Source: an uncultured Verrucomicrobiota bacterium (GTDB taxonomy: Bacteria > Auribacterota > JABMQX01). Taken from it: a DNA stretch of 64,000 bases. The notes beneath the pieces are model-generated. The model did not search any database. It was not told where the DNA came from and saw nothing but the letters and a program-made list of their open reading frames with translations. The position numbers and the translations under genes are program-made. This document shows positions 1 through 64,000 of the stretch, one piece after another; the stretch's first letter is position 1, and each line of letters begins with the position of its first letter. The stretch lies in the NCBI GenBank assembly GCA_964516325.1, contig CAZFAP010000001.1, forward strand, positions 2,221 through 66,220, written 5' to 3'.

Positions 1-2316
1 CGGCAACATCAAGAACGGCCCAAAGAACGGGAATCCCTTTTTCCCATCCGAAGCCCACGCTTTCCCCGCTATTGCATCGGGGTCGTCCCTTTCTTCACCG
101 ACCTGGTGCTTGAGGAGGTCGTAGGGCACATAGTATGAAACGGACGAGCTTTCGTCGCAGGGCATTCCCGACGCGTCGCGATAGGTCTCGCTTGCGACCT
201 CGAACAGGTGCGCGCCGTTCTCCTCGGCTGCCAATTTCAAATTGGGGTTTAGGAGCAGCCTTTTGAGCGAATGCGTCGCGGGCAATGCGGAGACTTTTCT
301 CGGAAACAGCTCTTCATGGAAACTGATAAATTTGACGTTCAAGTTCTTGAGCAGGTCGAATTCTTTCTGCCCAAGAATGCCGAAGTTCAAGGAATATAGT
401 GGGTCGGCGACGTTCTCCTTGTAGGCGACTGAAACCGTCGGCGAATAGCCGTTTATCATGGGTATCCCGGTCAACATCGTCCCGTATTGGTAAGGCGCCG
501 AGAACGAGCTATCCCCGGGCCATATCGGCAGCTCCAGCAATAGCGTTCCTTTCCCCGCTGCCTTGACGTGCTCGTAAAGCCGATTCCGTTTCGGCAGCAC
601 GCTCACCCCTACCTTCGAGATAGACCCCCAGTCGAGAATCAATACGAGAGCCACGACCGGCGCCAGCCAGCCCCGGACGACGCGGCCCCGCGAGGCATTC
701 GCCAAAAGCGTCACGATCAACGCCACAGCCGCTGCCCCGCCCGTCGCGGTCAGAATGAGGTACTTGGCGGTTGAGCGAATGTAGCCCAAGAAAGGAACGA
801 ACCGATAAAGCACGTTGTAGAGAGGGAAGACTGCCCCGAGCGAAGCTCCGCACGCCAGGATCACGCCCAGCCCTGTTAGAACGAGGCTTATCCGCAGACG
901 CCCACGCTCTTCGGGCAGCGGCCGCGCTCCTCTTGACGCGGCCAGCGCGACCATCCCAACCAAGATGAACCCAACGAACGCCCAGCCCAGATACGTGCCT
1001 TCCTTCGGCGATCGGATGAATAGCTTGTGACACGGAATTGAGAACAGCGTCACCTCAAAAAGGGTTCTTCCCCCGGCCACGCCGCTCCGAGGAAGGACCA
1101 GAAATTTCAAATGGAGCGGGTAAAGCAAGGCGACGGCAAGCCCCACTGCCGCCGGCCACAATTTCAGGACGCGGCCCCACGGAACATTTATCCGTCCCAG
1201 GGACAGCCGTTTCCCCAAAATCGCAGTCGCCAGAAACCCAAGATGGCAAAGCACAAAGAGGAATAGGGAAGCGAGGATAACCTTAGAGCCAAATCCCGGC
1301 TTGTTCACGTAGTCGGCGGCGAAGTAGCCAACCATGACAAGAAAAGAAGCCCAGGGCCACGAGAGCCATCCCGTTTTGAATCGCCCGTCCTTGACCCCAA
1401 GCCACCTCAGAAACACAGCCATTAAAAACGTGACGCCGAGCACCGCCAGCAGGAAGAAAATGAGCAACCCCAGGAATGCCGGGCTGACGAGAGAACCCGC
1501 TTGCATGCGCACCTGGTGAAAATGGGAAGACGCCGCAAGCAGCACACCGGACACGATGCCCTGCCACGAAATTGCGCACCCCAGTCCGAGCCGCTCCCCC
1601 TTCGTCGCCTCAGGAAGTCCAACCGCTTTCTCGTCCAACAGCTTCCAGATCGCCCAGAATGGCAGGAGCAAACAGAAGAAAAACAGATAGTGCACGTCCT
1701 GGATGCTCATCACCATCAGGCTCAGCCCGGCCAGAACACCCCATCTCTTCCGACCCGTCTGCCAGTTCTTTTCCAGCCCCCACCACGCCATCGGAAACAG
1801 AAAGAACGACGAACCAGCGGCGTGCCCGCCAAACATGGAATTCAGCCGATGCGGGAAAAGCGTCAGCACTATCCCCGCACAGATTGCTCCGCCGCGATTG
1901 GCGTTCCATGCTCTCGCAAGACCATACCCCGCCGCCATTGTTGCCACAAACGAAAGAAGGATGAGAACGTTGTAGCCAAACGCGGGACTTACGAAAGAAA
2001 ACACCGCGTACGGAAATGCGAAGGGGAAATAGACGTAGGGCACTTTCGGATGATACGGTCCCGCGAATTCGTACGGATTTGAGAACGGGCGCATCTTTCC
2101 GTCGAGCGCCCCACGCAAAAGGTGGAGATGATAGAGGTATTGCAGGTGGTCTCCCGGCACCACCCCTGCAACTCTCTCGTCCGGTTTCGCTGAAAACGTG
2201 TAGGGGATTGCCGAAGACAAGAACTTGCTTAGCGGCCAGCTAACCCAGACTGCGAGCACGATACCCAGCACTACGGGCAGAATGAAGGCTAAAAGTTTTG
2301 CCTGTCTGTCAACCAT
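1..2316 (-). CDS. Large polytopic membrane protein, partial: C-terminus lies beyond the window start. Putative GT-C-fold glycosyltransferase (YfhO/DUF6311-like).
   Basis: ATG at 2316 on the minus strand is in frame to position 1. The hand translation opens MVDRQAKLLAFILPVVLGIVLAVW... and shows more than 10 hydrophobic helices. The ORF track omits it because the stop lies outside the window. Short antisense ORFs (509..1033, 1501..2082) fall inside it. Confidence 0.55.
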   Translation of the reverse strand, partial: MVDRQAKLLAFILPVVLGIVLAVWVSWPLSKFLSSAIPYTFSAKPDERVAGVVPGDHLQYLYHLHLLRGALDGKMRPFSNPYEFAGPYHPKVPYVYFPFAFPYAVFSFVSPAFGYNVLILLSFVATMAAGYGLARAWNANRGGAICAGIVLTLFPHRLNSMFGGHAAGSSFFLFPMAWWGLEKNWQTGRKRWGVLAGLSLMVMSIQDVHYLFFFCLLLPFWAIWKLLDEKAVGLPEATKGERLGLGCAISWQGIVSGVLLAASSHFHQVRMQAGSLVSPAFLGLLIFFLLAVLGVTFLMAVFLRWLGVKDGRFKTGWLSWPWASFLVMVGYFAADYVNKPGFGSKVILASLFLFVLCHLGFLATAILGKRLSLGRINVPWGRVLKLWPAAVGLAVALLYPLHLKFLVLPRSGVAGGRTLFEVTLFSIPCHKLFIRSPKEGTYLGWAFVGFILVGMVALAASRGARPLPEERGRLRISLVLTGLGVILACGASLGAVFPLYNVLYRFVPFLGYIRSTAKYLILTATGGAAAVALIVTLLANASRGRVVRGWLAPVVALVLILDWGSISKVGVSVLPKRNRLYEHVKAAGKGTLLLELPIWPGDSSFSAPYQYGTMLTGIPMINGYSPTVSVAYKENVADPLYSLNFGILGQKEFDLLKNLNVKFISFHEELFPRKVSALPATHSLKRLLLNPNLKLAAEENGAHLFEVASETYRDASGMPCDESSSVSYYVPYDLLKHQVGEERDDPDAIAGKAWASDGKKGFPFFGPFLMLP

Positions 2317-2386
2317 CGTCCCTTTTCGCTAAAATCCTCATAGAATGTCCTGATTGCGCCACGGGGACCTCGGTCGGGAAGGGCTT

Positions 2387-3217
2387 TCATCCAGCCTGCT
2401 TCCTGCACAGCAGATACCAACCGCTCGCCAGGAACCGAGGGAGGAAATCCGCGAGCCGTCCATCAAACCGGTCCACAAGCCTGCTCTTCGTCCTGAGCAT
2501 GACGCCGAAAATGAAAATGGAGTTCACGACCTCCACGACGGACAATCCCGCGTCTCTCAGGAGTTCACTGAGCTGACCCGTGGTGAATTTCTGCACGTGG
2601 TCCTGGTCGGGGTTCGATGTGTGGACCGCGCACTTGGTCGCTGCGTCAAGCATTTTCGTGCCTGCACGTACTCGGTCAATCAATCTCCCAAGTCCCAGCT
2701 TGTCCCTCAAGACTTTTTCGCTGCGGCCGAGGACCTCCCTCGGTCCGTATCCGTTCGGTACCGTGATTAACAGCAGCCCATCGTTTTTCAAATGCCGCGT
2801 CATCGTCGCGAGCAACCGTTCCGGCCTGTGCAAATGCTCCAGAACTTCTGAACAGATTGTCAAATCAAAACGTTCGTTAAGATCGAAATCGTCATCCGAC
2901 ACGACCTCAAAGCGTGCATTGCGGTAGGGATTTGCGTCTCGCGCGTGCCCGATCGAAGCTTCATTGACGTCAATGCCTACCACGTCGCATCCAAGCGAAG
3001 CCACCGCAAAGGCCATCGCGCCGTTTCCGCACCCGACATCCAGCACCTTGACCGGGCGCTCGGGCACGTTCATTCTCATCAGAGTCGAAAACAGATACTC
3101 CAACTTTTTCCGTCCGCCCGGAATCGTGTCATAGTCTGTCGAACCAAAAAACTTCTGCCTCAGTTTCGCTTCCATCCCGGTATCCGGTTTCCCGTCTCGC
3201 TTCATCAGATGCGTCAA
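2387..3217 (-). CDS. Class I SAM-dependent methyltransferase
   Basis: VLDVGCGNG glycine-rich SAM motif plus an acidic loop; 276 aa. The ATGA overlap with the upstream acetyltransferase indicates an operon. Confidence 0.85.
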   Translation of the reverse strand: MTHLMKRDGKPDTGMEAKLRQKFFGSTDYDTIPGGRKKLEYLFSTLMRMNVPERPVKVLDVGCGNGAMAFAVASLGCDVVGIDVNEASIGHARDANPYRNARFEVVSDDDFDLNERFDLTICSEVLEHLHRPERLLATMTRHLKNDGLLLITVPNGYGPREVLGRSEKVLRDKLGLGRLIDRVRAGTKMLDAATKCAVHTSNPDQDHVQKFTTGQLSELLRDAGLSVVEVVNSIFIFGVMLRTKSRLVDRFDGRLADFLPRFLASGWYLLCRKQAG

Positions 3218-3996
3218 GCCTCACCGGGTTCCCTTCGGTCCCTGACCATCTTCGCTGGCACACCCGCGACCACCGCGAATGGCGGAACATCCTTTGTCAC
3301 GACGGCTCCCGCCCCAACAACGGCGTCATTTCCGATGGTCACTCCGTCGAGAATCGTCGAGCCTGCACCCAGCCACACGTTGTCGCCGACTCTCACTCCA
3401 CCGCGCAGGTCCAATCCCTGCTCCAGAATCGGGATGTCCGTTCGGTCCATTCGGTACAATCCGGCGCCGACAATGTAGCAGTACGGGCCAATCAGAACGT
3501 TGTTTCCCACAAGCACCTCGTTTCCCGAATAGGTATGGACCGTCGTGCGAGCGCCTATCCCCACGCGATTCCCTATCTTAACCTTCCCGCCCTTGCAGGC
3601 GATAATCGTGTCCCGGGCGATGAACGTGTTGCTCCCGATGGAAATGCTTGTCTCCTCATCGGAACGAGCGTCCAAAACGCATCCATCGTCCACGATGGTA
3701 CAATCTCCGATCTCGATCCGCCGGGGATGCCGCAGACAAATATCCTTCCCGAACATCACGCCACTGCCCACTTTGCCAAGCAGCTTCCTGTACAGCTTTT
3801 TCCGAAGCCAGAGCCCCGCCGCGCCGCTCAGCCCGTTGCACAGCAGCATCACCAGCTCGAACTTTAGAAAAAACCAAAGCCCCTTCTTCCCGAGCGTGAC
3901 CTCCTGATAGCGCTCGATCGCGGACCTCTCTTCGTCGGTGATGCGTTGCAGCGTGCCTTGCATTCTTACCAGGGGAAGTGTCTCGTCCGCGTCCAT
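3214..3996 (-). CDS. Hexapeptide-repeat (left-handed beta-helix) acetyltransferase, WcaF/CysE-like
   Basis: Tandem [LIV]-G-x-x-x-x hexapeptides (IGNRVGIGARTTV, VGDNVWLGAGSTILDGVTIGNDAVVGAGAVV) with an N-terminal hydrophobic segment. Confidence 0.85.
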   Translation of the reverse strand: MDADETLPLVRMQGTLQRITDEERSAIERYQEVTLGKKGLWFFLKFELVMLLCNGLSGAAGLWLRKKLYRKLLGKVGSGVMFGKDICLRHPRRIEIGDCTIVDDGCVLDARSDEETSISIGSNTFIARDTIIACKGGKVKIGNRVGIGARTTVHTYSGNEVLVGNNVLIGPYCYIVGAGLYRMDRTDIPILEQGLDLRGGVRVGDNVWLGAGSTILDGVTIGNDAVVGAGAVVTKDVPPFAVVAGVPAKMVRDRREPGEA

Positions 3997-4005
3997 ACGT
4001 TCCTC

Positions 4006-5943
4006 TCAAGCGGCTCTCGCCGTCATAAGTCTATCCGTCAGCTCACGCAAACTGTCGAAGGTCTGCCCTTCAAAAAAGAGGCGATACCAGAATTCCAGGT
4101 TAATCAGAACCCATATCCGAAAGTTGTGGTCCCACTTTCCGCCGATGTGCTCGTCCAGGATTGACTCGATCTCTTCTCGATTGAAAATGCCGAGTTGGAC
4201 GAACCGTGATTCTCTCATCAGCCCACGCACGAAGCCTGCAAGCTCGTTCCTCATCCACTCTGCCAATGGGAATCCAAATCCCTGTTTCCTTCGCCCGATA
4301 AGCTCTCGCGGTAGGTATCGGGAAGCAACTCGCCGGAGTATGTATTTCAATCTTCGCCCTTTCAGCTTCAGTCCCGACGGGATGGATGCGGCGAACTCGA
4401 CCATCCTGTAATCCACGTATGGGGAGCGCCCTTCCAGCCCGTGAGCCATAGCCATCCGGTCGAGAATTACTAGAAGGTGGTCCGGCAGCCGCGTCATCAC
4501 GTCGGTGTAGAGCATCCGGTCCACAAGCTCCGACACGCACTCCGCGTCGAAGAAACCCAGCACCTTTTCCGTCGAATCCGGCTCGCCGACCTCGAATATG
4601 GCTTTCTGCGTGAACAGCCGATTCTTCGCCTCGTTCGTGAATCGCAAGAAGCTCATGCTCTCGGCGTACCGCCTTCCTTTTGACATGAACGACATGTCGT
4701 TCATCCAGCGCACCTTCTGCGCCAGGCTCTTGTACTCGTAGGAGTCGGGCAGCGCTTCTGCCAGCCGCCTCATCACGGCCTTTCGGAACCATTCGGGCAA
4801 TATGGAATACCAATCCGCGAGCCGATTCCCCAGAAAGCGGTCATAACCCGCGAAAAGCTCATCCCCGCCGTCTCCGCCGAGAGCGACCTTCACGTGCCCC
4901 CGCGTCAACTTTGAGACGAGATATACGCCCACTCCAAACGGGTCGGACGGCTCGTCCATGTGCCAGACCATCTTCGGGATCAGATGCACAATGTCGGCAT
5001 TCACGACCCATTCGTGGTGTTCCGTCCCATATCTCTCGGCGACCTTTCTCGCAAAAGGAAGCTCATTGAAGCTGCTCTCCTTCACACCAATGGAAAACGT
5101 TGGTATGCGCGAGTCAGAAACTTTCGCCATGATTGCGGCAATTGTGCTGGAGTCAATTCCCCCGCTCAAGAACGCTCCCACCCGCACGTCGCTCAGCAAA
5201 TGCATCCTCACCGTCTCGACGAGAAGTTCGTTGAGTCGCTCCTCGATGCCGGCCTCATCCTCGGCGAGCTTGTTGCGGTAGTCCGGCGACCAATATCGCT
5301 CAACGCTCACCTTCCCGTTCCGGTACAGGAGGTAACTCGCGGCGGGAAGCTTTTGCACTTCTTCAAAGAGAGTCATCTGGTCGGGGATGAACCGCAGCGA
5401 CATGTAATGCCAGAGCGCTTCCATATCAATTCGGCGTTCCACCAGCCCGCTCTCCAGCACCCCTTTTACCTCCGACGCGAACGCGAACCCTTTCGCCCCG
5501 TTGTGGAAGAAGACAGGTTTCTGTCCGAGATGATCCCTCGCCAGCATGAGAGTTTTCGTCTTTCCGTCCCAGAGAGCAAAGCCGAACATCCCCCGCAGCT
5601 TCCGGACGCATTCGGCCCCCAGTTCCTCGTATAGATGAAGAATGACCTCCACATCAGTCCGCGTCTTGAAGACGTGCCCCGTGCGGACCAACTCCTCTCT
5701 CAGGCACGGCGAATTATATATTTCGCCATTGCACACCAGCACAATCGAGCCGTCCTCGTTGCTGATCGGCTGGCGCCCGGACTCCACATCAATGATACTC
5801 AGTCGCCTCTGGCCCAGGGCAATCCTTCCATCCGACCACGACCCTTCATCATCCGGACCGCGGTGCGCCTGTATGCTCAGCATCCGCTTGAGCACATTCA
5901 TGTCCGATCCATTATTTGCAATCAATCCGGCTATCCCGCACAT
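4006..5943 (-). CDS. asnB: Asparagine synthase (glutamine-hydrolysing) family amidotransferase, of the kind found in polysaccharide loci
   Basis: N-terminal MCGIAG marks a class-II glutamine amidotransferase Cys nucleophile. SGGIDSS is a PP-loop ATP pyrophosphatase motif; 645 aa. Confidence 0.9.
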   Translation of the reverse strand: MCGIAGLIANNGSDMNVLKRMLSIQAHRGPDDEGSWSDGRIALGQRRLSIIDVESGRQPISNEDGSIVLVCNGEIYNSPCLREELVRTGHVFKTRTDVEVILHLYEELGAECVRKLRGMFGFALWDGKTKTLMLARDHLGQKPVFFHNGAKGFAFASEVKGVLESGLVERRIDMEALWHYMSLRFIPDQMTLFEEVQKLPAASYLLYRNGKVSVERYWSPDYRNKLAEDEAGIEERLNELLVETVRMHLLSDVRVGAFLSGGIDSSTIAAIMAKVSDSRIPTFSIGVKESSFNELPFARKVAERYGTEHHEWVVNADIVHLIPKMVWHMDEPSDPFGVGVYLVSKLTRGHVKVALGGDGGDELFAGYDRFLGNRLADWYSILPEWFRKAVMRRLAEALPDSYEYKSLAQKVRWMNDMSFMSKGRRYAESMSFLRFTNEAKNRLFTQKAIFEVGEPDSTEKVLGFFDAECVSELVDRMLYTDVMTRLPDHLLVILDRMAMAHGLEGRSPYVDYRMVEFAASIPSGLKLKGRRLKYILRRVASRYLPRELIGRRKQGFGFPLAEWMRNELAGFVRGLMRESRFVQLGIFNREEIESILDEHIGGKWDHNFRIWVLINLEFWYRLFFEGQTFDSLRELTDRLMTARAA

Positions 5944-6150
5944 TTGCTTCTCTTATGCGAGTTGAAAGGCAGAGTTCGTTCGCAACATCCTGAGCAGCCG
6001 AGTCGCAATACCTTACAATTTCGGCGAACGATAAGTCAAAGGTTCTCGTCCCGTCCCCGCCATCACGTTCGTTCACGTTGTGCCTGTTGTGGCGTTCTGC
6101 TATCTTTAGTCAAGAAGCGCGGGTACAAAGACGACCGCTTGGTGAAAGAA

Positions 6151-6891
6151 ATGGCGATTACTTTCGACAATGAGGCGCCCGATGTTGAAACCTCCTCCGA
6201 GAGGTACGCGAGGAGATTTTCCGGGCCGGTGGGAGATTATTTCCTCCGCGTCCAGGAGCAGCTCTGTCTGGAACTGCTTCGCCCCTGGCGAGGGGGACGA
6301 GTTCTCGATGTCGGGGGAGGGCACGCGCAGATTGCCATTCCCCTTGCTGCCGCTGGGTACGATGTGACCGTGGTCGGCAGCGCCCCTTCCTGCAACGAAC
6401 GCCTTTCTCGCCTGGCTGCCAGCCGCTCTGTGAAAGTCGGCTTCTTTACGGGCGATCTCCTAAATCTCCCTTTCCCTGACCGCGACTTTGACGTTGTCGT
6501 TTCCCTCCGCCTGATCTCGCACGTCCCGAGCTGGCGTCGCCTCATCCGCGAGCTGACCCGTGTCGCCCGCCACGCCGTCCTGATTGACTATCCGTCTCTG
6601 GTCAGCGCAAATCTCGCCGTCCCTGTCCTGTTCACACTGAAAAAGATGGTCGAGCGCAACGCTCGCCCCTTCCTTTCTTTCACGAAGAACGGGACTTACG
6701 ATTCCTTTCTCAGGAACGGCTTTAGTGTCTCGGCGGCGAAGTCGGAGTTTTTCATTCCCATGGCTTTTCACCGCGCCTGCGGCTGCCTCTCGTTCACGCA
6801 AACCTCGGAACGGCTCTTCCGCATTCTCGGCGTCACTCGCCTGCTCGGGTCACCAATCATCGCTCTTGCCGTGCGCCAGCAAGGTCGCTGA
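6151..6891 (+). CDS. Class I SAM-dependent methyltransferase (Methyltransf_11-like)
   Basis: VLDVGGGHAQIAIPLAAAGYDV motif. The track ORF 5635..6891 is an artefactual N-terminal extension that overlaps asnB on the other strand; ATG 6151 (MAITFDNE) is the plausible start. Confidence 0.75.
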   Translation: MAITFDNEAPDVETSSERYARRFSGPVGDYFLRVQEQLCLELLRPWRGGRVLDVGGGHAQIAIPLAAAGYDVTVVGSAPSCNERLSRLAASRSVKVGFFTGDLLNLPFPDRDFDVVVSLRLISHVPSWRRLIRELTRVARHAVLIDYPSLVSANLAVPVLFTLKKMVERNARPFLSFTKNGTYDSFLRNGFSVSAAKSEFFIPMAFHRACGCLSFTQTSERLFRILGVTRLLGSPIIALAVRQQGR

Positions 6892-6900
6892 CGTTCTCCC

Positions 6901-8301
6901 TCAAAAGCCCTTCAGCAACGCCCTCGCGTACTTCTTCCACCGCGAGAATTTGCGAAGAAGGAGCTTTCCGACCTCGGAGTAGAGGATTGGATATCCCAGT
7001 GCCTTCAGCTTGCTCTCTCTCCAGAATACACGGGTCCCAAAAAGCTTGTAGCTGCGCTCGATTTGTTTCGCGGGGAAGTGCGGCATTTTCAGAATGGACT
7101 TGCGATAAGCCGCGTCCGAGGGGACGCTTTCTCGATGAGGCAGATAGCCCTCCTTCAAGCATGAGTCGTACAGGTCAGTCCCCGGAAGAGGCGTGAATAC
7201 GGATATGCCTATGATAGTTGGGCGGATCATCCGGTTGAGTCGCACGGTCTCCATGTGCATCTCCGGCGTCTCGCCCGGCAGCCCCACCATGTTGAGGGTC
7301 TTAATTTGAAGCCCGACATCTCGTGCCGCCCTCGCCGCCTCCAATATCCTGCGGTTAGACATCGGGCGCCTCAGAACCTGCCGCCGCAGCTCCTCGTTGC
7401 CTGTCTCCACGCCAATATCAATCCGCCTTGCCCCTGCCTTCTTCAGAAGCGCCACCGTCTCACGGTCGCAGGCCTCCACCCGCGCGCAGAAAACAAAAGA
7501 AACCCCGATTTCCTGCAGATACCGCTCTGCGAACTCCGCGAGGCGCTTTTTATCGAGCATGAAAACATCGTCGTCGAAAAAGACCTCCTTGAACTTGAAT
7601 CTCGACTTGAGAATTTTCAGCTCTCCGAGGAGATGGTCCGTCGAGCGGAAGCGGACATACCTTCCCGATTGCGCCCCGGCCAACTTGTGATTGCAGCAAT
7701 AACTGCAACGGTATGGACATCCTCTCGACGCCAGAACCCGCATCTGCGATAGCCCATAGGCGTCTATGCTGCGCTGGGTATCAAAAAGGTCACGGTCCTC
7801 GTGAGGCAGCTCGTCGAGATTGGCGATGAATGGGCGCGGTTGATTCCGAATAATTCTCCCGTTGTGTCGAACCCAGAGTCCCTGAATCTTCGTTGGGTCG
7901 CCCCCTTCTTGAAGGGCTTGCGCCAGGTCCAGCGTCGCGTACTCGCCCTCCCCCACGCAGAAGGCGTCCAGCCCGGAAATTTCCTCGATTGACTCCGGAA
8001 AGCACGTCGGGTGCGGTCCCCCGCAAATCGTGAATGCCCGGCGACAGGGAGTTTCCCGGACGAGCCTTTTGACCAGACCCACATCGCAGCTTGGCAGATA
8101 AAACCCGATCAGACCGGGGTCATATTTGGCAATCTCTCGGCGCCATTCGCCAAGGTCGAAGCCCTTCGCAAAGTAAATCAACCGGACGTCCCGAAATCCG
8201 TTGGCCTTCAGCACCGCTGAAATGGACATGAGTCCGTGCTGGGATCCCAGCGCATCAAATCGTTGCCCAACTTCAAGAAAACCAAGCGCTATCTTCATCA
8301 T
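6901..8301 (-). CDS. B12-binding domain radical SAM protein
   Basis: N-terminal cobalamin-binding-like domain followed by a CPYRCSYC (CxxxCxxC) radical SAM cluster motif; 466 aa. Confidence 0.85.
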   Translation of the reverse strand: MMKIALGFLEVGQRFDALGSQHGLMSISAVLKANGFRDVRLIYFAKGFDLGEWRREIAKYDPGLIGFYLPSCDVGLVKRLVRETPCRRAFTICGGPHPTCFPESIEEISGLDAFCVGEGEYATLDLAQALQEGGDPTKIQGLWVRHNGRIIRNQPRPFIANLDELPHEDRDLFDTQRSIDAYGLSQMRVLASRGCPYRCSYCCNHKLAGAQSGRYVRFRSTDHLLGELKILKSRFKFKEVFFDDDVFMLDKKRLAEFAERYLQEIGVSFVFCARVEACDRETVALLKKAGARRIDIGVETGNEELRRQVLRRPMSNRRILEAARAARDVGLQIKTLNMVGLPGETPEMHMETVRLNRMIRPTIIGISVFTPLPGTDLYDSCLKEGYLPHRESVPSDAAYRKSILKMPHFPAKQIERSYKLFGTRVFWRESKLKALGYPILYSEVGKLLLRKFSRWKKYARALLKGF

Positions 8302-8565
8302 TGCAGTCGTGGCTACGGATATTGTTCGCGGCTTGGTTTCCGCGGAAAACGTCCGTGGCTCCTATCCCGGGATCCGGTTCGGTTACTGCTCCCGGCGAGC
8401 CGGTGGCCGCTGCGTCGGGAGTGCCGAAAACCGGACATCCCTTCGTCCTGAGCAGCCAATTTACTTTTGACTTCGTTTCGGACAGTATGTAGATTGTGTC
8501 GGTCGTTGTCAACGCGGCGGGGGTTCGCCAGCCGCATCGGAGATTTCTCTCTCGAGGGTCGGTCC

Positions 8566-9654
8566 ATGGTGCTTGGGAAACAAGCCAGCGCGAGAAGGAT
8601 TCCTGTTTTCGTCCTCAAGTCCGCTATCGCGGTTTTGCTTCTGTACCTCCTTCTCCGCAAACTCCGCTACCAGCTGTTCGCGCAGACCTTCCGGGGGATT
8701 GTCTGGTGGTGGGTCATCGCCGCCGGAGCTCTTCATATAACGGGCTACCTCTTCAGCGCTCATCGCTGGCGCATCCTGCTCAAGGCTCAAGGGCTGAGCC
8801 CCTCGCTCTGGGAGCTGATCAAGTCGTACGCTATTGGCACATTCTTCAATTACATTCTTCTCGGGACTCTTGGCGGGGACATCTCCAGAGCCTATGACAC
8901 GGGCATCCGAAGCAAGAGGGGTGCGGAGGCGGTCTCCGCTGTGTTTCTCGAGCGTGCGACCGGCGTTGTGGCGATGGTGTTTCTCGCCGCGGTGGGAACG
9001 CTTTTTCTGCTGATCGGACCCAGTCGCCTTTCTGCCTCTGCCTTCTGGAATGTCCAGGCTGCCGTCGCAATTTGCGCTGTCATTTCTGTCGTGCTGTTCG
9101 CGGCGGTCTTCGTCCTGTTCCATCCTCGTGTGGCAAGCATCGTCGCGGCCAAGCTGGACCGTCCCAACCCCCTCTTTGGAAAACTCCGAAAGATTTTCCT
9201 ATCGCTCCATTCGGCAGTCGGCGTTTACCGCACGAACCTTGCCCCCATTTACAAGAACCTCTTTTGGGCCGCGATCCTCCAACTGAACGTCACCCTGCAT
9301 TATTTCTTCCTCGGCTTAGCCATGGGGTTGCCTTTGCTTCATTACCCGCTTCATTATTTTTGCAGCTACTTGGTCATCGTTCCGGCGATCACACTCATCT
9401 TGACAATACCCCTGACCCCGGGGGGCGCCGGCGTCCGGGAATGGACGCTCACGGAGCTTCGCGGGGGGTTGGGTTTTGCTGCTACTCCGGCGGGCATCGC
9501 CAGAGCTGTCCTGATGGGATGGCTCCAGGTGGCGACAGTCCTCTTCTACGGCATCATTGGTTTCTTGATCCTTCTGCATCGCCTTTTCTCGGCGAAGCGT
9601 TCAGGCTCGGATAAACCTCCGCCAACTCAATCCGCCAATCCTCCAGCCGCTTGA
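8566..9654 (+). CDS. Flippase-like membrane protein (UPF0104 / lysyl-phosphatidylglycerol-synthase TM domain family)
   Basis: Multi-TM protein with R/K-rich loops, typical of the LPG_synthase_TM family. The track start at 8467 is an alternative; ATG 8566 (MVLGKQ) is preferred. Confidence 0.65.
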   Translation: MVLGKQASARRIPVFVLKSAIAVLLLYLLLRKLRYQLFAQTFRGIVWWWVIAAGALHITGYLFSAHRWRILLKAQGLSPSLWELIKSYAIGTFFNYILLGTLGGDISRAYDTGIRSKRGAEAVSAVFLERATGVVAMVFLAAVGTLFLLIGPSRLSASAFWNVQAAVAICAVISVVLFAAVFVLFHPRVASIVAAKLDRPNPLFGKLRKIFLSLHSAVGVYRTNLAPIYKNLFWAAILQLNVTLHYFFLGLAMGLPLLHYPLHYFCSYLVIVPAITLILTIPLTPGGAGVREWTLTELRGGLGFAATPAGIARAVLMGWLQVATVLFYGIIGFLILLHRLFSAKRSGSDKPPPTQSANPPAA

Positions 9655-9832
9655 TAAACGACGCCGGCTTTTCGTGAACCGACCGTCGAGCTCGGTTGAC
9701 CGGAAAAATAGACGGACAATAAAGATGACCCGGGCGAGGAGGAGAAGTAACGAAGTTGCTTTGTGAATCATGCACCGGCGGGATCACGGCGGCAATGCGG
9801 TTCCGTCGGAAACGTCCTCCATCCCTCCGCCG

Positions 9833-12800
9833 TCATTCCACTTCGACCTTGTAGAACCGCAGAAGAGCCAGCTTTGCGGTTGGGTCACGGTATTCCATCC
9901 AATCCCCGGTTCCCCACATTGACTCACCGAGCGTCTGCCAACCGTTTCCCATTCCATCGCAGTACAACAACCGATACGTCTTCCCTTTGGCAGAGTGCCA
10001 TGAGATGACCGCGTCGGTATCGAGTCCCCGAGCGCACCTCACACTGAGGAATGATTGACCGTCTGTCGGATTTGTCCCGGCGAAATACTCGCTTCGGTTT
10101 GACTTTCCATCTCCGTCGAAGTCGGCCTCTCCAAAAACGTCCGCTGGTGAGCGCATCCCGTCGGTGGGGTTCGCGTCCGCAATCACTTTTTCCCACGAGT
10201 CCGGCAGCCTATCGTTGTCAGCGTCGGCCTGCCTCGCGTCAAAGGAAAGCGGCTTTCCGATTCGGGGCGACCCGCTTGACATGCCGAGGGGCGTCACCCT
10301 TAGGATCACGTTCTCGAGCAGCCGGCCCCCTTCGTCGGCAACGGAGTCCCAGACAAAGCTATGATCCTCTCCCAGAGGCGAAGATGAGAGACTGAACTTG
10401 CCTTCTCCCTCCGACGACCGCGTCGCCTTCCGCCAGGTTTTGCCTGCGTCGGTCGAGTATTGGACGACTATCGAGCAAGGTGTGCTCAACATGTGGTACA
10501 GCTTATAGTCCACATATACCCAGCCATTGCGCTCGGCAGTGACTTCTACGAATAGGACAATCGGCGTCTCCGGGTTTGCCTCATCGGCGCCGATGTCGGT
10601 CATCGGACTGAGCCGCCCGGGCATGATTCTCGGCTCCCCGTCGAGGTCCGTCGCGGGCAGACCGGGCTCCGTGCTCGATCCGCCGTCTATGCACGGCGAT
10701 GACGGCAGGAGATGAAAGTCATCCTCGGTCGCGGAAACGAAGAGCGGGTCTGAAGATATGTTGCCGCTCTTCCCCGCGAAGCTGCTGTCCTCCACGTCGG
10801 AATATCGCAGGAGATTGTCCCCCGCAAGGAACACCGGCGAGCTGTTCCCCCAGATAATTGCGTTCGCCGCCTCGACGGACGACAGTTCCTCCGCAAAAAG
10901 CGCGGCGCCTTCCGGAGCCGCGTTGTTGGCAATAGTGCAGCTCACCAGACTGATGTAGCTGTCGCCAGCCGCGTGCACGCCTCCTCCGTCGTATGCCGCC
11001 TGATTGCCGCTGAGCTGGCAGCCTCGGATGCGCAGCGAGCATGAGTCTGTCAGGAATAGCCCTCCGCCGTACCACTCCGCGACGTTCCCGCATATCTTCG
11101 TCGTCGAGACGGTACCGGACGACCCTTCGTAGCAGAAGAATCCGCCGCCGATCACCGCGGAATTGTCCGAGACCTCACAATCAACAAAGACGGGAGAGGA
11201 ACCCGCGTCAATGCAGACTCCGCCTCCCCACACCGCCGAGTTATTTACCACGCGGCACTTCGCAATCCGGGGCGACGAACGGAAGAAGTAGATTCCGCCG
11301 CCGACTTTGGCGCCCTTCCCGAACGGCTCCCCAACCCCGCCCGTTATCGTGAACCCCTCTATCTTCGCCCGGTCAACTTGCTCAAAAGCTACCGTCGTGC
11401 CCTGCCCATTGCAGTCTATTGTCGTGTTCTCCGCGCCCTGCCCCACGACCTCGATGTCATTTTTCATCCGGATTTTCTCGCGGTAGGTGCCCGCTCGTAC
11501 CGCGACGACATCCCTGGACTCCGCCGCCTCGATCGCTTTCTGGATGCTCGAGTAATCTTCGGGGACGCGGATAGGCAAAATCCGCAGAATCACGTGCACA
11601 GAAGCGGTAACACTCGGCTTCTTGGTATCTCGCACAATGATGTCGGACTCGTAGGTCCCAATGTCCAGCCCCGATTTCTCAACGGAAACGGCAACTGCGT
11701 CCTCCTCGCCGTGATTCGTGCCGGTCGAGGGGCTGAGCGATAGCCAGCTCGCGTTCTCGCTGGCAGCCCATGTTATGCCGCTGGGAGACTTCGCGCTGAT
11801 TGTCAGCGTCTGGCTCGGTGGGCTCTTGCCGCCCCTGTTCGTCGTGAATTCCAGGAGTTCCGGGGAAACGTAAAGCTCCGGTTTCAGTTCTCTGACCAGA
11901 AGCTTGATTTCAATCGTCTGGGGTGAGTTCTGGGCGTCGGGCGCCTCGACGACCACATTCGCCACATAGTTGCCTGGCTCCATTCCGTCGCCGATAATAG
12001 AAACCGATACAAATTCCGGGGTCCCCGAGTTCGCCCCCGACTCCGGCAACACGCGAACCCATTCCTCCTCGACGGAAGCCGACCACTGCATTTTTCGACC
12101 GCCCGTGTTGCGAACGCTGAAGTTTTGCGGCGGCGGGTCGGGCGCACCCTCGTCCATCGCGAAACTCATGGTGATGGGCGAGACGCTGAGCACCGGCGGC
12201 TTCTCCTGGATTGTTAGCTTCACCTGCACATTCTGAGGAGAACCGTTCGCCCCGGGGGCGGTTACTGTTATCGCTGCCGAATGACTCCCCGGCAACAGAC
12301 TCATCGCGTCCACGAGGATCTGAACAACGTCTATCTCACCCTTCCCGCTTCCCGATTCCGGCGAAGGCGACAGCCATGCCGCGTCGCTCCCGGCGTGCCA
12401 CTCCATCTCCCGTCCTCCGGCGTTGCGAATCCGAATCTCCTGCGCCGGAGGATTTCCTTCCTCCTCGACCGCGAAGAACTCAAGGTTGAGGGGCGTAACT
12501 TCGAGAACCGAAGGCGGCTGCTCCGCCACCGTCAGCGTTACAGAAACAACCTGCGGCGAATTGCTCGTCGTCGCACTGACGGTGATCATCGCCCTGTAAG
12601 TCCCCGTGGACAAACCCGCCGTGTCCACTCCGACCTCGACGTTATCCTTCTCGCCAGCATTTGTTCCGGAGCTCGGATTCAATCGCAGCCAGGGGACATC
12701 CCCCGAGACATCCCAGGAGATTTCCCCCGAGCCGACGTTTTGGATTTCGATTCCCTGCGGCGGTGGAGGCTCCTCGTTTTCGATGCAAGCGAAGGTCAAC

Positions 12801-15229
12801 TCCGTCGGAGAAACCGCTAACCGCGGCGGCGGGGGTGCAAGGTCCAAAAGGACAGGAATCACAACGGGCGAGTTGACCGCCCTCGCGGACGCGATGCTGA
12901 CATGCGCGGCATATGAACCGGACGTCAAGCCGGCAATATCAATGGAGACCGCTATCGTGTCGTCCTCGCCCGCGCTCGTCCCTTCTGCGGGAGAGACTCT
13001 TAACCACGGCATATCGCTGGACGCCTGCCAGTCCATATCGCCTCTCCCGACATTCCTGACGACCAGCTCCTGCGGGGGCGGGTTCTCTCCGCCCTCAAAT
13101 GCAGAGAAGCTGAGAATCGCCGGCGAGGCAGATAGCGTCGGCGGCTTTGGCGCAACCAGAAGCGTTATCTCAACTTCCTGCGGGGAATTCACGACCTCTG
13201 CGGCAGTTGCGGTCATGCGGCCCACGTACGTGCCAGGCAAGAGTCCCCCGATGTCGGCATGAAGGACAACGATGTCTGGCTCCCCGGTGTTCGTCCCCGT
13301 CGTCGGAGAAGCCGTAAGCCACGGCGCGTCCTCCGAAATCTCCCACGAGAATTCCCCTGTTCCGACGTTTTGGATTACGGCTTCCTGGGGTAGGGGATTG
13401 GCTCCTCCTTCCGTCTCAGCGAAAACGATAGTAGCCGGTGAGACCGACAGCAGCGGTGGCGGCTCTGTCATTTCGAGGAGAACCGGAATGGATTGCGTCG
13501 GACTGGAGGTCGCTGTAACCCGGATACGCGCTGCATACGACCCGATGGTCAGCCCCGTTACGTCAACGGAAACATCAACGGCGTCAATCTCTCCCTCGCT
13601 GCTTCCCGATTGCGGGGCAAGGCTCAGCCAGGGCAGGTCTCCCTCGACCTGCCATGCCATATCGTGTCCCCCGGTGTTTTGAATCTCCAGCTTCTGTGCA
13701 GGGGGATTTGGCCCGTTCTCCCACGACGAGAATTTCAAGATTGTCGGAGAGACCGAGAGGATCGGCGTCAGCTCAAAAATCTTCAGCGTTACCGTCACAT
13801 AAATCTTTGTGCTTGGAAGCTGTATGCACGACACCGTGATTGTTGCCTGGTAGTCTCCGGCGAACAACCCCGCGATGGATGCGCTGACGGTGACAGAATC
13901 TTTCTCGCCCGTGTTGCGTCCGGCGGTCGGGCTGAGCACCAACCAGGTTGCGTTATCCTCGACCCGCCAATCGAGGTCTCCGCCCCCGGAATTCCACACC
14001 TCCAGCGTCTGGCTCTCGGGGTCGGGCATCTTCTCCATGCCCTCGAACGCGAACGACTCCGGCGAGGAAGACAACACCGGCGGGGGGACATTGTTCACGG
14101 TGAAGTTGCTCGTCTCGCCGGGTGTCCCGACCTTCGTGTCCGACGGCGTGATGCGAACCCGAATATCGTTCTGGTTTGTTTGCCCGATGTCCGTCAACGA
14201 GTCCCACACGAAAATATGATTCTGGCCGGTGCGCGACGAGGTCAGATTGGACACCCCGTCTCCCCCCGGACCCTGCGTCGCAGGTCGCCACGTCAAGCCG
14301 CCATCCTCCGAAAGCCGCACGACAATTGTGCAGGGGTCGCCTTGGGTGTCCTTCAGCGTGTAGATAATAGTAACGAGGCCGCTTTGGATTCCTGAAGGCG
14401 TCTGGACTATCGCGACCGGCGGGGATTCGGTCATCGGCACAACCCGCACTTCAATCAGAAAATCGTCATCGTCGTCGCTCCCGCCGGTGCATCGGTCCAA
14501 ATGAAGTAGATAACCTTCGACCTCATTGGGCAGGACCGTTACCGCCGTATCGCCCAGTCCATTGTTGTTGTCCAGATCACTGAAGGACTCGTTGGGACGA
14601 TAGCCTGAGTATGCGGAGACTCCGAGCGTTATCACGTAGAAATCGAGTCCTGATCCTGCTGGCAAGAAGCCCAGGCTATGGTCTGGGGTCGCTGGGGGAT
14701 TATTGGGGACATCTTGATACAGGATGTGGCGGTAGCTAGCAGGAGTCGTCGCGGTAGCGTAGCCAAACCCGATTTCAGAGTTGGCCGCGGCAGAACCTCC
14801 CACCCTGTAGGACAGGATCACTTCCCCGGACGTCTTCGTGGTAATGAACGGCCACGACCCCGTCGGTTCCACACGGAACATCCCGTCGCTTGTGTCCGAA
14901 ACCGAGACGTTGAGGGCGTCAGAGACTCTGACGATGCAAAACGCTGAGGGGATATTCGGGACAACCCAGGTCTCGTTCTCGTCGTTCGGAGTGCTCGCCC
15001 TGAAAACACTCCATGTGCTGCCGCCATTCGAGGAGTACTCGATTTTGACCTGGGTGATGCTCGAAGAAGCCGTCCAGGTGATCGTGTGTGTGGTGCCGAC
15101 AACCAGACGCTCCGACCCGTTGGGAGAAGTCACCACGATGGATTGAGCCATGCAATCCCCGAGGGCAACAAACGCCGCGAAAACCGCGGCAAGAACAAGC
15201 GGCAATCGCCTCACCGGGAAACACTCCAT
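9833..15229 (-). CDS. Giant secreted surface protein (~1799 aa). Order: signal peptide, BNR/Asp-box motifs, 8 tandem BACON-like repeats, a right-handed parallel beta-helix (PbH1) domain, a Ca-binding D-x-D-x-D-G segment, and a conserved C-terminal domain.
   Basis: The signal peptide is MECFPVRRLPLVLAAVFAAFVALG. SxDGGxTW motifs appear three times. Eight ~105-aa repeats share the pattern P.LSVSP..L.F...EGG.NPP.Q...I.N.G.G...W.....PWL...P.SG...GE.D.V.VS.D..GL..G.Y.A.I.V.A....NSPQ.V.V.L.V. PbH1 repeats read NNSAVWGGGVCID...GNQAAYDGGGVHA. The FDGDGKSNRSEYFAGTNPTD stretch is dockerin/TSP3-like. The track start at 15433 is probably an over-extension. Confidence 0.8.
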   Translation of the reverse strand: MECFPVRRLPLVLAAVFAAFVALGDCMAQSIVVTSPNGSERLVVGTTHTITWTASSSITQVKIEYSSNGGSTWSVFRASTPNDENETWVVPNIPSAFCIVRVSDALNVSVSDTSDGMFRVEPTGSWPFITTKTSGEVILSYRVGGSAAANSEIGFGYATATTPASYRHILYQDVPNNPPATPDHSLGFLPAGSGLDFYVITLGVSAYSGYRPNESFSDLDNNNGLGDTAVTVLPNEVEGYLLHLDRCTGGSDDDDDFLIEVRVVPMTESPPVAIVQTPSGIQSGLVTIIYTLKDTQGDPCTIVVRLSEDGGLTWRPATQGPGGDGVSNLTSSRTGQNHIFVWDSLTDIGQTNQNDIRVRITPSDTKVGTPGETSNFTVNNVPPPVLSSSPESFAFEGMEKMPDPESQTLEVWNSGGGDLDWRVEDNATWLVLSPTAGRNTGEKDSVTVSASIAGLFAGDYQATITVSCIQLPSTKIYVTVTLKIFELTPILSVSPTILKFSSWENGPNPPAQKLEIQNTGGHDMAWQVEGDLPWLSLAPQSGSSEGEIDAVDVSVDVTGLTIGSYAARIRVTATSSPTQSIPVLLEMTEPPPLLSVSPATIVFAETEGGANPLPQEAVIQNVGTGEFSWEISEDAPWLTASPTTGTNTGEPDIVVLHADIGGLLPGTYVGRMTATAAEVVNSPQEVEITLLVAPKPPTLSASPAILSFSAFEGGENPPPQELVVRNVGRGDMDWQASSDMPWLRVSPAEGTSAGEDDTIAVSIDIAGLTSGSYAAHVSIASARAVNSPVVIPVLLDLAPPPPRLAVSPTELTFACIENEEPPPPQGIEIQNVGSGEISWDVSGDVPWLRLNPSSGTNAGEKDNVEVGVDTAGLSTGTYRAMITVSATTSNSPQVVSVTLTVAEQPPSVLEVTPLNLEFFAVEEEGNPPAQEIRIRNAGGREMEWHAGSDAAWLSPSPESGSGKGEIDVVQILVDAMSLLPGSHSAAITVTAPGANGSPQNVQVKLTIQEKPPVLSVSPITMSFAMDEGAPDPPPQNFSVRNTGGRKMQWSASVEEEWVRVLPESGANSGTPEFVSVSIIGDGMEPGNYVANVVVEAPDAQNSPQTIEIKLLVRELKPELYVSPELLEFTTNRGGKSPPSQTLTISAKSPSGITWAASENASWLSLSPSTGTNHGEEDAVAVSVEKSGLDIGTYESDIIVRDTKKPSVTASVHVILRILPIRVPEDYSSIQKAIEAAESRDVVAVRAGTYREKIRMKNDIEVVGQGAENTTIDCNGQGTTVAFEQVDRAKIEGFTITGGVGEPFGKGAKVGGGIYFFRSSPRIAKCRVVNNSAVWGGGVCIDAGSSPVFVDCEVSDNSAVIGGGFFCYEGSSGTVSTTKICGNVAEWYGGGLFLTDSCSLRIRGCQLSGNQAAYDGGGVHAAGDSYISLVSCTIANNAAPEGAALFAEELSSVEAANAIIWGNSSPVFLAGDNLLRYSDVEDSSFAGKSGNISSDPLFVSATEDDFHLLPSSPCIDGGSSTEPGLPATDLDGEPRIMPGRLSPMTDIGADEANPETPIVLFVEVTAERNGWVYVDYKLYHMLSTPCSIVVQYSTDAGKTWRKATRSSEGEGKFSLSSSPLGEDHSFVWDSVADEGGRLLENVILRVTPLGMSSGSPRIGKPLSFDARQADADNDRLPDSWEKVIADANPTDGMRSPADVFGEADFDGDGKSNRSEYFAGTNPTDGQSFLSVRCARGLDTDAVISWHSAKGKTYRLLYCDGMGNGWQTLGESMWGTGDWMEYRDPTAKLALLRFYKVEVE
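11520..14090 (-). repeat. Intragenic tandem array of 8 repeats, ~315 bp / ~105 aa each, encoding BACON-like Ig-fold domains within the giant protein
   Basis: Protein-level periodicity read directly from the translation (repeat boundaries at PPPVLSSSP, LTPILSVSP, PPPLLSVSP, KPPTLSASP, PPPRLAVSP, QPPSVLEVTP, KPPVLSVSP, LKPELYVSP). Coordinates are approximate. Confidence 0.55.
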
Positions 15230-15878
15230 CACCGTTTTCAAGAGCACGCCTGACTTTCTCCTCCGAGGAGGGAAGCCGCTTCCCACTCCATCCCGGCACA
15301 ACAACCGAGCAGTGGTTTTGAGACGGGTCTTAAACACAGAGCGTGAGCGGCGGATCTGTCGGAGAGACTCTGCTGCCTGCCCCCGGACTGACGCGCGCTC
15401 AGCACACGATCCAGGAGCATGTCGGTGCACCACCTTTCAGGCCGCAGACACCGAGGCAGCCTCGCCCTCCACGAATCTTCACCCGGCGGGTCTCATCTTC
15501 TCGCAAGAGGATAAGACATCTCCCCTTTGAGTATCACAAAGAAAATACCCTGAAGCCCGGCTTTTGTCAAGGCAGGAACCTCGATGGGGTGTGGCTCCAT
15601 TTGAGTGTCGCTGGCGTGGCACGTGTGCCAGATAGGGAGTGCAGTCCTGCCCAACATGAGGCTCTATGACGCCCCTTCAGGGCTGATAGAGGTGGGGCGG
15701 GGCGCTATCCTCAGGGCTTCGCCCTGGGCTAAGCTATCTCGCCCCGTTGGGGCCTACTCCCTTCTCCGTAGCCAAGCCCTGAAAGGGCGCGATAATGCGA
15801 TGCCACCATAATAGAGCCGCACCCTCGACGATGCTGATCTTCTGCTTTTTGCGTTTTTCTGCTATCATAGAGTAGTGC

Positions 15879-16133
15879 TTGGAGCCGAACGAAACAATGC
15901 CAACCGTTTTGAGAAGTGGGCCATTTCGGTTTTTCTTCTACAGTGACGAAGGAGCGAAAGCTCCTCACATCCACGTGCAGGAGGGCCGTAAACTCGCGAA
16001 ATTCTGGCTCGACCCCGTGCGGCTCGCATCCTCCAAACGGTTCAACGCGCAAGAGCTTCGGACGGCGGAGAGAATTGTAGAAGCAAACAGTCGGCAGTTT
16101 GTGGAGGCGTGGCATGAGTTCTTCAATGCCTGA
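15879..16133 (+). CDS. DUF4160 family small protein
   Basis: 84 aa; FYSDEGAKAPHIHVQ is a DUF4160-type motif. The stop overlaps the downstream gene by 20 nt. Confidence 0.6.
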   Translation: MEPNETMPTVLRSGPFRFFFYSDEGAKAPHIHVQEGRKLAKFWLDPVRLASSKRFNAQELRTAERIVEANSRQFVEAWHEFFNA

Positions 16134-16392
16134 TTTGGACCCGAGGGCCCAATCCGTTCAATTCGACAACGACGAGCTGACCGTGGTGCTCGTGGATGGT
16201 CGGCGAATCAGCGTTCCGTTGGCCTGGTTCCCCAGGTTACTTCACGCTACACCCGCGCAACGACACAACTGGCAGTTGCTTGGCGACGGGGAGGGAATTC
16301 ATTGGCCGGATGTTGATGAGGACCTCAGCGTCGCAGGGCTCCTGCGTGGTGTCCGCGCCCCAGACGCGGCAGGCAAGCTCCCGACCCATTGA
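16114..16392 (+). CDS. DUF2442 family small protein (partner of DUF4160)
   Basis: About 92 aa; DELTVVLVDGRRISVPLAWFPRL matches the DUF2442 pattern. Overlapping gene pair. Confidence 0.55.
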   Translation: MSSSMPDLDPRAQSVQFDNDELTVVLVDGRRISVPLAWFPRLLHATPAQRHNWQLLGDGEGIHWPDVDEDLSVAGLLRGVRAPDAAGKLPTH

Positions 16393-16500
16393 GCACGCCG
16401 CAGCTTCCGCAGCGCTTCGTCAAGCACGACCCACTCGCGTCCGTATTCCCCCAATCCCTCCCCACCTTGCCAGCTCCCACCCAGACGGCAGTCACTACGT

Positions 16501-17721
16501 CTACCCCACGAGATTCGCGAGTCTCTCAAAAGCCACGGCGCACAGCGCGGCGAAGCCCGCGACCGCGACCACGTTCTCCAGCCAGCCGTTTGCATGCTCG
16601 CCCATGATCTCCTTATCGTTCAGAACCAGGAGCATTACGAGCGCGCAACCCGGCACGAGAACAACGGTGATCCCTTGAAGGAAAATCAGCGCGTTCACTG
16701 GCGTGCCCCTGAACAGAAGCGAGACGGTCATCCCGATCACGATTGCCATCGCCGTGAGGAGCCTTGACGGCAGCCCGCCCATCTCCCGACCGAGTCCAAG
16801 CCCGTCCGCGAGCAGCCCGCCGCCGATCATTGCGTTCACGACCAGCGACGAGAACGCCGCCGCCCACAATCCCAAGCAGAACAGCCACTTCGCAAACCGC
16901 CCGGAAAGCGGCTCGAGCTGCCTCGCCATATCTGCTGCCGTCTGCACGCTCAGCCCTTTCGGCTTGATAACTGTTGCAGAAGTGATGATGATGACTGTCG
17001 TGATGAATGCAAGCACGATGATCGCCGCAATGGCGTCGCGGACTCCCGTCTTGTATTCCGCCAGTCCCCAACCTTTCTCCTGCACGAGGTACGACTGATA
17101 CAAAGCCGCGATGACCGAGAACGTCGTTCCGACCATTGCCGCAATCAGGGGGAAGCTCCCTTTCGGCGCCGAAGGCATAAGCCCTTTGAGCAGCTCTCCC
17201 GGTTTTGGCCCCGCTTTGACCGCCGTCCCGAGAAATCCGGCGATCATGATGACCACAAGAACGAGCATCAGTTTCTCAATCAGTCTGTACGTACGCCGCG
17301 CCAAAAACAGGATTGCCAGAGCACCCGCGTTGAAGAATATCGCCCAGACCCACAGGGGCCATCCCGTCAGCGATTCCATCGCCGTCCCCACACCCATGTT
17401 GTTCCCTGCCTGAAACCCCGCCACGACGGTGAACGAGCAAATCCCGAGAATTGCTGAGAGCCAGCCCCCGTATTTCCTCCTCACCGCCCCGAGAAACGAT
17501 TCGCCCGAGACCACCCCGAACCTCGCTCCCATCGCCGTATAACAGCACATGAAAAGGCAGATCGGCGCCATCAGCCACAGAAACGAATAGCCGTACTCCG
17601 CTCCCATCTTGGATGCCGTGCTCACGCTCCCCGGACCGAGCACCACCGCCGCCGTAACAAACGCCGGCCCAATGACCGACAACAGCCGTCGTCTTCTGTC
17701 GCCACTAACGTTTGGCATCAT
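16501..17721 (-). CDS. mntH: Nramp-family divalent metal (Mn2+/Fe2+) transporter
   Basis: GPAFVTAAVVLGPGSVSTASKMGAEYGY near the N-terminus and about 11 TM helices, as expected for Nramp/MntH. The start is taken at MMPNVS. Confidence 0.8.
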   Translation of the reverse strand: MMPNVSGDRRRRLLSVIGPAFVTAAVVLGPGSVSTASKMGAEYGYSFLWLMAPICLFMCCYTAMGARFGVVSGESFLGAVRRKYGGWLSAILGICSFTVVAGFQAGNNMGVGTAMESLTGWPLWVWAIFFNAGALAILFLARRTYRLIEKLMLVLVVIMIAGFLGTAVKAGPKPGELLKGLMPSAPKGSFPLIAAMVGTTFSVIAALYQSYLVQEKGWGLAEYKTGVRDAIAAIIVLAFITTVIIITSATVIKPKGLSVQTAADMARQLEPLSGRFAKWLFCLGLWAAAFSSLVVNAMIGGGLLADGLGLGREMGGLPSRLLTAMAIVIGMTVSLLFRGTPVNALIFLQGITVVLVPGCALVMLLVLNDKEIMGEHANGWLENVVAVAGFAALCAVAFERLANLVG

Positions 17722-18162
17722 TTGTCTCCTGGCTGACAAGTTCACTTCTCGGCAGCGCTCGTTCTCGCTGGGGGAGATTCCGCGAGCTTTCGCCTATCTC
17801 ACCAACGTCCCTGTGTGGTTCTGACTCCCCCGTGGTGTGAAATCTCTCTTCCTGCGCTTGGGCTGTTTCTGGCTGCTTCGCGCCGGCCGGGTCATGAGCC
17901 GGGGAGAAGACTTCCTGCTACCCTCTTTTGCGGTGCAGTCCTGGTCTCCCGAAACGCGCTTACCGAGGGTCACGTATCCCGCGCCACTGGTCGCAGTCCG
18001 GGCGGGAGGGGAAGCCGATGACCCATTCGGGACTCCACAGAGCTTCCGCCCCGTGCGAGCCCCCCTTGGGTTATTCTATGCTAAAATATTGGACGGATGG
18101 GACAATGATTTCTGCATGCAGAGGGTCGTGCCTTTGAAAACCCGCTTCTGGGAGGTTCTGAG

Positions 18163-19422
18163 ATGTGCTTGGGGCTAACACTCGTTCAGGCCATTCGGAT
18201 GTGCGTTCGCTTCGCAGGTTCTTGTTTGCTGGGGGCAGCTTCGGTCCCGCTGCTGCCGGCTTTCGCAGAGGATAATCCTCAGCCGGGCACTTCCTTTCGT
18301 TGCCATGTAGATGAGCACAGGCGGCTCGTTGTTGAGGGCAGGCCGTTTTTCCCGCTCGGGTTGTATGGTGCTCACGATTTCGACCATCTGCGGGAGATTG
18401 CGAACAGCCCCTTCAACTGCGTCCTCGATTATGGGATGACCGCCCAGGACGTGGAAACCACACGAAAATATCTCGACGAAGCCCATCGCCTCGGCATCAA
18501 AATCATTTTCTGCGTTAACGACGTCTATCCGAGCGCGAAGTACCACGAGAAGCTCGGCGACTGGGTTGGCAATGACGCGATCCTCGAAGGCGTCGTCAGA
18601 ACATTCCGGGACCATCCGGCTCTCATCGCCTGGTATAACAACGACGAACTCCCCTTCGAGAAGAAGGAGGAAATCGAGGGCTACTACCGCCGGATCAAAG
18701 AGCTCGACCCGAATCATCCCCAACTGATGGTTCATTATCGCCCCGGCTCCTACCGGACCTTCTTCAACGCCTGCGACATTGTCGGAGTGGATGTCTATCC
18801 GATTCCGAAGAACCCCGTTACTGAGCTGAGCGACCGAATGGACCTTGCCTGGAAAGAAGTCGAGGCGAAAAAGCCGGTTTGGGCTGTTCCTCAAACGTTC
18901 GCCTGGTATCAGCACCGCGACCCCGAGGACCCCAATGACACTCTCGGTCGCCGACGGCTTCCCATGCCAAACGAGTGGCTCAACGGGCGTGCTCCGACCT
19001 ATGACGAAACTCGAGCGATGACCTATCTGGCTCTCGTTCACCGTGCCAGAGGCATCATCTACTGGTGCTTCTACAACATGTCCTATCTCCCCGATTTCGT
19101 CGAGCGGTGGAGTTTCATGAAGCGCATCGGCGCTGAGCTGAAGGAGCTTTTCCCGATTCTCCTTTCCCCGGAAGAGATGGCCGTGTCAGCACAGCCTCCG
19201 AACGACGCGATTCACTCCCTTATCAAGGTCGCCGACGGCAAGCGATACCTCCTCGCCGTCAATGCATCCCGCAATCCCCATCGCCCGTCCTTTCGTCTTC
19301 CCGCAGGAGCGTCATCAGCGGTGAAAGCGCAATTTGAGGCTCGCTCCATCCCCGTGAAGGACGGATTGTTGACCGACTTCTTCGCGCCCTTTGCCGCCCA
19401 CGTTTACGAATTGGACGAGTAG
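18163..19422 (+). CDS. Secreted TIM-barrel glycoside hydrolase (GH5/GH113-like; family uncertain)
   Basis: Signal peptide; an IAWYNNDELP motif resembling the GH-A clan acid/base 'NEP'; aromatic-rich barrel strands. Confidence 0.6.
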   Translation: MCLGLTLVQAIRMCVRFAGSCLLGAASVPLLPAFAEDNPQPGTSFRCHVDEHRRLVVEGRPFFPLGLYGAHDFDHLREIANSPFNCVLDYGMTAQDVETTRKYLDEAHRLGIKIIFCVNDVYPSAKYHEKLGDWVGNDAILEGVVRTFRDHPALIAWYNNDELPFEKKEEIEGYYRRIKELDPNHPQLMVHYRPGSYRTFFNACDIVGVDVYPIPKNPVTELSDRMDLAWKEVEAKKPVWAVPQTFAWYQHRDPEDPNDTLGRRRLPMPNEWLNGRAPTYDETRAMTYLALVHRARGIIYWCFYNMSYLPDFVERWSFMKRIGAELKELFPILLSPEEMAVSAQPPNDAIHSLIKVADGKRYLLAVNASRNPHRPSFRLPAGASSAVKAQFEARSIPVKDGLLTDFFAPFAAHVYELDE

Positions 19423-19603
19423 TCGGACTGCTGCCGCGCTCCAACGGCTGTTCTGCGGCATGGCGGAAGGCCCCTGCAGTTCCCGAACCCGGCGCGGATC
19501 ACAAGAACCCCGGCCGAGAACAGCTTGAACATGTTTCTTGACACACGGGTGGAAAGGCGACACCATTGCCTGCACGGCAAACCATAATGTCGAGGGCAAA
19601 CGC

Positions 19604-20620
19604 ATGGCACGATCGAACAGTAATTTTCTCTTGCCGAAAACTGTGAGCACGGCGCATCGCTCATCGCTTTCTCGTCGGGCGTTCCTGGGAAATGTTGCTC
19701 TGGGTTTGGGCGGCTTTCTTTGTCCAGGACTCGGTTCGGCTGCTGAGGAGGGAGATGGCGTGAAAACCCGTGTGGTGATTGTTCGAGACCCCGCTGTCAT
19801 TAGCCAACGGAAGATCAGCGCGGAAGTTGCCGGGAAGATGGTTCACCGTGCCGTCTGCCTGCTGACGGGGAAGAACGACCAGACTCTCGCATGGAAGTCT
19901 CTCTTTTCGCCGAAAGAAAGAGTCGCCATAAAAGTGAACACCCGCCACCCCCCTGTCATGGCCAACCCAGAGGTTGTCACCGCCATAATCAACGGCCTGA
20001 AAGCCGCCGGGCTCGACGAGAATCGCATAATTATCTACGACTTCATAGACCACGAGCTGACAAGGGCGGGCTACAAGCTCAATGACTCCTCCACGGGCGT
20101 TCGCTGCTGCGCCTCGAAGGATTTTCGCGAGCTGATGGCGGGGCCGGTTCGCGTCATGCTTTCGAGGATTCTGACAGACGAGGTGGATGCTATCATCAAC
20201 GCCGCCACGTTCAGACATCACGGCATGGCGGGGGTCACCATCTCGATGAAAAATCATCTCGGCAGCGTCCGAACTCCCCGAGACCTCCATGGCGATAACT
20301 GTCTTCACGTCGCCGACCTCAACGCCCTCGACCCCATCCGGAAGAAAACCCGGTTGATCATCACCGACGCCATTCTCGGACAGTACGACGGAGGGCCGTC
20401 GCATCGCCCCCAATTCGTCTGGGCGTACGGGGGATTGATGGCCGGCATTGACCCGGTCGCCGTGGACGCCGTCGCCGCGGAGGAACTCAAAGCAGAGCGA
20501 AACAAGAGGGGACTCGAGGGCCCCATTCGGCCCGCGGTCAAGCACATCCCTCGCGCCGCTGAAATGGGCTTGGGAATCGGAGACCCGACCATGATCGGCG
20601 TCGTCCGGGAGACTCCCTGA
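19604..20620 (+). CDS. DUF362 domain protein with a twin-arginine (Tat) signal
   Basis: SRRAFLGNVALGLGG Tat motif after ATG 19604; the remainder resembles DUF362. Confidence 0.65.
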   Translation: MARSNSNFLLPKTVSTAHRSSLSRRAFLGNVALGLGGFLCPGLGSAAEEGDGVKTRVVIVRDPAVISQRKISAEVAGKMVHRAVCLLTGKNDQTLAWKSLFSPKERVAIKVNTRHPPVMANPEVVTAIINGLKAAGLDENRIIIYDFIDHELTRAGYKLNDSSTGVRCCASKDFRELMAGPVRVMLSRILTDEVDAIINAATFRHHGMAGVTISMKNHLGSVRTPRDLHGDNCLHVADLNALDPIRKKTRLIITDAILGQYDGGPSHRPQFVWAYGGLMAGIDPVAVDAVAAEELKAERNKRGLEGPIRPAVKHIPRAAEMGLGIGDPTMIGVVRETP

Positions 20621-20695
20621 GCAGGACGGCGCGCGGCCGGCATTCCATAGCCGCTGTCGCTCCCAGGTGAGTCCGAGCGAAATGACAAGCGAGCG

Positions 20696-21430
20696 TCATC
20701 GCCTCGCGCGCCGCTCGAAGGCCCAACCCGCAAGTAGCCAACCGAGAGCCACAAAAGCTGCCGCGACGATCAGGGGTATAAGCGGGGTAGGAAAATAGCA
20801 CCGCCCCGAAATGCCAACCCGCAACAATTCCACAACATGCGTCAAAGGGGATGCTATGGCAACCGGCTTGAGCCAGAAGGGAAGTTTCTCAAGCGGCATA
20901 AACACGCCGCTCAGAAAAAGACCTGGAAACCGGATGAAATTGAGCAGGGTCATTGCCTCGAATACCTCCCTCACGGAAACCGCAGCGACGATGCCAAGCA
21001 GAGAGAACGCCGCTCCTCCGAGCAGCAAACCGGCTGTGAAGAGAACCGGATTGCCAAGACGCAGCCTAAGAAACACGGAAAAACCCAGAGTGAGAGCAAC
21101 CGACGTCGCAATCCCGTACAGGGCGGCGCTGGTTGCCTTGCCGAGGACAATGGTTCGATGCGACACCGGAGCGAGGAGCAGACGCTGCAAGGTGCCGGAC
21201 CGCTTCTCGAAAGTGACGACGATGGCGGCCATAGACGTGTTGCCAAAAAGAAGCGTCATGGCAATGGCCCCCGGCGCAACAACCAGATACCTCGATGGGT
21301 CCCTGAGATACACGGCGAGCATCAGGACAGCCGGAAAAAGAAGCCCCCATGTGACCAGCGGGGGCTTGCCATAGTAACTCTCGATGTCCTTCCGGCTGAT
21401 AAAAAGGGCGCGGACCACCTGAGTCATCAC
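20696..21430 (-). CDS. ABC-2 type transporter permease
   Basis: Six TM helices; the ATGA overlap with the upstream ATPase gene indicates an operon. Confidence 0.75.
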   Translation of the reverse strand: MMTQVVRALFISRKDIESYYGKPPLVTWGLLFPAVLMLAVYLRDPSRYLVVAPGAIAMTLLFGNTSMAAIVVTFEKRSGTLQRLLLAPVSHRTIVLGKATSAALYGIATSVALTLGFSVFLRLRLGNPVLFTAGLLLGGAAFSLLGIVAAVSVREVFEAMTLLNFIRFPGLFLSGVFMPLEKLPFWLKPVAIASPLTHVVELLRVGISGRCYFPTPLIPLIVAAAFVALGWLLAGWAFERRARR

Positions 21431-22512
21431 ACCGTCTCCGCTGTCGAAGAATCTGCGCCGAGTATCGTCATAAAGGCGTCCTCGAGGCTGGGGGTAACGC
21501 TCGCGATTTGGAGGAGCCGAACGCCGTGTTTTTCGGCGAGCACGAGGAGCTGCATTACGGCTGCATGGGTGTCGGCAACCTCAAGTTTCCATTTGCCCTC
21601 CGCGAGGGTGGCCGACCGAATTGCGGGGCATAGCTCGAGCACGCTCGGCTGCGGCACTTCCCCCGAAAGAGTCACCGTCAGGTTCTTCCCTTTCTCCACT
21701 CGCTGCCGGACCTCTGCGGCTGTCCCTTCCGCAGCGATCCGCCCCTTGACGAGGATGAGAATGCGGTCGGACAGAGCCTCTGCCTCGGCGAGGTTGTGTG
21801 TCGTCAGAAAGACTGTTGTGCCGCTACGGCTGAGGTCGCGTATCAGGGATCGCAGCGCGCGTGCACTGAGAACGTCCAGCCCCGCCGTAGGCTCGTCCAG
21901 CAAAATGACCTCCGGGCAATGAACAAGAGCCGCCGCAACGGTCAAGCGGCGTTTCATCCCGCGGGATAGCGACTGGAATGGCATCCCGGCTCTGTCCGTC
22001 AAACCAAACGACTCAAGAAGAGAATCGGCTCTCCTCCCGCGCTCCGCGCGCGCCAAACCATATAGCTCCCCAAGGTATTCCAGATTCCTGCGGCACGAGA
22101 GCTCGGGATAGAGGTTAGACTCCTCTGGAACAACCCCGATGCGCTCCTTCACAGCAATAGGCTCCCGGCGGATGTCCAGCTCACACACATAGACCTCTCC
22201 CGCATCGGGTCGGAGCAGGCAAGAGAGAATGTTGATCGTCGTGGTCTTCCCCGCGCCGTTTGGCCCAAGATAACCCAACACTTCGCCCTTCCGGACCCTA
22301 AAACTGACATTTTCCAGGGCGCGCAGGTTGCCGTAGCTTTTGCAGAGTCCTGAGACGCGAACCACGCTGATACCGCCCTTCACTGCGGGTCCGATCACCT
22401 CCGCCTGGGCTTCTTGAGACACGGATGCTCTTTCACACTGCCGTGCCATTTCTTGACCTGCTCCGGTGAGCAGTCTTTTGGCGTCTTTCTCAGCTCGTTT
22501 GGGTTCCGACAC
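21427..22512 (-). CDS. ABC transporter ATP-binding protein
   Basis: Walker A GPNGAGKTT, signature LSRGMKRRLTVAAAL, Walker B ILLDEPTAGLD. Confidence 0.85.
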   Translation of the reverse strand: MSEPKRAEKDAKRLLTGAGQEMARQCERASVSQEAQAEVIGPAVKGGISVVRVSGLCKSYGNLRALENVSFRVRKGEVLGYLGPNGAGKTTTINILSCLLRPDAGEVYVCELDIRREPIAVKERIGVVPEESNLYPELSCRRNLEYLGELYGLARAERGRRADSLLESFGLTDRAGMPFQSLSRGMKRRLTVAAALVHCPEVILLDEPTAGLDVLSARALRSLIRDLSRSGTTVFLTTHNLAEAEALSDRILILVKGRIAAEGTAAEVRQRVEKGKNLTVTLSGEVPQPSVLELCPAIRSATLAEGKWKLEVADTHAAVMQLLVLAEKHGVRLLQIASVTPSLEDAFMTILGADSSTAETV

Positions 22513-22864
22513 CCTTTCTTCTCCTGGCGCATTGTCCTTCTCCTCTGGTTGTTGCGGCTGCTGTGCTTAGACAAGTGCCCCGTCCCATCCCGAATCGAAG
22601 GAAGTCGTCCACCCCTCTCCTCCATCTGGCAAGGCGGGTCTTGTTGAGACGATAATGCACGTAGTAACCCCGCCTCTCAGGTATAACGAGTCCCGCGTCC
22701 CTCAACACTCGCAGGTGCTGCGAGACCGCGCCCTGCGTCACACCGAGCCGTGCTGCAAGCGCGCCAACACATAGGGCCCGGTGGCTCAGAAGCTGAACGA
22801 TTCGCAGGCGCGCCGGGACCGAAAGAACTTTGAACAGACGCGCTGCTCTCTCAATTTTCGCCAT
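22490..22864 (-). CDS. ArsR/SmtB-family HTH transcriptional regulator
   Basis: ARLRIVQLL...CVGALAARLGVTQGAVSQHLRVLRDAGLV is a winged-helix motif. The gene overlaps the start of the ABC ATPase. Confidence 0.75.
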   Translation of the reverse strand: MAKIERAARLFKVLSVPARLRIVQLLSHRALCVGALAARLGVTQGAVSQHLRVLRDAGLVIPERRGYYVHYRLNKTRLARWRRGVDDFLRFGMGRGTCLSTAAATTRGEGQCARRRKGVGTQTS

Positions 22865-23220
22865 ACGAGAACTCCTTTAGTATCCGCTAATATACTAACA
22901 CGGTTCCCCGGGTTGTCGAGAGCAGAAATGCCAGGGCGCCTACTTTCCTTCGTCTCGCACATCATCCCGTGACCGCCTGTTAAGCCCAATGGGGACTCCG
23001 GACCTACGACACGCCATCGCTACCGGGTCGCCGTGCGACCGCTTTTCCAATACGCAAGGCAATCCCTCGCCTGTCCCCCCACCCAAAGAGGCGCCCCATT
23101 CCACGCTCCTTTCCTCAGGACAATGACGAATGACACCGCGCCGCTCCCCCCCAGGCAAAGGTTTCCCCCGCTTTCAGAAAAAACTGAAAAAAAGTCTTGA
23201 CACCCTCCCGGGCACCCGCC

Positions 23221-23243
23221 ATTATTGATAACGATTGCTAATA
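23221..23243 (+). promoter_or_regulatory. Candidate Fur/PerR box (autoregulatory operator) immediately upstream of the Fur-family gene
   Basis: ATTATTGATAACGATTGCTAATA is AT-rich and partly dyad-symmetric; it resembles GATAATGATAATCATTATC-type boxes. It is the only AT-rich patch in a GC-rich intergenic region. Confidence 0.3.
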
Positions 23244-23698
23244 TGAGAAAGCAAGTTGCGAAGAAGAATTATCGGATGACGCGCCAGCGGCAGATCATCC
23301 TCGAAGAGCTCAAGAAGGTCAAAACGCATCCGACGGCCGATGAGCTTTACGAAAGGGTTCGGAGGCGGCTGCCGCGGATTAGCCTGGGCACCGTGTACCG
23401 GAACCTCGATGTTCTCAGCCAGTTCGGCGCGATACAGAGACTCGATCTCGCGGGCGTGCAGCGGCGATTCGATGGAGAACCGGAAGCCCATTATCATGTG
23501 CGCTGCATCACGTGCGGGCGAGTGGACGATGTGTCGTTCGAGCCAATGCCGGGGCTTGAGCGCGGGCTCCGCGATTTGTGCGGTTACAAGGTCGTCGGAC
23601 ACAGACTGGAATTCATCGGCTTGTGTCCGAAGTGCCAGAAACGGAGAAGGCTCTCTCATTCGATAGGCGTCAAAACCGGATTTGCCCCCGGGGCATGA
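23243..23698 (+). CDS. Fur-family metalloregulator, probably a peroxide-responsive repressor (PerR-like)
   Basis: Fur-fold DNA-binding helix (TRQRQIILEEL), HxH metal-site residues and two CxxC pairs (CITCG, CPKC). It heads an island of rbr/sor/dfx/ferritin genes. Confidence 0.8.
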   Translation: MRKQVAKKNYRMTRQRQIILEELKKVKTHPTADELYERVRRRLPRISLGTVYRNLDVLSQFGAIQRLDLAGVQRRFDGEPEAHYHVRCITCGRVDDVSFEPMPGLERGLRDLCGYKVVGHRLEFIGLCPKCQKRRRLSHSIGVKTGFAPGA

Positions 23699-24108
23699 TG
23701 CGGCGCGGCGCCGCGCTCACTTCAATTCTTGCCTTATTGGTAGGAAAGCGAAGCGACGGTTGATCCAGATGGAGAGTGCCGAATCAAGGGATGTTTCCTG
23801 CGCCTTGGGCAGGGAACGACTATTCAGGTGCTGGCGAGTGGACCCATGGACATTCATGGTCCCCTGACGCGGGGCCCTTGGAAAATCGTTAAGTGTCCGG
23901 CAACGGCTGATCTTCCTCGGAACCAAAGATTGACTTTGGAGGTTTACAAAGTAAACATAAATTCTCCTGAGGAGTCGGGGGGTGAAACTTCATTGCTCAC
24001 CGTTCTTGACGCTAACTTGAGCAGGCCGTCGGGGTTGTCACAGTCCGAGGCGGTTTGCCAATGCAGTCCCGAACGGTGGAATGTGTCTTTCCGAAAGGAG
24101 GGAATACC

Positions 24109-24504
24109 ATGGCGGATTTGAGCGAGCGAATTCAAAAGGCGGACTGGAAAAAAGAGAAGCACGTGCCGGTCATCGAGGCGCCGGACCAGGTGAAGGCGGA
24201 TGAGCTTTTCGAGGTCAAGGTAACGCTTGGCAAGGAGATCGCTCATCCCAACACCACAGAACATCATATTCGCTGGATTTCTGTTTTCTTCCATCCCGAA
24301 GGGGGGAAGTTTAGCTTTGAGGTAGGCCACTTTGAATTTTCAGCGCACGGCGAGTCGGTTGACGGCCCGAACAAGGGACCCGTTTACACGCACCACGAAG
24401 TCAAAGCGTCATTAAAGATCAACAAGCCGGGAAGCCTGCACGCCCTTGCCTTGTGCAATATCCACGGGCTTTGGGAGTCGAGCAAGACAATCGCGGTGAG
24501 TTAG
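24109..24504 (+). CDS. Superoxide reductase, class II (neelaredoxin-type 1Fe-SOR)
   Basis: KHVPVIE, H-x5-H, CNIHGLW and the E...K motif; 131 aa from ATG 24109 with an AAAGGAGGG RBS. Confidence 0.85.
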   Translation: MADLSERIQKADWKKEKHVPVIEAPDQVKADELFEVKVTLGKEIAHPNTTEHHIRWISVFFHPEGGKFSFEVGHFEFSAHGESVDGPNKGPVYTHHEVKASLKINKPGSLHALALCNIHGLWESSKTIAVS

Positions 24505-24743
24505 CGGGGGTGTAATCGCCACGCTTTGCGCGTGCGAAGCCGCTTCCCTCGCCGTCGGCAGTCGTGGCATGGTGCAATTTCCCAATCGGCGGCTTTGCGA
24601 ACGTGACGTTCTGTCTGAGCCGACCCCGTGCTCTTGTTGAACGCGGATTGGTCTTGTCGGGAGGCGATGCTCCCTGATGTCGAGACGAATCCGGCGCCGA
24701 AAAGGATTTGCCAAAGTTTTGCTTCTGGAAAGGAGGTGCGGAG

Positions 24744-25106
24744 ATGCCTGAATTCCTGAATCCATTTAGTGGAGTGGTTCCCGGGCGCAAGCTCACTGTT
24801 CGCGAGCTGACACGGGCGATTCGCCTTGCCCTTTCTGCCGAGGAAGAGGCCGTCCATCTCTACGAGGCGCTTGCCGACGCCGCCGACAATGAACTGGCGA
24901 AGGCGGTCCTTCAGGACATAGCGGATGAGGAACGAGTCCATGCGGGAGAGTTCCAGCGCGTTCTGAAGATTCTCCTGCCTGACGAAGAGAAGTGGCTCGC
25001 GGACGGCGCCGCGGAGGTGGACGACATCGCCGAGAAGGTCAAAAAGGGCGAGCCTTCCTCGCCAGAGGGCAAGAAGGTCCCCACAGTCGGCGACATGAAA
25101 GAGTAG
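24744..25106 (+). CDS. Encapsulated ferritin-like protein (EncFtn-like cargo) with a putative C-terminal targeting peptide
   Basis: About 120 aa; paired ExxH diiron motifs (EEEAVHLYE, DEERVHAGEF); flexible Gly/Pro/Ser tail ending PTVGDMKE; lies immediately upstream of the encapsulin shell gene. Confidence 0.6.
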   Translation: MPEFLNPFSGVVPGRKLTVRELTRAIRLALSAEEEAVHLYEALADAADNELAKAVLQDIADEERVHAGEFQRVLKILLPDEEKWLADGAAEVDDIAEKVKKGEPSSPEGKKVPTVGDMKE

Positions 25107-25196
25107 GTCCATTTTATTTAGGAGGGGCTTGGGAGAATCAGCGAGGCTAAGATTGCAAAGCCTCCGAAAGAGAAAATTGAATCAGGAGGATACGCA

Positions 25197-26009
25197 ATGT
25201 CTGAGAAATTTCTGCATCGCGGAGATGCTCCGTTCGACGAAAAAGTCTGGGGAAAAATTGATGAAGCGGTTGTGGGCGCCGCGAAAAGCCAGTTGTCCGC
25301 TCGGCGAGTCTTGCACGTCGAGGGCCCCTATGGACTCGGACTGAAATCTATCCCCGGTCCGGAGTCGGAAGTAGGGGAGACCGCCGTTGAAGGCGCGACC
25401 GTGACGGCGAGTCTCGCCGTTCCGGTCGTTGGCATTCAAAGCTCGTTTCGCCTGTCCGCACGAGACATCGCGGCATTTGAGGAAACGGGCCTCCCCTTCG
25501 ATCTGCGGGGCGCGGTCGCCGCAGCGATCGCCTGCGCAAAACAAGAGGATGCCCTCCTCTTTCACGGTTCCAAGGCGCTCGGTGTCCAGGGATTGCTTAC
25601 CGCTAAGGGAACGCAGCAGCGGAAGCTCAAGCCGTGGACGGAAGTCGGCGTCGCCGTGGATGAGCTCATTCAGACGGTCAACGTTCTCGACGGCGTCGGA
25701 TTTCATGGGCCCTATTCGCTGGCTCTGGCGCCATCGCTCTACAATCTCTTGTTCCGACGGTATCCCCAGGGCGACAAGACCGAGATCGAGCACCTGCGAC
25801 TGCTGGCGACCGACGGCATAGTCAAGGCCCCCGCGATCAAGTCTGGCGGCGTGCTGTTGGCCTCCGGCCGGCAGTTCGCAGCAATTGTCCTGGGACAGGA
25901 CATCCTGACGTCCTTCGTGGGTCCCGCCGGTCGGGATTATGAGCTCTTAGTTTCGGAGAGTGTCGCGCTTCGGTTGGTCGAGCCGGCGGCGGTGTGCGTC
26001 CTGAAGTAG
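25197..26009 (+). CDS. Family-1 encapsulin shell protein (HK97 fold, linocin-M18-like)
   Basis: 270 aa. Clear homology to the T. maritima encapsulin: FLHRGDAPFDEKVWGKIDE...RRVLHVEGPYG, GPYSLAL, VLGQD...SF. Confidence 0.85.
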   Translation: MSEKFLHRGDAPFDEKVWGKIDEAVVGAAKSQLSARRVLHVEGPYGLGLKSIPGPESEVGETAVEGATVTASLAVPVVGIQSSFRLSARDIAAFEETGLPFDLRGAVAAAIACAKQEDALLFHGSKALGVQGLLTAKGTQQRKLKPWTEVGVAVDELIQTVNVLDGVGFHGPYSLALAPSLYNLLFRRYPQGDKTEIEHLRLLATDGIVKAPAIKSGGVLLASGRQFAAIVLGQDILTSFVGPAGRDYELLVSESVALRLVEPAAVCVLK

Positions 26010-26242
26010 AGCTTCGCAACCATCGGTAGAAAGTGAGCCTGTGTCGGAGGAATTGTGCCGACACTACGAATATGCGAGGCTCCCGGGCGTGCTGCTCGCC
26101 AGCGGCTATTGCTTCGCGCGGCTCGACCGCGCAATTCGTCGGGCATGTAATCGTATGGCATACCTGCCGGAAGATATTTCCAGCACGCTCCGGCGTGAGC
26201 GCAGAAAACAAAAACTGGGTGCAGGAGGGACAGTAAAACACC

Positions 26243-26815
26243 ATGGGACTCAGAGGGTCGAAAACCGAGAAGAACGTCCTGACCGCGTTTGCGGGGGAAT
26301 CCCAGGCGAGAAATCGCTATACCTTCTTCGCCAGCCAGGCGAGGAAGGAAGGGTTCGTGCAGATCGCCGACATATTTGAGGAGACCGCCAATCAGGAAAA
26401 GGAGCACGCCAAGCGGTTCTTCCAACTCCTCCAGGGCGGTGACGTGGAGATTACAGCCGCGTTCCCTGCGGGCATCATAGGGACGACCGCCGAGAACCTC
26501 CGAGCGGCTGCCGCAGGCGAGGGACACGAGTGGGGGCAATTGTACCCGTCCTTCGCAAGCGTCGCGCGGCAGGAGGGCTTCGAGGAAATTGCCAGGATGT
26601 TCGATGCCATCGCCGTCGCTGAAAAGCAGCATCAGAAACGGTACCTCGGGCTGCTCGCGAACGTGGAGGCGGGCGTCGTCTTCAAGAAAAAGAGAAGCGT
26701 CGTCTGGCGATGCAGAAACTGCGGCTATGTCCACGAAGGCGCCGAGGCGCCCGAACAATGTCCAGCGTGTGCCCATCCCCAGGCGTTTTTTGAACTGTTG
26801 TGCGAGAACTGGTGA
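26243..26815 (+). CDS. rbr: Rubrerythrin (diiron four-helix bundle plus a C-terminal rubredoxin-like domain)
   Basis: ExxH diiron motifs and a C-terminal CRNCGY...CPAC FeCys4 site. Confidence 0.9.
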   Translation: MGLRGSKTEKNVLTAFAGESQARNRYTFFASQARKEGFVQIADIFEETANQEKEHAKRFFQLLQGGDVEITAAFPAGIIGTTAENLRAAAAGEGHEWGQLYPSFASVARQEGFEEIARMFDAIAVAEKQHQKRYLGLLANVEAGVVFKKKRSVVWRCRNCGYVHEGAEAPEQCPACAHPQAFFELLCENW

Positions 26816-26890
26816 GTCCCTCTTGCTTCGAGGCTCGCGGGGTTCGGTCTTGTGGCTTTGGTCGAACAACCGTAGCACGGGGAGGAAACG

Positions 26891-27346
26891 ATGAGTAAGT
26901 TCAGCTCCGCAGACGAAATTTTGGATTTCGCCGTCGCCAGGGAGGAGGAATCCGTTCGATTCTACTCCGCCTTGGCGGCTAAGGTGCAGAAGCCCCCTAT
27001 GCGAGAAGTCTTCAACGATTTCTCGCGCGAAGAAGAGGGGCACAAAGCAAGACTTCAGGCCATCAAACGTGAGAAGGTCCTGGTGCCCGCAACAGAGAAA
27101 ATTCAGGACCTCAAGGTCGCGGACTACCTGGTTGATGTCCAGCCCGCGACGGATATGGAATATCAGGACGCACTGATCCTGGCGATGAATAAGGAGAAAT
27201 CCTCGTTCCGGCTCTATATGGACCTCGCGGCGAGGACCGACAATCAGAGACTCCGGTCAACCTTACTCGCCCTCGCACAGGAAGAGGCGAAGCATAAGTT
27301 GCGGTTCGAGGTCGAGTACGACGACCACATCCTGAAACAGGATTGA
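26891..27346 (+). CDS. Ferritin-like / rubrerythrin-family diiron protein (no rubredoxin domain)
   Basis: REEESVRFY and EEEGHKARL are ExxH-type motifs; 151 aa; RBS GGGAGGAAACG. Confidence 0.7.
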   Translation: MSKFSSADEILDFAVAREEESVRFYSALAAKVQKPPMREVFNDFSREEEGHKARLQAIKREKVLVPATEKIQDLKVADYLVDVQPATDMEYQDALILAMNKEKSSFRLYMDLAARTDNQRLRSTLLALAQEEAKHKLRFEVEYDDHILKQD

Positions 27347-27421
27347 TGGAGCGACGAAATAGAGAGCTTGGCCGTTTGGCCCGAAGCGCAATGGGCCTGC
27401 AATAGGCGAAGGGTGGGGCGA

Positions 27422-27511
27422 ATGATTTACAGGTACCTCCTCGGCGCCATCATTGGCGCCGCTATTGGCGGAATCGTTGGGCACCTCGGAAAATCCGCCG
27501 GCAGCACCTGA
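27422..27511 (+). CDS. Putative 29-aa glycine-zipper membrane peptide
   Basis: MIYRYLLGAIIGAAIGGIVGHLGKSAGST; 3 nt downstream a second glycine-zipper opens the next gene. A small peptide without a domain hit. Confidence 0.3.
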   Translation: MIYRYLLGAIIGAAIGGIVGHLGKSAGST

Positions 27512-27514
27512 CCC

Positions 27515-27955
27515 ATGTCCGGCAGCCCCACGGGTGGGGTTCTCATTGGAGCTGTCATCGGAATTCTCATAGCGTCGGGTTTGGGCAGCCCGCGAGAAGA
27601 CCAGCCCCCGTCGCGGTACTTGACGGAACTCAAAACGGAAAACGACCTCAGTCAGGTGCTGGCAAGCAACGAGGTGGTCGTAGTGGACTTCTACTCAGAC
27701 CGTTCTCTGCCGAGCAAGAAGCTCAGACCGACCATCAACGAGCTTGCGGCGCAATACGCTGGCAGGGTTGCTGTCGTTGCGGTCAACCTCGGCAGATTTC
27801 CAGGTCTGCGAAGTCAGTACAACATCGCAGACGTTCCCGAAGTGAGGATATTCAAGGCGGGTAAGCTTGAGAGGAGCATCTCCCGGTCAAAACCGAAAAG
27901 GGTTTACGAGGAGGCGCTCGATAGCTTGTTGCCCGCGCGGACCGAAGCGAAATAG
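27515..27955 (+). CDS. Thioredoxin-fold protein with an N-terminal glycine-zipper TM helix, lacking the CxxC active site
   Basis: VVVDFYSDRS...VAVNLG...VPEVRIF follows the thioredoxin beta-alpha-beta order but contains no cysteine. Confidence 0.55.
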   Translation: MSGSPTGGVLIGAVIGILIASGLGSPREDQPPSRYLTELKTENDLSQVLASNEVVVVDFYSDRSLPSKKLRPTINELAAQYAGRVAVVAVNLGRFPGLRSQYNIADVPEVRIFKAGKLERSISRSKPKRVYEEALDSLLPARTEAK

Positions 27956-28002
27956 TCGCGCCTGGCGTTTGGCGTGCAGGATATAGAGCAAGGAGCCAGA
28001 GC

Positions 28003-28821
28003 ATGAAGGGGTTCAGAAGCGCGATTTCCGGGTTCATTCTCGTCGTCACTGCGGTCGGGCACGTCCTGGCCAACGAGGGGCACGCGCACGCCGTCTCCTG
28101 GGGTAGCCTCGTCGTGCCATTCGGGATCGCAACCCTTTCGCTGGCGGTCCTAACCGCCTTGCTCGGACTGCTAATGCCGAAGAACCGCAAGCTCTTGTTC
28201 AAGTGGCACAGGCGGTTCGCCGTGGCGACCCTCGTCGCAGGTGTCTGTCATGCGACGCTCGTCCTCCTGTTCCACGAGGAAGGAGAGGTTCAAAAGGAGG
28301 AACCTATGAAAGAGCGAAAAGATGTCGTGACCATGAAAGGCAATCCGTTGACCTTGCTTGGGGATGAGATAAAAGAAGGCGACGCGGCCCCCGATTTCGT
28401 CGTGATTGACAACAGCCTATCTCCGGTGAAGTTCTCATCGTTCCGCGGCAAAGTGTGCATCATCGCGTCCGTTCCTTCTCTCGACACGTCGGTCTGCGAT
28501 CTCGAAACGCGAAAATTCAACGAAGAGGCTGGGCGGCTGGGACCGGACGTGGTGATCCTGACAATAAGCATGGACCTGCCATTCGCCCAGAAACGTTGGT
28601 GCGGAGCAGCCGGTGTGACGAGGGTCCAGACCTTTTCCGACCACCGCGACGCTTCCTTCGGCAAAGCGTACGGCGTCCTCATCAAGGAGCTGCGGTTGTT
28701 GACGAGGGCGGTCTTCGTCGTGGACCGGCAGGGCACAATCCGCTACGTCGAACCGGTCAGTGAGATGACCAAAGAGCCGGACTACGAGGCTGCTCTGCAA
28801 GCCGTGCGCCTGTTACTCTGA
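28003..28821 (+). CDS. tpx: Thiol peroxidase (Tpx, atypical 2-Cys peroxiredoxin) fused in frame to a ~100-aa N-terminal 3-TM His-rich segment. An internal SD+ATG at 28306 would give a canonical soluble Tpx.
   Basis: The Tpx core is DFVVIDNSLSPVKFSSFRGKVCIIASVPSLDTSVCDLETRKF. Both 28003 and 28306 are preceded by AAGGAG(G) RBS sequences. Confidence 0.8.
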   Translation: MKGFRSAISGFILVVTAVGHVLANEGHAHAVSWGSLVVPFGIATLSLAVLTALLGLLMPKNRKLLFKWHRRFAVATLVAGVCHATLVLLFHEEGEVQKEEPMKERKDVVTMKGNPLTLLGDEIKEGDAAPDFVVIDNSLSPVKFSSFRGKVCIIASVPSLDTSVCDLETRKFNEEAGRLGPDVVILTISMDLPFAQKRWCGAAGVTRVQTFSDHRDASFGKAYGVLIKELRLLTRAVFVVDRQGTIRYVEPVSEMTKEPDYEAALQAVRLLL

Positions 28822-28864
28822 CGACACGCCTGCCGCGGATTCGCCGCGAAAAGGAGCTTGGACC

Positions 28865-30379
28865 ATGAGAAATCTCCTTCTCACGTTGGCTTTTCTCGCA
28901 ATCGTCAGGGTATGCGCCGCCGACGAAAGCCTCCCAACCGCCGACGCTCCCGTCAGCAAAGAAACGAAAAGCTGCCTCGTCTGCCACAATTCCGTCAGCC
29001 CCGGAATTGTTGCCGATTGGAGGAAGAGCCTTCATTCCATGACCAGCCCGAGCGAAGCTCTCAAGAAGGAGCGTCTCCAGAGGAGGATTTCCGTTGAGAA
29101 GGTGCCGGAAAACCTGGCTGGCGTCGTCGTGGGGTGCGCCGAGTGTCACAATTTGCATCCCGAAAACCATAAAGATACATTCGAGCACGGCGGCTACAAA
29201 ACGCACGTGGTGGTGACTCCCGCCGACTGCGCGACCTGTCATCCAACGGAGGCAGATCAGTTTCGGGACAATTTGATGTCCCACGCGCACCTCAACCTTC
29301 GCAATAATTCCCTTTATCACGAGCTAAGCGATTCGATTAACGGCATTCATTCCTTCCGGGGGATGGTGACGGCCGTCGCGGCGCCCGATCCCGAAACCAG
29401 CCACGATTCCTGCTTCTATTGCCACGGGACCGCCGTGGAGGTCAGGGGCATCCATACGAGGGAGACCGCTCTCGGCGAAATGGAGTTTCCGACCCTGTCC
29501 GCCTGGCCGAATCAGGGTGTGGGGCGGTTAAATCCCGACGGAACCATGGGCTCTTGTGCTGCCTGTCACACCCGGCACCGCTTCTCCGTCGAGATGGCGA
29601 GAAAGCCCTATACGTGCGCCGAGTGCCACGAGGGACCGGACGTGCCCGCATACAAAGTCTACATGGTGAGCAAACACGGCAATCTCTTCTCTTCCCAGGG
29701 CGACGAATGGAACTTCGACGCGGTCCCGTGGGTTATAGGAGAGAACTTCACCGCTCCGACCTGTGCGGCGTGCCACGCCAGCCTTGTCGTGAGCGAGAGC
29801 GGCGAGGTTGTGGCACAGCGGACGCATCGCATGAATGATCGTCTCCCGTGGAGGATTTTCGGTTTGATTTACGCGCACCCTCATCCCAAATCCCCTGATA
29901 CCACCATCGTCAAGAACAAAGCAGGCTTGCCGCTGCCAACCGAACTCACCGGCGAGCCGGTCGCCGAGTTCCTCATAGATGCGAACGAGCAAGAAAAGAG
30001 GCTTGAGGCGATGCAAAACGTCTGCCTCGCGTGCCACGCCAAGGGGTGGGTGACAGGACAATTCGCACGCTTCGAGAACACCATTAAGACCACCAATCAG
30101 ATGACCCTCACCGCGACGCAAATACTGAAGACAGCCTGGGAAAAGGGCGCCGCGAAATGCGCAGCGCAGAACGATAGCATCTTCAATGAATCCATCGAGA
30201 AAAAGTGGGTTGAGCAGTGGCTCTTTTTTGCCAACTCGACGCGTTTTGCCTCCGCCATGATGGGCGCCGATTACGGCGTATTCGCCAACGGACGCTGGTA
30301 TCTGAGCAGGAATATTCAAGACATGGCGGATTGGCTTGCGCTCAAGCTTGAGACAATTCAAGGCGAGAAGAGACAGTGA
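28865..30379 (+). CDS. Secreted octaheme c-type cytochrome (HAO/ONR-like multiheme family)
   Basis: Signal peptide plus 8 CxxCH motifs: CLVCH, CAECH, CATCH, CFYCH, CAACH, CAECH, CAACH, CLACH. Confidence 0.85.
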   Translation: MRNLLLTLAFLAIVRVCAADESLPTADAPVSKETKSCLVCHNSVSPGIVADWRKSLHSMTSPSEALKKERLQRRISVEKVPENLAGVVVGCAECHNLHPENHKDTFEHGGYKTHVVVTPADCATCHPTEADQFRDNLMSHAHLNLRNNSLYHELSDSINGIHSFRGMVTAVAAPDPETSHDSCFYCHGTAVEVRGIHTRETALGEMEFPTLSAWPNQGVGRLNPDGTMGSCAACHTRHRFSVEMARKPYTCAECHEGPDVPAYKVYMVSKHGNLFSSQGDEWNFDAVPWVIGENFTAPTCAACHASLVVSESGEVVAQRTHRMNDRLPWRIFGLIYAHPHPKSPDTTIVKNKAGLPLPTELTGEPVAEFLIDANEQEKRLEAMQNVCLACHAKGWVTGQFARFENTIKTTNQMTLTATQILKTAWEKGAAKCAAQNDSIFNESIEKKWVEQWLFFANSTRFASAMMGADYGVFANGRWYLSRNIQDMADWLALKLETIQGEKRQ

Positions 30380-30468
30380 CTCCCAGTGCATGTCCGGTTC
30401 AGGAAACAATCGGGCTGCGACAGCGCAATACCTGGCATCTATATCGTGAGTAGGAAAGGAGTGAAAAA

Positions 30469-30843
30469 ATGGCGCAGAGATTCCAGATTTACAAGTGCGA
30501 GATTTGTGGCAATATTGTGGAGGTCCTCCACGAGGGCAAAGGAGAGCTGGTCTGCTGCGACCAGCCCATGAAGCTTTTCGTCGAGAATACGGTGGATGCC
30601 TCCCGCGAAAAGCATGTCCCCGTCATCGAAAAGACGGATCGCGGTGTGAAGGTCAAGGTCGGCAGTCTTCCTCACCCGATGGAGCCAAAGCACTACATCG
30701 AGTGGATTGAGGTGATTGCCGACGGAAAAGTCTATCGCCAGTTCCTTAAGCCCGGAGACGCGCCTGAAGCCGCTTTTGTAATTCAGGCAACGCAGATCAC
30801 GGCAAGAGAGTACTGTAACATTCACGGTCTATGGAGGGGGTGA
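30469..30843 (+). CDS. dfx: Desulfoferrodoxin (class I 2Fe superoxide reductase)
   Basis: N-terminal desulforedoxin CEICGN...CC, then KHVPVIE...H...H...CNIHGLW. Confidence 0.9.
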
Positions 30844-30848
30844 CTACC

Positions 30849-31346
30849 ATGATTAACGAGAGAATTGAAAAGGCGTTTAACGAGCAGATCAAGAACGAAC
30901 TGGAATCCGCCTACATCTACCTGTCCATGGCGGCCTATTTCCACTCGCAAAACCTCGACGGAATGGCGCAGTGGATGCGCGTTCAGGCGAAAGAGGAAGT
31001 GGGGCATGCCATGAAGTTCTTCGACCACATCCGAGACCGCCAGGGGCGGGTCACCTTGTTGCCGCTTACCCCGCTGAAGACTGACTGGTCTTCGCCTCTG
31101 GAAGCTTTTCAGGACGCTTATGAACACGAGCAGTTCATCACCGGGAAGATCAATGAACTTGTCAAACTTGCCGACGACGAGAGCGACCCGCCCGCCAGCG
31201 TGCTCCTCCAGTGGTTCGTGAACGAGCAGGTCGAGGAGGAAGCGAACACCTCCAAGACCGTCCAGACGCTGGAGCTCGTGGGCGATTCCGGCCCTGGGTT
31301 GATCATGCTCGATCGGGAACTCGGCAAGAGGGAGTTCTCAGGTTAA
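30849..31346 (+). CDS. Non-haem bacterial ferritin
   Basis: The ferroxidase-centre pattern E...Y...EExGH...E...QxxE is readable in the sequence (ELESAYIYLSMAAYF, KEEVGHAMKF, VNEQVEEE). Confidence 0.85.
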   Translation: MINERIEKAFNEQIKNELESAYIYLSMAAYFHSQNLDGMAQWMRVQAKEEVGHAMKFFDHIRDRQGRVTLLPLTPLKTDWSSPLEAFQDAYEHEQFITGKINELVKLADDESDPPASVLLQWFVNEQVEEEANTSKTVQTLELVGDSGPGLIMLDRELGKREFSG

Positions 31347-31357
31347 CAGGAGTGAAT

Positions 31358-31849
31358 ATGAGCATCCATTTCAATGCAGACGAAATCTTCGAAATGGCCG
31401 AGCAGATCGAGAGGAACGGCGCCAACTTCTACCGCAAAGTCGCTGGAACGGCGGACGAAGCGGAAGTCCGGCGTGTCCTCCTCGATCTCGCCGCCATGGA
31501 AGACGAGCACGAGAAGACTTTCGCCGCCATGCGGGCGCAGTTGTCCGCGGAACAGCGCATCTCCATCACATTCGACCCCGAAGGGGAGGCGGCGATGTAC
31601 CTCCAAGCGATGGCGGATGGATATGTCTTTGACGTGCGCACCGACCCTTCCGAGCTTTTGACCGGAGAGGAGGGTCTCGCGGACATTCTCCACACCGCCA
31701 TCGGGCTTGAGAAAGACTCCATCGTCTTTTACCTCGGTATCCGAGATTTGGTCCCGGAGAAGTTCGGCAAGGGGAAGATCAATGACATAATCAAGGAAGA
31801 AATGGGGCACATCACCACCTTGAGCCAGAAGCTGGCCTCGCTGAATTGA
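31358..31849 (+). CDS. Rubrerythrin-family ferritin-like diiron protein
   Basis: Paired E-x2-H helices (AAMEDEHEKTF, IKEEMGHITTL); 163 aa; the track ORF 31211.. is over-extended. Confidence 0.65.
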   Translation: MSIHFNADEIFEMAEQIERNGANFYRKVAGTADEAEVRRVLLDLAAMEDEHEKTFAAMRAQLSAEQRISITFDPEGEAAMYLQAMADGYVFDVRTDPSELLTGEEGLADILHTAIGLEKDSIVFYLGIRDLVPEKFGKGKINDIIKEEMGHITTLSQKLASLN

Positions 31850-31907
31850 GGGCGGCCCCTTCTCGCCTCAGGCGTGGTCAGCTATTCGAATCGGAGGATA
31901 CGGGAAC

Positions 31908-32630
31908 ATGGAAGCATTATCTCGTCGCGACGTGTTTAGACTGCTTGGCGCCTCCGCCGCATGGGCGTCCGCGATCAGTTTCTCGGAGAGGTCCGCGAAA
32001 GCCGAAACATCGGAAGCTCTCAGCATCGCGCCCTACAAGCTCCCCGATCTGCCCTATCCGGTTGACGCTCTCGAACCGCACCTCGACGCACACACGTTGA
32101 CCATCCATCACGACAAGCATCACGCTGCCTACGTGCAGGGCTTGAATGCAGCGCTCGTCGGATTGCAGGAGGCTCGAAAGAAAGGAGACTTTGCGGCAGT
32201 CCAGGCTCTATCCGGTGCGCTCGCGTTCCACGGGTCCGGGCACCTGCTGCACACGCTCCACTTCGCCAACCTTCACCCGAAGCCAGCCAGGCCGGCGGGC
32301 GCCTTGTCGGGCGCGATCGAGGCGCAGTTTGGCAGCCTCGATGCCTTCATCGCGCACCTTGTCGCCGCCGCGAATACCGTTGCGGGCAGCGGCTGGGGGA
32401 TTCTCGCTTACGAACCTGTCGGGCGACGCCTGCTGGTGCTTCAGGTTGAGAAGCATGAGAACCAGCTCGTGTGCGGCGCCATTCCTTTGCTCGTGATTGA
32501 TGTCTGGGAGCATGCCTATTACCTGAGCTATCAGAACCGGCGAGCGGATTATGTGAAGGCCATCATGAACGTCATTCACTGGGACGAAGTTGCCCGTCGG
32601 TTCGACGAGGCGAGGCGCATTCACGGCTGA
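31908..32630 (+). CDS. Fe/Mn superoxide dismutase with a Tat signal peptide
   Basis: SRRDVFRLLGASAAWASA Tat motif; SOD motifs HHDKHH and DVWEHAYY. Confidence 0.9.
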   Translation: MEALSRRDVFRLLGASAAWASAISFSERSAKAETSEALSIAPYKLPDLPYPVDALEPHLDAHTLTIHHDKHHAAYVQGLNAALVGLQEARKKGDFAAVQALSGALAFHGSGHLLHTLHFANLHPKPARPAGALSGAIEAQFGSLDAFIAHLVAAANTVAGSGWGILAYEPVGRRLLVLQVEKHENQLVCGAIPLLVIDVWEHAYYLSYQNRRADYVKAIMNVIHWDEVARRFDEARRIHG

Positions 32631-32721
32631 ACTTGCACGGCGGTGTTTTAGAATCGGGGCGGCTCGCAGCGGTCCATGCGAAAAGTCTGCCGCGGGTTCT
32701 CAACGGTTCCCGGAGGACAAC

Positions 32722-34398
32722 ATGGCAAGTAAAACGTTCAACATCCTTGTGGGCGGAGAAGCCGGTCAGGGGCTGGTCACCGTCGGGGAATTGCTGACCC
32801 GGTGCCTCGTCCGCTCCGGTTATTTCGTCGTTGTCACTCAGACCTATCAATCGCGCATTCGCGGCGGGCACAATACGTTCGCCGTCCGTGTCAGCACAGA
32901 CCCAATCGTCGCTCCTCAAGAGCCCGTTGATCTCCTCGTCGCGCTGAATGCAGAGACCGTGAAGCTCCATCGAGAGGAACTGGTCCCCGACGGGCTGACC
33001 ATTGTTGACGAAGCCTTCGGCCTCACGGATGACTCCTGCCTGAAGGTTCCGTTCAAAGAGCTCTCCACCCGGAGGTCCACGAACATTGTGGCGCTTGCCG
33101 TCGTTGCGTCTTCGGTGGGACTCGACGAAAACCTCCTCTCCCGCACGATGGAGGAGTACTTCGGGAAGAAGGACCCCAAAGCCGCAGAAGAGAACCAGCA
33201 GGCGTTGAGGAGTTCGTTTCAGTGGTGCGCGGGTCGCCCAGCGAGGGTCAGCAAGCTGCCGTCCGTTCAAAATCCTCCAAAGCGCCTGATGATGAATGGA
33301 AATGAGGCGATTGCCTTGGGCGCCCTTTCCGCCGGGCTGAGGTTCTATTCCTTCTATCCCATGACTCCCTCCACCTCCATCGGGCAGTATCTTGCCGGAC
33401 AAGCAAAGCGGCTGGGCTTGATTGTCGAGCAGGGGGAGGATGAGATTGCCGTCATCAACATGGCGTTGGGCGCCTCCTTCGCCGGCGCCCCGAGCATGGT
33501 TTCGACCTCTGGCGGCGGATTTGCGTTGATGGTCGAGGGGGTCAGTCTTGCGGGAATGACCGAGACGCCCGTCGTAATTGTCGTTGGGCAGCGCCCCGCC
33601 CCAGCAACCGGACTCCCGACCCGCACGGAGCAGGCGGACCTCGAGTTCGTCCTCCACGCCGGACACGGCGAATTTCCGCGGGCGATCTTCTCTCCGGGTA
33701 CCGTCGAGGAGTGTTTCTATCTGACGCGTAAGGCGTTTGACCTCGCCGAGCGGTATCAGAGTCCAGTCTTCATCTTGACAGACCAATTCCTCGCCGATTC
33801 CTATCGTGCGGTCGCGCCCTTCGACTTGAAGGACCTCTCGCCCGTTCGTCCCGGAGTAGGGGAGGACGCGATTTCGCGCCCGTACAGAAGGCACGCGTTC
33901 ACGGAAAGCGGCGTCTCACCTCGCCTCCTTCCCGGTTTGACAGCACACCTTGTCGTCACCGACAGCGACGAGCACACCGAAGACGGGCACATAACGGAAG
34001 ACCTTTCCGTCCGGCGGCGGATGGTCCAAAAAAGGTTGAGAAAGCTGGAAGGAATTCGTCAGGACGTTACTCCGCCCGAGTTCCGTGGCGACGAGAATCC
34101 TGAACTCTTGCTCGTTTCATGGGGGAGCACAAAAGGCGCGGTCTGCGAAGCAGCTTCTCTCCTGAGGTTGCAGGGGCGTCGGGTTGTGGTGCTCCATTTT
34201 TCGCAGGTCTGGCCCATGGTCACCGACCAGGTCGTCCCGATTTTGGAAAAGGCTGGGGAGGTCGCCTGCGTGGAAGGAAATGCCACCGGTCAACTCGTAC
34301 GCTTGATCCGCCGTGAGACCGGTTTTGCCATCGAGAGGCGAATCCTCCGGTGCGACGGTTTGCCCTTCACGCCGGAATCAATCGTTCGTGAGCTGTAA
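32722..34398 (+). CDS. korA: 2-oxoacid:ferredoxin oxidoreductase, fused gamma/alpha subunit (two-subunit OFOR type)
   Basis: N-terminal gamma-like domain (ILVGGEAGQG) followed by an alpha domain (GNEAIALGALSAG...YPMTPST); 558 aa from ATG 32722. Confidence 0.85.
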   Translation: MASKTFNILVGGEAGQGLVTVGELLTRCLVRSGYFVVVTQTYQSRIRGGHNTFAVRVSTDPIVAPQEPVDLLVALNAETVKLHREELVPDGLTIVDEAFGLTDDSCLKVPFKELSTRRSTNIVALAVVASSVGLDENLLSRTMEEYFGKKDPKAAEENQQALRSSFQWCAGRPARVSKLPSVQNPPKRLMMNGNEAIALGALSAGLRFYSFYPMTPSTSIGQYLAGQAKRLGLIVEQGEDEIAVINMALGASFAGAPSMVSTSGGGFALMVEGVSLAGMTETPVVIVVGQRPAPATGLPTRTEQADLEFVLHAGHGEFPRAIFSPGTVEECFYLTRKAFDLAERYQSPVFILTDQFLADSYRAVAPFDLKDLSPVRPGVGEDAISRPYRRHAFTESGVSPRLLPGLTAHLVVTDSDEHTEDGHITEDLSVRRRMVQKRLRKLEGIRQDVTPPEFRGDENPELLLVSWGSTKGAVCEAASLLRLQGRRVVVLHFSQVWPMVTDQVVPILEKAGEVACVEGNATGQLVRLIRRETGFAIERRILRCDGLPFTPESIVREL

Positions 34399-34415
34399 CT
34401 CAAGACGAGGGCAAA

Positions 34416-35267
34416 ATGGTAACCATTGATGACTACGGAAAATATGAAACGGCGTGGTGTCCCGGCTGTGGAAACTTCGGTATTCTGAGAGCCGTCAAGC
34501 AGGCGCTCCTTGCCAGCGGGATCGAGCCACACCAGGTTCTTTTCGTCTCCGGCATCGGGCAGGCGGCAAAGGCCCCGCATTACCTGAATGCCAATCTTTT
34601 CAACGGTCTTCACGGGCGCTCCCTCCCGGTGGCGACGGGCGCCAAGCTCGCCAATCCCCGGCTCGTCGTCATCGTCGAAAGCGGCGATGGCTGCACCTAT
34701 GGCGAAGGCGGAAACCACTTCTTAGCCGCGATTCGCCGAAACATTGACCTTACGCTCCTCGTTCACAACAACCAGGTCTATGGCTTGACGAAAGGGCAGG
34801 CGAGCCCCACTTCGGAGGTCGGCTTCGTTACCAAGGCTCAGCCGGAGGGCGTCTTCGCCCAGCCCTTCAACCCGGTCGCAGTGGCCGTCGCTATGCACGC
34901 CGGATTTGTCGCGCGGAGCTTCGCCGGAATGCTCGACCATTTGGCGAAGATGATCCAGCAGGCAATTGCCCACCGGGGCCTCTCTCTTGTTGACATACTT
35001 CAACCATGTCCTTCGTTCAACAAGGTGAACACGTGGGAATGGTATCAGCGGCGGTGTTACGTTTTGCCGGAGGATCACGACCCCACGAGTTGGGAAGCCG
35101 CCATGAAGGTCGCCTATGAGTGGGGCGACCGCATCCCCGTCGGGATTATTTATCGAAACAATAGACCGCCGTTCGAGGAGAACTCTTCCGTTTTGCGTCA
35201 GGGACCGCTCGTTGGGCGAGACCTCGATAAGGAAGCGATGTCTGCGACTCTGGAGCGATTTGCCTGA
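34416..35267 (+). CDS. korB: 2-oxoacid:ferredoxin oxidoreductase beta subunit (TPP-binding)
   Basis: WCPGCGNFGIL, GDGCTYGEGGNH TPP motif. Confidence 0.9.
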   Translation: MVTIDDYGKYETAWCPGCGNFGILRAVKQALLASGIEPHQVLFVSGIGQAAKAPHYLNANLFNGLHGRSLPVATGAKLANPRLVVIVESGDGCTYGEGGNHFLAAIRRNIDLTLLVHNNQVYGLTKGQASPTSEVGFVTKAQPEGVFAQPFNPVAVAVAMHAGFVARSFAGMLDHLAKMIQQAIAHRGLSLVDILQPCPSFNKVNTWEWYQRRCYVLPEDHDPTSWEAAMKVAYEWGDRIPVGIIYRNNRPPFEENSSVLRQGPLVGRDLDKEAMSATLERFA

Positions 35268-35401
35268 AAGGCCTTCGCTGCAACAGGACGGCGTGTTCGC
35301 TGGCGGATAGAAACGGCAAAGCTCGGGCATGGGTTTTCATCTGCTCGTCGCCGACGCCCAGCAGCCGAGCTTGAGCAAGAGCGCAAATCAGAATTGAGAG
35401 A

Positions 35402-36211
35402 ATGGCTTTTCTGCGGGACCTTCATCCTGTCGTTCAGGCTCTTCTGGCTACATGCTTCACCTGGGGCGTAACCGCGCTGGGGGCGGCCTGGGTGTTCCTT
35501 TTCAAGAGAGTGAGCCAGAAGGTCCTTGGTGCCATGCTTGGTTTCGCGGGCGGGGTCATGGTCGCGGCCAGTTATTGGTCGCTCCTCGCTCCGGCGATCG
35601 AAATGTCCAAAGGCAGAAGTCTTCCGGCTTGGTTTGCTCCTGCCGTCGGATTTCTCGCGGGAGCTGTTTTCCTGCGAGGCATTGACCTGATTTTGCCGCA
35701 TCTCCATCCGGGCTTTTCGATGGAGGAGGCCGAGGGCATCCCGACATCCTGGCGGCGGAGCATCTTGCTGGTTCTGGCGATAACATTGCACAACATCCCC
35801 GAGGGGCTTGCGGTAGGGGTTGCCTTTGGCGCCGTTGCCGCAGGGTTCTCTGGCGCCACTCTCGGCGCGGCAGTGGCGCTTGCTATCGGAATCGGCCTTC
35901 AGAATTTCCCTGAGGGCCTGGCGGTTTCATTGCCGCTTCGTCGTGAAGGGATGTCTCGCTTGAAGAGTTTTTGGTATGGGCAGTTGTCGGCAGTGGTTGA
36001 GCCGATTGCGGGCGTGCTCGGCGCCGCCGCGGTCATGGCAGCGAAGCCGGTTCTTCCCTATGCCCTATCGTTTGCCGCGGGCGCCATGATCTTTGTCGTC
36101 GTTGAGGAGGTGGTGCCCGAATCCCACCACGGCGGGAACGCTCACCTGGCGACTCTTGGCTTCATGGTGGGATTCATTGTAATGATGGTTCTTGACGTCG
36201 CCCTGGGCTGA
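35402..36211 (+). CDS. ZIP-family metal cation transporter (ZupT-like)
   Basis: [10 protein letters not shown] and QNFPEGLAV signature helices; 8 TM helices. Confidence 0.85.
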
Positions 36212-36371
36212 AGCGTTTTCGATCGTTCGCTCGGGCGCGGACGTGCGATGCGCTACAGGTCAATTGCTAATGCAGGCTGACGAATGCAGTTCGGCCGGGG
36301 ATAGAGAAACGGAGTCAAATCACAGACAGCGGAACGTCGCAAGTTTTTGGCAAAACACGGGAGGAATGACC

Positions 36372-37004
36372 ATGGCAACTCTTCTGCACATTCAGGCAAC
36401 CGCAACGCCCGAATTATCGTACTCTCTTCGAGCGGCGCAGGCTTTCCTGGAAAGCTATCGAGAATCCCACCCGGGCGACAGGATTGACACCCTCGACCTC
36501 GGGAAAGACCGTATCCCGGATTTCCTCGGCCTTGTGGCGCGGGGAAAGTACCGCATTCTCCATGGCGAGCCTCACACCAAGGAGGAAGCGAATGCCTGGG
36601 AAGCCGTCGCTTCTGAAATCGAGCGATTCAAAAAAGCCGACAAGTACGTCATTTCGTCGCCCATGTGGAACTTCACCATACCCTATCGTCTGAAGCAATA
36701 TTTCGACGTCATCGTCCAACCCGGCTACACATTCGCCTATTCTTCGGAGAAAGGGTACACCGGATTGGTGACCGGGCGACCGGTTATGTTGTTTCTGGCG
36801 CGCGGCGGGGAATACAAGCCCGGCACCGGCGCCGCTGCGTTCGATTTCCAGCGCCCATACCTGGAGACTATCCTGCGGTTCATTGGGTTCACGGAGATCG
36901 GTGTGATCGTGGTCGAGCCGACGCTCCTGGGTGGTCCCCAGGTCGCCGAGAAAAAGGTGAACGAAGCAATTGCAGAGGCTCGTGAGAAAGCCAAAACGTT
37001 TTAA
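36372..37004 (+). CDS. azoR: FMN-dependent NADH-azoreductase / flavodoxin-like quinone reductase
   Basis: Flavodoxin-like fold with SSPMWNF; overall AzoR architecture. An ATG at 36366 is an alternative start. Confidence 0.75.
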   Translation: MATLLHIQATATPELSYSLRAAQAFLESYRESHPGDRIDTLDLGKDRIPDFLGLVARGKYRILHGEPHTKEEANAWEAVASEIERFKKADKYVISSPMWNFTIPYRLKQYFDVIVQPGYTFAYSSEKGYTGLVTGRPVMLFLARGGEYKPGTGAAAFDFQRPYLETILRFIGFTEIGVIVVEPTLLGGPQVAEKKVNEAIAEAREKAKTF

Positions 37005-37109
37005 GCTTGACCGGTCCGGCGCCCCGGCGGGCACTGCGACGGGGCCGGTAGTCTGCGTGAATCCGCGTTCGTCTGTGGTTTCACCCATTTTTGCGGAAGG
37101 AGAAACGGA

Positions 37110-38147
37110 ATGAAAGCAGCGGTCATTCGTGAGCATGGCGGACACGACGTTATTCACATCGAGGAGATTCCTAATCCAGAAGCGGCGGAAGGCGAAATCG
37201 TCCTTGAACTTCGCGCCGCGGCGCTGAATCATCTCGATATATGGGTGCGCAAAGGGCGCCCCGGGCTGGTCCTCCTCTTCCCTCACGTGTTAGGTTCAGA
37301 TGGCGCGGGCGCCGTCGTAGAGACCGGTCCGGCCGTCCGTGGCTTCTCGGTCGGGGATGAAGTCATTCTAAATCCGGGTCTCAGTTGCGGGGTCTGCGAG
37401 TACTGCCAGCGTGGGGAACAGAGCGAGTGTCCGGCGTTTGGCATACTGGGCATGTCGCGCCCGGGGACCTTCGCCGAGCGGGTCGCCGTGCCTGCCGCCA
37501 ACGTCCATCCGAAGCCGCCCACGCTCAGTTTTGAGGAAGCTGCCGCTTTGCCTCTGGCGCATCTCACCGCCTGGAGAATGCTGATGACTCGGGCGGGGCT
37601 TCAACCCGGCGAGACTGTTCTAATTCATGGAATTGGCGGCGGAGTCGCTCTTGCGGCCCTTCAATTCGCCAAGCTCCTGAGCGCTGGGGTCATCGTGACA
37701 TCGTCATCCGACGAGAAGCTCTCCCGCGCAAAGGAGCTGGGCGCCGATCACACGGTTAACCACAGGACTGCGCCCGACCCGACCGCCGCCATCCACGAAA
37801 TCACCGAGGGGCGCGGCGTTGACGTTGCCGTGGATACAACGGGAGCAGCTACCTTCCCCGTTGACATTGCCGTGGTTCGTCGGGGCGGGAGAATCGTTCT
37901 CTGTGGCGTTACGACGGGCGCAATAGCGGAGACCGATTTGCGGAGAGTGTATTGGAACCAGTTGACCATTCTCGGTTCCACCATGGGGTCCCACGAGGAC
38001 TTCCGGCAGATGCTTCGCGCGGTCACCAATGCGAAGCTGAAGCCCGTGATTGATTCGGTTGTTCCTCTCGACGGTTGCAGCGACGCCATCGCTCGGATGG
38101 AGAACGGCGAGCAGTTCGGCAAGATTGTTCTGGCCATTTCAGGTTGA
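37110..38147 (+). CDS. Zn-dependent alcohol dehydrogenase / quinone oxidoreductase (MDR superfamily)
   Basis: GHDVIHIEEIPNP N-terminal catalytic domain and a GIGGGVALAALQFAK Rossmann motif. Confidence 0.85.
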   Translation: MKAAVIREHGGHDVIHIEEIPNPEAAEGEIVLELRAAALNHLDIWVRKGRPGLVLLFPHVLGSDGAGAVVETGPAVRGFSVGDEVILNPGLSCGVCEYCQRGEQSECPAFGILGMSRPGTFAERVAVPAANVHPKPPTLSFEEAAALPLAHLTAWRMLMTRAGLQPGETVLIHGIGGGVALAALQFAKLLSAGVIVTSSSDEKLSRAKELGADHTVNHRTAPDPTAAIHEITEGRGVDVAVDTTGAATFPVDIAVVRRGGRIVLCGVTTGAIAETDLRRVYWNQLTILGSTMGSHEDFRQMLRAVTNAKLKPVIDSVVPLDGCSDAIARMENGEQFGKIVLAISG

Positions 38148-38229
38148 CCTGACTGTAGATGAGACAGATTCGGCACGATCCGTGTTGACCGGCGTCCATG
38201 TGCGGTTTCAAAGTTAGGAGGATGATTTC

Positions 38230-39438
38230 ATGAGCGGACCATTTAAAGCAACCCAGGTGACAGAGAACATTTTTTGGGTGGGCGCCATTGACTGGGCCCT
38301 GCGAAATTTCCACGGCTACGCCACCAGCCGCGGCACGACCTACAACGCCTACCTCATCCTCGCCGACAAAATCACCTTGGTTGATACGGTCAAGGCGCCC
38401 TTCAAGGATGAAATGCTTTCCCGAATCGCCTCGGTCATTGATCCTGCGAAGGTTGACTACATCATCTCGAATCACTCGGAGATGGACCATTCGGGATGCC
38501 TCCCAGAGGTCATCGAGCGAATTAAGCCTCAAAAAGTCCTCGCTTCCGAGAACGGCGTCAAGGCTCTTCGAGAGCATTTCCACACTTCCCATGACATCGT
38601 CGCGGTCAGGGACGGCGAGAGCCTCAGCCTCGGGAACATGACCCTCTCCTTCATGGAGACCCGGATGCTCCACTGGCCCGATAGCATGTTCACCTATGTT
38701 GCGGAGCAGCAGTTCCTCTTCTCGCAGGATGCCTTTGGCATGCACCTCGCCAGCACCGAAAGATTTGACGATGAGCTTGACAGCCAGGCCCTCGAATACG
38801 AAGCCGCCAAATACTACGCCAACATCCTCCTGCCGTTTTCCTCCTTCGTCACGAGGCTTTTGGAGAAGCTTGGGAAGCTCGGTATCCCAATCAGGACGAT
38901 GGCGCCGGACCATGGCCCCATCTGGCGCAAAGACGTTAACAAAATAGTCGAGCTTTATTCCCGCTGGGCTGCTCAGAAGCCCACCATGAAGGCCGTCATC
39001 ACCTACGACACCATGTGGCAGAGCACCGCCCTCATGGCGCGGGCGATATGCGACGGACTGGTATCCGGCGGGGTCAGCGTCAAAGTCATGCCCCTCGATG
39101 CCTGCCACCGCAGCGATGTCGCCACGGAAGTCTTCGACGCCGGCGCTCTCCTGGTCGGCTCACCCACCATGAACAACACGATCTTCCCGACGGTCGCGGA
39201 CGTTATGACGTATCTCAGGGGTCTGAAGCCCCGGAACAAAATCGGTGCGGTCTTCGGCTCCTACGGCTGGAGCGGCGAAGCGGTGAAGCAACTGGGAAAT
39301 ATGCTCGCCGAGATGAAGATCGAGCTGGTCGGCGAACCGATCAACGCGAAATACGTGCCCGATGGCGAAACCCTCGCCAGGTGCTTTGCTCTCGGCGCCC
39401 TCGTCGCCGAAAAGCTCAGGGGGAAATGCGGCCCCTGA
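38230..39438 (+). CDS. Flavodiiron protein (FprA / rubredoxin:oxygen oxidoreductase type O2/NO reductase)
   Basis: Metallo-beta-lactamase-like diiron domain (HSEMDHSG) followed by a flavodoxin domain (VFGSYGWSGEA). Confidence 0.9.
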   Translation: MSGPFKATQVTENIFWVGAIDWALRNFHGYATSRGTTYNAYLILADKITLVDTVKAPFKDEMLSRIASVIDPAKVDYIISNHSEMDHSGCLPEVIERIKPQKVLASENGVKALREHFHTSHDIVAVRDGESLSLGNMTLSFMETRMLHWPDSMFTYVAEQQFLFSQDAFGMHLASTERFDDELDSQALEYEAAKYYANILLPFSSFVTRLLEKLGKLGIPIRTMAPDHGPIWRKDVNKIVELYSRWAAQKPTMKAVITYDTMWQSTALMARAICDGLVSGGVSVKVMPLDACHRSDVATEVFDAGALLVGSPTMNNTIFPTVADVMTYLRGLKPRNKIGAVFGSYGWSGEAVKQLGNMLAEMKIELVGEPINAKYVPDGETLARCFALGALVAEKLRGKCGP

Positions 39439-39439
39439 C

Positions 39440-40319
39440 GGGCGGCTTGCAGACATAGGCGACCATAAGGACTCCGCCTTGGCTTCGCCCCATTCCTGGG
39501 CTTGCGTCTGAAGTAACCGGTCACCTCTCAATGTAGCCCCTTAGTGATAGGTGGAGGTCATCGGGAATGACGGGGTCCCCCCCAAGGGGATGGAAGCGCA
39601 GTCGCCCATGAACTTCGTTCAGCCCGAGACCATGAAAATGGTGGCGGCATCGTTATGCTTCAGTTGCGCATGAGCGAGCCATCGCCTGGTGCAAGATCGG
39701 CATGATGGGGCTGCGACACCAGGCCCCCAGGCGATGGTTGCCGGCTTCAGTGGCGCCGTCGGCGCCACTTGTAGCCGGGCTTCCCGGACCCATGGGGTTC
39801 ACCCCGTTCCCACCTCTCAGCGGTAGCCACAGCCCCCGGCCCCACGGCGCCGACTTTCAGGGCGGAGAACGCCGAGATCGCAGAGAGAGCACCGCCCGTC
39901 GGAGAAACGTGGCATGGGCATCTTGCCCATAGCTGGCGGAGCACCCACGGTCCCGCCAAAGGCGGGATGCCGCGGACGTCCGTCCTCTGCGCTCTCTGCG
40001 GGGAGTCCCCTCCTGAGACTGAGGCGTTACGTTTCACTTCACCTTTTTATTGACACACCGCAGAGCTTTTCCTTATAAGCGTGCCGCAATTGCGCCCGAC
40101 TTTTCCGGGCGGTTGCATTGCTTCCGTCGTGGGAGGAGCTGCTTCGCTTGTGAAGCAGGAGGGCGTTTGCAGCCCTCGACTTTGCTGGTCGCGTTGCGTC
40201 CTGTGCGACGCAGGCCCTGCGACCCTGCGGGCGCCCTTGAGTCACTTGATGCGGATGAGACCCTACTGCGCCTTTGAGCGCAAGGCATCCACCCGTGCAA
40301 ATGACCCTATGACCAGAAC
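39440..40319. other. About 880 bp of non-coding, hairpin-rich sequence; candidate structured RNA or regulatory region of unknown identity
   Basis: No convincing ORF. It contains the perfect palindrome AGTGGCGCC-GTC-GGCGCCACT (39749-39769), an 11-nt inverted repeat CCATCGCCTGG...CCAGGCGATGG (39679/39727), and short hairpins ATGGGCA-TCTT-TGCCCAT and CCCGCC-AAA-GGCGGG. Confidence 0.3.
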
Positions 40320-40346
40320 TTGTGCTTACGGAGGTTGATCTATCTG

Positions 40347-40511
40347 ATGTGCTGCGACCTATGTCCCGAATTTGAGGAGTGTGAACATCCTCTCGACGAA
40401 TCGGAGTACGGTTGCCTCAAATGTCCAGAGTACCATGATTGCGATGTCCGCTCGGACACGGAATACGTAGGCTTCGACGAGGAAGAAGGGACGGAGAACC
40501 TTGAGTTTTGA
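40347..40511 (+). CDS. Small (54 aa) highly acidic cysteine-rich protein, a possible metal-binding / zinc-ribbon peptide
   Basis: MCCDLCPEFEECEHPLDESEYGCLKCPEYHDCDV... has 7 Cys in C-C-x2-C / C-x2-C spacing; GGAGG RBS 10-12 nt upstream. Confidence 0.35.
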   Translation: MCCDLCPEFEECEHPLDESEYGCLKCPEYHDCDVRSDTEYVGFDEEEGTENLEF

Positions 40512-40705
40512 GTCGCCGCTGCGTCTCGGTTTCTCTTGCTTTGTCCCCGCTTGGCTTAGAAATCGCGCCGCAGGTCGGTTGTGCCTGCACGCAGTTCGCT
40601 TGAAGGTGAATCGTGTTGTGGCGGCGCCTGAGCACAAGGGACTTTGAAAAGCCCTTTTCCTCCACCTCTTCACGCGACCCTCGCATATTGATAGGGAGTC
40701 CAGAA

Positions 40706-41809
40706 ATGAGGCCATTTTTTCGAAGGTTCTTGATTCTCCTTGCGGGACCTCTCGGTTTGGATTGTGTCTCCTCGCTCGCCATCGCAACTTCGCTTTCCCC
40801 GGAACCGCCGCTTCCTGTCTGGGCTCCTCGCCAGTCCAGCGCCCGCAGCCGGGCCGTCTATCGGATGGAAGACACCGTCATGGGTCCCATCACCGCCCGG
40901 ATTACCGCTGTCTCGACTCGCATGTCCGAGAAGGAGATGGAGTCCATCGTCAAGGCTGCCTTCGCCGAAGTCCACAAGATAGACGCCTTGATGAGCCACT
41001 ACAAAAAGGATAGCGACGTCTCTCGTCTGAACGAAAGTCCCGCGGGCGTTTGGACCCGAGTTGACCCGCTGACCTTCGCTGTGCTTGAGGAATCGCAGAG
41101 AGTCGCCGAGTTGAGCGGAGGAGCCTTCGATGTGACCGTTCAACCCCTATGCACCCTGTGGGGTTTCTGGCCCGTCAGAGACCCGAAGGTGCCATCCAGC
41201 GAAGAGATTCGTGCGGCCCTGTCGCATGTCGGCTATATGAAGCTCTCTCTCGACCAGAAGAACTCCACTGTTATGAAAAGCGACACCGAGGTGAAGCTTG
41301 ACCTCAGCGCCGTTGCGAAGGGCTACGCTGTTGACAAAGCGATAGAGCTTCTGAAGGAAAAGGGGCTGCGCGACGCGCTTGTCGAAATCGGCGGCGAGAT
41401 CCGCACCATCGGAAAAAACAAAGAGGGCAAACCCTGGCGAATCGGCGTTCTCCACCCGATAAAACCCGGCTACCTGACCGTGCTCAACATATCTGACAAG
41501 GCTGTCGCCACCTCCGGCGATTACATGAACTTCTTCGTCCTTGACGGCAAGCGATATTGCCACCTGATGGACCCGCGCACGGGACAACCCATTTCGAACG
41601 ACCTCTGCAGCGTCACTGTGATCGCCGAGAATTGCGCGCGGGCCGACGCGTTAGCCACCGCCGTCTCCGTCATGGGGCTCGAACAAGGCATGAAGCTGAT
41701 CGAGTCCTTGCCCGGAACCGAAGCCATCATCGTCCGACGCAAGAATGGCGGAAACGAACTGGAAGTTACCGTCTCGAAGGGCCTAAAAGGCCTCGACTTC
41801 TCGCGGTAG
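40706..41809 (+). CDS. apbE: ApbE-family FAD:protein FMN transferase (probable lipoprotein)
   Basis: Signal/lipobox-like N-terminus (MRPFFRRFLILLAGPLGLDC); core ApbE motifs (VDLSAVAKGYAVD, GGEIRTIG, ATSGDY). Confidence 0.85.
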   Translation: MRPFFRRFLILLAGPLGLDCVSSLAIATSLSPEPPLPVWAPRQSSARSRAVYRMEDTVMGPITARITAVSTRMSEKEMESIVKAAFAEVHKIDALMSHYKKDSDVSRLNESPAGVWTRVDPLTFAVLEESQRVAELSGGAFDVTVQPLCTLWGFWPVRDPKVPSSEEIRAALSHVGYMKLSLDQKNSTVMKSDTEVKLDLSAVAKGYAVDKAIELLKEKGLRDALVEIGGEIRTIGKNKEGKPWRIGVLHPIKPGYLTVLNISDKAVATSGDYMNFFVLDGKRYCHLMDPRTGQPISNDLCSVTVIAENCARADALATAVSVMGLEQGMKLIESLPGTEAIIVRRKNGGNELEVTVSKGLKGLDFSR

Positions 41810-42309
41810 TGCGGAGCTTCGCCGCCGCCCTCACCGATTCACCGATTTCACCATTGACTCCGCCCCCCTTAACCGACCCCATTGGGGAGGCGTCCTTTCC
41901 CGAATCGTACGCGATCCTTCTCCGACGGGAACATCTGCGACAGGGCGCTCCCGAAGCCCAATCCGTTGTATGCCGTGAATACCCCAACGAGCGTCACCAG
42001 GGAGTTCGCCCCTGAACCCCGCTGACCCCGATGTGCTCGGGTGTGGCTGTATTTCGGTTGTTCGGCACGTCGGCTCGTCCCAAGAGTCGTAGGTTTGCGC
42101 CGTTGACGGAGGATCGTCGTGGCCGGTGGGGCCGGAGGAAGGGGCCTCGCCGGCTTCCAGCCGGCATCCCCCGTTAGCTACCTGCTTCAGCTGGTGGTCA
42201 ACCAAAGGGCGTCCCCTCCCCCAGCCGCCTTTCAGGCGGGCTTCTCGACCAATGGATTCATCCATCCGCTCCACCAAGACACAGCCACCCCCGCTGTGCT
42301 CCTCGGCAT

Positions 42310-42338
42310 TGACCCTCCGGCGCCAACCTGATAACATT
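42310..42338 (+). promoter_or_regulatory. Putative sigma70 promoter for tRNA-Leu
   Basis: TTGACC, a 17-nt spacer, then TAACAT, ending 17 nt before the tRNA 5' end. Confidence 0.4.
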
Positions 42339-42355
42339 TCAGTTAGGAGCCCGCA

Positions 42356-42441
42356 GCCGGGGTGGCGAAACTGGCAGACGCAAGGGACTTAAAATCCCTT
42401 GGGGCGCAAGCCCCGTATGGGTTCAAATCCCATCCCCGGCA
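42356..42441 (+). tRNA. tRNA-Leu (anticodon UAA), class II tRNA with a long variable arm; CCA not encoded
   Basis: Acceptor stem GCCGGGG/CCCCGGC; anticodon stem-loop AAGGGA-CUUAAAA-UCCCUU; variable arm GGGCGCAAGCCCCG; T-arm ATGGG-TTCAAAT-CCCAT; discriminator A. Confidence 0.9.
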
Positions 42442-42715
42442 CGTACCTTAGGACTTTTCCGCGACCTCTCCTGTGTGCCGCACTGGCCTCGAAAAGTGTA
42501 CGTGTTTTCGGAAAAAGCCTCGCGCACGGGCGAGGCGTTGTCTGTGATGAACCGCTCAAGGTCCGGCTCCGCGATAAGCACCCTGCAAGCTCTTTCCCCC
42601 AGCCCCGGAAGCCGCACGAGGCGAGCCGCCCGCAGGCGATAAGGCGCTTCAGGGTGTTCTTGCTTATCCTCAACACCCCCGCCGCTTCATCGGTTGTCAG
42701 CAATCGGGGCAGCAT
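42423..42715 (-). pseudogene. Frameshifted excisionase/AlpA-like HTH DNA-binding gene; its 3' end runs antisense through tRNA-Leu
   Basis: Frame A reads MLPRLLTTDEAAGVLRISKNTLKRLIACGRL, a classic Xis HTH. The expected continuation RVLIAEPDLERFI lies in a second frame (ORF 42423..42617), which implies a -1/+1 frameshift. Confidence 0.4.
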
Positions 42716-44100
42716 GCTTTCCCTGTAGAAACTGACGTTTTGCCGTAAGGGGAGATGGGGGAGAGTCCGAGGGAAAGGGAGCGTTTTTGAGCCGTTGGGG
42801 GGAAGAACTGGGGAAAAAGTTGATTTTTCCTCTTCTTTTCTCTTGGCTCTTATATGCATTATGATATCATAACACATAAGAACAATGAGCCCTTTATCCC
42901 AGATCAGTCGGGCGCGGCAGCGCATTGCGCAACTGGCTCGGCAACGGCAGGCGGTGGAACGGGTGCTCTTGGAGCGGTCGGCTCTGCTGAAAGGCACGCT
43001 GATCGAACTGCAACGCACCTGCGGGAAGCGGGGGTGCAAGTGCGCCCGGGGTCAGAAGCATACCTGCTGGCAGCTTTCGGCCAGCGTGGAAGGGAAGACC
43101 CGCGCCTGGAACGTGCCGCGTCGGTATCTTGCCGAGGTGAAACGGCTGACGGAGAACTACGGTCGTTTCCGCCGGGCCCGGGCGGCGTGGGTTTGGCTCA
43201 ATGCCGAGATGCGGGAGCGTATCCATGAGGTGGAAGCGGCTCGCACCGTGGGGGATTTTCGAGATGAATACAGGCGTCAAAAAGGTTAAGAAAAGGGCAG
43301 CGGCGTTGCGGCGTGCCGCCAATCAGGGCAATCGCAAGCGGCTGGGGGGCAGGGTCGGTACATGTCTTGGAAGCATCTGACGTGCAACCAGAAAGAAGTG
43401 GCCCGGCGTCTGGCTCACGGAGAGGAGAAGGTGTTCCTGACGTCACTCGGTGTTCATACCCCCCGGGACGTCGTGGACCGCTACGACCTGCGCAGTCTGA
43501 TTGAGAGCTGCAGCAACCGCGATCTGAAGTCCCGCCAAAGGCGGGATTCAACATGACGCTGGCCTACCACAGTGAAGAGGGCGAGGAGATTGCCCAGGAA
43601 TGCATCCGCCGGTACCGCCTCAAGACCATGGCGCAGACCCGACACAAATGCATGATCGTCTCCGGCGACCACTACGGGATCTTTGATCTCGAAGAGCTGA
43701 TGATGCTCGTCGGTCAGCGGGTGCGCTGCCCCATGCGCACCGATGAAGAACAGTTCCGGAAGCTTCACGCGCTGCAGCCGCCCGGGCGCCACGCCCGTAC
43801 TGTCCCCACAGCTCACCCCCTGGAGCCCCTTCCCCTGCAGCAGACCGGTCCGCCTTGTCGCCGAATGCCCAACTCAATCCACCCGTACTCTTGCTCGCAC
43901 ACAACCGTCAACCCCTGGTAGCCCAGGCAGGCTGCCCCGCTTCGGGATCAGCCGAAAAATCACCCTTTTCTCCTCCCGCCACGCCCGATTTCGCAACGAA
44001 CCAGCGCCCTTATGGCACAATCTCAATTTGTCGGAGTCGGAGGTTGCCTGCGGGGCGTGCGCGCGTTATGGTCTTTCCTATCAGTGATCCCGTTTTTGCC
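42442..44100. mobile_element. Degraded integrative-element remnant 3' of tRNA-Leu: a frameshifted Xis-like HTH gene, a DUF6788-like Cys-rich protein and short gene fragments; no intact integrase
   Basis: tRNA-adjacent position; an AT-rich palindromic patch (ATGATATCAT, ~42860) that is unusual in this GC-rich DNA; only fragmentary ORFs over 1.6 kb. Confidence 0.35.
42885..43289 (+). CDS. DUF6788-like protein with a CGKxxCxCARGxxH zinc-binding motif, associated with mobile elements
   Basis: LLKGTLIELQRTCGKRGCKCARGQKH...GKTRAWNVPRRYLAEVKRLTENYGRFR matches the DUF6788 pattern recalled from memory. Confidence 0.45.
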   Translation: MSPLSQISRARQRIAQLARQRQAVERVLLERSALLKGTLIELQRTCGKRGCKCARGQKHTCWQLSASVEGKTRAWNVPRRYLAEVKRLTENYGRFRRARAAWVWLNAEMRERIHEVEAARTVGDFRDEYRRQKG

Positions 44101-44178
44101 TGTCCCTCGGTTCGTGACACTGGACTCCCAAAGGACAACGCAAACGATGAAGTAGAAATTCAGCAGAGGAGCGTGACT

Positions 44179-45495
44179 ATGAGAAGTCGGTTGACTCTAT
44201 GGGTCGCAGTGTTGGTGGTGGCTGCCATCAGATTGCACGCGGCCGAGCCAATTTTCGTCCCGGTCCAGATTGACGGGCCGGTTCACGATCCGGCAAATCA
44301 CAGCTACTGGTTTGGCCCGTTCAGCGAATGTTGCAGCGTGTTGGATGCGGATGGCGACGGCGACCTCGACATCGCGGCGGGTCGCAACTGGTACGAAGCC
44401 CCCGATTGGGCCAAACACGAGAGCTTCCGCGACGGCGCCGAGGTCAACGGTCCCGAGACCGACAACAACAGCGAGTTTGCTATGGATGTCAATCGCGACG
44501 GGCGGACCGACATCGTCAGCTCGGGTTGGATGCGGATGAAGGGCGCCTTCTGGTACGAAAATCCGGGCAAGAAAGATGGGAAATGGAAGGCCACGAGGAT
44601 TCATTCTGCAAGGAGCATGGAGGGAGTCATTCACGGAGATATGGATGGAGACGGTGACGACGACATCCTCTGTAACCATTGGGGTCTGGTGCCCGGGCAG
44701 GGGATGACATGGCTGGAAGCGATTGGCCGAGAGCCGTGGTTTATCGAGCACGTCATCGGCGCCGAAGGAGAGACTCACGGGAACGGCCTCGGGGATATTA
44801 ACGGCGACGGTCGGACAGACATTGTGACGCCGGTTGGCTGGTACGAGGCGCCTGCGAAACCGGCGGAGCAGAAGTGGACCTTCCACGCGGATTACAGGTT
44901 CACGGTGGCGGTTGGTGGGGCGGCGGCTTCTCACCCGATCCTGATCCACGATGTCAACGAGGACGGCCTCAACGACATCATCATCGGCGCCGCGCACACG
45001 TACGGTCTGGCGTGGTTGGAGCAGTCGGTTGATGCCAAAGGAAAGCGGAGCTTCACGCAGCACTGGATCGAGACCGATTTCGGTCAGTTCCACACCATGG
45101 CGCTGGGCGATTTGAATGGCGATGGGAGGCCGGACCTGGTGAGTGGGAAGCGGCTGTTTGCCCACCATGGGCGGGACGTGAGTTGGCAGGAGCCGATTTT
45201 CGCGTTCTGGTACGACATTCGGGGTGGGAAGTTCGAGCGGCATCTTCTGGCCTTCAACCATCTTCCGTATTACCCCAGCGAGAAGAATATCAACCCGCCG
45301 CCGAACTTTGTCCCCGCGGTGGGGATGAAGCTGAATATCGCCGACATGGATAAGAATGGCAGAAACGATGTCGTTTTTTCCGGAAAGGGTGGTCTGTACG
45401 TCTTCTACAACACAGGAGCGACGCCGTCTCCCGTAGGAAAACACAGGCTGCCGCCGGAGGAAACTTATCCCTCGTGGCGAGCATGGTACGACTGA
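44179..45495 (+). CDS. Secreted FG-GAP / VCBS-type beta-propeller repeat protein
   Basis: Signal peptide MRSRLTLWVAVLVVAAIRLHA; repeated DxDGDGxxDI(V/I) Ca-binding FG-GAP motifs (DADGDGDLDIAAG, DVNRDGRTDIVSS, DMDGDGDDDILC, DINGDGRTDIVT, DVNEDGLNDIII, DLNGDGRPDLVSG, DMDKNGRNDVVFS). Confidence 0.8.
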   Translation: MRSRLTLWVAVLVVAAIRLHAAEPIFVPVQIDGPVHDPANHSYWFGPFSECCSVLDADGDGDLDIAAGRNWYEAPDWAKHESFRDGAEVNGPETDNNSEFAMDVNRDGRTDIVSSGWMRMKGAFWYENPGKKDGKWKATRIHSARSMEGVIHGDMDGDGDDDILCNHWGLVPGQGMTWLEAIGREPWFIEHVIGAEGETHGNGLGDINGDGRTDIVTPVGWYEAPAKPAEQKWTFHADYRFTVAVGGAAASHPILIHDVNEDGLNDIIIGAAHTYGLAWLEQSVDAKGKRSFTQHWIETDFGQFHTMALGDLNGDGRPDLVSGKRLFAHHGRDVSWQEPIFAFWYDIRGGKFERHLLAFNHLPYYPSEKNINPPPNFVPAVGMKLNIADMDKNGRNDVVFSGKGGLYVFYNTGATPSPVGKHRLPPEETYPSWRAWYD

Positions 45496-45546
45496 TGACG
45501 AGTTGGGAACTAAAGACAAGAGTCCGGTGCGGAAGGATGGTGCGCG

Positions 45547-46521
45547 ATGAAGATAGCAAGAGTCAGGAGCGCGGTTGCACTCGCGCTGTTTCTGTTCGTC
45601 GGTTTCGGATGGCACGGGGATGCCGCTGCAGGAGAGGAAGCAGGGAAAACCTTTACTCTCAGTCCCGATGAATACGGAATGGTGTTGAAGATGCCGGACG
45701 GGCGAACTGTCTTCCGGTACATGACCAAAAAGCCCGCCGACAGTGAGTTGACAGCGAACAGCGTCTGGTGCTTTTATCCGGTGAACACACCGTCCGGAGA
45801 ACGGGTGGTGGACTTCGCTCCAAGCGACCATCGTCATCACCGGGGAGTCTTTCTTGCCTGGCATTCGATCACAGGCAAGAAGAAGGCGGACTTCTGGGGG
45901 TGGGGCGAGTGGGCGCCGACAAAGGACCGCGCCATTCAGAACCGGAGCGTCAAGCTTGTCAAGGCCGACGCAGGCCACGCTATGCTCGAAATTCGCAACG
46001 ACTGGCTCGTCGAGGACGAGCCGATGATTCATGAGCTGCTCAAGGTGGATGCCTGCGAAAGAGAGAAATGCTACGTGATTGACCTCGATTATCAGTTGAC
46101 GCCCACTCAGGACGTCACCCTCGATCAGACTGCCTTTGGCGGCTTCTGTGTAAAAGCACGAAAGGAGGGGAAAGGCGCGTACACCAGTCCCGACGGAAAG
46201 GTGAGACTACCAGACCCTCACTACCTCAAACCCGAAACCGACTGGCCGGCAGCCGACTGGTACGATTACACCATGGAGCTGACCAACGGCAAGACCATCG
46301 GGATCGCCGTCCTCGACCACCCGGACAATCCGCCGACAACCTGGCACAACCTCGCTCCTATCGCCATGCTCAACCCCTGCATCGTGGCCCCGAGACGGGT
46401 CAATCTGAAGGAGGGGAAGCCCCTGCATCTTCGGTATCGCGTTGTCCTCCACGACGGCCTACCGCCTGTGGAATTGCTCAGGAGCCTCACCAGCGAGTGG
46501 CGGCAGAAGCGTTCTCAGTAG
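45547..46521 (+). CDS. Secreted hypothetical protein (possibly PmoA-like / DUF6807 family)
   Basis: Signal peptide; 324 aa; family assignment tentative. Confidence 0.55.
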   Translation: MKIARVRSAVALALFLFVGFGWHGDAAAGEEAGKTFTLSPDEYGMVLKMPDGRTVFRYMTKKPADSELTANSVWCFYPVNTPSGERVVDFAPSDHRHHRGVFLAWHSITGKKKADFWGWGEWAPTKDRAIQNRSVKLVKADAGHAMLEIRNDWLVEDEPMIHELLKVDACEREKCYVIDLDYQLTPTQDVTLDQTAFGGFCVKARKEGKGAYTSPDGKVRLPDPHYLKPETDWPAADWYDYTMELTNGKTIGIAVLDHPDNPPTTWHNLAPIAMLNPCIVAPRRVNLKEGKPLHLRYRVVLHDGLPPVELLRSLTSEWRQKRSQ

Positions 46522-46708
46522 TAGCTCCCTGAGCGAAAGCGGCGTCTTTTACCATCTCAGGGGATGGTTGTCGGCGCGGGTGAGAGGATCGAGTCGAATG
46601 GGGTGAGCCTTCAGTCAAGCGAAGACGGGGCACGCGGCGCCCGGGACGTGCGGGGATGAGGATCTGCGACAGGAACTGGATGCGCCCAATCCACGCGGGA
46701 CCGACCCA

Positions 46709-47905
46709 TTACGGCTTTCGGACTTCCGCTATCTTGCTGGTGTTCGGGTCTATCACCCAAACCTCCGAAAATCCTTCGGGCGCCAGCCGCCGCTCAAAGG
46801 GGGCCTTCATCCTGAAGTAAACAGCCAATTCCACTTTCAGAAGAATGTTTCCACCCTCATATCCCAGACGATCGAATGCCTCTTTTTCTATTTTGTCAGC
46901 CACGACTCCGGGTTGAGCCTTGTACCACGGGAGATCCTGTTCTGGTCTGGCGTAGTGCCCGGCGAACTTGCTCGCGTCCTGAAAGTCCGCCGAATAGCCC
47001 TTCCAGAGTGCCTCGAAATCAAATTCTCGATCGTTTATGGTCAGGGTCGCCGCCTGCGACTCTCTGGCTCCCACGGAGTTGCCGACGACGCATACGTAGT
47101 TGCCTTCATCGCTCTTCTGGACCGACGAGATCGTGTATTCGGCCTGAACTGCGCCTTCGATCTTCTTACCGTCTTTCATCCACTCGTACGATGCGCCTCC
47201 CGCAGCCACAACATGGAACGTAACCGGATTCCCCACTTCCGCCGTCGTAGATTTGGGTTGAGATGAGATGATGGGGAGTCGCCCCGTCTTGAAACTGTAC
47301 GCCTGCTTTTCCATGCGGTTGCGGGCAAGGTCTGTTGCCTCGACCATCACCGTCACGGTCTGTCCTTCCTGGAAGTCTTCGGCTGGGTCGCAAGAAACCA
47401 GATACCCATTCTGGCTTTCGGTGATTTCAGGGTTCCCAGGCTGATCGTTCACCGTCATCGTGACTGTCTTCGCGTCCACTCCAATGCCGTCATCCTTGAC
47501 ATGCAGGGTGATCGCCGCGCCGATGGGAACGTTCTCTGCGTCGTTAGGTGGTGAAGGATTCGCTGTATAAGGGGGCCGAGTGTCCACGACCCTGACGGTT
47601 CTGGTCGTCCTCCTTTCATTTCCTGCGGAATCCTTGACTCTGTAAACCAACTTGTATTCGCCCAGCTTTGCATGGTCCACAGCCCCCTCGACGACCACCG
47701 CACTCGTAAGGTCTCCGCCGTCGCCGTCTTCGGCTGTGTACCCTGGCTCGCTGTAGGGACCATTCCCCATTTCCAGGGTCATGAAACCATCGTCCTTCAA
47801 TGTGAGCACTGGGGGAATGCTCTCGACGGCCTTATAGACGATGCCCATGCCGCCTTCGCCCAACTTCTCAAGGACGCGGTAATGGGAGATTTCTTGCCCG
47901 ATCAT
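46709..47905 (-). CDS. Chimeric ORF. The first 26 residues are the N-terminus of a Hanks-type Ser/Thr kinase (glycine-rich loop). They are followed directly by a DUF5011 domain, an Ig-like I-set domain and a C-terminal domain of unknown function.
   Basis: MIGQEISHYRVLEKLGEGGMGIVYKA, then IPPVLTLKDDGFMTLEMG...PGYTAEDGDGGDLTS...YKLVYRVKDSAGNERRTTRTVRVVD (DUF5011), then an Ig-like stretch (EGNYVCVVGNSVG). It has no signal peptide. Confidence 0.6.
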   Translation of the reverse strand: MIGQEISHYRVLEKLGEGGMGIVYKAVESIPPVLTLKDDGFMTLEMGNGPYSEPGYTAEDGDGGDLTSAVVVEGAVDHAKLGEYKLVYRVKDSAGNERRTTRTVRVVDTRPPYTANPSPPNDAENVPIGAAITLHVKDDGIGVDAKTVTMTVNDQPGNPEITESQNGYLVSCDPAEDFQEGQTVTVMVEATDLARNRMEKQAYSFKTGRLPIISSQPKSTTAEVGNPVTFHVVAAGGASYEWMKDGKKIEGAVQAEYTISSVQKSDEGNYVCVVGNSVGARESQAATLTINDREFDFEALWKGYSADFQDASKFAGHYARPEQDLPWYKAQPGVVADKIEKEAFDRLGYEGGNILLKVELAVYFRMKAPFERRLAPEGFSEVWVIDPNTSKIAEVRKP

Positions 47906-48370
47906 GGACGGATCCTTGTGCTCATCCGGACTGGATCAACCTCCGAAAGGAGTAGGCCTCTTTTCTGCATGTAGTATACTACCTCGCTGGCGACCAGCAA
48001 TTCCTTTCTCGTGTTGCGAGAGCTGTGGCTATCGGCACACCCTATGTTCTGCTTCAAAAGCATGCTCCGCCCAACAACTCGGTCAACCAAGCCGTTATCC
48101 ACATGGCTTTCGATGTGGCATTCCCGCTCATCGTGCCTTCGTGCCCTGGCGGCGAGGACGCCGTGACAACCACAGAAACACCAAGACGCAAAAAGGATCG
48201 TACGGTGAAGGAATCGCGCACCTCGGGCGGTAACGCTGCCGCGTCGTTTTGTGGGACGCTGGCGCCACTTGGCGAGAGAACAGGGAATTCGAGTTCTGCT
48301 CTGAAACTCGGCGCCGCGGAGTCCGGATTCTCGTGGTCCCCGCGTGAGCGACGTTCGTGAGCGACTGCGG

Positions 48371-49729
48371 CTATTGAGACGTGACCCGGTAGTAGCGTTC
48401 GCCGATGCCGGTGATGTCTTCGCCTTCCCAACCGCTATTCGTGGTGGGCCAGGCGCCGGGAGCATTCTGCCAGATTGCGCCAGCCAGCTTCTCGGTCCAC
48501 TGCACGGAGTATCGCCCGTTGCCGAACCTTTGCCACGTGAGCGAGACTTTGTTTTCGGTCCTCGTGATGCTCGGCGGGTAAAGCGGCGCCAGACCGTTCT
48601 TCCAGCGGTTGACCATGGCGTTGATCCACGGGTAGTACGAACGCTGGGGCATGCCGGTGTGGCTCTGACTCCAACTGTCAGTGCCGCCGCAGAAGACCAC
48701 GGCGGTGCGGTGGTTGAGCCATGGCTCGGGGTGGTCGTCGTTCCCCGCGTTCCTGCCAAGCTCCTCGGAGTCGGTGGTGTCAAGCGTCTCGTCGGGAAAA
48801 CCTCCCACCGGAAACCAGGCGTATTCGGCGTCCAGGACGGGATCATCGCTCGTCCAGGCGATGGCGTTGTGCCAGTCAAAGGCGCAGACGTTCGTGAGTG
48901 GATAGTCCTCAAAAGTGTCGGTGCCCGTCGGGTCGTATTCGTGCAGCCAGTCCTCTCGAAGCCAGCGTGCGAATTCGCGGCACTTGTGCGCCTCGTCGTC
49001 TGACAGATAGCACATCGGCGGCGCCTGCATGGCGATGAAAAGAAGGTCAGGATGCTCCACAAAGAGGTTCAACATTCCCCTGTACGCGACCTTGAGTTGG
49101 GCCAGGGAGGAATCCGCCCCACTCCAGTCGCCATGACTCCAGTGGGTGTCTGTGTAGCCGTCCTCTACGGAATCCGTGGAGTTGAGATAGACGAAATTAT
49201 TGACGCCGTTGTCCGAGTAGGGGGTGCCGCCGATTACGCTTCCCTCAGCATTGTAAACCGTATCGTAGCTGGACACAGACGACCCGGGATAGCATGGTTT
49301 GAACATGATGATGTCCATCTGTTCCGCGCGATATTCATACCACGCCAACATGAAGTCGTCGGGCGGAATCTCCCGGACCGGACTCACCCCGGGACCTTCA
49401 TAGCGATAGTACTTGTCGCTGAGCTTGACGCCGAGCTCCCGCTGGAACCGCTTGTACCAGTGCCGGTAGTCCGTATAATTGTTCCCATAAACGTACTGTT
49501 CGCCGATGCGGGAGTGCAATGTGTAGCCGAGGTTTTCCAGTGCGACGCTCAGTCCGTCGTCCAAAAGGTTGCCTCCGGAAGAGTGATGAAAGAAGTTGAA
49601 CACCATGTCGCCGATATTCTCCGGTGTGTCGAAATTGTATTCGTCGAATTCCGCCCAGAGAGGCGGAGCGAAAAGGAATACGAAAAGGGAGACGGCGACC
49701 GCAAGGTCAAAACGGAAACCATTTCTCAT
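48371..49729 (-). CDS. Secreted hypothetical protein (452 aa) carrying the conserved C-terminal ~65-aa domain shared with two other secreted proteins
   Basis: Signal peptide MRNGFRFDLAVAVSLFVFLFAPPLWA; C-terminus VSLTWQRFGNGRYSVQW...YYRVTSQ. The overlapping track ORF 47902..49062 is an antisense artefact rich in R/S/T/P. Confidence 0.7.
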   Translation of the reverse strand: MRNGFRFDLAVAVSLFVFLFAPPLWAEFDEYNFDTPENIGDMVFNFFHHSSGGNLLDDGLSVALENLGYTLHSRIGEQYVYGNNYTDYRHWYKRFQRELGVKLSDKYYRYEGPGVSPVREIPPDDFMLAWYEYRAEQMDIIMFKPCYPGSSVSSYDTVYNAEGSVIGGTPYSDNGVNNFVYLNSTDSVEDGYTDTHWSHGDWSGADSSLAQLKVAYRGMLNLFVEHPDLLFIAMQAPPMCYLSDDEAHKCREFARWLREDWLHEYDPTGTDTFEDYPLTNVCAFDWHNAIAWTSDDPVLDAEYAWFPVGGFPDETLDTTDSEELGRNAGNDDHPEPWLNHRTAVVFCGGTDSWSQSHTGMPQRSYYPWINAMVNRWKNGLAPLYPPSITRTENKVSLTWQRFGNGRYSVQWTEKLAGAIWQNAPGAWPTTNSGWEGEDITGIGERYYRVTSQ

Positions 49730-50203
49730 GATCCGGTCCTCCTGTTATCTGCTGCCAGGCCGCAGTGCGAACAATTCGCTAAAGTCTGCTGGACGCCATG
49801 GAATCTGGGGGAGAGAGCCTGTCCCTGGGTTAGCCACTATGAATGATAATCGTGACGTGGCTGGGCGGCAGCGCGCCGCCCGCCTGCCCACCTCAGCACC
49901 AGACACTGCACCCACCCTACCCCGCTGGAAATGCCGTGAGCAAAATGTGGGTCGTTCGGATACTCCACTCAGCCACCGGTTGGCGTACACGGAACGCATT
50001 CTATCAAAATGGAACTCGCCAGCGAAAGAAGGCTTCCATCGCCACCCCTCCCGAATTCGGGCGTTGCGTATGGGTCAGAAGTGGGTTATCCTCTGACTCA
50101 GTGGGAAGTGTCGTCTCGTTTCCTGTTGACCAGGCCAGAGTCATCGCTGGTCATCCGTGAAAAGGTACCGAAGGCGATCACCGCGATAGGAGGGGGCGCA
50201 ACG

Positions 50204-52438
50204 ATGCTCAGAGCCACTCTTTTCGCCATATTTCTCTTCGCCCTTGTCTTCATTCCCCTGGGCTTGACTGGGGCAGATTGGTGCGTGGCGACTGCGCCGG
50301 CAGGGTCCGATTCAAATGCCGGGCGGGAGGATGGGCCTTGGGGGACGATTCTGAACGGCCTCCTCGGGGGTAATTCCGCTCGTGGGGACACGCCGCTTCC
50401 TTCCTCGAGCACGCCGACTTGCTCCTCCGTCGAGGACTGGATGGAAGGCGCCGCTGGCCCGGACAGTGCTGCCTCGAAACCGTGCGTTAGCGCATCCATG
50501 AGCATGGACGTGGGAGCGGACGAGACCCAGGACACGACCCCTCCGATGATCACTCTGTCGGGCGCGAATCCGATGACTCTTGAGGCGGGGACGGCTTACT
50601 ATGAGCCGGGGTACTATGCAGAGGACAATGTGGACGGCAACATCACCTATTGGGTAGTGGTCTCCGGTTGGGTGAACTACACCACGCCCGGCACCTACAC
50701 CTTGCGCTACAATGTCCGCGATTCCTCGGGCAATGCCGCCGAGGAGAAAACCCGGACAGTCAAAGTCGTGGATACCATCCCCCCGGTTATCACTTTGTAT
50801 GGCGATACTTCGATGGTGCTCCAGGCGGGAACTTCGTATTCCGAGCCCGGTTACACGGCGACGGACAACTGCGACGGAAACATTACGTGGTGGGTGACCG
50901 TCAGCGGCTATGTCTATTCCAGCGTGCTGGGGAGCTACACCCTCCGCTACAACGTCAAGGACTCGTCCGGGAATCCCGCTGAAGAGAAAATCCGCACGGT
51001 GAACGTGGTGGACACCACTGCTCCGGTGATTGCGCTCTCAGGGGATAATCCCATGACGCTGGAGGTAGGGAACTGGTACGTGGAGCCCGGCTACAGCGCC
51101 ACGGACAACTATGACGGCGACATCACCTCGAGGGTGTTTGTAACCGGCTCCGTGGACCACAGAACCGTCGGCAGCTATAAGATTCATTACAGCGTGACCG
51201 ACTCCTCTGGGAACCCCGCCCAAGAGAAGACGAGGACCGTCAATGTTGTGGACAGGACGCCGCCGGTGATCACCCTTTTGGGCGACAATACCATGAGATT
51301 GGAATGCGCGACTTCTTACTCGGAGCCGGGATACACCGCCACGGACAATTACGATGGGGATATGACGCTGGACGTTGTGGTCACGGGCACAGTAGATCAC
51401 ACGGCTCCGGGCAGTTACACCCTGAGATACAACGTGAAGGATTCTAACGGGAATGCGGCGGAAGAGAAGATCAGAGTTGTTACCGTCGTGGACATCACTC
51501 CTCCAGTGATTGTTCTGGCGGGCGATAACCAGATCACCCTGGAAGTCGGGACTCCCTATATTGAGCCGCGCTACACCGCGACCGACAACTGCGAGGGCGA
51601 CGTTACATCAGACGTGGTGGTCAGCGGCTCCGTGGATCCTACCGCCGTCGGAAGCTACACCTTGCGCTACAACGTAACCGACTGGAGCGGGAATTACGCC
51701 GAGCAGAAGACCCGGACAATCAACATTGTGGACACGACCCGGCCGGTAATCACGCTCTCAGGGGATAATCCCATGACGCTGGAGGTGGGGACCTGGTACA
51801 CGGAGCCAGGCTACGGCGCCATAGACAACGGCGACGGCGACATCACCTCGAAGGTGTTCGTGACCGGCTCGGTGGATCACAGAAGCCCGGGCAGGTACAC
51901 CCTTTACTACAACGTCACAGACTCTTCCGGCAACGTCGCCGAACAGAGAACCCGAACGGTGAACGTCGTGGACACGACCCCTCCCGTGATCACGTTGGAG
52001 GGAAAACGCTTCATGGTCCTCGACCTGGGGACACCCTATGTGGAACCGGGCTACGTCGCGACCGACAATTACGATTATGACCTGACGTGGGACGTCGTCG
52101 TTACTGGCTCGGTTGACCATACGGTCGCCGGAACCTATCTCCTCTACTACAACGTTGTGGATTCCTCCGCCAACCCCGCGAACCAGAAGACCCGCACCGT
52201 CAAGGTCGTCGAGGCGACCGTGTTCGACATCGTGGAGATCATTCAGGTGACGGAAGGAGGGGTGCAGGTGACCTGGGTCAGCCAGCCCGGCGCCAGCTAT
52301 TCCATCTGGTCGTGCAGCAGCCTCGCTCGTGAACTCTGGCACGAGGAAACGACCGTGGAATCCCAGGGCAGAATGACAATCTGGTCCGACCCCGACACAG
52401 CCTCCTCCAATAAGTTCTACAAGGTTCAGTTGAAGTGA
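50204..52438 (+). CDS. Secreted protein with 7 tandem DUF5011 (Ig-like) repeats and the conserved C-terminal domain
   Basis: AGGAGGGGG RBS and signal peptide MLRATLFAIFLFALVFIPLGLTGA. Seven 80-aa repeats of P.I.L.GDN.M.LE.G..Y.EPGY.A.DN.DG.IT..V.V.GSVD....G.Y.L.YNV.DSSGN.A.E.TRTV.VVD. The C-terminus reads VQVTWVSQPGASYSIWS...FYKVQLK. Confidence 0.8.
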   Translation: MLRATLFAIFLFALVFIPLGLTGADWCVATAPAGSDSNAGREDGPWGTILNGLLGGNSARGDTPLPSSSTPTCSSVEDWMEGAAGPDSAASKPCVSASMSMDVGADETQDTTPPMITLSGANPMTLEAGTAYYEPGYYAEDNVDGNITYWVVVSGWVNYTTPGTYTLRYNVRDSSGNAAEEKTRTVKVVDTIPPVITLYGDTSMVLQAGTSYSEPGYTATDNCDGNITWWVTVSGYVYSSVLGSYTLRYNVKDSSGNPAEEKIRTVNVVDTTAPVIALSGDNPMTLEVGNWYVEPGYSATDNYDGDITSRVFVTGSVDHRTVGSYKIHYSVTDSSGNPAQEKTRTVNVVDRTPPVITLLGDNTMRLECATSYSEPGYTATDNYDGDMTLDVVVTGTVDHTAPGSYTLRYNVKDSNGNAAEEKIRVVTVVDITPPVIVLAGDNQITLEVGTPYIEPRYTATDNCEGDVTSDVVVSGSVDPTAVGSYTLRYNVTDWSGNYAEQKTRTINIVDTTRPVITLSGDNPMTLEVGTWYTEPGYGAIDNGDGDITSKVFVTGSVDHRSPGRYTLYYNVTDSSGNVAEQRTRTVNVVDTTPPVITLEGKRFMVLDLGTPYVEPGYVATDNYDYDLTWDVVVTGSVDHTVAGTYLLYYNVVDSSANPANQKTRTVKVVEATVFDIVEIIQVTEGGVQVTWVSQPGASYSIWSCSSLARELWHEETTVESQGRMTIWSDPDTASSNKFYKVQLK
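50534..52213 (+). repeat. Intragenic tandem array of 7 DUF5011 repeats, 240 bp each. Repeats 3 (51014-51253) and 6 (51734-51973) are ~85% identical at the DNA level.
   Basis: Direct comparison of 51040-51250 with 51760-51970 shows long identical runs, for example CTCTCAGGGGATAATCCCATGACGCTGGAGGT and GACATCACCTCGA. Confidence 0.6.
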
Positions 52439-52693
52439 TGAGCCCACCCGCGGACCCAGCAGTCTGCGGCGCGCTGCCGCGGCACGGGCCTCGTCCCACT
52501 CACCTTGGTTCCGGTCGGTCTCTCATGCTCAGGAGACGGCCCACCGTTCTCGTCCCTCACTTCGAGCCTCTGATGGTCAGCGTGCTTCTTGACAGTTGAA
52601 GCTGGCGTCAAGTGAAGGCGGCGGGGTTTCTCGACGGCTGCATTCATAAGCACAAAAATACGGCGAGAGCGAAGGGCGGCAACGGTTTGGACG

Positions 52694-54961
52694 TTAGGGG
52701 CTTGACCGCGGTTCCACGCCGAGGAGGCGCCGGACAAAGAAATCCTGGCGGCGCCGGCTGGCATAGGGTGTCTCAGCGGCTCCGTGTCCCATCCCCGGCG
52801 CCACCAGCAGGTCAAAATCCTTATTTGCCTTTATCAGGGCGTTGACAACTTGCATGGTGGAAGCGGGGTCCACGTTCTTGTCCATCTCGCCGACGATGAG
52901 CAGCAATTTGCCTTCGAGCCTGTGCGCCTGGGTCACGTTCGACTGCTCCTCATAATGCGAGCCAACGGGCCAGCCCATCCAGAGTTCGTTCCACCAGATT
53001 TTGTCCATTCGGTTATCGTGGCAGCCGCAATCGCAAACGGCAACCTTGTAGAAGTCGCCGTGGGCGAGTAGCGCGCGCAGGGCGCTTTGCCCGCCTGCTG
53101 ACCCGCCATAGATGCCCACGCGCGTGACGTCCATATAATGGTATTTCGCCGCGGCGGCTTTGATCCAGAGGATGCGGTCGGGGAAGCCGGAGTCGGCCAG
53201 GTTCTTCCAGCAAACGTCCTGGAATTTCTTGGAACGGTCGGATGTCCCCATACCGTCAATTTGGACAGCGATGAAACCGAGTTCCGCCATCCCCTGCGGG
53301 CCATGGTAAGACCTGAAACGCTTGGGCACAAATGAGCCTTGCGGTCCCGCATATATTTCTTCTATGACCGGGTAGGTTCTGTTTGGATCAAAGGTCGTCG
53401 GCCGGTAAATGACGCCATAGATGTCGGTCTGACCGTCGCGTCCTTTGGCAACGAAGCGCTCTGGCGCCTGCCAGCCGGTCTTGAGAAGCTCTGACCAATC
53501 GGCTCTCTCAAGCTCGCAGACGGGCTTTCCATCTTCGGAGCGTCGCAGTTCAATCACTGGCGGCATGTCCACTCGCGACCACGTGTCGAGGAAGAAGAGC
53601 CGGTCGGGGGAGTATTCAATCGAGTGCGTGCCCTCGCCCTCCGTGAGAACAAGCAGCCCACTGCCATCGAAATTGACCCGGCAGTAATGGATATGGTAAG
53701 GCTCCTGACCGGGATGTATGCCGCCCGCGTGAAACCAGATCTGCCGCTTCTCTTCGTCCACGTGGTCCACGCCGCGGACGACCCAGTCCCCCTTTGTGAT
53801 CTGGTTTTTTACGCTGCTCGTCTCGGCGTCGTAGAGGTACAGGTGGTTCCAGCCGTCCCGCTCCGACATCCAGATGATCTCTCGCGTCTCGTCAATGCGG
53901 TGCATGAACTGTTTGTGAGCGTAGTCAATGAATGTATCGCTTTGCTCGTCAATGATAGCGCGGGCCGCCCCTGTCTCAACATCAACCGCGATGACTCGCA
54001 GCACTTGGTGCCCGCGCTGGTTATAAACGAACGTAAACCGCCGGGAGTCGCTGTCCCATCGGAAGTCGCTCACACTCCACGGATTCGGAAAGAGCTCATT
54101 GCTCATGGGAATGTGCTTCCTCGCAGAGACATCGAAGAGTTGGGGCATGGAAATCGGGATGCGGTCGCCAGGTTTGGGATAGGTGAATGAGTGCAACCTC
54201 GGCTGAAGTTGGTCTTTCGGAGACGACTCGACGAAATAGACCTTACGGTTGTCCCCTTTCTTCGTGCGGAGAGCCACGAGCTTTTTTGAATCCGGCGACC
54301 AGAAAACCCTCCCGGAGTATTCGTCTTCCGGATTGCCGTCCGTGCTGAGGGAAAATTCCTCCCCCTCGTCGAGGTCGCGGACGTAAAGGTTGTGATCCTT
54401 GAAGAACGCGAGCCACTTGCCGTCGGGTGATTCATTCCGACGAGGCGGCGGCGACTTCTTGCTCTCTCTTTTCGTCGGCGCTTCCGAGGACTCGACCTCT
54501 GTCAACGAGTAGTCATCCAACCCACATTTCCACGCTTTGCCTTCCGCCTTGAATCGGACCGCGTTTTCACATTCGAGGAATTCGATCTCGTCTATCGGCA
54601 GTTGAGTTGCGGTGTATTCCTTGCCGGTCGTGCGGGACAGGGATTCTGCCAATTTGGCATGGTCGAAAGCAGGCTGGCGAGTCCCGTTGGCGGCGTCCAC
54701 GACGATGAACTCCTTTGCCTCTTGGGGCAAGTCATTGCGATACCAGAAGCGACTGTTGTTGGCGAACCAGCGCGGTTTAACACTCGCCTTGAATACCTTG
54801 TTCTCCGTCAGTTTGCGGAGGTTGTTAGCGCGTTCGTAGTCCGAGCGCGTGCCTTGTGCTTGCAAGGAACTCGGGGCCCCCGACAGCACAATCGAAGAAA
54901 GACAGACCACTGTGAAATAGGGGACTCTCACCGTTTCTCTCCCTCTTGGTTGAACAACCAT
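52694..54961 (-). CDS. S9-family serine peptidase, dipeptidyl-peptidase IV-like (beta-propeller plus alpha/beta-hydrolase)
   Basis: DPP-IV N-terminal propeller; GGSAGG nucleophile elbow; catalytic D and H positions in the C-terminal hydrolase domain; signal peptide-like N-terminus. Confidence 0.85.
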   Translation of the reverse strand: MVVQPRGRETVRVPYFTVVCLSSIVLSGAPSSLQAQGTRSDYERANNLRKLTENKVFKASVKPRWFANNSRFWYRNDLPQEAKEFIVVDAANGTRQPAFDHAKLAESLSRTTGKEYTATQLPIDEIEFLECENAVRFKAEGKAWKCGLDDYSLTEVESSEAPTKRESKKSPPPRRNESPDGKWLAFFKDHNLYVRDLDEGEEFSLSTDGNPEDEYSGRVFWSPDSKKLVALRTKKGDNRKVYFVESSPKDQLQPRLHSFTYPKPGDRIPISMPQLFDVSARKHIPMSNELFPNPWSVSDFRWDSDSRRFTFVYNQRGHQVLRVIAVDVETGAARAIIDEQSDTFIDYAHKQFMHRIDETREIIWMSERDGWNHLYLYDAETSSVKNQITKGDWVVRGVDHVDEEKRQIWFHAGGIHPGQEPYHIHYCRVNFDGSGLLVLTEGEGTHSIEYSPDRLFFLDTWSRVDMPPVIELRRSEDGKPVCELERADWSELLKTGWQAPERFVAKGRDGQTDIYGVIYRPTTFDPNRTYPVIEEIYAGPQGSFVPKRFRSYHGPQGMAELGFIAVQIDGMGTSDRSKKFQDVCWKNLADSGFPDRILWIKAAAAKYHYMDVTRVGIYGGSAGGQSALRALLAHGDFYKVAVCDCGCHDNRMDKIWWNELWMGWPVGSHYEEQSNVTQAHRLEGKLLLIVGEMDKNVDPASTMQVVNALIKANKDFDLLVAPGMGHGAAETPYASRRRQDFFVRRLLGVEPRSSP

Positions 54962-55410
54962 ATCCTTTTTGCATCGCGGTTTGCGCCAGAAAGCTTCCCA
55001 TCCAGGTCCCGTTTCCCTCGACGCAGAGACCTCGCCCTCTTCTCATAGCGAGGATAACTCAACCCGCCCAATTCAGGCAATTGTCTCAATCTTCCGCACA
55101 AAGAACAATGGAGCCTCACAGGGAAGCCGATTTTCTGCAATCAAACTGGTTGACAGCCGTCAAGAAGGGGGTTAGCTATTAGCCTGGGCGCGGCACGACA
55201 GAAAGGCGACTGATTCAGGACTCGTCGGGCGACGCGAAATTTCCATGCCAAAGAGAGCGAAGGAGCCGCCGCCAAGGCTCTCACGCCAACAGGACGCGTC
55301 ATGCCGCCACCAGCGGCGCGATTGCGAGGCGTACAAAGCGGACACCCTCAAAGAGATAGACCGGAACGCCGATTGCGCCCTGAAGTGTAAGAACAAGGAG
55401 CATTAACCTG

Positions 55411-56736
55411 ATGCGGTTTCCAAACTTACTTGCCACGAAGCCCCGGCGATTCGCCGCCTTCTTCTGCTTATACCTCACCGAGGGACTTCCCCTTGGGTTC
55501 ACGGCGACCGCCATAGCGACGCAGATGCGCCGCCAGGGTGTCGGACCGGCTGCCATCGGGGTCTTTGTCGGAACCCTGTATCTGCCCTGGAGTTGGAAGT
55601 GGGTCATCGGGCCTTTCGTTGACGTTTTCTACTCCGACCGGCTTGGGCGGCGTCGGGCGTGGATCGTGGCGACGCAGCTCCTGATGGTCCTCATGTTGAT
55701 GGTCGCCATGCCAACCAACTACACGACGGAGATAAAACTCTTCACGTTGTTGATCATGGTCCTCAACGTTTTCAGCGCGACCCAGGATGTCGCCATTGAC
55801 GCATTGGCCTGCAGTGTTCTCAAGGAAGAGGAACGCGGGCTGGCAAACGGGTTGATGTTCGCCGGAGCCTATGTCGGACAGGCGATTGGTGGATCGGGCG
55901 TCCTGCTCCTGGCGAGATATGTCGGGTTCAATACCACGTTCTTCTTCGTCGCCGCATGCATCTTGGCTGTTACTTCTCTTGTGTCGCTGAACCTGCGAGA
56001 GCCGAAGACGGGCAAAGTGTCCGCGTCGCCCGGGTCCTGGTTTGCGGTCGCCGCTGCCGAGATCCGAAGTTACTCTGTGAAAGCGGTCAAGGCGTTCTTC
56101 GGAACGCGGGCAGCACGTGTCGGGCTTCTCTTCGCTCTCCTCCCCGCAGGGGCGTATTCTCTCTCCCTCGCGCTTCAGTCGAATTTAGCAGTGGAACTTG
56201 GCCTGAGCGATTCGGAAATCGCTGTTCTCGCCCTTGTGTCCACAATCATCTCGGCCGCTGGGTGCATCGTCGGCGGTTTTCTGTCTGACCGATTTGGGCG
56301 AAGGAAGATGCTCGCGCTGTACTTGGTGGGCACGGCCATTGCCACCGTTTACCTGGCGATAGTGATGTACGGCAAGAAATGGATCATGCCAATAGACCCC
56401 CGCATGCCGAGCCGGCCCCTCCCGCCACAAGCTCTTATCACTTCTTTTTGGGCGGCGAACATCGCCTATTCGGTCTTTCAAGGCTTGATGTACGGAACAC
56501 GCACGGCGCTGTTCATGGATATTTGTACGCCAGCAGTTGCGGCCACCCAATTCACCGCCTACATGGCGCTGCTCAACGTTGTCATCTGGTATTCCGCTAT
56601 ATGGCAAGGGAGGGCTATCGAGGCCTGGGGATACCCCGCCACCTTGATGCTCGACGCCGGCGCTGGACTTGTCTGCATCTGGCTTTTGCCCTTAATGACG
56701 AAGCCAACGCAGTCGGCTGCGTCCCCCGAAACCTGA
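55411..56736 (+). CDS. MFS transporter, AmpG-family (muropeptide / oligosaccharide permease-like)
   Basis: TEGLPLGF...LPWSWKWVIGPFVD...GRRRAW matches the AmpG family signature; 12 TM helices. Confidence 0.75.
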   Translation: MRFPNLLATKPRRFAAFFCLYLTEGLPLGFTATAIATQMRRQGVGPAAIGVFVGTLYLPWSWKWVIGPFVDVFYSDRLGRRRAWIVATQLLMVLMLMVAMPTNYTTEIKLFTLLIMVLNVFSATQDVAIDALACSVLKEEERGLANGLMFAGAYVGQAIGGSGVLLLARYVGFNTTFFFVAACILAVTSLVSLNLREPKTGKVSASPGSWFAVAAAEIRSYSVKAVKAFFGTRAARVGLLFALLPAGAYSLSLALQSNLAVELGLSDSEIAVLALVSTIISAAGCIVGGFLSDRFGRRKMLALYLVGTAIATVYLAIVMYGKKWIMPIDPRMPSRPLPPQALITSFWAANIAYSVFQGLMYGTRTALFMDICTPAVAATQFTAYMALLNVVIWYSAIWQGRAIEAWGYPATLMLDAGAGLVCIWLLPLMTKPTQSAASPET

Positions 56737-56898
56737 TTTCGTCTTCGCCTCGGGAAACCATCCCATGACCTCCGTGCGGAATCCAAACCCGCCACCGTGC
56801 CAAGCGAAGAGGTTATCGGACGCGCCATACACCAGAGCATTGGTCCCGTTCGCGGGGACATCGCTGTTTCATTGCGTTCCGACACCGCCGTCGCCTCG

Positions 56899-59262
56899 TC
56901 AAAACAATCGGTGCTCGGTTCTTTTTATAATCTCGTTCTGGAGGTCCGCGCCAAGCCCCACAAAATAGTCGCTGTAGCCGGCAACCCGTACAATCAGGTT
57001 TCGGTATTTCTCCGGATGCTTTTGCGCCTCACGCAGCGTTTCCGCCGTTACCACATTGAATTGGACGTGATGGCCGTCCATCCTGAAATACGTCCTGATA
57101 AGGTGGGCGAGCTTTGTGATCCCATCTTCGTCAGACAAAAGCTGAGGAGAGAACTTCTGGTTGAGGAGTGTCCCTCCCGTCTTGATGTGGTCCATTTTCG
57201 CCGCCGATTTGAGAACGGATGTCGGTCCATTGTGGTCCGCTCCCTGAACGGGTGAAATTCCTTCCGAGAGTGGCTCCATCGCATTCCTCCCGTCCGGAAG
57301 CGCCCCGACCGTCCGCCCAAAGTAAATATGAACGGTCGTTGGGAGGAGATTGATTCTGTGGCAGCCGCCTCGGGGGTTTGGCCGCCCATCAACGGCATCG
57401 TAGTACGCGTCGAATATTTGCTTCATTATCTCGTCGGCATAATCATCGTCGTTGCCGTATTTTGGCGTTTCGTATAAGAAGCGGTCTCTGAGGCTCTCGT
57501 CCTCGGCATAGTTGGTTTCCAGCGCCCGGAGCAGTTCTTTCATTGTGACATGTTTCTCGTCAAAGACATTATAGTTCACCGATGTCATCGCATCCGTCGC
57601 CGTCCCCAGCCCGACGCCTTGAATGTAGCTCGTGTTGTACCGCGCACCGCCGTCGTGGTAATCCTTCCCCTTCTCTATACAATCGTCAATGAGCAGCGAT
57701 AGGAAAGGTACGGGCACATACGTCGCGTACAGGCGCTCAATGATGTTGTTTCCCTTAATCTTGATGTCAATGAAGTGCCGCAACTGGATTCTGAACGCCG
57801 CAAACAGCTCATCAAATGTGCGAAATGAGGTGGGCTCCCCAGTCTCGACGCCGATTCTTTTGCCCGTTCCCGGATCCGCTCCGTTGTGCAGCGTGATCTC
57901 CAACACCTTAGGCAGATTGAAGTACCCGGTTAGAATGTAGGCTTCCTTTCCGAACGCGCCGCTTTCCACGCACCCGCTTGCCCCACCGCACCGCGCGTCT
58001 TCTATGGATTTTCGTTGCCGCATCAACTCCTGCACGATGGCATCCGTATTGAAAACCGAGGGCTGTCCAAAACCTGTCTTTACTATCTGAATAGCCCGCT
58101 TCAAGAAGCGATCGGGGTTCCTTTTGCTGAGTTGAATCATCGAACTGGGCTGGACGAGCCGCATCTCTTCGACGACGTCCAGAAGAACGTAAGAAAGCTC
58201 GTTCACGGCATCCGAGCCGTCCTGCTTTACCCCGCCCAGGTTGATCAGAGAGAAGTCCGTATAGGTGCTGCTTTCCTCCGCGGTAACGCCGACTTTCGGT
58301 GGCGCCGGGTGATTGTTGAACTTGATCCAGAAGGCCTGTAACAGTTCCCTTGCTTCCTCTTCGGTCAGAATCCCCGCTTCTATGTCTCGTTTGTAGAAGG
58401 GATATAGATGTTGGTCGAGTCTTCCCGGGTTGAACGAGTCCCAGGGATTTACTTCTGTGATCACGCCCACGTGCACGAACCAGTAATATTGAAGCGCCTC
58501 CCAAAACGTCTGCGGGGCATGGGCAGGGACTCTTCCGCAAATCTCCGCCATCTTCTCCAGCTCGTGTTTTCTTCTCGACTCCTTTTCTTTTTCCGCGAGT
58601 TCCTGAAGTCTCTCCGAATGGCGCCTGGCAAAAAGCATCAGCGCGTCGGCCGCGATGCTCATCGCCTTGAGTTCCTCGCTCTTATCATAAGCTTCTGGAT
58701 CAGTGTAATAATCCAATCGCTGCATGCTTCGACGGATGTCCTCCTTCAGGTCGAGAAAGCCCTTCCTGTAGATTTTGTCTCCCAGCGCGGTGTGTCCCGG
58801 CGCCCGCTGCTCCATGAACTCCGTGAAGACCCCGGCCTCATACGCCGCCTTCCAGTCCTCGGACATCTCCTGAAAGATGCGGTCTCTCATGGATTTCCCT
58901 GTCCAGTAGGGGATGATGCGGGTCTCATATATCCTTCTTGTCTCATCATCCACCGCGTATGGAATTCGCTCCCGAGAATGCAGAATTTCAAGGTCTTTCA
59001 GTGAGTGAATACATATTTCGGGATACGTGGGAGTCGCTTTAGGCTCCGGTCCTCTCTCCCCGACAATCAACTCGCCCTCGCCAATGTATAGCCTTTTGTT
59101 CTCGAGAATATGCTTGAATGCCAGCGCCCGCTTGACAGGGATGGACCCTTCTTCTGCTAAATCGCCTTGATAGAAATCTGTAATTAGGATTGCGCGTTCG
59201 AGGCAGATGCACGGCTTTCGACTGACACTTTGTTCTCGGAGCCTTTGTATCCTCTCGTTCAT
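56899..59262 (-). CDS. Glycyl radical enzyme of the eliminase/dehydratase class (Cys-x-Glu active site). Candidate trans-4-hydroxy-L-proline dehydratase (HypD-like); the substrate is not determinable from sequence alone.
   Basis: 787 aa; catalytic loop GASGCVESG (C-V-E, not the CC of PFL); C-terminal glycyl radical motif RVAGYSDYF. Confidence 0.85.
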   Translation of the reverse strand: MNERIQRLREQSVSRKPCICLERAILITDFYQGDLAEEGSIPVKRALAFKHILENKRLYIGEGELIVGERGPEPKATPTYPEICIHSLKDLEILHSRERIPYAVDDETRRIYETRIIPYWTGKSMRDRIFQEMSEDWKAAYEAGVFTEFMEQRAPGHTALGDKIYRKGFLDLKEDIRRSMQRLDYYTDPEAYDKSEELKAMSIAADALMLFARRHSERLQELAEKEKESRRKHELEKMAEICGRVPAHAPQTFWEALQYYWFVHVGVITEVNPWDSFNPGRLDQHLYPFYKRDIEAGILTEEEARELLQAFWIKFNNHPAPPKVGVTAEESSTYTDFSLINLGGVKQDGSDAVNELSYVLLDVVEEMRLVQPSSMIQLSKRNPDRFLKRAIQIVKTGFGQPSVFNTDAIVQELMRQRKSIEDARCGGASGCVESGAFGKEAYILTGYFNLPKVLEITLHNGADPGTGKRIGVETGEPTSFRTFDELFAAFRIQLRHFIDIKIKGNNIIERLYATYVPVPFLSLLIDDCIEKGKDYHDGGARYNTSYIQGVGLGTATDAMTSVNYNVFDEKHVTMKELLRALETNYAEDESLRDRFLYETPKYGNDDDYADEIMKQIFDAYYDAVDGRPNPRGGCHRINLLPTTVHIYFGRTVGALPDGRNAMEPLSEGISPVQGADHNGPTSVLKSAAKMDHIKTGGTLLNQKFSPQLLSDEDGITKLAHLIRTYFRMDGHHVQFNVVTAETLREAQKHPEKYRNLIVRVAGYSDYFVGLGADLQNEIIKRTEHRLF

Positions 59263-59264
59263 TC

Positions 59265-60065
59265 CTATCCTCCTACGGTGACCCGGATGCCGCAGCTTTC
59301 AAAACGTGTTCGGAGGTTTGTCATTGCATCGTCCGACGGCGGACGAACGCCCTCCATTGCATTTTTCCGGCGCAGCCCTCGATATTTCTCCGCCGCTATC
59401 GTGTGATAGGGAAGGAGCGAAACGTGCCTTATTGTTTTCGTCGAGACGATGAACTCGACAATCCCGAAGACGTTTTCTTCTGTGTCGGTTATCCCAGAGA
59501 TGACAGGAAAACGGACAACGACTGTTTTTGCCTGCTCATCAAGCGTTTTGAGGTTCTTGAGAATCATACGATTTGACACTCCCGTGTAGATTTGATGCTG
59601 GGCGTCGTCCATAAGCTTAACGTCATACAGGAAAAGGTCAACCTCCTCAACCACGGAGGCGAGCACGTCGGGGGCTGCGTAACCGGACGTGTCAAGACAT
59701 GTGTGAATACCCCTCTTCTTGCATGCATCGAGAAGTCCCCGGAGAAATTCCGGCTGCATCAGCGGCTCGCCCCCCGACAAGGTAACCCCGCCGCCCGATT
59801 CATCAAAAAACAGGATATCCCTTTCTACAATTTCCATAACCTCACGGACGTCAACCGCCCTGCCAACTACGTCGGTTCCGTCGGCGTGACCGGGCCCTTT
59901 GCGGCGGATTACCGAGATCATAGTCTCCCGATTCGGGTTTTGACCTTCCGGATTGTGGCACCACGGACATCTCAGAGGGCATCCTTTCAGAAAAACAGTT
60001 GTCCGGATGCCGGGTCCATCATGGATTGCATAACGTTTGATGTCAAACACCGTTCCCGTGGTCAT
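59265..60065 (-). CDS. Glycyl-radical enzyme activating protein (radical SAM)
   Basis: The N-terminus DGPGIRTTVFLKGCPLRCPWCHNPE has CxxxCxxC together with the GRE-AE-specific motif. Confidence 0.9.
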   Translation of the reverse strand: MTTGTVFDIKRYAIHDGPGIRTTVFLKGCPLRCPWCHNPEGQNPNRETMISVIRRKGPGHADGTDVVGRAVDVREVMEIVERDILFFDESGGGVTLSGGEPLMQPEFLRGLLDACKKRGIHTCLDTSGYAAPDVLASVVEEVDLFLYDVKLMDDAQHQIYTGVSNRMILKNLKTLDEQAKTVVVRFPVISGITDTEENVFGIVEFIVSTKTIRHVSLLPYHTIAAEKYRGLRRKNAMEGVRPPSDDAMTNLRTRFESCGIRVTVGG

Positions 60066-60169
60066 GCATTCCTTCTCGCGTTACTTCAGGCAAGCCTCGA
60101 GCGCCCGGTGTCCCGGCCAACTTGCAGATTATGGGGTGAAAGGAACACTGGGGTCCCGGAGGGTTCCTC

Positions 60170-61558
60170 TCAGCAGGCTGACATGTCCTCAACTTCCTCA
60201 ATCGTCTTTGGGATTCTCTTGCCGAGCACTCTGTGCCCATCTTCCAATACCAAAACGTCATCTTCTATTCTTACGCCGCCGAAATCCCTATAGTTAAGAA
60301 CCAAATCGTAGTTGATGAATTGCAACCATTTTCGTTCCGCTTTCCATCGGTCTATTAGCTCAGGGATGAAATAGACACCTGGCTCCACCGTTACTACAAA
60401 CCCCGGCTTGAGCGCCTTAGCCAGCCTCAGCGACCGCCAGCCAAACTCGGGACGCCTCCGAATGGAATCGGTATAACCGACGTAGTCCTCGCCGATGCCC
60501 TCCATATCATGGACATCGAGGCCCATCATGTGCCCCAAGCCGCAAGGGAAAAATAGGGTGTGCGCGCCCGCTTGCACAGCCTCTTCGGGGTTCCCTTTCA
60601 TCAAGCCAAGGTCTATCAGGTCGCAGGCCAGAATCACGCAAGCAGTGCGATGGACATCTCTGAACTCAATGCCCGGTCTGATTGCGTCAATGGCTTGCTC
60701 CTGCGCCCGCAGGACAATCTGATAGAGTTCCCTCTGTCTCTCGGTAAACCTCCCGCCAATGGCAATGGTTCTCGTAATGTCGCTCGCATAATGCAGGGGA
60801 GACTCTGCCCCGGAATCGTGAACAACAAGGTCGCCCTCTTTCAGAACATTTCCATGAAGGTGATTATGGAGTATTTGTCCCTGTCTTGAGAAGATGGTAG
60901 GGAAGGCAAGTCGCGCTTCCCTCGAGAGGGCAAGACCCTCGATGGCGCCCGCAATTTCCCTTTCATACATCTCGGGCCTCGAGGTTTTCATTGCGAGAGT
61001 ATGCATCTCATAAGTAATATCGAGCGCCATCTCAATTTGCCGAATTTCCTCCACTGATTTTACTGACCTCTGCGCCACGACAGCCTTGATTAAGGGCTCG
61101 GAGACGCAAGGGGGAATTGCCGCAGCGTCTATCCCCAGAAGCTGCTTGAGTCTCAGCACATTGTCCGGCCGGTACTGGGGAAGAAAATGAATCCTTCTCG
61201 CCTGATCAAGGGCTTTCTTCAGTCTTTCCTCGAGTTGACCACGCGGCGCGCTTTCATGGATTCCGACTTGCTCGCATCTTTCCTTCAAGCTCGCCTGCGG
61301 TCCCTTCCAGATAAGGTCGTCAATCGTCGGCTCGTCGCCAAATAGGGTCTCCGTCCCCTCCTGGACATCAAGGACGGCAGCAAGCCCCGGCGAGTCGAGT
61401 CCACAATAGTAGAGAAACGAGCTGTCCTGTCGAAAAGGGTATGGGTTGTCTCCGTAGTTCATGGGACTGTCGTCATGACCGAGTAGAAGGATCAGTCCTG
61501 CTTGTACAGCTCGCCTCAATCGCTCACGTCTTTCCATGTAAACGTTCGCAGGAAGCAC
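60170..61558 (-). CDS. pepP: Xaa-Pro aminopeptidase (M24B metallopeptidase, PepP-like)
   Basis: PepP N-terminal domain (YPFRQDSSFLYYCG); pita-bread fold metal ligands (HDSG...D, H, E...E). Confidence 0.85.
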   Translation of the reverse strand: MLPANVYMERRERLRRAVQAGLILLLGHDDSPMNYGDNPYPFRQDSSFLYYCGLDSPGLAAVLDVQEGTETLFGDEPTIDDLIWKGPQASLKERCEQVGIHESAPRGQLEERLKKALDQARRIHFLPQYRPDNVLRLKQLLGIDAAAIPPCVSEPLIKAVVAQRSVKSVEEIRQIEMALDITYEMHTLAMKTSRPEMYEREIAGAIEGLALSREARLAFPTIFSRQGQILHNHLHGNVLKEGDLVVHDSGAESPLHYASDITRTIAIGGRFTERQRELYQIVLRAQEQAIDAIRPGIEFRDVHRTACVILACDLIDLGLMKGNPEEAVQAGAHTLFFPCGLGHMMGLDVHDMEGIGEDYVGYTDSIRRRPEFGWRSLRLAKALKPGFVVTVEPGVYFIPELIDRWKAERKWLQFINYDLVLNYRDFGGVRIEDDVLVLEDGHRVLGKRIPKTIEEVEDMSAC

Positions 61559-61561
61559 TTC

Positions 61562-63358
61562 CTATTCCTCTTTCACGGTTTGTCGGCGCCGGCTGACCAG
61601 GCTGACGACGATCAGAGCTGCCACGGACAAGGCAATTGCGGGCAATACAGCGTCCAATTCCATAATCGAAGCTGGAAGCCAACGCCTCAGGAATCGCATT
61701 TCCTTCCAAGCTAATGTGACCACCGTTCCGGAGGCGATGGAAGCTATGGCGCCTTGTTTTGTGGCGCCTTTCCAGAACATTGCAGCGACGAGACATGGCG
61801 TGATTCCAGAGCCATAAACTGTATAGGCATAGAGCGCTTTCTGAAATACCGTTGTAGATTCTGCAAATGCAAGCGAAACCCAATAGCCTATCAAGCCGAG
61901 CATGAGCACGAGCATCCTGCTCAGAAAAACGATTCTCTTTTCCGCAGCCTTCGGATTCACGTGAGTCAGGTAAACATCTTTGATAAAGGTTGTCGCCGGG
62001 ACCAGGAGAAATGCATCCGCCGTCGAAATGATGATTCCAACGACCGTTACCAGGAAAAGTGCCCCCAAGATTAATGGCATGAAATGCTTCGCCGCGTAAA
62101 TAAGCACGTACTTCCCATTCTCCGGGTCCGGTATCATGCTCGCCGCAACCCAAGCAGCCGCGATAATCAAAAGTTCAATCGCCATCGCCGCAAAAATCAT
62201 TACAGTGACAGCCGTTTTCGCTCCTCTTGCGTCTTTGCTGGCGAAAATCCGCTGGTATAGGTTGGCGTCGCCCAACACGAGAAGGAAGACGGGAAGACAA
62301 TAGTTGATGAGTTTCGTTCCGGAATATACACCCCAGAACTCCATGTGATGCGGTCTGTCGCCCATGGCAGCGAATGCCGCCTGCATCCCGCTGAATCCTC
62401 CGGCTTTGTGCAACAGCACAGGAAAAGCGACAATCATTGAGATAGTTATGATGGTCCCTGTTACGATGTCCGTGAAAGCGAGGCTGAGCAATCCTGCCGA
62501 CATCGTATAGATGATGATAAAAATGGCGGCGATGACGGTGGCTTTTCCGGCTGTCAGCCTCGGTTCCGATAGGACAAGCTTGCCGTGCTCGGGTAGCGAG
62601 CCAATTCGATACAATTTTGTTCTGTTGCCCACGTGCTCGCCGTAGCCACAGAACACCACTTTTGCCATGCTGCCTTCCTTGATGGCGACACGATTCTTGA
62701 CCTTTTTAGACTCGATTTTCATCGAGGTAGCGGCAATCTCTTTCGGAGCCACGACAGCGATTTCAAAAGTTCGGACGCGATTTGACCAACTGTCGCCTTC
62801 CCGAACATGGAAGGTGATGGCTGTTGATCCCCTCCAGCCTCTATCGGGTTGAAATTGCAGGTACCCCTTTTCGACTTGGGATTTCGTGAGTTCGTCGTGG
62901 ACTTTTACTGCAATAGGCTCCTTTTTGCCTGCGATTACTTCCAGAACCATGCCCCCGGCATTAAATTGATAGCTCACGATCACCATATAGGCAATGATGA
63001 GCGCAACTACAGACAACAACCTCGCCGCGGGACCATACCGTTTTCCAACGATCTCAGGAACGCTAACAGCCTCCGATCTCCGAGCCTTGCCGGCTACGAG
63101 TGACAGGAGTATCATTCCGATGAAGGTGCCCACAGGGAGGATGAACGCGGCCAGTCCATCTCGATAAGCCTGCCCCGCATTCCCGACAATTGACCCTGTG
63201 CCAATCCAGGCAGCGAGCATCGTGCAAACAACAATCCAGGGCGACAGGGACCTTCCTGCTACCGAGAAATCGGCGCCGGTTCTAATCTGCCGCGATTTGT
63301 ATATCGCAATCCCGGTGAGAACCAATAAATATGCGAATATGGCAATGAGGTAGGTCAT
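61562..63358 (-). CDS. Sodium:solute symporter (SSS) family transporter with a ~145-aa hydrophilic insertion
   Basis: SSS N-terminal helices (GADFSVAGRSLSPW...AAWIGTGSIVG). The insertion between TM helices, KKEPIAVKVH...LSEPRLTAGK, carries no TM segment. Confidence 0.8.
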   Translation of the reverse strand: MTYLIAIFAYLLVLTGIAIYKSRQIRTGADFSVAGRSLSPWIVVCTMLAAWIGTGSIVGNAGQAYRDGLAAFILPVGTFIGMILLSLVAGKARRSEAVSVPEIVGKRYGPAARLLSVVALIIAYMVIVSYQFNAGGMVLEVIAGKKEPIAVKVHDELTKSQVEKGYLQFQPDRGWRGSTAITFHVREGDSWSNRVRTFEIAVVAPKEIAATSMKIESKKVKNRVAIKEGSMAKVVFCGYGEHVGNRTKLYRIGSLPEHGKLVLSEPRLTAGKATVIAAIFIIIYTMSAGLLSLAFTDIVTGTIITISMIVAFPVLLHKAGGFSGMQAAFAAMGDRPHHMEFWGVYSGTKLINYCLPVFLLVLGDANLYQRIFASKDARGAKTAVTVMIFAAMAIELLIIAAAWVAASMIPDPENGKYVLIYAAKHFMPLILGALFLVTVVGIIISTADAFLLVPATTFIKDVYLTHVNPKAAEKRIVFLSRMLVLMLGLIGYWVSLAFAESTTVFQKALYAYTVYGSGITPCLVAAMFWKGATKQGAIASIASGTVVTLAWKEMRFLRRWLPASIMELDAVLPAIALSVAALIVVSLVSRRRQTVKEE

Positions 63359-63434
63359 TTTGATGTCCCTGCCCGTGGAGAGTTCAATCTCCGGATGGGA
63401 CGCCCCAAGACCATGAACATTGGAACCGATGCTG

Positions 63435-64000
63435 TCATTTCACAAATTGCTCGGCAAAGTACCTCGGGGTTAATCCTTCGCCCGTCGCGCGCTGAATCAT
63501 GTGATTCCAATGGTAAATGGCTCCCGGCCCGAATACGTTCTCTCGGAGAAATTCGCCAGCCTTCTTTTGCCCCACATAACTAACCCCTCGATCCGACGTA
63601 AGCGCCAGAACCTTGTGAACAATGTAGTGATGGAGTTGAGATGCGAACAGTTCACCCAACATATAGTTATGATAATAACAAGGCGCCGTCGTGAAATGGA
63701 GCTTGGAAGCCCAGCCACAATCCGCATAGTCGGGCGGCGTGCTCAAGAACTGATATTTCCCTATGGTTTTCCACCAGAGAGAATCCAGGTCCTGGTCAGG
63801 GTTCGCGTAAAGCTGCTTTTCAAACTCGTACATCACCCCGGCCCAACGTGCGAACACGAGCTGTTGAAGTTGCATGTATTTGCGGCTCACCTTTTCGATC
63901 TGTTCCGTTTGGTCGTCTGGCAATTGCAGCACCTCCCGCATCCAAGCCGCATTCCGGCTCAAGCGGCCGAAGAACATGGCCATTCCTTCCGTGCTGAACG
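63435..64000 (-). CDS. C-terminal part of an M3-family oligoendopeptidase (PepF-like); the N-terminus lies beyond the window end
   Basis: The C-terminal helical domain pattern (HYIVH...AIYHWNHMIQRATGE) resembles M3B peptidases. The track shows only the last 182 aa. Confidence 0.45.
   Translation of the reverse strand, partial: FSTEGMAMFFGRLSRNAAWMREVLQLPDDQTEQIEKVSRKYMQLQQLVFARWAGVMYEFEKQLYANPDQDLDSLWWKTIGKYQFLSTPPDYADCGWASKLHFTTAPCYYHNYMLGELFASQLHHYIVHKVLALTSDRGVSYVGQKKAGEFLRENVFGPGAIYHWNHMIQRATGEGLTPRYFAEQFVK

Follow-up and report, generated by a model that had tools for sequence, protein, structure and literature searches.

The window analysed here, a 64-kb stretch of DNA, encodes three apparently secreted proteins (p1, p2 and p3) that finish in a similar tail. 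The giant protein p1 (9833..15229, minus strand) comprises Asp-box beta domains, eight BACON_2 repeats, a right-handed beta-helix (Pfam detects BACON_2 eight times and Beta_helix), a choice-of-anchor Q domain and an Asp-rich linker that by sequence is TSP3-like (DADNDRLPDSWE...DFDGDGKSNRSEYFAGTNPTDGQS; 10052..10225, minus strand). The linker adjoins the 72-aa tail (9836..10051, minus strand), a fibronectin-III (Fn3)-like module that ends at the F strand and reads FLSVRCARG...AVISWHSAKGKTYRLLYC...W...LRFYKVEVE before the stop codon at 9833-9835. The 452-aa protein p2 (48371..49729, minus strand), which is probably exported, has a signal peptide and a conserved, uncharacterised alpha/beta body of about 350 aa that gave no domain match in a Pfam search; the body ends in ...WINAMVNRW and is followed by a 71-aa tail (48374..48586, minus strand; PLYPPSITRTENKVSLTWQRFGNGRYSVQWT...W...ERYYRVTSQ, stop codon 48371-48373) that is kept in the orthologs P0002-14. 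On the plus strand, p3 (50204..52438) carries seven DUF5011 (Bact_surface_Ig-like) repeats by Pfam and a 72-aa tail (52220..52435, plus strand; VFDIVEIIQVTEGGVQVTWVSQPGASYSIWSCSSL...W...NKFYKVQLK, stop codon 52436-52438) of the subtype 'WSCxDL...KFYR[VI]'. The signal peptides of all three proteins were called from hydrophobicity alone. The longest open reading frame of p1 reaches a GTG at 15433 and that of p3 begins at 50009, but both starts are probably wrong: Met69 of p1 (nt 15229) and Met66 of p3 (nt 50204) fit better, each standing just before a signal-peptide-like hydrophobic segment, and from Met66 p3 is 744 aa long, equal to P0078.

The three tails are homologous. A profile made of 233 family copies from outside the window, each less than 35% identical to any window tail, matched all three in a six-frame translation of the window (p3, E = 1.2e-13; p1, E = 1.9e-13; p2, E = 1.8e-10) and found no fourth, the next best hit having an E value of 0.27. 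This common domain of about 70 residues sits on unrelated passengers, with BACON_2 and Beta_helix in p1, DUF5011 in p3 and nothing in Pfam for p2. The reading frames, C-terminal coordinates and tail letters of the original prediction were all reproduced. Its regular expression captured a pattern that is present but was drawn slightly too strictly: p1 has AVISW, p3 has VQVTW and the spacing from W to G is 3-4 residues.

The window tails are only about 20-30% identical to one another, and pairwise BLASTP among them is weak (E values from 3e-4 to 0.14), which would fit a chance resemblance or an annotation artefact in which mis-called stops or frameshifts make three endings look alike. However, the only window matches of the independent profile are the three tails, each at E<=2e-10; the ending [FY]Y[KR]V-x3-stop occurs in 3 of 574 stop-terminated ORF segments, those of p1, p2 and p3 only, against a chance expectation of 0.01-0.04; and the stop position is kept in orthologs from many independent assemblies. 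Taken together, these observations refute such an origin, to which we assign a negligible probability. Because the tail-coding DNA segments of the three genes share no meaningful similarity, the tails are not a recent cassette duplication.

Relationship to fibronectin-III domains

The tail is an uncatalogued, shortened Fn3-type module in which thousands of secreted bacterial proteins end; we refer to it as the RFYRV module. It is a beta-sandwich with Fn3 topology. In a search of PDB sequences, profile A4 matched 3mpc (E = 6.1e-9), 5g56 (4.2e-7), FN3con (2.1e-5) and titin (1.7e-4), and the tail part of the predicted full-length p2 model matched Fn3 domains. T9SS CTD structures were absent from the top fold matches of the module. 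Pfam fn3 (PF00041) matched none of the window tails at E<=0.1 and detected only 2 of 60 diverse family copies. The Fn3 hallmarks are nevertheless kept: Trp on strand B, Tyr on strand C and, within RFYRV, the tyrosine corner of strand F, with W18, Y26 and Y68 conserved at 92-97%.

Several observations point to a shortened sandwich. Alignments of the module to 3mpc and to an Fn3-like domain that precedes the sorting domain of p2 homologs (the pre-CTD domain, described below) break off at the F strand and leave about 27 residues of the target unaligned; in 86 of 106 terminal copies the chain runs on for just 3-4 aa past [FY][YF]x[VIL]; and the DSSP string of the predicted model has no strand beyond residues 66-71. 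As judged from these alignments and the DSSP string, the module appears to lack a canonical G strand and would not be a seven-strand Fn3; its N-terminal strand could lie in the G position. The bacterial Fn3-like modules of the PF00041 superfamily, such as 3mpc of Clostridium thermocellum and the Fn3 module of CtXyl5A (5g56), offer the direct comparison. In contrast to these, the RFYRV module stops at the F strand without a G-strand segment, is nearly always the last element of its protein and has family-specific conserved R66, R69 and W39. Together with T56-D57, these charged and aromatic positions, which Fn3 domains do not generally conserve, suggest that the module has a conserved surface.

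Size, position and passengers of the family

At E<=1e-3 the family numbers 4,706 cluster representatives. In 122 of 146 top hits (84%), no more than 6 residues follow the last copy, which bears out the strong terminal position originally predicted; the 150 best hits were ordered by summed score and are therefore enriched for multi-copy proteins. Among the non-terminal exceptions, five finish with a further, divergent copy, and the genuinely internal hits are mostly canonical Fn3 domains with the G strand retained; in a few proteins (P0115, P0105, P0142 and P0146) the module is N-terminal or stands ahead of another domain. Consistent with the position rule, the 20-plus hits in genomic loci all lie 2-4 codons ahead of a stop, on unrelated reading frames with signal-peptide-like N-termini. 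Contigs of relatives show the tail on further unrelated proteins. Passengers are diverse (64 Pfam families across 60 family proteins), and the tail is, as had been proposed, a true mobile module on unrelated, putatively Sec-exported proteins. Because the family is large, has no Pfam or NCBIfam model and follows a near-absolute last-element rule, the module makes a useful annotation handle, and a family model would label thousands of C-termini now called 'hypothetical'.

Copy number ranges from 1 to 13 per protein, with tandem arrays of 2-13 whose period of only about 75-77 aa also speaks for a truncated module. Non-terminal members of such arrays account for 175 of 281 scored copies, and their consensus is that of the terminal copies. 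For the wider family, such mid-protein copies are what the original prediction itself had named as refuting a sorting signal. All 15 proteins of the p3 subtype have a single, terminal copy, and all 10 of the p2 subtype have a single copy, which is terminal in 7 of them; because they are single-copy and mostly terminal, these two subtypes may still have a targeting or retention role.

The family could also be explained by a passive structural domain that neither targets nor binds and serves only as a stable spacer, a solubility cap or an aid to folding. The bias towards the C-terminus would then reflect the mode of spread, by 3' domain accretion, or the possibility that a G-less Fn3 can be followed only by a further copy or by the end of the chain. 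This fits the homology to the ordinary Fn3 linkers of glycoside hydrolases and to the spacer-like domain between body and CTD in T9SS-type homologs, the strong conservation at core positions only, the likeness of terminal and internal copies and the low identity (about 20-30%) among the tails of one window. However, a spacer has nothing to keep apart when it is the last element of its protein, a position rule of at least 84% is hard to account for without a terminus-linked function, and R66, R69, W39 and T56-D57 suggest a conserved surface. We regard a purely passive domain as a real but minority possibility.

Comparison with sorting and anchoring systems

That the tail falls outside the known sorting signals was also part of the original prediction, and it does: no Pfam, NCBIfam or T9SS-CTD profile matched it. 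LPXTG, PEP-CTERM, GlyGly-CTERM and MYXO-CTERM signals resemble it in being C-terminal elements on many unrelated exported proteins per genome. These tripartite signals combine a motif, a TM helix and a basic cluster within about 25-40 aa, whereas the tails are folded 70-aa domains without a hydrophobic helix (over the last 75 aa, the highest Kyte-Doolittle 15-mer is 0.58 in p1, 0.13 in p2 and 1.17 in p3). A basic tail is absent from the C-termini of p1, p2 and p3, and NCBIfam sorting-signal models gave no match on the window tails.

Like the module, the T9SS CTD is a beta-sandwich of about 70-85 aa in which diverse Sec-exported proteins end, and it has been described as an Ig-like sandwich of about 80 aa and seven strands (PMC4804311). 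It differs in that the RFYRV module can be tandem and aligns with the domain ahead of the CTD. The T9SS CTD is always one copy at the extreme end; the window tails are single and terminal, and the wider family forms arrays. Neither Pfam nor NCBIfam models of the T9SS CTD (type A, PF18962/TIGR04183; PF13860) matched the window tails, and with a T9SS-CTD HMM built from p2 homologs the RFYRV tails gave no significant match, the best E value being about 10.

Elsewhere, p2 homologs finish with a T9SS CTD or with a linker, TM segment and basic tail. A 'choice of anchor' pattern in the p2 family was considered and rejected: in the CTD-ending homologs, the homolog of the tail is an Fn3-like domain upstream of the CTD. 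This uncurated pre-CTD domain, found in p2 homologs of Zhuqueibacterota, KSB1 and Calditrichaeota (V.L.W.T..E.NN.GFE.QR...Y.YRLKQ.D.DG..YS in alignment A6), directly follows the conserved p2 body, as the tail does, and aligns with the tail over 66 columns (hhalign probability 88%, E = 2.8e-6), RFYRV pairing with Y.YRLKQ. It is about 27 residues longer (FG loop and G strand) and is followed by a genuine sorting domain, whereas the RFYRV module is followed by a stop codon.

RFYRV tails and T9SS CTDs were mutually exclusive in the fetched loci. Seven further RFYRV tails occurred in the loci, about 181 kb, from lineages with RFYRV-tailed p2, and none in those, about 73 kb, from lineages with CTD-tailed p2; for CTDs the reverse held. 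T9SS belongs to the FCB group, whereas the RFYRV host lineage lies outside it (its closest relatives are titled Verrucomicrobiota). The T9SS machinery comprises PorK/L/M/N, SprA/Sov and PorU/PorV, and the CTD is cleaved with attachment to A-LPS; nothing resembling such machinery genes was seen among the scanned genes of the 64-kb window.

These comparisons bear on the proposal that the tail is a sorting or anchoring module, of which the mobile, terminal element on unrelated exported passengers stands, and to which the tandem internal copies and the homology to the pre-CTD domain rather than the CTD are opposed. In its specific form, phyla without T9SS would have a dedicated translocon in the outer membrane, or a processing enzyme, that recognises the terminal copy much as the T9SS CTD is recognised. 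The strict terminal position on diverse exported proteins would favour this, as would the single-copy p3 and p2 subtypes, the tails and CTDs never found together in the fetched loci, the alternative endings of p2 homologs, the choice-of-anchor Q domain in p1 and the similar size and Ig-like build of the T9SS CTD. Against it, internal tandem copies have the terminal-copy consensus, the tail occupies the position of the pre-CTD domain and not that of the CTD, no cleavage or recognition motif is conserved apart from fold-core residues, no candidate machinery gene was found within the window, P0115, P0105, P0142 and P0146 carry the module elsewhere, and the top fold matches include no T9SS CTD structure. 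A sorting role is less likely, and a dedicated translocon of this kind seems to us improbable.

A related idea is that an Fn3 without its G strand, which exposes an open sheet edge where the chain ends, forms a new kind of C-terminal tag for surface display or export, acting by beta-strand complementation in diderms without T9SS (Verrucomicrobiota-like and Acidobacteriota-like lineages). The strand partner would be a dedicated envelope receptor or translocon, or the next fibre subunit, and the idea is nearer in concept to pilus donor-strand exchange than to sortase-type signals. We hold it to be quite unlikely. If strand complementation or an export tag proved true, it would be a new protein-sorting principle outside Bacteroidota.

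We favour a different role, to which we give even chances: that the tail is a C-terminal accessory or association module made from a truncated Fn3, its function being argued by analogy. Each tail is one copy of the widespread, uncurated, Fn3-derived RFYRV module, a compact beta-sandwich that keeps the Fn3 core and in which the chain ends 3-4 residues past the F strand, the canonical G strand apparently not being encoded. The module has been added singly or in tandem to the C-terminal end of unrelated, presumably Sec-exported enzymes and adhesin-like proteins, in lineages that appear Verrucomicrobiota-like and Acidobacteriota-like (as taken from MAG record titles, at least one of which is doubtful) and without T9SS-type tails on the same protein families. 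It stands outside every known sorting-signal class, is a homolog of the Fn3-like domain between passenger and real sorting domain in T9SS-bearing relatives, and is probably not a cleaved export tag. Most likely, it is a non-catalytic end module that is kept on the mature protein and mediates non-covalent association with the cell envelope, the extracellular matrix or a polymeric substrate. The single-copy, nearly always terminal subtypes of the window, however, would fit a sorting tag as well. How very large repertoires of extracellular enzymes and adhesins are displayed or released is poorly understood in Verrucomicrobiota, Acidobacteriota and related uncultured diderms, and the module is a concrete, testable candidate for retention or interaction; if it is an accessory domain only, the finding is one of ordinary domain shuffling.

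The analogy is with the SLH, GW, CWB2 and LysM repeats, which anchor proteins non-covalently at the surface, and with pre-peptidase C-terminal (PPC) domains; all of these are terminal, non-catalytic, variable in copy number and borne by diverse exported passengers. The likeness is one of architecture alone (terminal, 1-13 copies, diverse passengers): there is no sequence relationship to the RFYRV module, and Pfam SLH, GW, CWB2 and LysM matched neither the window tails nor 60 family copies. By this analogy, variable copy number may provide reach and avidity, as in terminal SLH, GW and LysM repeats. Of 92 family proteins, only 7 have a TSP3-like Asp-rich linker of the p1 kind ahead of the module, and in p1 a weak match to NCBIfam Amuc_1099 is confined to that linker (10052..10225).

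The shared tail of three exported proteins

Translation of the three tail-bearing ORFs returned tails identical in every letter to those quoted in the original prediction, ending at stop codons at 9833-9835 (- strand) in the giant BACON/beta-helix protein (p1), 48371-48373 (-) in the 452-aa secreted protein (p2) and 52436-52438 (+) in the DUF5011-repeat protein (p3). The passengers are unrelated, as had been claimed: Pfam assigns eight BACON_2 domains and a right-handed beta-helix to p1, to which NCBIfam adds a choice-of-anchor Q domain, and seven Bact_surface_Ig-like (DUF5011) domains to p3, and p2 has no match in either database. Given likely true starts at Met69 (p1), Met1 (p2) and Met66 (p3), the predicted signal peptides are present as signal-peptide-like hydrophobic segments that open all three proteins; no hydrophobic helix was found in the tails. 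The longest ORF of p1 (9833-15433, -) has an annotated start at GTG 15433, 68 codons upstream of the likely one, and p1 also contains three Asp-box (S-x-D-x-G-x-T-W) beta domains at residues ~97-190, 340-450 and 1620-1720, with the choice-of-anchor Q match at 1572-1619.

Because the likeness between the tails is weak in pairwise BLASTP (E 3e-4 to 0.14), its significance was tested with outside data, using an independent profile of 233 family copies, each less than 35% identical to any window tail. Against the six-frame translation of the window, this profile matched exactly the three tails (E 1.2e-13, 1.9e-13 and 1.8e-10; next best 0.27), and no other copy was detected, whether internal or in another frame. 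Moreover, the ending [FY]Y[KR]V-x3-stop occurs in 3 of the window's 574 stop-terminated ORF segments, these being the three tails, against 0.01-0.04 expected. Chance resemblance is excluded by these two results, and the three unrelated secreted proteins do have a tail in common. No similarity was found among the tail-coding DNAs.

An apparently truncated relative of fibronectin type III domains

A profile built from 60 diverse copies of the tail, here termed the RFYRV module, matches fibronectin type III (Fn3) domains by sequence, namely 3mpc (E 6e-9), the Fn3 domain of CtXyl5A (4e-7), the consensus design FN3con (2e-5) and titin. The 'W-rich' signature is thus the Fn3 core: strand B supplies LTW, strand C supplies Y.V, and RFYRV contains the tyrosine corner of strand F. 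The tail had been said to match none of the familiar sorting signals, and this holds. The Pfam fn3 model picks up only 2 of the 60 copies, NCBIfam recognizes none of them, and no account of the motif was found in the searchable literature, including work on C-terminal modules of the PVC (Planctomycetes-Verrucomicrobia-Chlamydiae) phyla; the module is an uncurated Fn3-derived family. Other searches returned little: Foldseek against the PDB gave only generic, non-significant Ig/Fn3 matches with this small domain, a word-indexed homolog search found nothing with one tail alignment (A1) and three short fragments with another (A4), and plasmid records, searched in translation with a canonical copy, gave no match.

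Several observations suggest that the family has lost the Fn3 G strand. The alignment to 3mpc reaches no further than the F strand YYYVVS (residue 75 of 103), and ~27 columns, corresponding to the FG loop and G strand, are unmatched in the alignment to a related domain of p2 homologs of the T9SS (type IX secretion system) type. The chain terminates 3-4 residues past the [FY][YF]x[VIL] motif in 86 of 106 terminal copies, the period of tandem arrays is only ~75-77 residues, and DSSP assigns no strand beyond RFYKVE in the predicted model. Mean-field DCA of 281 aligned copies, run for pairing of the RFYRV strand, was discarded because gap artefacts dominated its output. Fold and profile place the module within the Fn3 superfamily, but it appears to fall short of the seven strands and escapes the Pfam fn3 model; relative to that superfamily, it appears as an uncurated, truncated, C-terminal variant.

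Position, copy number and passengers

When 1.84 billion cluster representatives were searched exhaustively with the profile, 4,706 proteins were recovered at E<=1e-3, of which 216 reached E<=1e-10. Among the best 149 of the 4,706, a ranking by summed score that is enriched for multi-copy proteins, 98 have 2-13 tandem copies and 48 have one, and in 122 of 146 proteins no more than 6 residues follow the last copy. The exceptions comprise proteins with only 7-11 trailing residues (n=6), a further, more divergent copy at the end (n=5) or a distinct conserved ~115-aa domain after the module (n=4), together with about 8 cross-detected canonical Fn3 arrays that keep the G-strand motif. The unannotated ~115-aa domain (consensus GIYTDPVGFV..PL..ADN.LNG.PGCIGD..WKWD..TQ.Y...YDGKWWD...FSTM.L.AGE) marks the main true exceptions, P0105, P0142, P0146 and P0115, in the last of which the module is N-terminal. 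This position rule and the size of the family are striking, and the family merits a curated model.

In the genomic DNA of relatives, every match lies 2-4 codons before a stop. The tail recurs there on further proteins: at locus L004 an 894-aa protein that lacks Pfam domains and a CotH/LTD protein of 1,647 aa, a 685-aa ORF at L008 and two ORFs at L020, with signal-peptide-like starts wherever the N-terminus is complete. The passengers are very diverse: 60 proteins carry between them 64 Pfam families, including MBG, cadherin-like, LamG, beta-helix, PKD, peptidase M23, PhoD and lectins. A TSP3-like linker was considered as an obligatory partner and rejected, as just 7 of 92 proteins have it ahead of the module. 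L004 also encodes, at 5342-5551 (+), a 70-aa ORF that holds only the C-terminal half of the module (...HHRFYRVLCSPK) and is probably a gene remnant; genes for an integrase and for an IS91-type transposase lie ~6-7 kb from it.

The module closes many exported proteins that are otherwise unrelated, is Fn3-derived and probably G-strand-less, varies in copy number, and has neither a membrane anchor nor a match to known sorting signals. In the wider family internal tandem copies share one consensus with terminal copies, the kind of mid-protein occurrence that the original prediction had named as a refutation. The window subtypes follow a stricter pattern than canonical 'QRFYRV' tails: all 15 proteins with the p3 type (WSCxDL...KFYR[VI]) have one copy, at the C-terminus, and of 10 proteins with the p2 type all have a single copy and 7 a terminal one.

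Homologs of p2 and the possible role of the tail

The body of p2 (48587-49651, -) belongs to a conserved exported protein family with 42 homologs in several phyla and no Pfam or NCBIfam model. Many residues are invariant, including H48, H49, S50, K144-P145 and D156, and C146 is nearly so. In the full-length AF2 model (pLDDT 74.8) the body is alpha/beta and the tail again matches Fn3 domains. No solved structure matched the body significantly; the best, a CE2 esterase, is weak (E 0.03), and on this ground the body may represent a new hydrolase-like family.

Homologs of this body end in different ways. The RFYRV tail closes P0001-14 and, in divergent form, P0038-42, which by record label are uncultured Verrucomicrobiota (close relatives) and Acidobacteriota (divergent ones), and in Zhuqueibacterota, KSB1 and Calditrichaeota many homologs end in a T9SS type A C-terminal sorting domain (CTD). 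P0016 and P0018 end in a Cys-containing Fn3-like domain. P0030, P0034 and P0035 (loci L015 and L016) end in a Pro/Thr linker, a hydrophobic helix and basic residues (e.g. ...PTPTPGPNVPASDPAGLGIVMAAISLILIASLKRK), an arrangement resembling a tripartite sorting signal. Locus L020 (CAZMSD010000006.1), with RFYRV-type tails ...FRVVAVN and ...YYRVTALN, is labelled 'uncultured Bacteroidaceae bacterium', a label that looks wrong because its GC content is 67.5%. No fetched locus carried both the RFYRV tail and the T9SS CTD: where the lineage has RFYRV-tailed p2, ~181 kb of non-redundant loci contained 7 extra (non-index) RFYRV tails, and where p2 bears the CTD, ~73 kb of loci contained none and 3 extra CTD proteins.

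A 'choice of anchor', in which a T9SS CTD or transmembrane anchor replaces the tail, was withdrawn as evidence, because the tail corresponds to a different domain. T9SS-type homologs consist of the body, an Fn3-like domain of ~105 aa and the CTD, in that order, and in profile-profile comparison the module aligns with the middle, pre-CTD domain (probability 88%, E 2.8e-6), RFYRV lying opposite Y.YRLKQ. The tail is thus the counterpart of the pre-anchor domain and not of the sorting domain, and the sorting-signal reading loses its strongest argument. The pre-CTD domain itself (alignment A6; P0017-P0036), V.L.W.T..E.NN.GFE.QR...Y.YRLKQ.D.DG..YS, has no Pfam match and seems to be one more domain still without a curated model, widespread among the secreted proteins of the FCB group.

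The proposal that the tail behaves like a sorting signal survives in its C-terminal position on diverse passengers and in the single-copy state of the window subtypes, but tandem copies and homology to the pre-CTD domain speak against it, and the module differs from the T9SS CTD in profile and in its place within orthologous proteins, and from tripartite sorting signals in having no hydrophobic helix. Nor do the genes near p1, p2 and p3 (radical SAM, LPG_synthase_TM, Nramp, DUF362, ApbE, FG-GAP, DUF6807 and S9 peptidase) suggest dedicated machinery. A true export or sorting tag is accordingly improbable, and a new sorting principle slightly more so. The most likely reading, at about even odds and by analogy, is a non-catalytic end module that would stay on the mature protein and mediate non-covalent association with a polymeric substrate, the envelope or a matrix. 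Its reach and avidity would then depend on the number of copies, as they do for terminal SLH, GW or LysM repeats, which the module resembles at least architecturally. An inert spacer or cap seems doubtful, because there is nothing to space at a chain end and the family-specific residues R66, R69 and W39 are conserved.

A 398-aa ORF adjoining p2 (46709-47905, -) lacks the tail; it fuses a 26-aa start resembling Ser/Thr-kinase subdomain I (HYRVLEKLGEGGMGIVYKA) to DUF5011, Big_5 and Ig_3 domains and may be a chimera or pseudogene. A 611-aa ORF (44197-46032, -) is almost certainly spurious, being antisense to the FG-GAP (43855-45495, +) and DUF6807 (45547-46521, +) genes, both of which have clear Pfam domains.

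What the first reader, a model, noticed from the sequence alone, without database searches (positions are those of the whole stretch)
9833..15229. Giant modular surface protein: BNR motifs, 8 BACON-like repeats, a pectate-lyase-type beta-helix and a dockerin-like Ca-binding segment
This domain combination suggests a cell-surface polysaccharide-binding or -degrading protein or an adhesin. The BACON-like repeats (the W....PWL...P.SG..GE.D.V.V..D..GL..G.Y.A.I.V pattern) are typical of carbohydrate-active surface proteins. The gene sits at the end of a glycan-modification locus.
Basis: partly seen in the sequence, partly recalled or inferred. Interest (0 to 1): 0.5.

Follow-up and report, generated by a model that had tools for sequence, protein, structure and literature searches.

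The report
Giant secreted stalk-and-beta-helix surface protein
This is a real 1,800-residue exported protein of an uncultured Verrucomicrobiota (Kiritimatiellia-like) bacterium, built from eight Ig-like BACON spacer modules, an adhesin-type beta-helix and a widespread but uncatalogued C-terminal domain; it looks like a cell-surface binding protein, not a proven enzyme, and is fairly ordinary for its kind.

Summary
The ORF is real: window 9833..15229 on the minus strand, 1798 aa. The true start is probably GTG 15247, giving 1804 aa.

**What holds up**
- The eight BACON-like repeats are confirmed (Pfam BACON_2, 8 stretches, E 3.5e-56).
- The right-handed beta-helix is confirmed (PF13229; AF2 pLDDT above 90).

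**What needs relabelling**
- The "BNR motifs" are three isolated Asp-boxes inside Ig/FN3-like domains.
- The "dockerin-like" segment is two TSP3/EF-hand-like loops and gives no dockerin hit.
- The helix carries Pmp-type GGG/NxxA coil motifs and a choice-of-anchor-Q cap. It matches no CAZy-linked Pfam family above threshold, and none of the six checked families' motifs except the CE8 cap motif. No Lys, Arg or His is conserved in its coils.

**New observations**
- The last 73 aa form an FN3-like "RFYR" domain with no curated model. It occurs in at least 2,644 protein clusters, usually at the extreme C-terminus.
- Linkage to a glycoconjugate-type locus recurs in several lineages but not all.

**Best reading:** a non-catalytic cell-surface stalk or adhesin. 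An enzymatic role for the helix is not excluded. It is a new member of a known kind, of modest interest.

The parts
9833..15229 (-). Giant gene, 1798 aa from the ATG at 15229. The probable true start is GTG 15247 (1804 aa). The stop codon is 9833-9835.
   Evidence: ORF list; SD-like GGAGGAG 10 nt upstream of GTG 15247; 100% identical 1804-aa NCBI protein P0001.
15143..15229 (-). Sec-type signal peptide (aa 1-29), probable cleavage after CMA.
   Evidence: It is the only hydrophobic segment in the protein, aa 3-24. All 10 orthologs have an N-terminal hydrophobic leader; a Cys follows it in some but not all, and no lipobox is conserved. No SignalP run was available.
14864..15142 (-). Asp-box Ig-like domain 1 (aa 30-122), Kre9/KNH and Reelin-subrepeat-B-like.
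   Evidence: Reelin_subrepeat-B, Big_7 and BNR hits, all sub-threshold, found in 7-9 of 9 orthologs. AF2 pLDDT is about 80-89 with beta-sandwich matches.
14432..14863 (-). Orphan beta-rich domain (aa 123-266) with the invariant motif HLDRxTGGxDDDxDF.
   Evidence: No Pfam hit in any of 9 orthologs. No PDB profile hit. The AF2 model is poor here, pLDDT 40-70. The residues are invariant across orthologs.
14087..14431 (-). Asp-box FN3/Ig-like domain A (aa 267-381).
   Evidence: It is a paralogue of domain B (38% identity, E 1e-19). The same domain type is repeated in the relatives P0014, P0015 and P0018.
11582..14086 (-). Eight contiguous BACON_2 Ig-like modules (aa 382-1216), about 105 aa each.
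   Evidence: Pfam BACON_2, 8 stretches, E 3.5e-56. Repeat alignment shows 26-50% identity. Orthologs carry 8 or 9 copies and remoter relatives 1-4.
10730..11581 (-). Right-handed parallel beta-helix (aa 1217-1500) with Pmp-type GGG(I/V/F/L) turns and an NxxA asparagine ladder at 26-27-residue spacing.
10565..10729 (-). Choice-of-anchor-Q cap of the helix (aa 1501-1555): DPLF..DYHLLP.SPCID.G....D.DG..R....DIGADE.
   Evidence: NCBIfam NF041518 scores 26.9 bits against a cutoff of 25. The motif is invariant in 16 homologs of 42-62% identity.
10232..10564 (-). Asp-box FN3/Ig-like domain B (aa 1556-1666).
   Evidence: Paralogue of domain A. AF2 beta-sandwich with pLDDT about 80-90. Foldseek returns tandem-FN3 matches.
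10055..10231 (-). Two TSP3/EF-hand-like acidic loops (aa 1667-1725): DADNDRLPDSWE and DFDGDGKSNRSEYFAGTNP. Presumed to bind Ca2+.
   Evidence: Regex search. TSP3_bac 17.6 bits, below threshold. AF2 pLDDT below 50. The same motif precedes the C-terminal domain in 32 of 114 unrelated proteins, against 6 of 395 background windows.
9836..10054 (-). C-terminal FN3-like "RFYR" domain (aa 1726-1798), ending ...LRFYKVEVE.
   Evidence: A profile search finds 2,644 representative proteins at E up to 1e-3. The last copy ends within 10 aa of the C-terminus in 115 of 145 top hits. There is no Pfam or NCBIfam model. The AF2 model is a beta-sandwich.
15542..15570 (-). Promoter-like site TTGACA-17-TATTTT upstream of the gene (weak evidence).
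   Evidence: Consensus scan. The number of sites found is not above the shuffled expectation.
1..9654 (.). Linked locus, context only and not co-transcribed with the giant gene:
- about 1000-aa polytopic membrane protein, 1..2316 (-), cut by the window start
- SAM methyltransferase, 2387-3217 (-)
- hexapeptide acyltransferase, 3214-3996 (-)
- AsnB-type amidotransferase, 4006-5943 (-)
- SAM methyltransferase, within 5635-6891 (+)
- B12/radical-SAM enzyme, 6901-8301 (-)
- flippase-like LPG_synthase_TM protein, 8467-9654 (+)
   Evidence: Pfam and NCBIfam. Synteny with the giant gene in L004, L007 and L015, with a remoter relative in L025, and with the membrane protein alone in L001-3.

Best explanation
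It is a Sec-exported, non-catalytic cell-surface "stalk" protein, an adhesin or binding protein, of an uncultured Kiritimatiellia-like Verrucomicrobiota bacterium.

**Shown**
- Signal peptide.
- Three Asp-box Ig/FN3-like sandwiches.
- An orphan N-terminal domain.
- Eight linker-less BACON_2 Ig-like modules.
- A Pmp/CASH-type right-handed beta-helix closed by a choice-of-anchor-Q cap.
- Two acidic TSP3/EF-hand-like loops.
- A terminal FN3-like RFYR domain.

**Inferred**
- The BACON array is a rod-like spacer. Its copy number drifts (8-9 in orthologs, 1-4 in relatives) while the flanking domains stay fixed.
- The block from the last BACON module through the helix and cap, Asp-box domain B and the TSP3 loops to the RFYR domain is the constant part of a wider family. 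The N-terminal part varies between family members: orphan domain here, FG-GAP, VWA/LamG or He_PIG elsewhere.
- I therefore take the C-terminal block as the base that holds the protein on the cell envelope, and the N-terminus as the exposed tip.
- The flat faces of the helix, and possibly the acidic loops with Ca2+, would bind a glycan or another surface component. That component may be the product of the neighbouring glycoconjugate locus.
For: - **Export.** There is a single N-terminal hydrophobic segment and every ortholog has a leader.
- **Domain map.**
- **Helix sequence.** The coil motifs are of Pmp type: five GGG[ILVF] turns and an NxxA ladder, with PF02415 above its cutoff. In Pmps these motifs are structural (PMC11166332).
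- **No catalytic signature.** Across 16 homologs of 42-62% identity, the conserved coil residues are Gly, Asn, Ala, Cys and aromatics, with no Lys, Arg or His. No PL, GH or CE Pfam family is matched above threshold. Of the catalytic motifs searched, only the CE8 cap motif GxYxE is present.
- **BACON as spacer.** PMC6949934 and PMC11216935; copy-number variation.
- **Constant C-terminal block with variable N-termini.**
- **RFYR domain.** It is terminal in 79% of top hits.
- **Synteny with the locus.** It recurs in four lineages.
Against: - Localisation on the surface has no direct support. There is no recognised anchor: no lipobox consensus, LPXTG, PEP-CTERM, GlyGly-CTERM, T9SS CTD or beta-barrel.
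- A conserved polar patch on adjacent coils (D1341 in 14 of 16, Y/H1367, E/D1368 acidic in 16 of 16) could be an active site.
- Two ortholog lineages (L001-3 in part, L005 entirely) lack the neighbouring locus. [quoted passage not shown]
- The orientation of the molecule (C-terminus proximal) is inference only.
Confidence: 0.5

Rival explanations
1. It is a polysaccharide-active enzyme (lyase, glycosidase or C5-epimerase). The beta-helix is the catalytic module, presented on a BACON stalk. It would either degrade environmental glycans or trim or modify the polymer made by the neighbouring locus, as AlgG/AlgL or RbmB do for their own exopolysaccharides.
For: - Acidic and aromatic residues are conserved on adjacent coils: D1341, Y/H1367, E/D1368.
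- The gene is next to a glycoconjugate locus.
- Relatives of the host lineage encode sulfatases nearby.
Against: - No PL, GH or CE family HMM is matched. The only pectinesterase similarity is the N-terminal cap GxYxE region.
- The motifs DPH(D/E), QDT/DFIFG, NTD/RIK and vWiDH are absent.
- No basic residue is conserved in the coils, although beta-elimination lyases need a Lys or Arg base.
- D1341 is replaced by Lys in two homologs.
- The top structural match is the non-enzymatic RbtA.
Confidence: 0.2
2. It is an envelope structural glycoprotein, S-layer-like. It would be the substrate of the neighbouring glycosylation machinery: a PMT_2 GT-C enzyme with TPRs in some lineages, and the uncharacterised ~1000-aa membrane protein. 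The Ig-like modules would be O-glycosylated, as TMTC/PMT enzymes do to cadherin and other beta-sandwich domains.
For: - A 1117-1129-aa PMT_2 gene lies directly beside the ortholog in L004, L007 and L015.
- The ~1000-aa polytopic membrane protein follows the ortholog on the same strand, 180 bp away, in L001-3. In the window it closes the locus.
- The protein is rich in Ser and Thr (18%).
- S-layer genes next to glycosylation loci are a known arrangement (my own knowledge).
Against: - The window has no PMT_2 homolog anywhere in its 64 kb.
- The genes are convergent, not co-transcribed.
- The membrane protein has no detectable homology to any GT-C enzyme.
- There is no self-assembly or lattice evidence.
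- L005 has neither partner.
Confidence: 0.15
3. It is a phage-derived or phage-related tail or receptor-binding protein, because the repeats match the "viral BACON" model and beta-helices are typical of tailspikes.
For: - The PF19190 model was built from crAss-like phages, and crAssphage gp64 also has eight BACON repeats (PMC6949934).
Against: - No phage genes flank it. Its neighbours are Nramp, envelope-modification genes and central metabolism.
- It has a Sec signal peptide.
- Orthologs sit in 50-350-kb cellular contigs in conserved chromosomal contexts.
- BACON_2 is widespread in bacteria (PMC11216935).
Confidence: 0.02

Closest known systems
Rhombotarget A (RbtA) of Acinetobacter baumannii (PDB 9CDU/9CDV)
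   Different: Sequence identity is only 12-19%. RbtA is 617 aa, has no BACON array, and is sorted by a GlyGly-CTERM/rhombosortase signal. The target lacks that signal: its C-terminus is a soluble RFYR beta-sandwich. No NCBIfam rhombotarget model is hit.
Chlamydial polymorphic membrane proteins (Pmp) and other Pmp-repeat beta-helices (PF02415)
   Same: The helix has repeating GG(A/G)(I/L/V/F) turns and an xxN asparagine ladder at about 26-residue spacing. PF02415 scores above its cutoff on the isolated domain. In Pmps these motifs are structural and the helix is an adhesin (PMC11166332).
   Different: There is no autotransporter beta-barrel and no PMP_M middle domain. The helix is internal to the protein and is followed by FN3-like domains.
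Pectate lyase Pel9A (PL9, PDB 1RU4) and alginate lyases and epimerases (6KFN, 8JA4, AlgE4 2PYG)
   Different: No family-level sequence match is found, none of the searched catalytic motifs is present, and no base is conserved in the coils.
BACON / BACON_2 domain proteins (e.g. BoGH5A of Bacteroides ovatus; crAssphage gp64)
   Same: The Ig-like modules match both Pfam models well above threshold. They form a tandem array of eight, as in gp64 (PMC6949934).
   Different: The host is Verrucomicrobiota, not Bacteroidota. The array is internal, not an N-terminal lipoprotein spacer, and no SusC/D-type PUL surrounds it.
Choice-of-anchor Q domain proteins (NCBIfam NF041518)
   Same: The C-terminal cap of the helix matches the model above its cutoff and is invariant in homologs.
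   Different: The family is defined only by sequence and has no known function, so membership says little about mechanism.

Membership tests
BACON_2 / BACON (PF19190, PF13004) | Match to the family HMM above the gathering score | tested here: met
   BACON_2 scores 187.6 bits (cutoff 25) in 8 stretches. BACON scores 57.6 bits (cutoff 25).
BACON_2 / BACON (PF19190, PF13004) | Carbohydrate binding, as implied by the name | not testable with these tools
   It is unproven even for the family. The solved structure indicates a linker role (PMC6949934, PMC11216935).
BACON_2 / BACON (PF19190, PF13004) | Typical context: Bacteroidota, N-terminal position behind a lipoprotein signal, PUL neighbourhood | tested here: not met
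   The host is Verrucomicrobiota. The array is internal, at aa 382-1216. No SusC/D genes were seen among the neighbours scanned.
Pectate/polysaccharide lyases with beta-helix fold (PL1, PL3, PL6, PL9) | Right-handed parallel beta-helix fold | tested here: met
Pectate/polysaccharide lyases with beta-helix fold (PL1, PL3, PL6, PL9) | Sequence membership in a lyase family model | tested here: not met
   No Pec_lyase, Pect-lyase_RHGA_epim, Chondroitinase_B or similar Pfam hit at E up to 10. No PDB lyase is hit by the profile. dbCAN was not available.
Pectate/polysaccharide lyases with beta-helix fold (PL1, PL3, PL6, PL9) | Catalytic Lys/Arg base plus a Ca2+-binding acidic cluster in the groove | tested here: inconclusive
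   No Lys, Arg or His is conserved in at least 13 of 16 homologs between aa 1300 and 1470. Only D1341, Y/H1367 and E/D1368 are conserved. No superposition on Pel9A was possible.
Pectin methylesterase (CE8, PF01095) | Signature motifs GxYxE, QDT(L/F), DF(I/V)FG and the catalytic Asp pair | tested here: not met
   Only the cap motif GTYRE is present; QDT and DFIFG are absent. The HMM hit is limited to profile positions 12-67 and is below threshold.
Alginate C5-epimerases (AlgE/AlgG) | DPH(D/E) catalytic motif | tested here: not met
Chlamydia-type Pmp repeat proteins (PF02415) | Repeated GGA(I/L/V) and FxxN motifs in helix coils | tested here: met
   There are five GGG[IVFL] turns and four [VIL]xxN(S/Q/A)A motifs. 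PF02415 scores 22.2 bits against a cutoff of 20.6 on the isolated domain.
Chlamydia-type Pmp repeat proteins (PF02415) | Type V autotransporter beta-barrel at the C-terminus | tested here: not met
   No autotransporter or PMP_M hit is found. The C-terminus models as FN3-like sandwiches.
Choice-of-anchor Q (NF041518) | HMM match above the curated cutoff | tested here: met
   26.9 bits against a cutoff of 25, at aa 1504-1551.
BNR/sialidase-type beta-propeller | Several Asp-boxes at regular spacing, one per propeller blade | tested here: not met
   The three Asp-boxes at aa 66, 307 and 1592 lie in separate beta-sandwich domains. BNR scores 22.9 bits against 27, and BNR_2 18.5 against 31.4.
Dockerin type I (PF00404) | Duplicated 22-residue Ca2+-binding segment D(V/I)NxDGx(V/I)..D and an HMM match | tested here: not met
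   No HMM hit at E up to 10, and the dockerin loop pattern is absent.
Bacterial thrombospondin type 3 repeat (PF18884) | DxDxDGxxDxxE-type acidic loop and an HMM match | tested here: inconclusive
   Two loops fit the pattern, but the HMM scores 17.6 bits against a cutoff of 25. Ca2+ binding was not testable.
Known C-terminal sorting signals (T9SS CTD, PEP-CTERM, LPXTG, GlyGly-CTERM) | HMM match, or a terminal TM helix plus motif | tested here: not met
   No Por_Secre_tail or other sorting-domain hit is found. There is no C-terminal hydrophobic segment.

The most novel reading that the evidence does not exclude
The recurrent C-terminal cassette, a TSP3-like DxDGDGxSNxxEYxAGTNP loop followed by the about 70-aa FN3-like domain ending RFYR(V/I)xx, may be an undescribed envelope-attachment or export signal of Verrucomicrobiota and PVC bacteria.

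On this reading, the giant protein is tethered to, or glycosylated by, the product of the neighbouring conserved locus. The key component of that locus would be an unannotated ~1000-aa polytopic membrane protein that could be a new GT-C-like enzyme.
Probability: 0.15. Interest if true: 0.6.

Novelty: new member of a known kind. Interest (0 to 1): 0.3.

Why it matters
As a single gene it matters little. Large secreted proteins combining Ig-like repeats with a beta-helix are common in PVC bacteria and in metagenomes.

Two by-products have wider use:
- **An uncatalogued C-terminal domain.** It occurs in at least 2,644 protein clusters, is nearly always the last domain, and is absent from Pfam and NCBIfam. 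It is a candidate for a new family and possibly a sorting or attachment module. How Verrucomicrobiota and Kiritimatiellia display their many giant surface proteins is not understood.
- **A conserved envelope-modification locus.** It contains an unannotated ~1000-aa membrane protein and repeatedly neighbours these proteins.

The result also cautions against reading "BACON" or "pectin-lyase fold" as evidence of carbohydrate activity.

Tried and rejected
- **Genome scan for the giant protein.** The scan of genome contigs found no relative, so the source genome is not among the species representatives. Taxonomy was obtained through the neighbouring AsnB gene instead.
- **Contig look-up of P0001.** The exact look-up of the identical NCBI protein failed.
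- **PDB sequence searches.** The whole protein gave 0 hits. The N-terminal profile gave 0 hits. The C-terminal profile gave only the pectinesterase cap and weak TolB and reelin hits.
- **afdb50 fold library.** It was not available.
- **The ~1000-aa membrane protein.** It has no Pfam, NCBIfam or PDB homology, and all its homologs are "hypothetical".
- **Lipoprotein anchoring.** I rejected it as a firm call, because the Cys after the leader is present in only about half of the orthologs and the lipobox is non-canonical.
- **Phage origin.** I rejected it on gene context.
- **Rfam.** No RNA element was found in the long upstream intergenic region.
Full report
**1. The observation**

The minus strand carries one uninterrupted ORF from 15433 to 9833.
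- A GGAGGAG box sits 10 nt upstream of a GTG at 15247, and the identical database protein P0001 is 1804 aa. The real start is therefore probably 15247.
- The only hydrophobic segment is aa 3-24, and every ortholog has such a leader. The protein is exported through Sec.
- A Cys follows the leader in about half of the orthologs, but without a canonical lipobox. I do not call it a lipoprotein.

**2. Domain map (aa)**

| aa | Domain | Evidence |
|---|---|---|
| 1-29 | Signal peptide | |
| 30-122 | Asp-box Ig-like domain | sub-threshold Reelin_subrepeat-B, Big_7 and BNR hits, recurrent in orthologs |
| 123-266 | Orphan domain with invariant HLDRxTGGxDDDxDF | no Pfam or PDB match |
| 267-381 | Asp-box domain A | |
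| 382-1216 | Eight contiguous BACON_2 modules | E 3.5e-56, 8 stretches; 26-50% pairwise identity |
| 1217-1500 | Right-handed beta-helix | PF13229; PF02415 above cutoff on the isolated domain |
| 1501-1555 | Choice-of-anchor-Q cap | NF041518, 26.9 against 25 bits |
| 1556-1666 | Asp-box domain B | paralogue of A, 38% identity, E 1e-19 |
| 1667-1725 | Two acidic loops, DADNDRLPDSWE and DFDGDGKSNRSE |; TSP3_bac 17.6 bits, below threshold; no dockerin hit |
| 1726-1798 | Terminal beta-sandwich ending RFYKVEVE | |

- The Asp-boxes are single motifs in three separate sandwiches, not BNR propeller repeats.
- The acidic segment is TSP3/EF-hand-like, not a dockerin.
- "Pectate-lyase-type" applies to the fold only.

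**3. The beta-helix**

*Structure.*
- An AF2 model of aa 1205-1798, built on 12 homologs, has mean pLDDT 81 and above 90 through the helix.
- Foldseek also ranks RbtA first.
- RbtA is a T2SS-secreted cell-surface protein without a known activity (PMC12643943, PMC5861075).

*Sequence.*
- I aligned 16 helix domains of 42-62% identity. The conserved positions are the GGG turns, the NxxA asparagine ladder, Cys and aromatic residues.
- No Lys, Arg or His is conserved in the coils.
- The only conserved polar positions there are D1341 (14 of 16, Lys in two homologs), Y/H1367 and E/D1368.
- The motif search found none of the epimerase (DPH[DE]), GH28 or PL1 motifs. Of the CE8 motifs, QDT and DFIFG are absent and only the cap motif GxYxE is present.
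- The GGG/xxN coil motifs are those of Pmp repeats, which structural modelling indicates are structural (PMC11166332).

I conclude that catalysis is unsupported but not excluded.

**4. The BACON array**

- Orthologs carry 8 or 9 modules. Remoter relatives with the same helix carry 1-4.
- The modules abut without linkers.
- The literature does not support carbohydrate binding by BACON itself. The solved example acts as a linker (PMC6949934), and a spacer role is proposed for BACON and BACON_2 (PMC11216935).
- A spacer rod is the simplest reading.

**5. The C-terminal domain**

- A profile of aa 1722-1798 found 2,644 representative proteins at E up to 1e-3 among 1.84 billion.
- Among the 145 best, the last copy ends within 10 aa of the C-terminus in 115. 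For single-copy proteins the figure is 41 of 45. The endings are RFYR(V/I/L)xx.
- It can also occur in tandem, up to 6 copies by my profile and more by the server count. That argues against a pure signal peptide-like role.
- No Pfam or NCBIfam model covers it.
- Partner domains include beta-helices, He_PIG arrays and "autotransporter-associated beta strand" and CSLREA proteins. One named source organism is Haloferula. This points to a PVC distribution, but the taxonomy was barely sampled.
- The TSP3-like loop DxDGDGxSNxxEYxAGTNP precedes the domain in 32 of 114 proteins, against 6 of 395 control windows. The two therefore form a cassette.

**6. Family and organism**

- Nine full-length orthologs (50-63% identity, 1818-1952 aa) exist in metagenomes and MAGs. 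All are unnamed.
- The neighbouring AsnB gene is 83-85% identical to genes in "Verrucomicrobiota" and unclassified MAGs, and 53-57% identical to Kiritimatiellae MAGs.
- Remoter relatives share the last BACON modules, the helix, the cap and Asp-box domain B. P0014, P0144 and P0219 also share the terminal RFYR domain, while P0015 and P0018 end after Asp-box B.
- Their N-terminal parts differ completely: FG-GAP, VWA plus LamG, or He_PIG.
- The C-terminal block is thus the constant part and the N-terminus the variable part. This is why I place the C-terminus at the cell and the N-terminus outward. This is inference.

**7. Gene context**

*In the window.*
- The gene is convergent with a flippase-like LPG_synthase_TM gene.
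- Beyond that gene lie a B12/radical-SAM enzyme (HpnJ-like, below cutoff), two SAM methyltransferases, an AsnB-type amidotransferase (closest model: XrtA/PEP-CTERM system amidotransferase, below cutoff) and a hexapeptide acyltransferase.
- A ~1000-aa polytopic membrane protein closes the locus and is cut by the window start.

*In relatives.*
- The same block flanks the orthologs in L004, L007 and L015. There a 1117-1129-aa PMT_2 GT-C gene is inserted next to the giant gene.
- In L025 the block lies 4.5 kb from the He_PIG relative.
- In L001-3 only the membrane protein remains, 180 bp downstream on the same strand.
- L005 has neither partner.
- L027 has the locus without such a gene. In L009 no giant gene lies on the side where it sits in the window.
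- Elsewhere the locus includes an NAD-dependent sugar epimerase/dehydratase, a GT2 and PMT_2 genes.

"Glycan-modification locus" is therefore a fair description. The linkage is recurrent but facultative. The membrane protein has no detectable homologs of known function.

**8. Verdict**

- The finding is real and mostly correctly described.
- Its functional reading is only partly supported.
- The most likely function is a non-catalytic surface stalk or adhesin (0.5).
- The rivals are a polysaccharide-active enzyme (0.2) and an envelope glycoprotein coupled to the neighbouring locus (0.15).
- It is a new member of a known kind of protein.
- The uncatalogued RFYR cassette and the unannotated membrane protein are the parts worth following up.

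Noticed in passing
window 1-2316 (-), cut by the window start; also L001 15748-18702, L008, L009, L015, L025-L027: A ~1000-aa polytopic membrane protein with about 10 hydrophobic segments and a large C-terminal soluble part. It has no Pfam, NCBIfam or PDB homology. The family is small (27 hits, all hypothetical). It always closes the conserved locus, and in L001-3 it lies directly downstream of the giant-gene ortholog. It may be a GT-C-like enzyme; this was not tested.
   Followed up: partly
window 2387-9654; L004, L007, L008, L009, L015, L025-L027: A conserved gene block: flippase-like LPG_synthase_TM, B12/radical-SAM (HpnJ-like), SAM methyltransferase, AsnB-type amidotransferase, hexapeptide acyltransferase and a second methyltransferase. 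In some relatives it also holds a sugar epimerase/dehydratase, a GT2 and PMT_2 genes. Its product is unknown.
   Followed up: partly
window 9836-10231 (-): The terminal cassette, a TSP3-like loop plus an FN3-like domain ending RFYR(V/I), is very widespread: at least 2,644 clusters at 50% identity. It is usually the last domain of the protein and has no curated family model.
   Followed up: partly
window 5635-6891 (+) against 4006-5943 (-): The listed 418-aa methyltransferase ORF overlaps the AsnB gene on the opposite strand. Homologs are only about 255-260 aa, so the real start is probably near 6100.
   Followed up: partly
window 15434-16500: An unusually long non-coding stretch of about 1.1 kb lies between the Nramp gene and the giant gene. 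It has no Rfam match. One promoter-like site lies at 15570-15542 (-).
   Followed up: partly
window 43855-45495 (+) and 50009-52438 (+): Two further surface-type proteins: an FG-GAP repeat protein and a protein with seven Bact_surface_Ig-like domains. Neither carries the RFYR C-terminal domain by tblastn.
   Followed up: partly
window 28865-30379 (+): A multi-haem c-type cytochrome (Multi-haem_cyto, with weak MtrC/MtrF-like similarity) in an otherwise fermentative-looking gene set (PFL, POR).
   Followed up: no
L001 6084-7769: A separate 561-aa beta-helix protein lies upstream of the ortholog in L001-2. It has 27% identity to the target's helix (aa 1307-1565) by tblastn.
   Followed up: no

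Follow-up and report, generated by a model that had tools for sequence, protein, structure and literature searches.

The systems closest to the locus analysed here are the PerR-controlled defence clusters of anaerobes. The PerR regulon of Clostridium acetobutylicum contains rbr, dfx/sor and fprA, and Desulfovibrio carries the operons perR-rbr-rdl and sor-rub-roo. In C. difficile, PerR likewise controls an oxygen defence made up of rbr, dfx/sor and fprA (PMC8546684, PMC11841134). The window (the whole 64,000-nucleotide stretch of metagenomic DNA that was analysed) shares with these clusters a Fur-family peroxide sensor gene beside rubrerythrin, superoxide reductase and flavodiiron genes, and autoregulation through an AT-rich inverted repeat at the regulator's own promoter is predicted here too. 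The present cluster is far larger, at approximately 21 ORFs, and adds encapsulin/EncFtn, an IhOCC-type cytochrome, a Tat-exported SOD, a two-subunit 2-oxoacid oxidoreductase (OFOR) and a ZIP transporter. It differs further in having one detectable operator, an arginine at the PerR Asn61 position and no rubredoxin gene; a dedicated reductase for the superoxide reductases is likewise not encoded in the cluster.

ORFs, translations and Pfam/NCBIfam matches place 19 genes between 23243 and 39438, every one on the plus strand. All 18 items of the original prediction were recovered at their positions on this strand, and the count rises to 19 because KorA and KorB are separate genes. Many of the family assignments exceed curated NCBIfam cut-offs, while others are supported by Pfam or fall below the cut-off. 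The run of O2/ROS-defence and iron-storage genes is real and conserved in related genomes, and each of its components is of an already known kind:

23243-23698, plus strand: PerR-like Fur-family regulator, 151 aa (PF01475, 1.8e-29)
24106-24504, plus strand: 1Fe superoxide reductase, neelaredoxin type, SOR1 (PF01880, 4e-34; TIGR00332, 112 bits against a cut-off of 62)
24744-25106, plus strand: EncFtn cargo (EncB_fam, 105.5 against 90)
25197-26009, plus strand: family-1 encapsulin shell (NF041155, 225.9 against 100; PF04454, 2e-66)
26243-26815, plus strand: rubrerythrin with diiron and rubredoxin-like domains (NF045767, 302 against 200)
26891-27346, plus strand: ferritin-like/erythrin protein without rubredoxin domain (PF02915, 3.7e-14)
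27422-27955, plus strand: fusion of DUF6132 (a pair of glycine-zipper TM helices) with a Trx-like domain, carrying an in-frame TGA at 27509-27511
28003-28305, plus strand: His-rich three-TM protein module, in frame with tpx and with no stop codon between
28306-28821, plus strand: thiol peroxidase Tpx (NF001808, 204.9 against 123)
28865-30379, plus strand: Sec-exported IhOCC-type octaheme cytochrome c of the HAO clade, eight CxxCH motifs
30469-30843, plus strand: 2Fe superoxide reductase, desulfoferrodoxin (TIGR00320, 219.8 against 146.9)
30849-31346, plus strand: non-haem ferritin (PF00210, 1.7e-40)
31358-31849, plus strand: rubrerythrin-like diiron protein without rubredoxin domain (PF02915, 4e-8)
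31908-32630, plus strand: Fe/Mn SOD with twin-arginine signal peptide (Sod_Fe_N and Sod_Fe_C)
32722-35267, plus strand: two-subunit 2-oxoacid:acceptor oxidoreductase (TIGR03710, 642 against 483; TIGR02177, 361 against 262)
35402-36211, plus strand: ZIP/ZupT divalent-metal transporter (PF02535, 3e-25)
36369-37004, plus strand: FMN-dependent NADH azoreductase/quinone-reductase-like flavoprotein (PF02525, 1e-43; NF010075, 126, below its cut-off of 188)
37110-38147, plus strand: Zn-MDR dehydrogenase/quinone-oxidoreductase-like protein (ADH_N and ADH_zinc_N; best NCBIfam model PIG3 quinone oxidoreductase, below cut-off)
38230-39438, plus strand: class-A flavodiiron protein, O2 and/or NO reductase (ODP/lactamase_B and flavodoxin; NF008887, 434 bits, short of the 635 cut-off)

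Three further metagenome assemblies carry nearly identical clusters. In locus L004 the gene order of the window is complete, and the proteins are 64-81% identical in amino-acid sequence; L002 and L087 hold a subset comprising the greater part of the cluster and lack perR at this position (L087 was compared from rbr onward). The sister genome L002 lacks perR, dfx, sod and azo-adh-fdp. The host organism is most likely a relative of a MAG labelled Verrucomicrobiota. Smaller perR-rbr-fdp-cytochrome-dfx-ftn operons are found in Thermodesulfobacteriota, and compact clusters of the form box-perR-(rbr)-fdp-cytochrome-dfx-ftn-rbrL are present in L003, L010 and L011, the last of which ends just after the cytochrome gene. 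A rival reading takes the cluster for a genomic island recently acquired from Thermodesulfobacteriota. Several proteins resemble those of Thermodesulfobacteriota MAGs as closely as those of the sister L002 (cytochrome 70% and Dfx 78% in L003, cytochrome 71% in L002), and the difference in content between the sister genomes points the same way. Horizontal acquisition had been suggested as something to be looked for in base composition, which gives it no support: GC is indistinguishable from that of the flanks, GC3 differs little (0.71 within the cluster, 0.68 beyond it; p = 0.14), and the RSCU correlation is r = 0.91. In GC3 and codon usage the cluster is thus like its flanks and not a compositional island, and neither an integrase nor a tRNA junction nor direct repeats were seen at its borders. 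The same orf419-DUF362 flank precedes the cluster in the window and in L002, which argues for long residence followed by later gain and loss of modules. Recent transfer is therefore quite unlikely, and we favor a long-resident chromosomal cluster.

The regulator was examined for its placement within the Fur family, where it lies closer to PerR than to Fur by best match. Among solved structures it is closest to B. subtilis PerR (PDB 2FE3, 1.2e-25, ungapped), with the best Fur structure at 3.4e-20, and the NCBIfam PerR model (9.5e-33) outscores the Fur model (2e-25). As in B. subtilis PerR (2FE3/3F8N), all five regulatory metal ligands are kept (H29, D77, H83, H85 and D96, equivalent to B. subtilis H37, D85, H91, H93 and D104), together with the Cys4 Zn site (Cys88/91/128/131). 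Canonical PerR proteins have an Asp for peroxide sensitivity and an Asn for DNA recognition (PMC8638967). The former is present as D96, where Fur has Glu; the latter is not, with a Fur-like Arg53 at the position of B. subtilis N61, and the protein, at 113 bits against 180, reaches none of the NCBIfam PerR equivalog cut-offs. The proposed PerR-like head of the cluster thus stands on best matches and Asp96, and is qualified by the recognition residue and the cut-offs. One could instead take the protein for an iron-responsive Fur and the locus for one primarily of iron homeostasis, carrying the ROS enzymes as passengers, with ferritin, encapsulated ferritin, ZIP and a nearby Nramp gene as the iron cluster. 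Arg53 (PMC8638967 for residue roles), an operator half-site (TGATAAC) resembling a Fur box, the three ferritin-type genes of the locus and its two metal transporters (ZIP and Nramp) fit that reading. We consider it improbable, given that PerR models and structures outscore those of Fur by 5-7 orders of magnitude, that residue 96 is Asp and not the Fur Glu, and that orthologues of the regulator head rbr/fdp/dfx operons and not iron-uptake genes, with perR at the head of related clusters in L003, L004, L010, L011 and L037. A PerR-like assignment is the one used below.

Four features around perR and SOR1 bear on regulation:

23197-23225, plus strand: sigma-70-like perR promoter, TTGACA-17 nt-CATTAT, matching 10/12 consensus positions, the best site in the scanned region
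23225-23241, no strand assigned: predicted PerR-type 7-1-7 operator TTGATAACGATTGCTAA, an imperfect inverted repeat
23690-23723, plus strand: GC-rich hairpin where perR ends (stop codon), which could act as a weak terminator
23930-23956, plus strand: putative SOR1 promoter region, with a -35 element TTGACT at 23930-23935 and a perfect palindrome GTTTACAAAGTAAAC at 23942-23956

The box originally proposed at 23221-23243 is borne out, since it contains the 7-1-7 inverted repeat at 23225-23241. This clade-typical operator overlaps the perR -10 element and the expected transcription start, and ends 2 nt before the perR ATG. Its half-sites are TGATAAC and TAGCAAT, the first with a Fur-like TGATAA, and not the TTATAAT of B. 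subtilis PerR. In a matrix built from 11 sites drawn only from other loci (consensus TTAGGAATCATTCCTAA), the operator scores 15.1 bits and outranks every other 17-mer of the 64 kb, where the 99.99% quantile is 6.9; the second-best 17-mer (11.3) lies within cytochrome coding sequence. The same arrangement of CTTGACA, -10 element and box also precedes perR in L003, L004, L010, L011 and L037.

A shared-operator single regulon, as first envisaged, is not supported because the perR promoter holds the sole intergenic site of the cluster: the remaining intergenic regions all score 4.9 bits or less with the independent matrix, and a repeat search turned up no intergenic repeat shared across the cluster. 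The entire 16 kb could still form one PerR regulon, either as one long transcript initiated at the perR promoter or with PerR acting at several internal promoters, and the genes are indeed all co-directional, with terminator-like sites no denser than in shuffled sequence (21 found, 20 expected). Moreover, L003, L010 and L011 have one box before perR followed by a tight operon with several of the homologues, and related clusters mostly have a single box each (11 sites among 232 upstream regions). We nonetheless regard this as doubtful, on account of the low intergenic scores outside the perR promoter, intergenic gaps of 407, 239 and 233 bp, the hairpin at the perR stop codon, a conserved -35 element before SOR1, and the missing perR at this position in L002 and L087. 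The 61 nt from 23690 to 23750, covering that hairpin and a second one, fold at -25 kcal/mol (z = -2.0), equalled by 7 of 200 shuffles, and the U-tract is weak. At SOR1, TTGACTTTG is kept 5′ of the orthologue in L002; the palindrome is not conserved there, occurs exactly once in the window, and has two 2-mismatch sites, no more than chance. From the long gaps and the SOR1 -35 element, the genes after perR would probably form several transcription units.

Both superoxide reductase classes are present, as predicted, in the 1Fe enzyme (TIGR00332), which lacks the FeS4 N-domain, and the desulfoferrodoxin (TIGR00320). The encapsulin module follows the family-1 encapsulin/EncFtn arrangement of the Thermotoga/Rhodospirillum type, with the cargo gene directly 5′ of the shell gene and a C-terminal targeting peptide (PTVGDMKE); a PTVG(D/N)(L/M)K C-terminus after a variable linker is kept in the window, L002 and L004. 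Unlike those systems, it lies within a multi-enzyme cluster behind a PerR-like gene. In P. furiosus, rubrerythrin and encapsulin reportedly form a functional partnership under O2 (bioRxiv 10.1101/2025.03.19.643997), and here rubrerythrin is the next gene downstream; cargo and shell are fused in Pyrococcus, whereas they are separate genes here.

Two of the predicted genes proved to have more complex reading frames. The Trx-like gene is present, but its CxxC is replaced by SLPS, and its ORF (27515-27955, starting at an ATG after the TGA) is the 3′ part of a TGA-interrupted DUF6132-Trx ORF. The read-through protein matches PF19628 (6.6e-7) across the TGA, and this codon falls where L001 and L004 have the second Cys of GKCxxGxCPLT; an identical TGA occurs in L002, L087 and L112, and an independent Logan assembly reproduces the sequence exactly. 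The region also contains a hairpin (27524-27541). The in-frame TGA at a conserved Cys is a candidate case of selenocysteine or of a split gene. Tpx is also present, with Cp in SLDTSVC and Cr in KRWCG, inside an ORF (28003-28821) that begins with a His-rich membrane protein. Its start is M102 of that ORF (ATG 28306), preceded by a separate ribosome-binding site (AAGGAGG, 28294-28300). L002 and L004 retain both this site and the ATG, and the same Met opens the tpx genes that stand alone. The first ~91 residues of the ORF belong to a separate, unannotated family of small His-rich membrane proteins, normally standalone and ~95 aa long, with 150 representatives at E < 1e-3. Nearly all of these end in ...CHAxLVxxFH, and some have a YHS-like N-domain.

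The two-subunit oxidoreductase consists of a fused gamma-alpha subunit (KorA, 32722-34398) and a beta subunit (KorB, 34416-35267). Two-subunit 2-oxoacid:ferredoxin oxidoreductases are known from aerobes and microaerophiles (Sulfolobus type), and the Hydrogenobacter ‘For’ isoenzyme is used under oxic conditions. The enzyme of the window has the same architecture, with no delta ferredoxin subunit; its repeated adjacency to the cytochrome and dfx suggests a possible link to ROS defence. Among the flavoprotein genes, the azoreductase-like start may instead be ATG 36375. The predicted Tat-type SOD was confirmed in its SRR twin-arginine motif, which is kept in the L004 orthologue within an otherwise dissimilar signal peptide.

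The best PDB match of the cytochrome is I. hospitalis IhOCC (4QO5; Parey et al. 2016, as cited in PMC9250108), at 3e-116 over nearly its full length with the same eight CxxCH motifs, compared with ~1e-18 for HAO and HDH. Within the HAO/HDH/IhOCC clade, the IhOCC class is described as being without the P460 Tyr cross-link and capable of reducing nitrite (PMC9250108). The present protein differs from its archetype in being bacterial and in having relatives beside dfx, rbr, fdp, perR and korAB in many genomes. Of 79 related cytochrome loci, 38 have one or more ROS-defence homologues within 6 kb, almost invariably on the cytochrome's own strand, and 16 have KorB within that distance. Gene neighborhood thus suggests that the cytochrome may act in ROS defence; our literature search found no paper reporting an IhOCC-type cytochrome within a ROS-defence cluster.

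A possible mechanism can be drawn for the cluster as a whole. The Fe/Mn-bound regulator would occupy 23225-23241 and block its own promoter, until H2O2 oxidises its His ligands, aided by the Asp96 signature, and releases it from the operator; we would infer that O2 or H2O2 induces the cluster. In the cytoplasm, superoxide would be reduced by the 1Fe and 2Fe superoxide reductases, peroxides by rubrerythrin, the rubrerythrin-like proteins and Tpx, and O2 or NO by the flavodiiron protein. EncFtn/encapsulin and ferritin would oxidise and store Fe2+, limiting Fenton chemistry. In the periplasm, the Tat-exported SOD would remove superoxide, and the IhOCC-type cytochrome may take small N- or O-oxides as substrates. 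Reducing power could be supplied by the two-subunit 2-oxoacid oxidoreductase, through reduced ferredoxin, and by the two NAD(P)H flavo/MDR reductases, with the ZIP transporter adjusting metal supply. Taken together, the locus is most likely a chromosomal, long-resident supercluster that defends an anaerobe against O2, superoxide, peroxide and probably NO/nitrite, in both cytoplasm and periplasm, and that also sequesters iron.

An unbroken run of + strand genes extends over 23.2-39.4 kb in the ORF calls. Pfam and NCBIfam confirmed every gene call of the original prediction, with many matches exceeding curated cut-offs, and its gene-level description is real and accurate.

Genes of the cluster at 23243-39438, in order, as identified with Pfam and NCBIfam
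+ strand: Fur-family regulator (perR, 23243-23698), then 1Fe superoxide reductase (SOR1, 24106-24504), EncFtn, family-1 encapsulin
+ strand: rubrerythrin (rbr), ferritin-like protein, thioredoxin-fold protein, Tpx
+ strand: octaheme cytochrome c with eight CxxCH (28865-30379), desulfoferrodoxin (dfx, 30469-30843), ferritin (ftn), rubrerythrin-like protein (rbrL)
+ strand: Fe/Mn SOD, two-subunit 2-oxoacid:acceptor oxidoreductase (korA, korB), ZIP transporter
+ strand: azoreductase-like flavoprotein (azo), Zn-MDR dehydrogenase (adh), class-A flavodiiron protein (fdp, 38230-39438)

Both superoxide reductase classes are present, a 2Fe form with an N-terminal FeS4 domain and a 1Fe form with the ferrous domain only. 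The gene at 30469-30843 falls in the 2Fe class (TIGR00320 at 219.8 against a cut-off of 146.9, with TIGR00319 matched too), and that at 24106-24504 falls in the 1Fe class, TIGR00332 alone being matched. The gaps between cluster genes hold no rubredoxin or other small ORF. Clusters of rbr, sor and fdp linked to PerR are textbook anaerobe biology; each component here is of a known kind, and the core finding is unsurprising. What is distinctive is the combination of genes, its conservation, the hybrid PerR/Fur signature of the regulator, and the context of a cytochrome related to IhOCC of Ignicoccus hospitalis.

Scanning a genome collection with the cytochrome gave 80 loci, against which all cluster proteins were searched by tblastn. 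One of them, L004 from an unclassified MAG, repeats the window order from perR to fdp at 64-81% identity. The SOD carries SRR at its N-terminus, and this SRR is kept in the L004 orthologue while the remaining signal peptide has diverged, a conservation that fits Tat export of the enzyme. A subset of the cluster is found in L002, a locus labelled Verrucomicrobiota, and in L087, a metagenome contig that is cut off before SOR1 and within korA; both are without dfx, and L002 additionally lacks perR, sod and azo-adh-fdp. The upstream flank is common to L002 and the window (orf419 at 76% and DUF362 at 64% identity), which points to the window organism being a relative of L002, and to a cluster that has long kept its place in the chromosome through gain or loss of modules. 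Compact operons of the form box-perR-(rbr)-fdp-cytochrome-dfx-ftn-rbrL occur in three Thermodesulfobacteriota MAGs, L003, L010 and L011, although the L011 sequence stops shortly past the cytochrome gene.

The locus had been called an island, and GC and codon usage bear on possible horizontal acquisition. GC does not set the cluster apart from its flanks, GC3 is 0.71 in the cluster versus 0.68 outside (p = 0.14), RSCU correlates with the flanks at r = 0.91, and no integrase or flanking repeats were found at the cluster borders. A horizontally acquired genomic island is not supported by these results, and ‘supercluster’ fits the locus better than ‘island’. The sole compositional anomaly of the window is a block at about 57000-64000, where GC falls from ~0.58-0.60 to 0.52-0.54 and GC3 goes down to 0.59-0.65; its genes encode a PFL-like glycyl-radical enzyme (56899-59262), a radical-SAM activase (59265-60065), an M24 peptidase and an SSF symporter. 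At the Rfam gathering threshold, the window yields one tRNA only (tRNA-Leu).

Several features of the flanks are recorded here. An Nramp/MntH-type Mn/Fe transporter (16501-17745, minus strand) lies ~5.5 kb upstream and adjoins the L002 cluster as well, and an ArsR-family regulator with an ABC-2 exporter (20696-22864, minus strand), divergent from and adjoining perR, is absent from L002. Downstream, short GC-rich hairpin repeats ATGGGCATCTTGCCCAT and TCCCGCCAAAGGCGGGA occur at 39909-39930, 39949-39971 and 43530-43546, and at 6589-6610 and 11212-11234 of L004. The copies in the gene-poor 1.2 kb that follow fdp in the window match those in intergenic regions of the L004 cluster at 100% identity, and look like a dispersed REP- or MITE-like element shared between genomes. 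After the cluster, and before an ApbE flavin-transferase gene (40613-41809), comes a small acidic Cys-rich ORF (MCCDLCPEFEECEHPLDESEYGCLKCPEYHDC..., 40346-40510) with no Pfam match. A giant 1866-aa surface protein has eight BACON_2 repeats and a beta-helix (9833-15433, minus strand); taken with the Ig-like, FG-GAP and DUF6807 proteins found at 43.8-52.4 kb, it is in keeping with a PVC-type anaerobe that degrades polysaccharides.

The head gene encodes a Fur-family fold (PF01475 at 1.8e-29) with a structural Cys4 Zn site of two CxxC motifs, where C88, C91, C128 and C131 correspond to C96, C99, C136 and C139 of B. subtilis. Its best matches group it with PerR rather than Fur, as had been proposed. 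The closest solved relative is B. subtilis PerR 2FE3 (1.2e-25, ungapped), with the best Fur five orders of magnitude weaker. Two NCBIfam PerR models outrank all Fur models, yet none attains its equivalog cut-off (the top model, NF052545 PerR, scores 113 bits against a cut-off of 180, and Fur models 89.6 bits). In the ungapped alignment with 2FE3, all five regulatory ligands are retained (H29, D77, H83, H85, D96); the B. subtilis ligands are His37, Asp85, His91, His93 and Asp104, of which the last, as Asp and not Glu, marks peroxide sensitivity. In Bacillus Fur (9IRE), Glu stands opposite D96. Two residues are regarded as canonical for PerR (PMC8638967), this Asp and a recognition-helix Asn (N61 in B. 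subtilis), the latter specifying the PerR box over the Fur box. At the N61 position, however, the window protein has Arg53 (TVYRNL), and Arg is also found there in all orthologues examined (L003, L004, L010, L011 and L037). With the PerR ligands and cysteines kept but Asn replaced by Arg53, the regulator looks like a PerR-type sensor bearing a Fur-type DNA-reading residue.

A promoter-like site, TTGACA-17-CATTAT, ends at 23225, directly followed by the 17-mer TTGATAACGATTGCTAA and the perR ATG at 23243. The predicted operator is a 7-1-7 inverted repeat (23225-23241) that overlaps the -10 of the predicted perR promoter. Ahead of perR in L003, L004, L010, L011 and L037 these elements recur in the same order: CTTGACA, a -10, an inverted repeat rich in AT and the start codon. 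An operator matrix was built iteratively from upstream regions of ROS-gene homologues in related loci only, with the window excluded, and yielded the consensus TTAGGAATCATTCCTAA from 11 sites in 232 upstream regions. Scored with this matrix, the window operator is the top 17-mer of all 64 kb at 15.1 bits, the runner-up (11.3 bits) falls within coding sequence, and the 99.99% quantile stands at 6.9. Predicted autoregulation of perR is well supported at the sequence level.

The regulatory interpretation of the original prediction is partly supported: it holds for the PerR-like head gene, and a cluster-wide regulon through repeats of the 23221-23243 box in the island promoters is not supported. 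No other intergenic region in the cluster scores above 4.9 bits with the independent matrix, and no further copy of the box was found there by a five-site matrix, the refined other-loci matrix or a repeat search, the last of which also returned no shared intergenic element. A hairpin is located at the perR stop codon, and the 407-bp gap between perR and SOR1 contains a -35 element kept in L002. The lack of a shared intergenic element, the perR hairpin and the SOR1 -35 element point to separate transcription units. One long transcript across the cluster is possible, since terminator-like sites are present at chance level. Within the putative SOR1 promoter, shortly after its -35 element, stands a perfect palindrome, GTTTACAAAGTAAAC (23942-23956), which could be the operator of another regulator; the window contains no other exact copy, two matches with 2 mismatches are within chance, and the palindrome is not conserved in L002. 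The 13-nt match CTGCCGCGGNTTC, at equal distance 5′ of the cytochrome and korA starts, was taken as chance because it is not conserved in L002, L004 or L087.

Within the iron module, the encapsulin shell belongs to the HK97-fold Linocin_M18 family (NF041155 at 225.9 against a cut-off of 100). Its EncFtn cargo is encoded 90 bp upstream of the shell gene, matches EncB_fam at 105.5 (cut-off 90), contains EExxH motifs, and carries after a variable linker the conserved C-terminal targeting peptide PTVG(D/N)(L/M)K. The rubrerythrin gene lies downstream, and a rubrerythrin-encapsulin partnership under oxygen has been described for P. furiosus in a 2025 preprint (bioRxiv 10.1101/2025.03.19.643997).

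Two gene calls, Tpx and the Trx-like gene, are corrected here. The ORF at 28003-28821 opens with 91 residues that match small His-rich proteins of three TM helices, a family represented by 150 sequences, nearly all of which terminate exactly at ...CHAxLVxxFH; some have a YHS-like N-domain, a link that hints at metal handling. This unannotated family of ~95-aa membrane proteins occupies 28003-28305 of the window, in frame with tpx and with no stop between. Tpx proper begins at M102 (ATG 28306), preceded by AAGGAGG; the ribosome-binding site and Met are retained in L002 and L004, and standalone tpx genes use the same Met. The in-frame ORF upstream of tpx in L004 is DUF6132 instead. Given the ORF fusion and an internal start with its own ribosome-binding site, the product may be a tethered fusion, soluble Tpx, or both.

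DUF6132 also appears in the window, in a gene interrupted by TGA. The members of this family are small membrane proteins, built of two glycine-zipper helices with a CxxxxC loop, that have no assigned function; no paper on the family was found in the literature searched. An ORF from 27422 encodes the first helix and then meets TGA at 27509-27511, and the annotated Trx-like gene begins two codons on. With the TGA read through, the DUF6132 match spans the stop (6.6e-7). Opposite the TGA, L004 and L001 have the second Cys of GKCxxGxCPLT, L001 being an uninterrupted DUF6132-Trx with CPPC. The stretch 27422-27955 shows the selenoprotein pattern of an in-frame UGA opposite Cys in homologues, flanked on either side by conserved coding sequence. 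The window sequence agrees exactly with an independent Logan assembly, and L002 has the identical TGA-CCC-ATG (TGA at 8379-8381). A metagenome pattern scan gave 53 matches, of which two are real DUF6132 genes with TGA-CCN-ATG, one in the L002-like cluster of L087 (1412-1414) and one in L112 (about 1315-1317, minus strand), a standalone DUF6132 in unrelated context at 51% GC. The match in L122 appears to be a false positive, with upstream sequence resembling an anthranilate-synthase motif.

An in-frame TGA aligned with Cys, seen in at least two lineages, marks either a candidate selenocysteine or a conserved gene split. A CCCC-N4-6-GGGG hairpin, a possible SECIS arising from CCC and GGG-G codons, starts ~15 nt after the UGA (27524-27541 in the window) in all four TGA forms, which represent only about two independent lineages, and is absent from the two Cys forms. 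However, the 62 nt that follow the TGA fold no more stably than shuffled sequences, an ATG stands two codons downstream in all TGA forms, and the Trx CxxC is gone in the window and L002, with the window protein missing the first Cys too. Selenocysteine is a tentative and rather unlikely reading of this TGA, and the main alternative is a conserved functional split of the gene, with translation restarting at the nearby ATG. If selenocysteine were encoded, DUF6132 would include CxxxxU selenoproteins, one of them in an oxidative-stress cluster beside a possibly membrane-tethered Tpx and a periplasmic IhOCC-type cytochrome, and the gene offers a cheap lead toward a new selenoprotein.

The best PDB match of the octaheme cytochrome is 4QO5 (3e-116, full-length), which is IhOCC, and HAO and HDH match the window cytochrome only around one haem-rich segment. 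According to PMC9250108, IhOCC belongs to the HAO/HDH clade, lacks the P460 cross-link and counts among nitrite reducers. Solely from membership of the IhOCC branch, we infer that the window cytochrome would lack the P460 Tyr cross-link and may have nitrite/hydroxylamine reductase activity. Of the 79 loci with a close cytochrome relative, 38 carry one or more ROS-defence homologues (at least 40% identity) no further than 6 kb from the cytochrome gene, in nearly every case on its strand; among loci that extend 3 kb or more to each side, 23 of 42 do so. The neighbours counted are dfx (25), korB (16), fdp (15) and rbr (10). Loci with an IhOCC-type gene beside dfx, rbr, fdp, perR and korAB come from Thermodesulfobacteriota, Zixibacteria, Ignavibacteria and other MAGs, and in several cytochrome loci another multihaem paralogue of low similarity (22-24% identity) lies at a distance of a few kb. 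No paper joining octaheme cytochromes to these ROS-defence genes was found in the literature searched. The recurrent gene neighbourhood suggests that the cytochrome may act in periplasmic detoxification of nitrite, hydroxylamine, NO, or possibly peroxide or O2, and that the cluster may have a functional partner in the two-subunit oxidoreductase.

The supercluster is an unusually complete and conserved arrangement. It brings together ROS enzymes of the cytoplasm, two systems for iron storage, one of them an encapsulin, and periplasmic enzymes, and adds an oxidoreductase that may supply electrons. By pairing a PerR-like sensor with a DNA-reading residue of Fur type and an operator that is a hybrid to match, its regulator lends itself naturally to tests of how specificity is set in the Fur family. 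The most useful by-product is the recurrent ROS-defence context of the cytochrome, which provides a testable physiological setting for IhOCC-family cytochromes.
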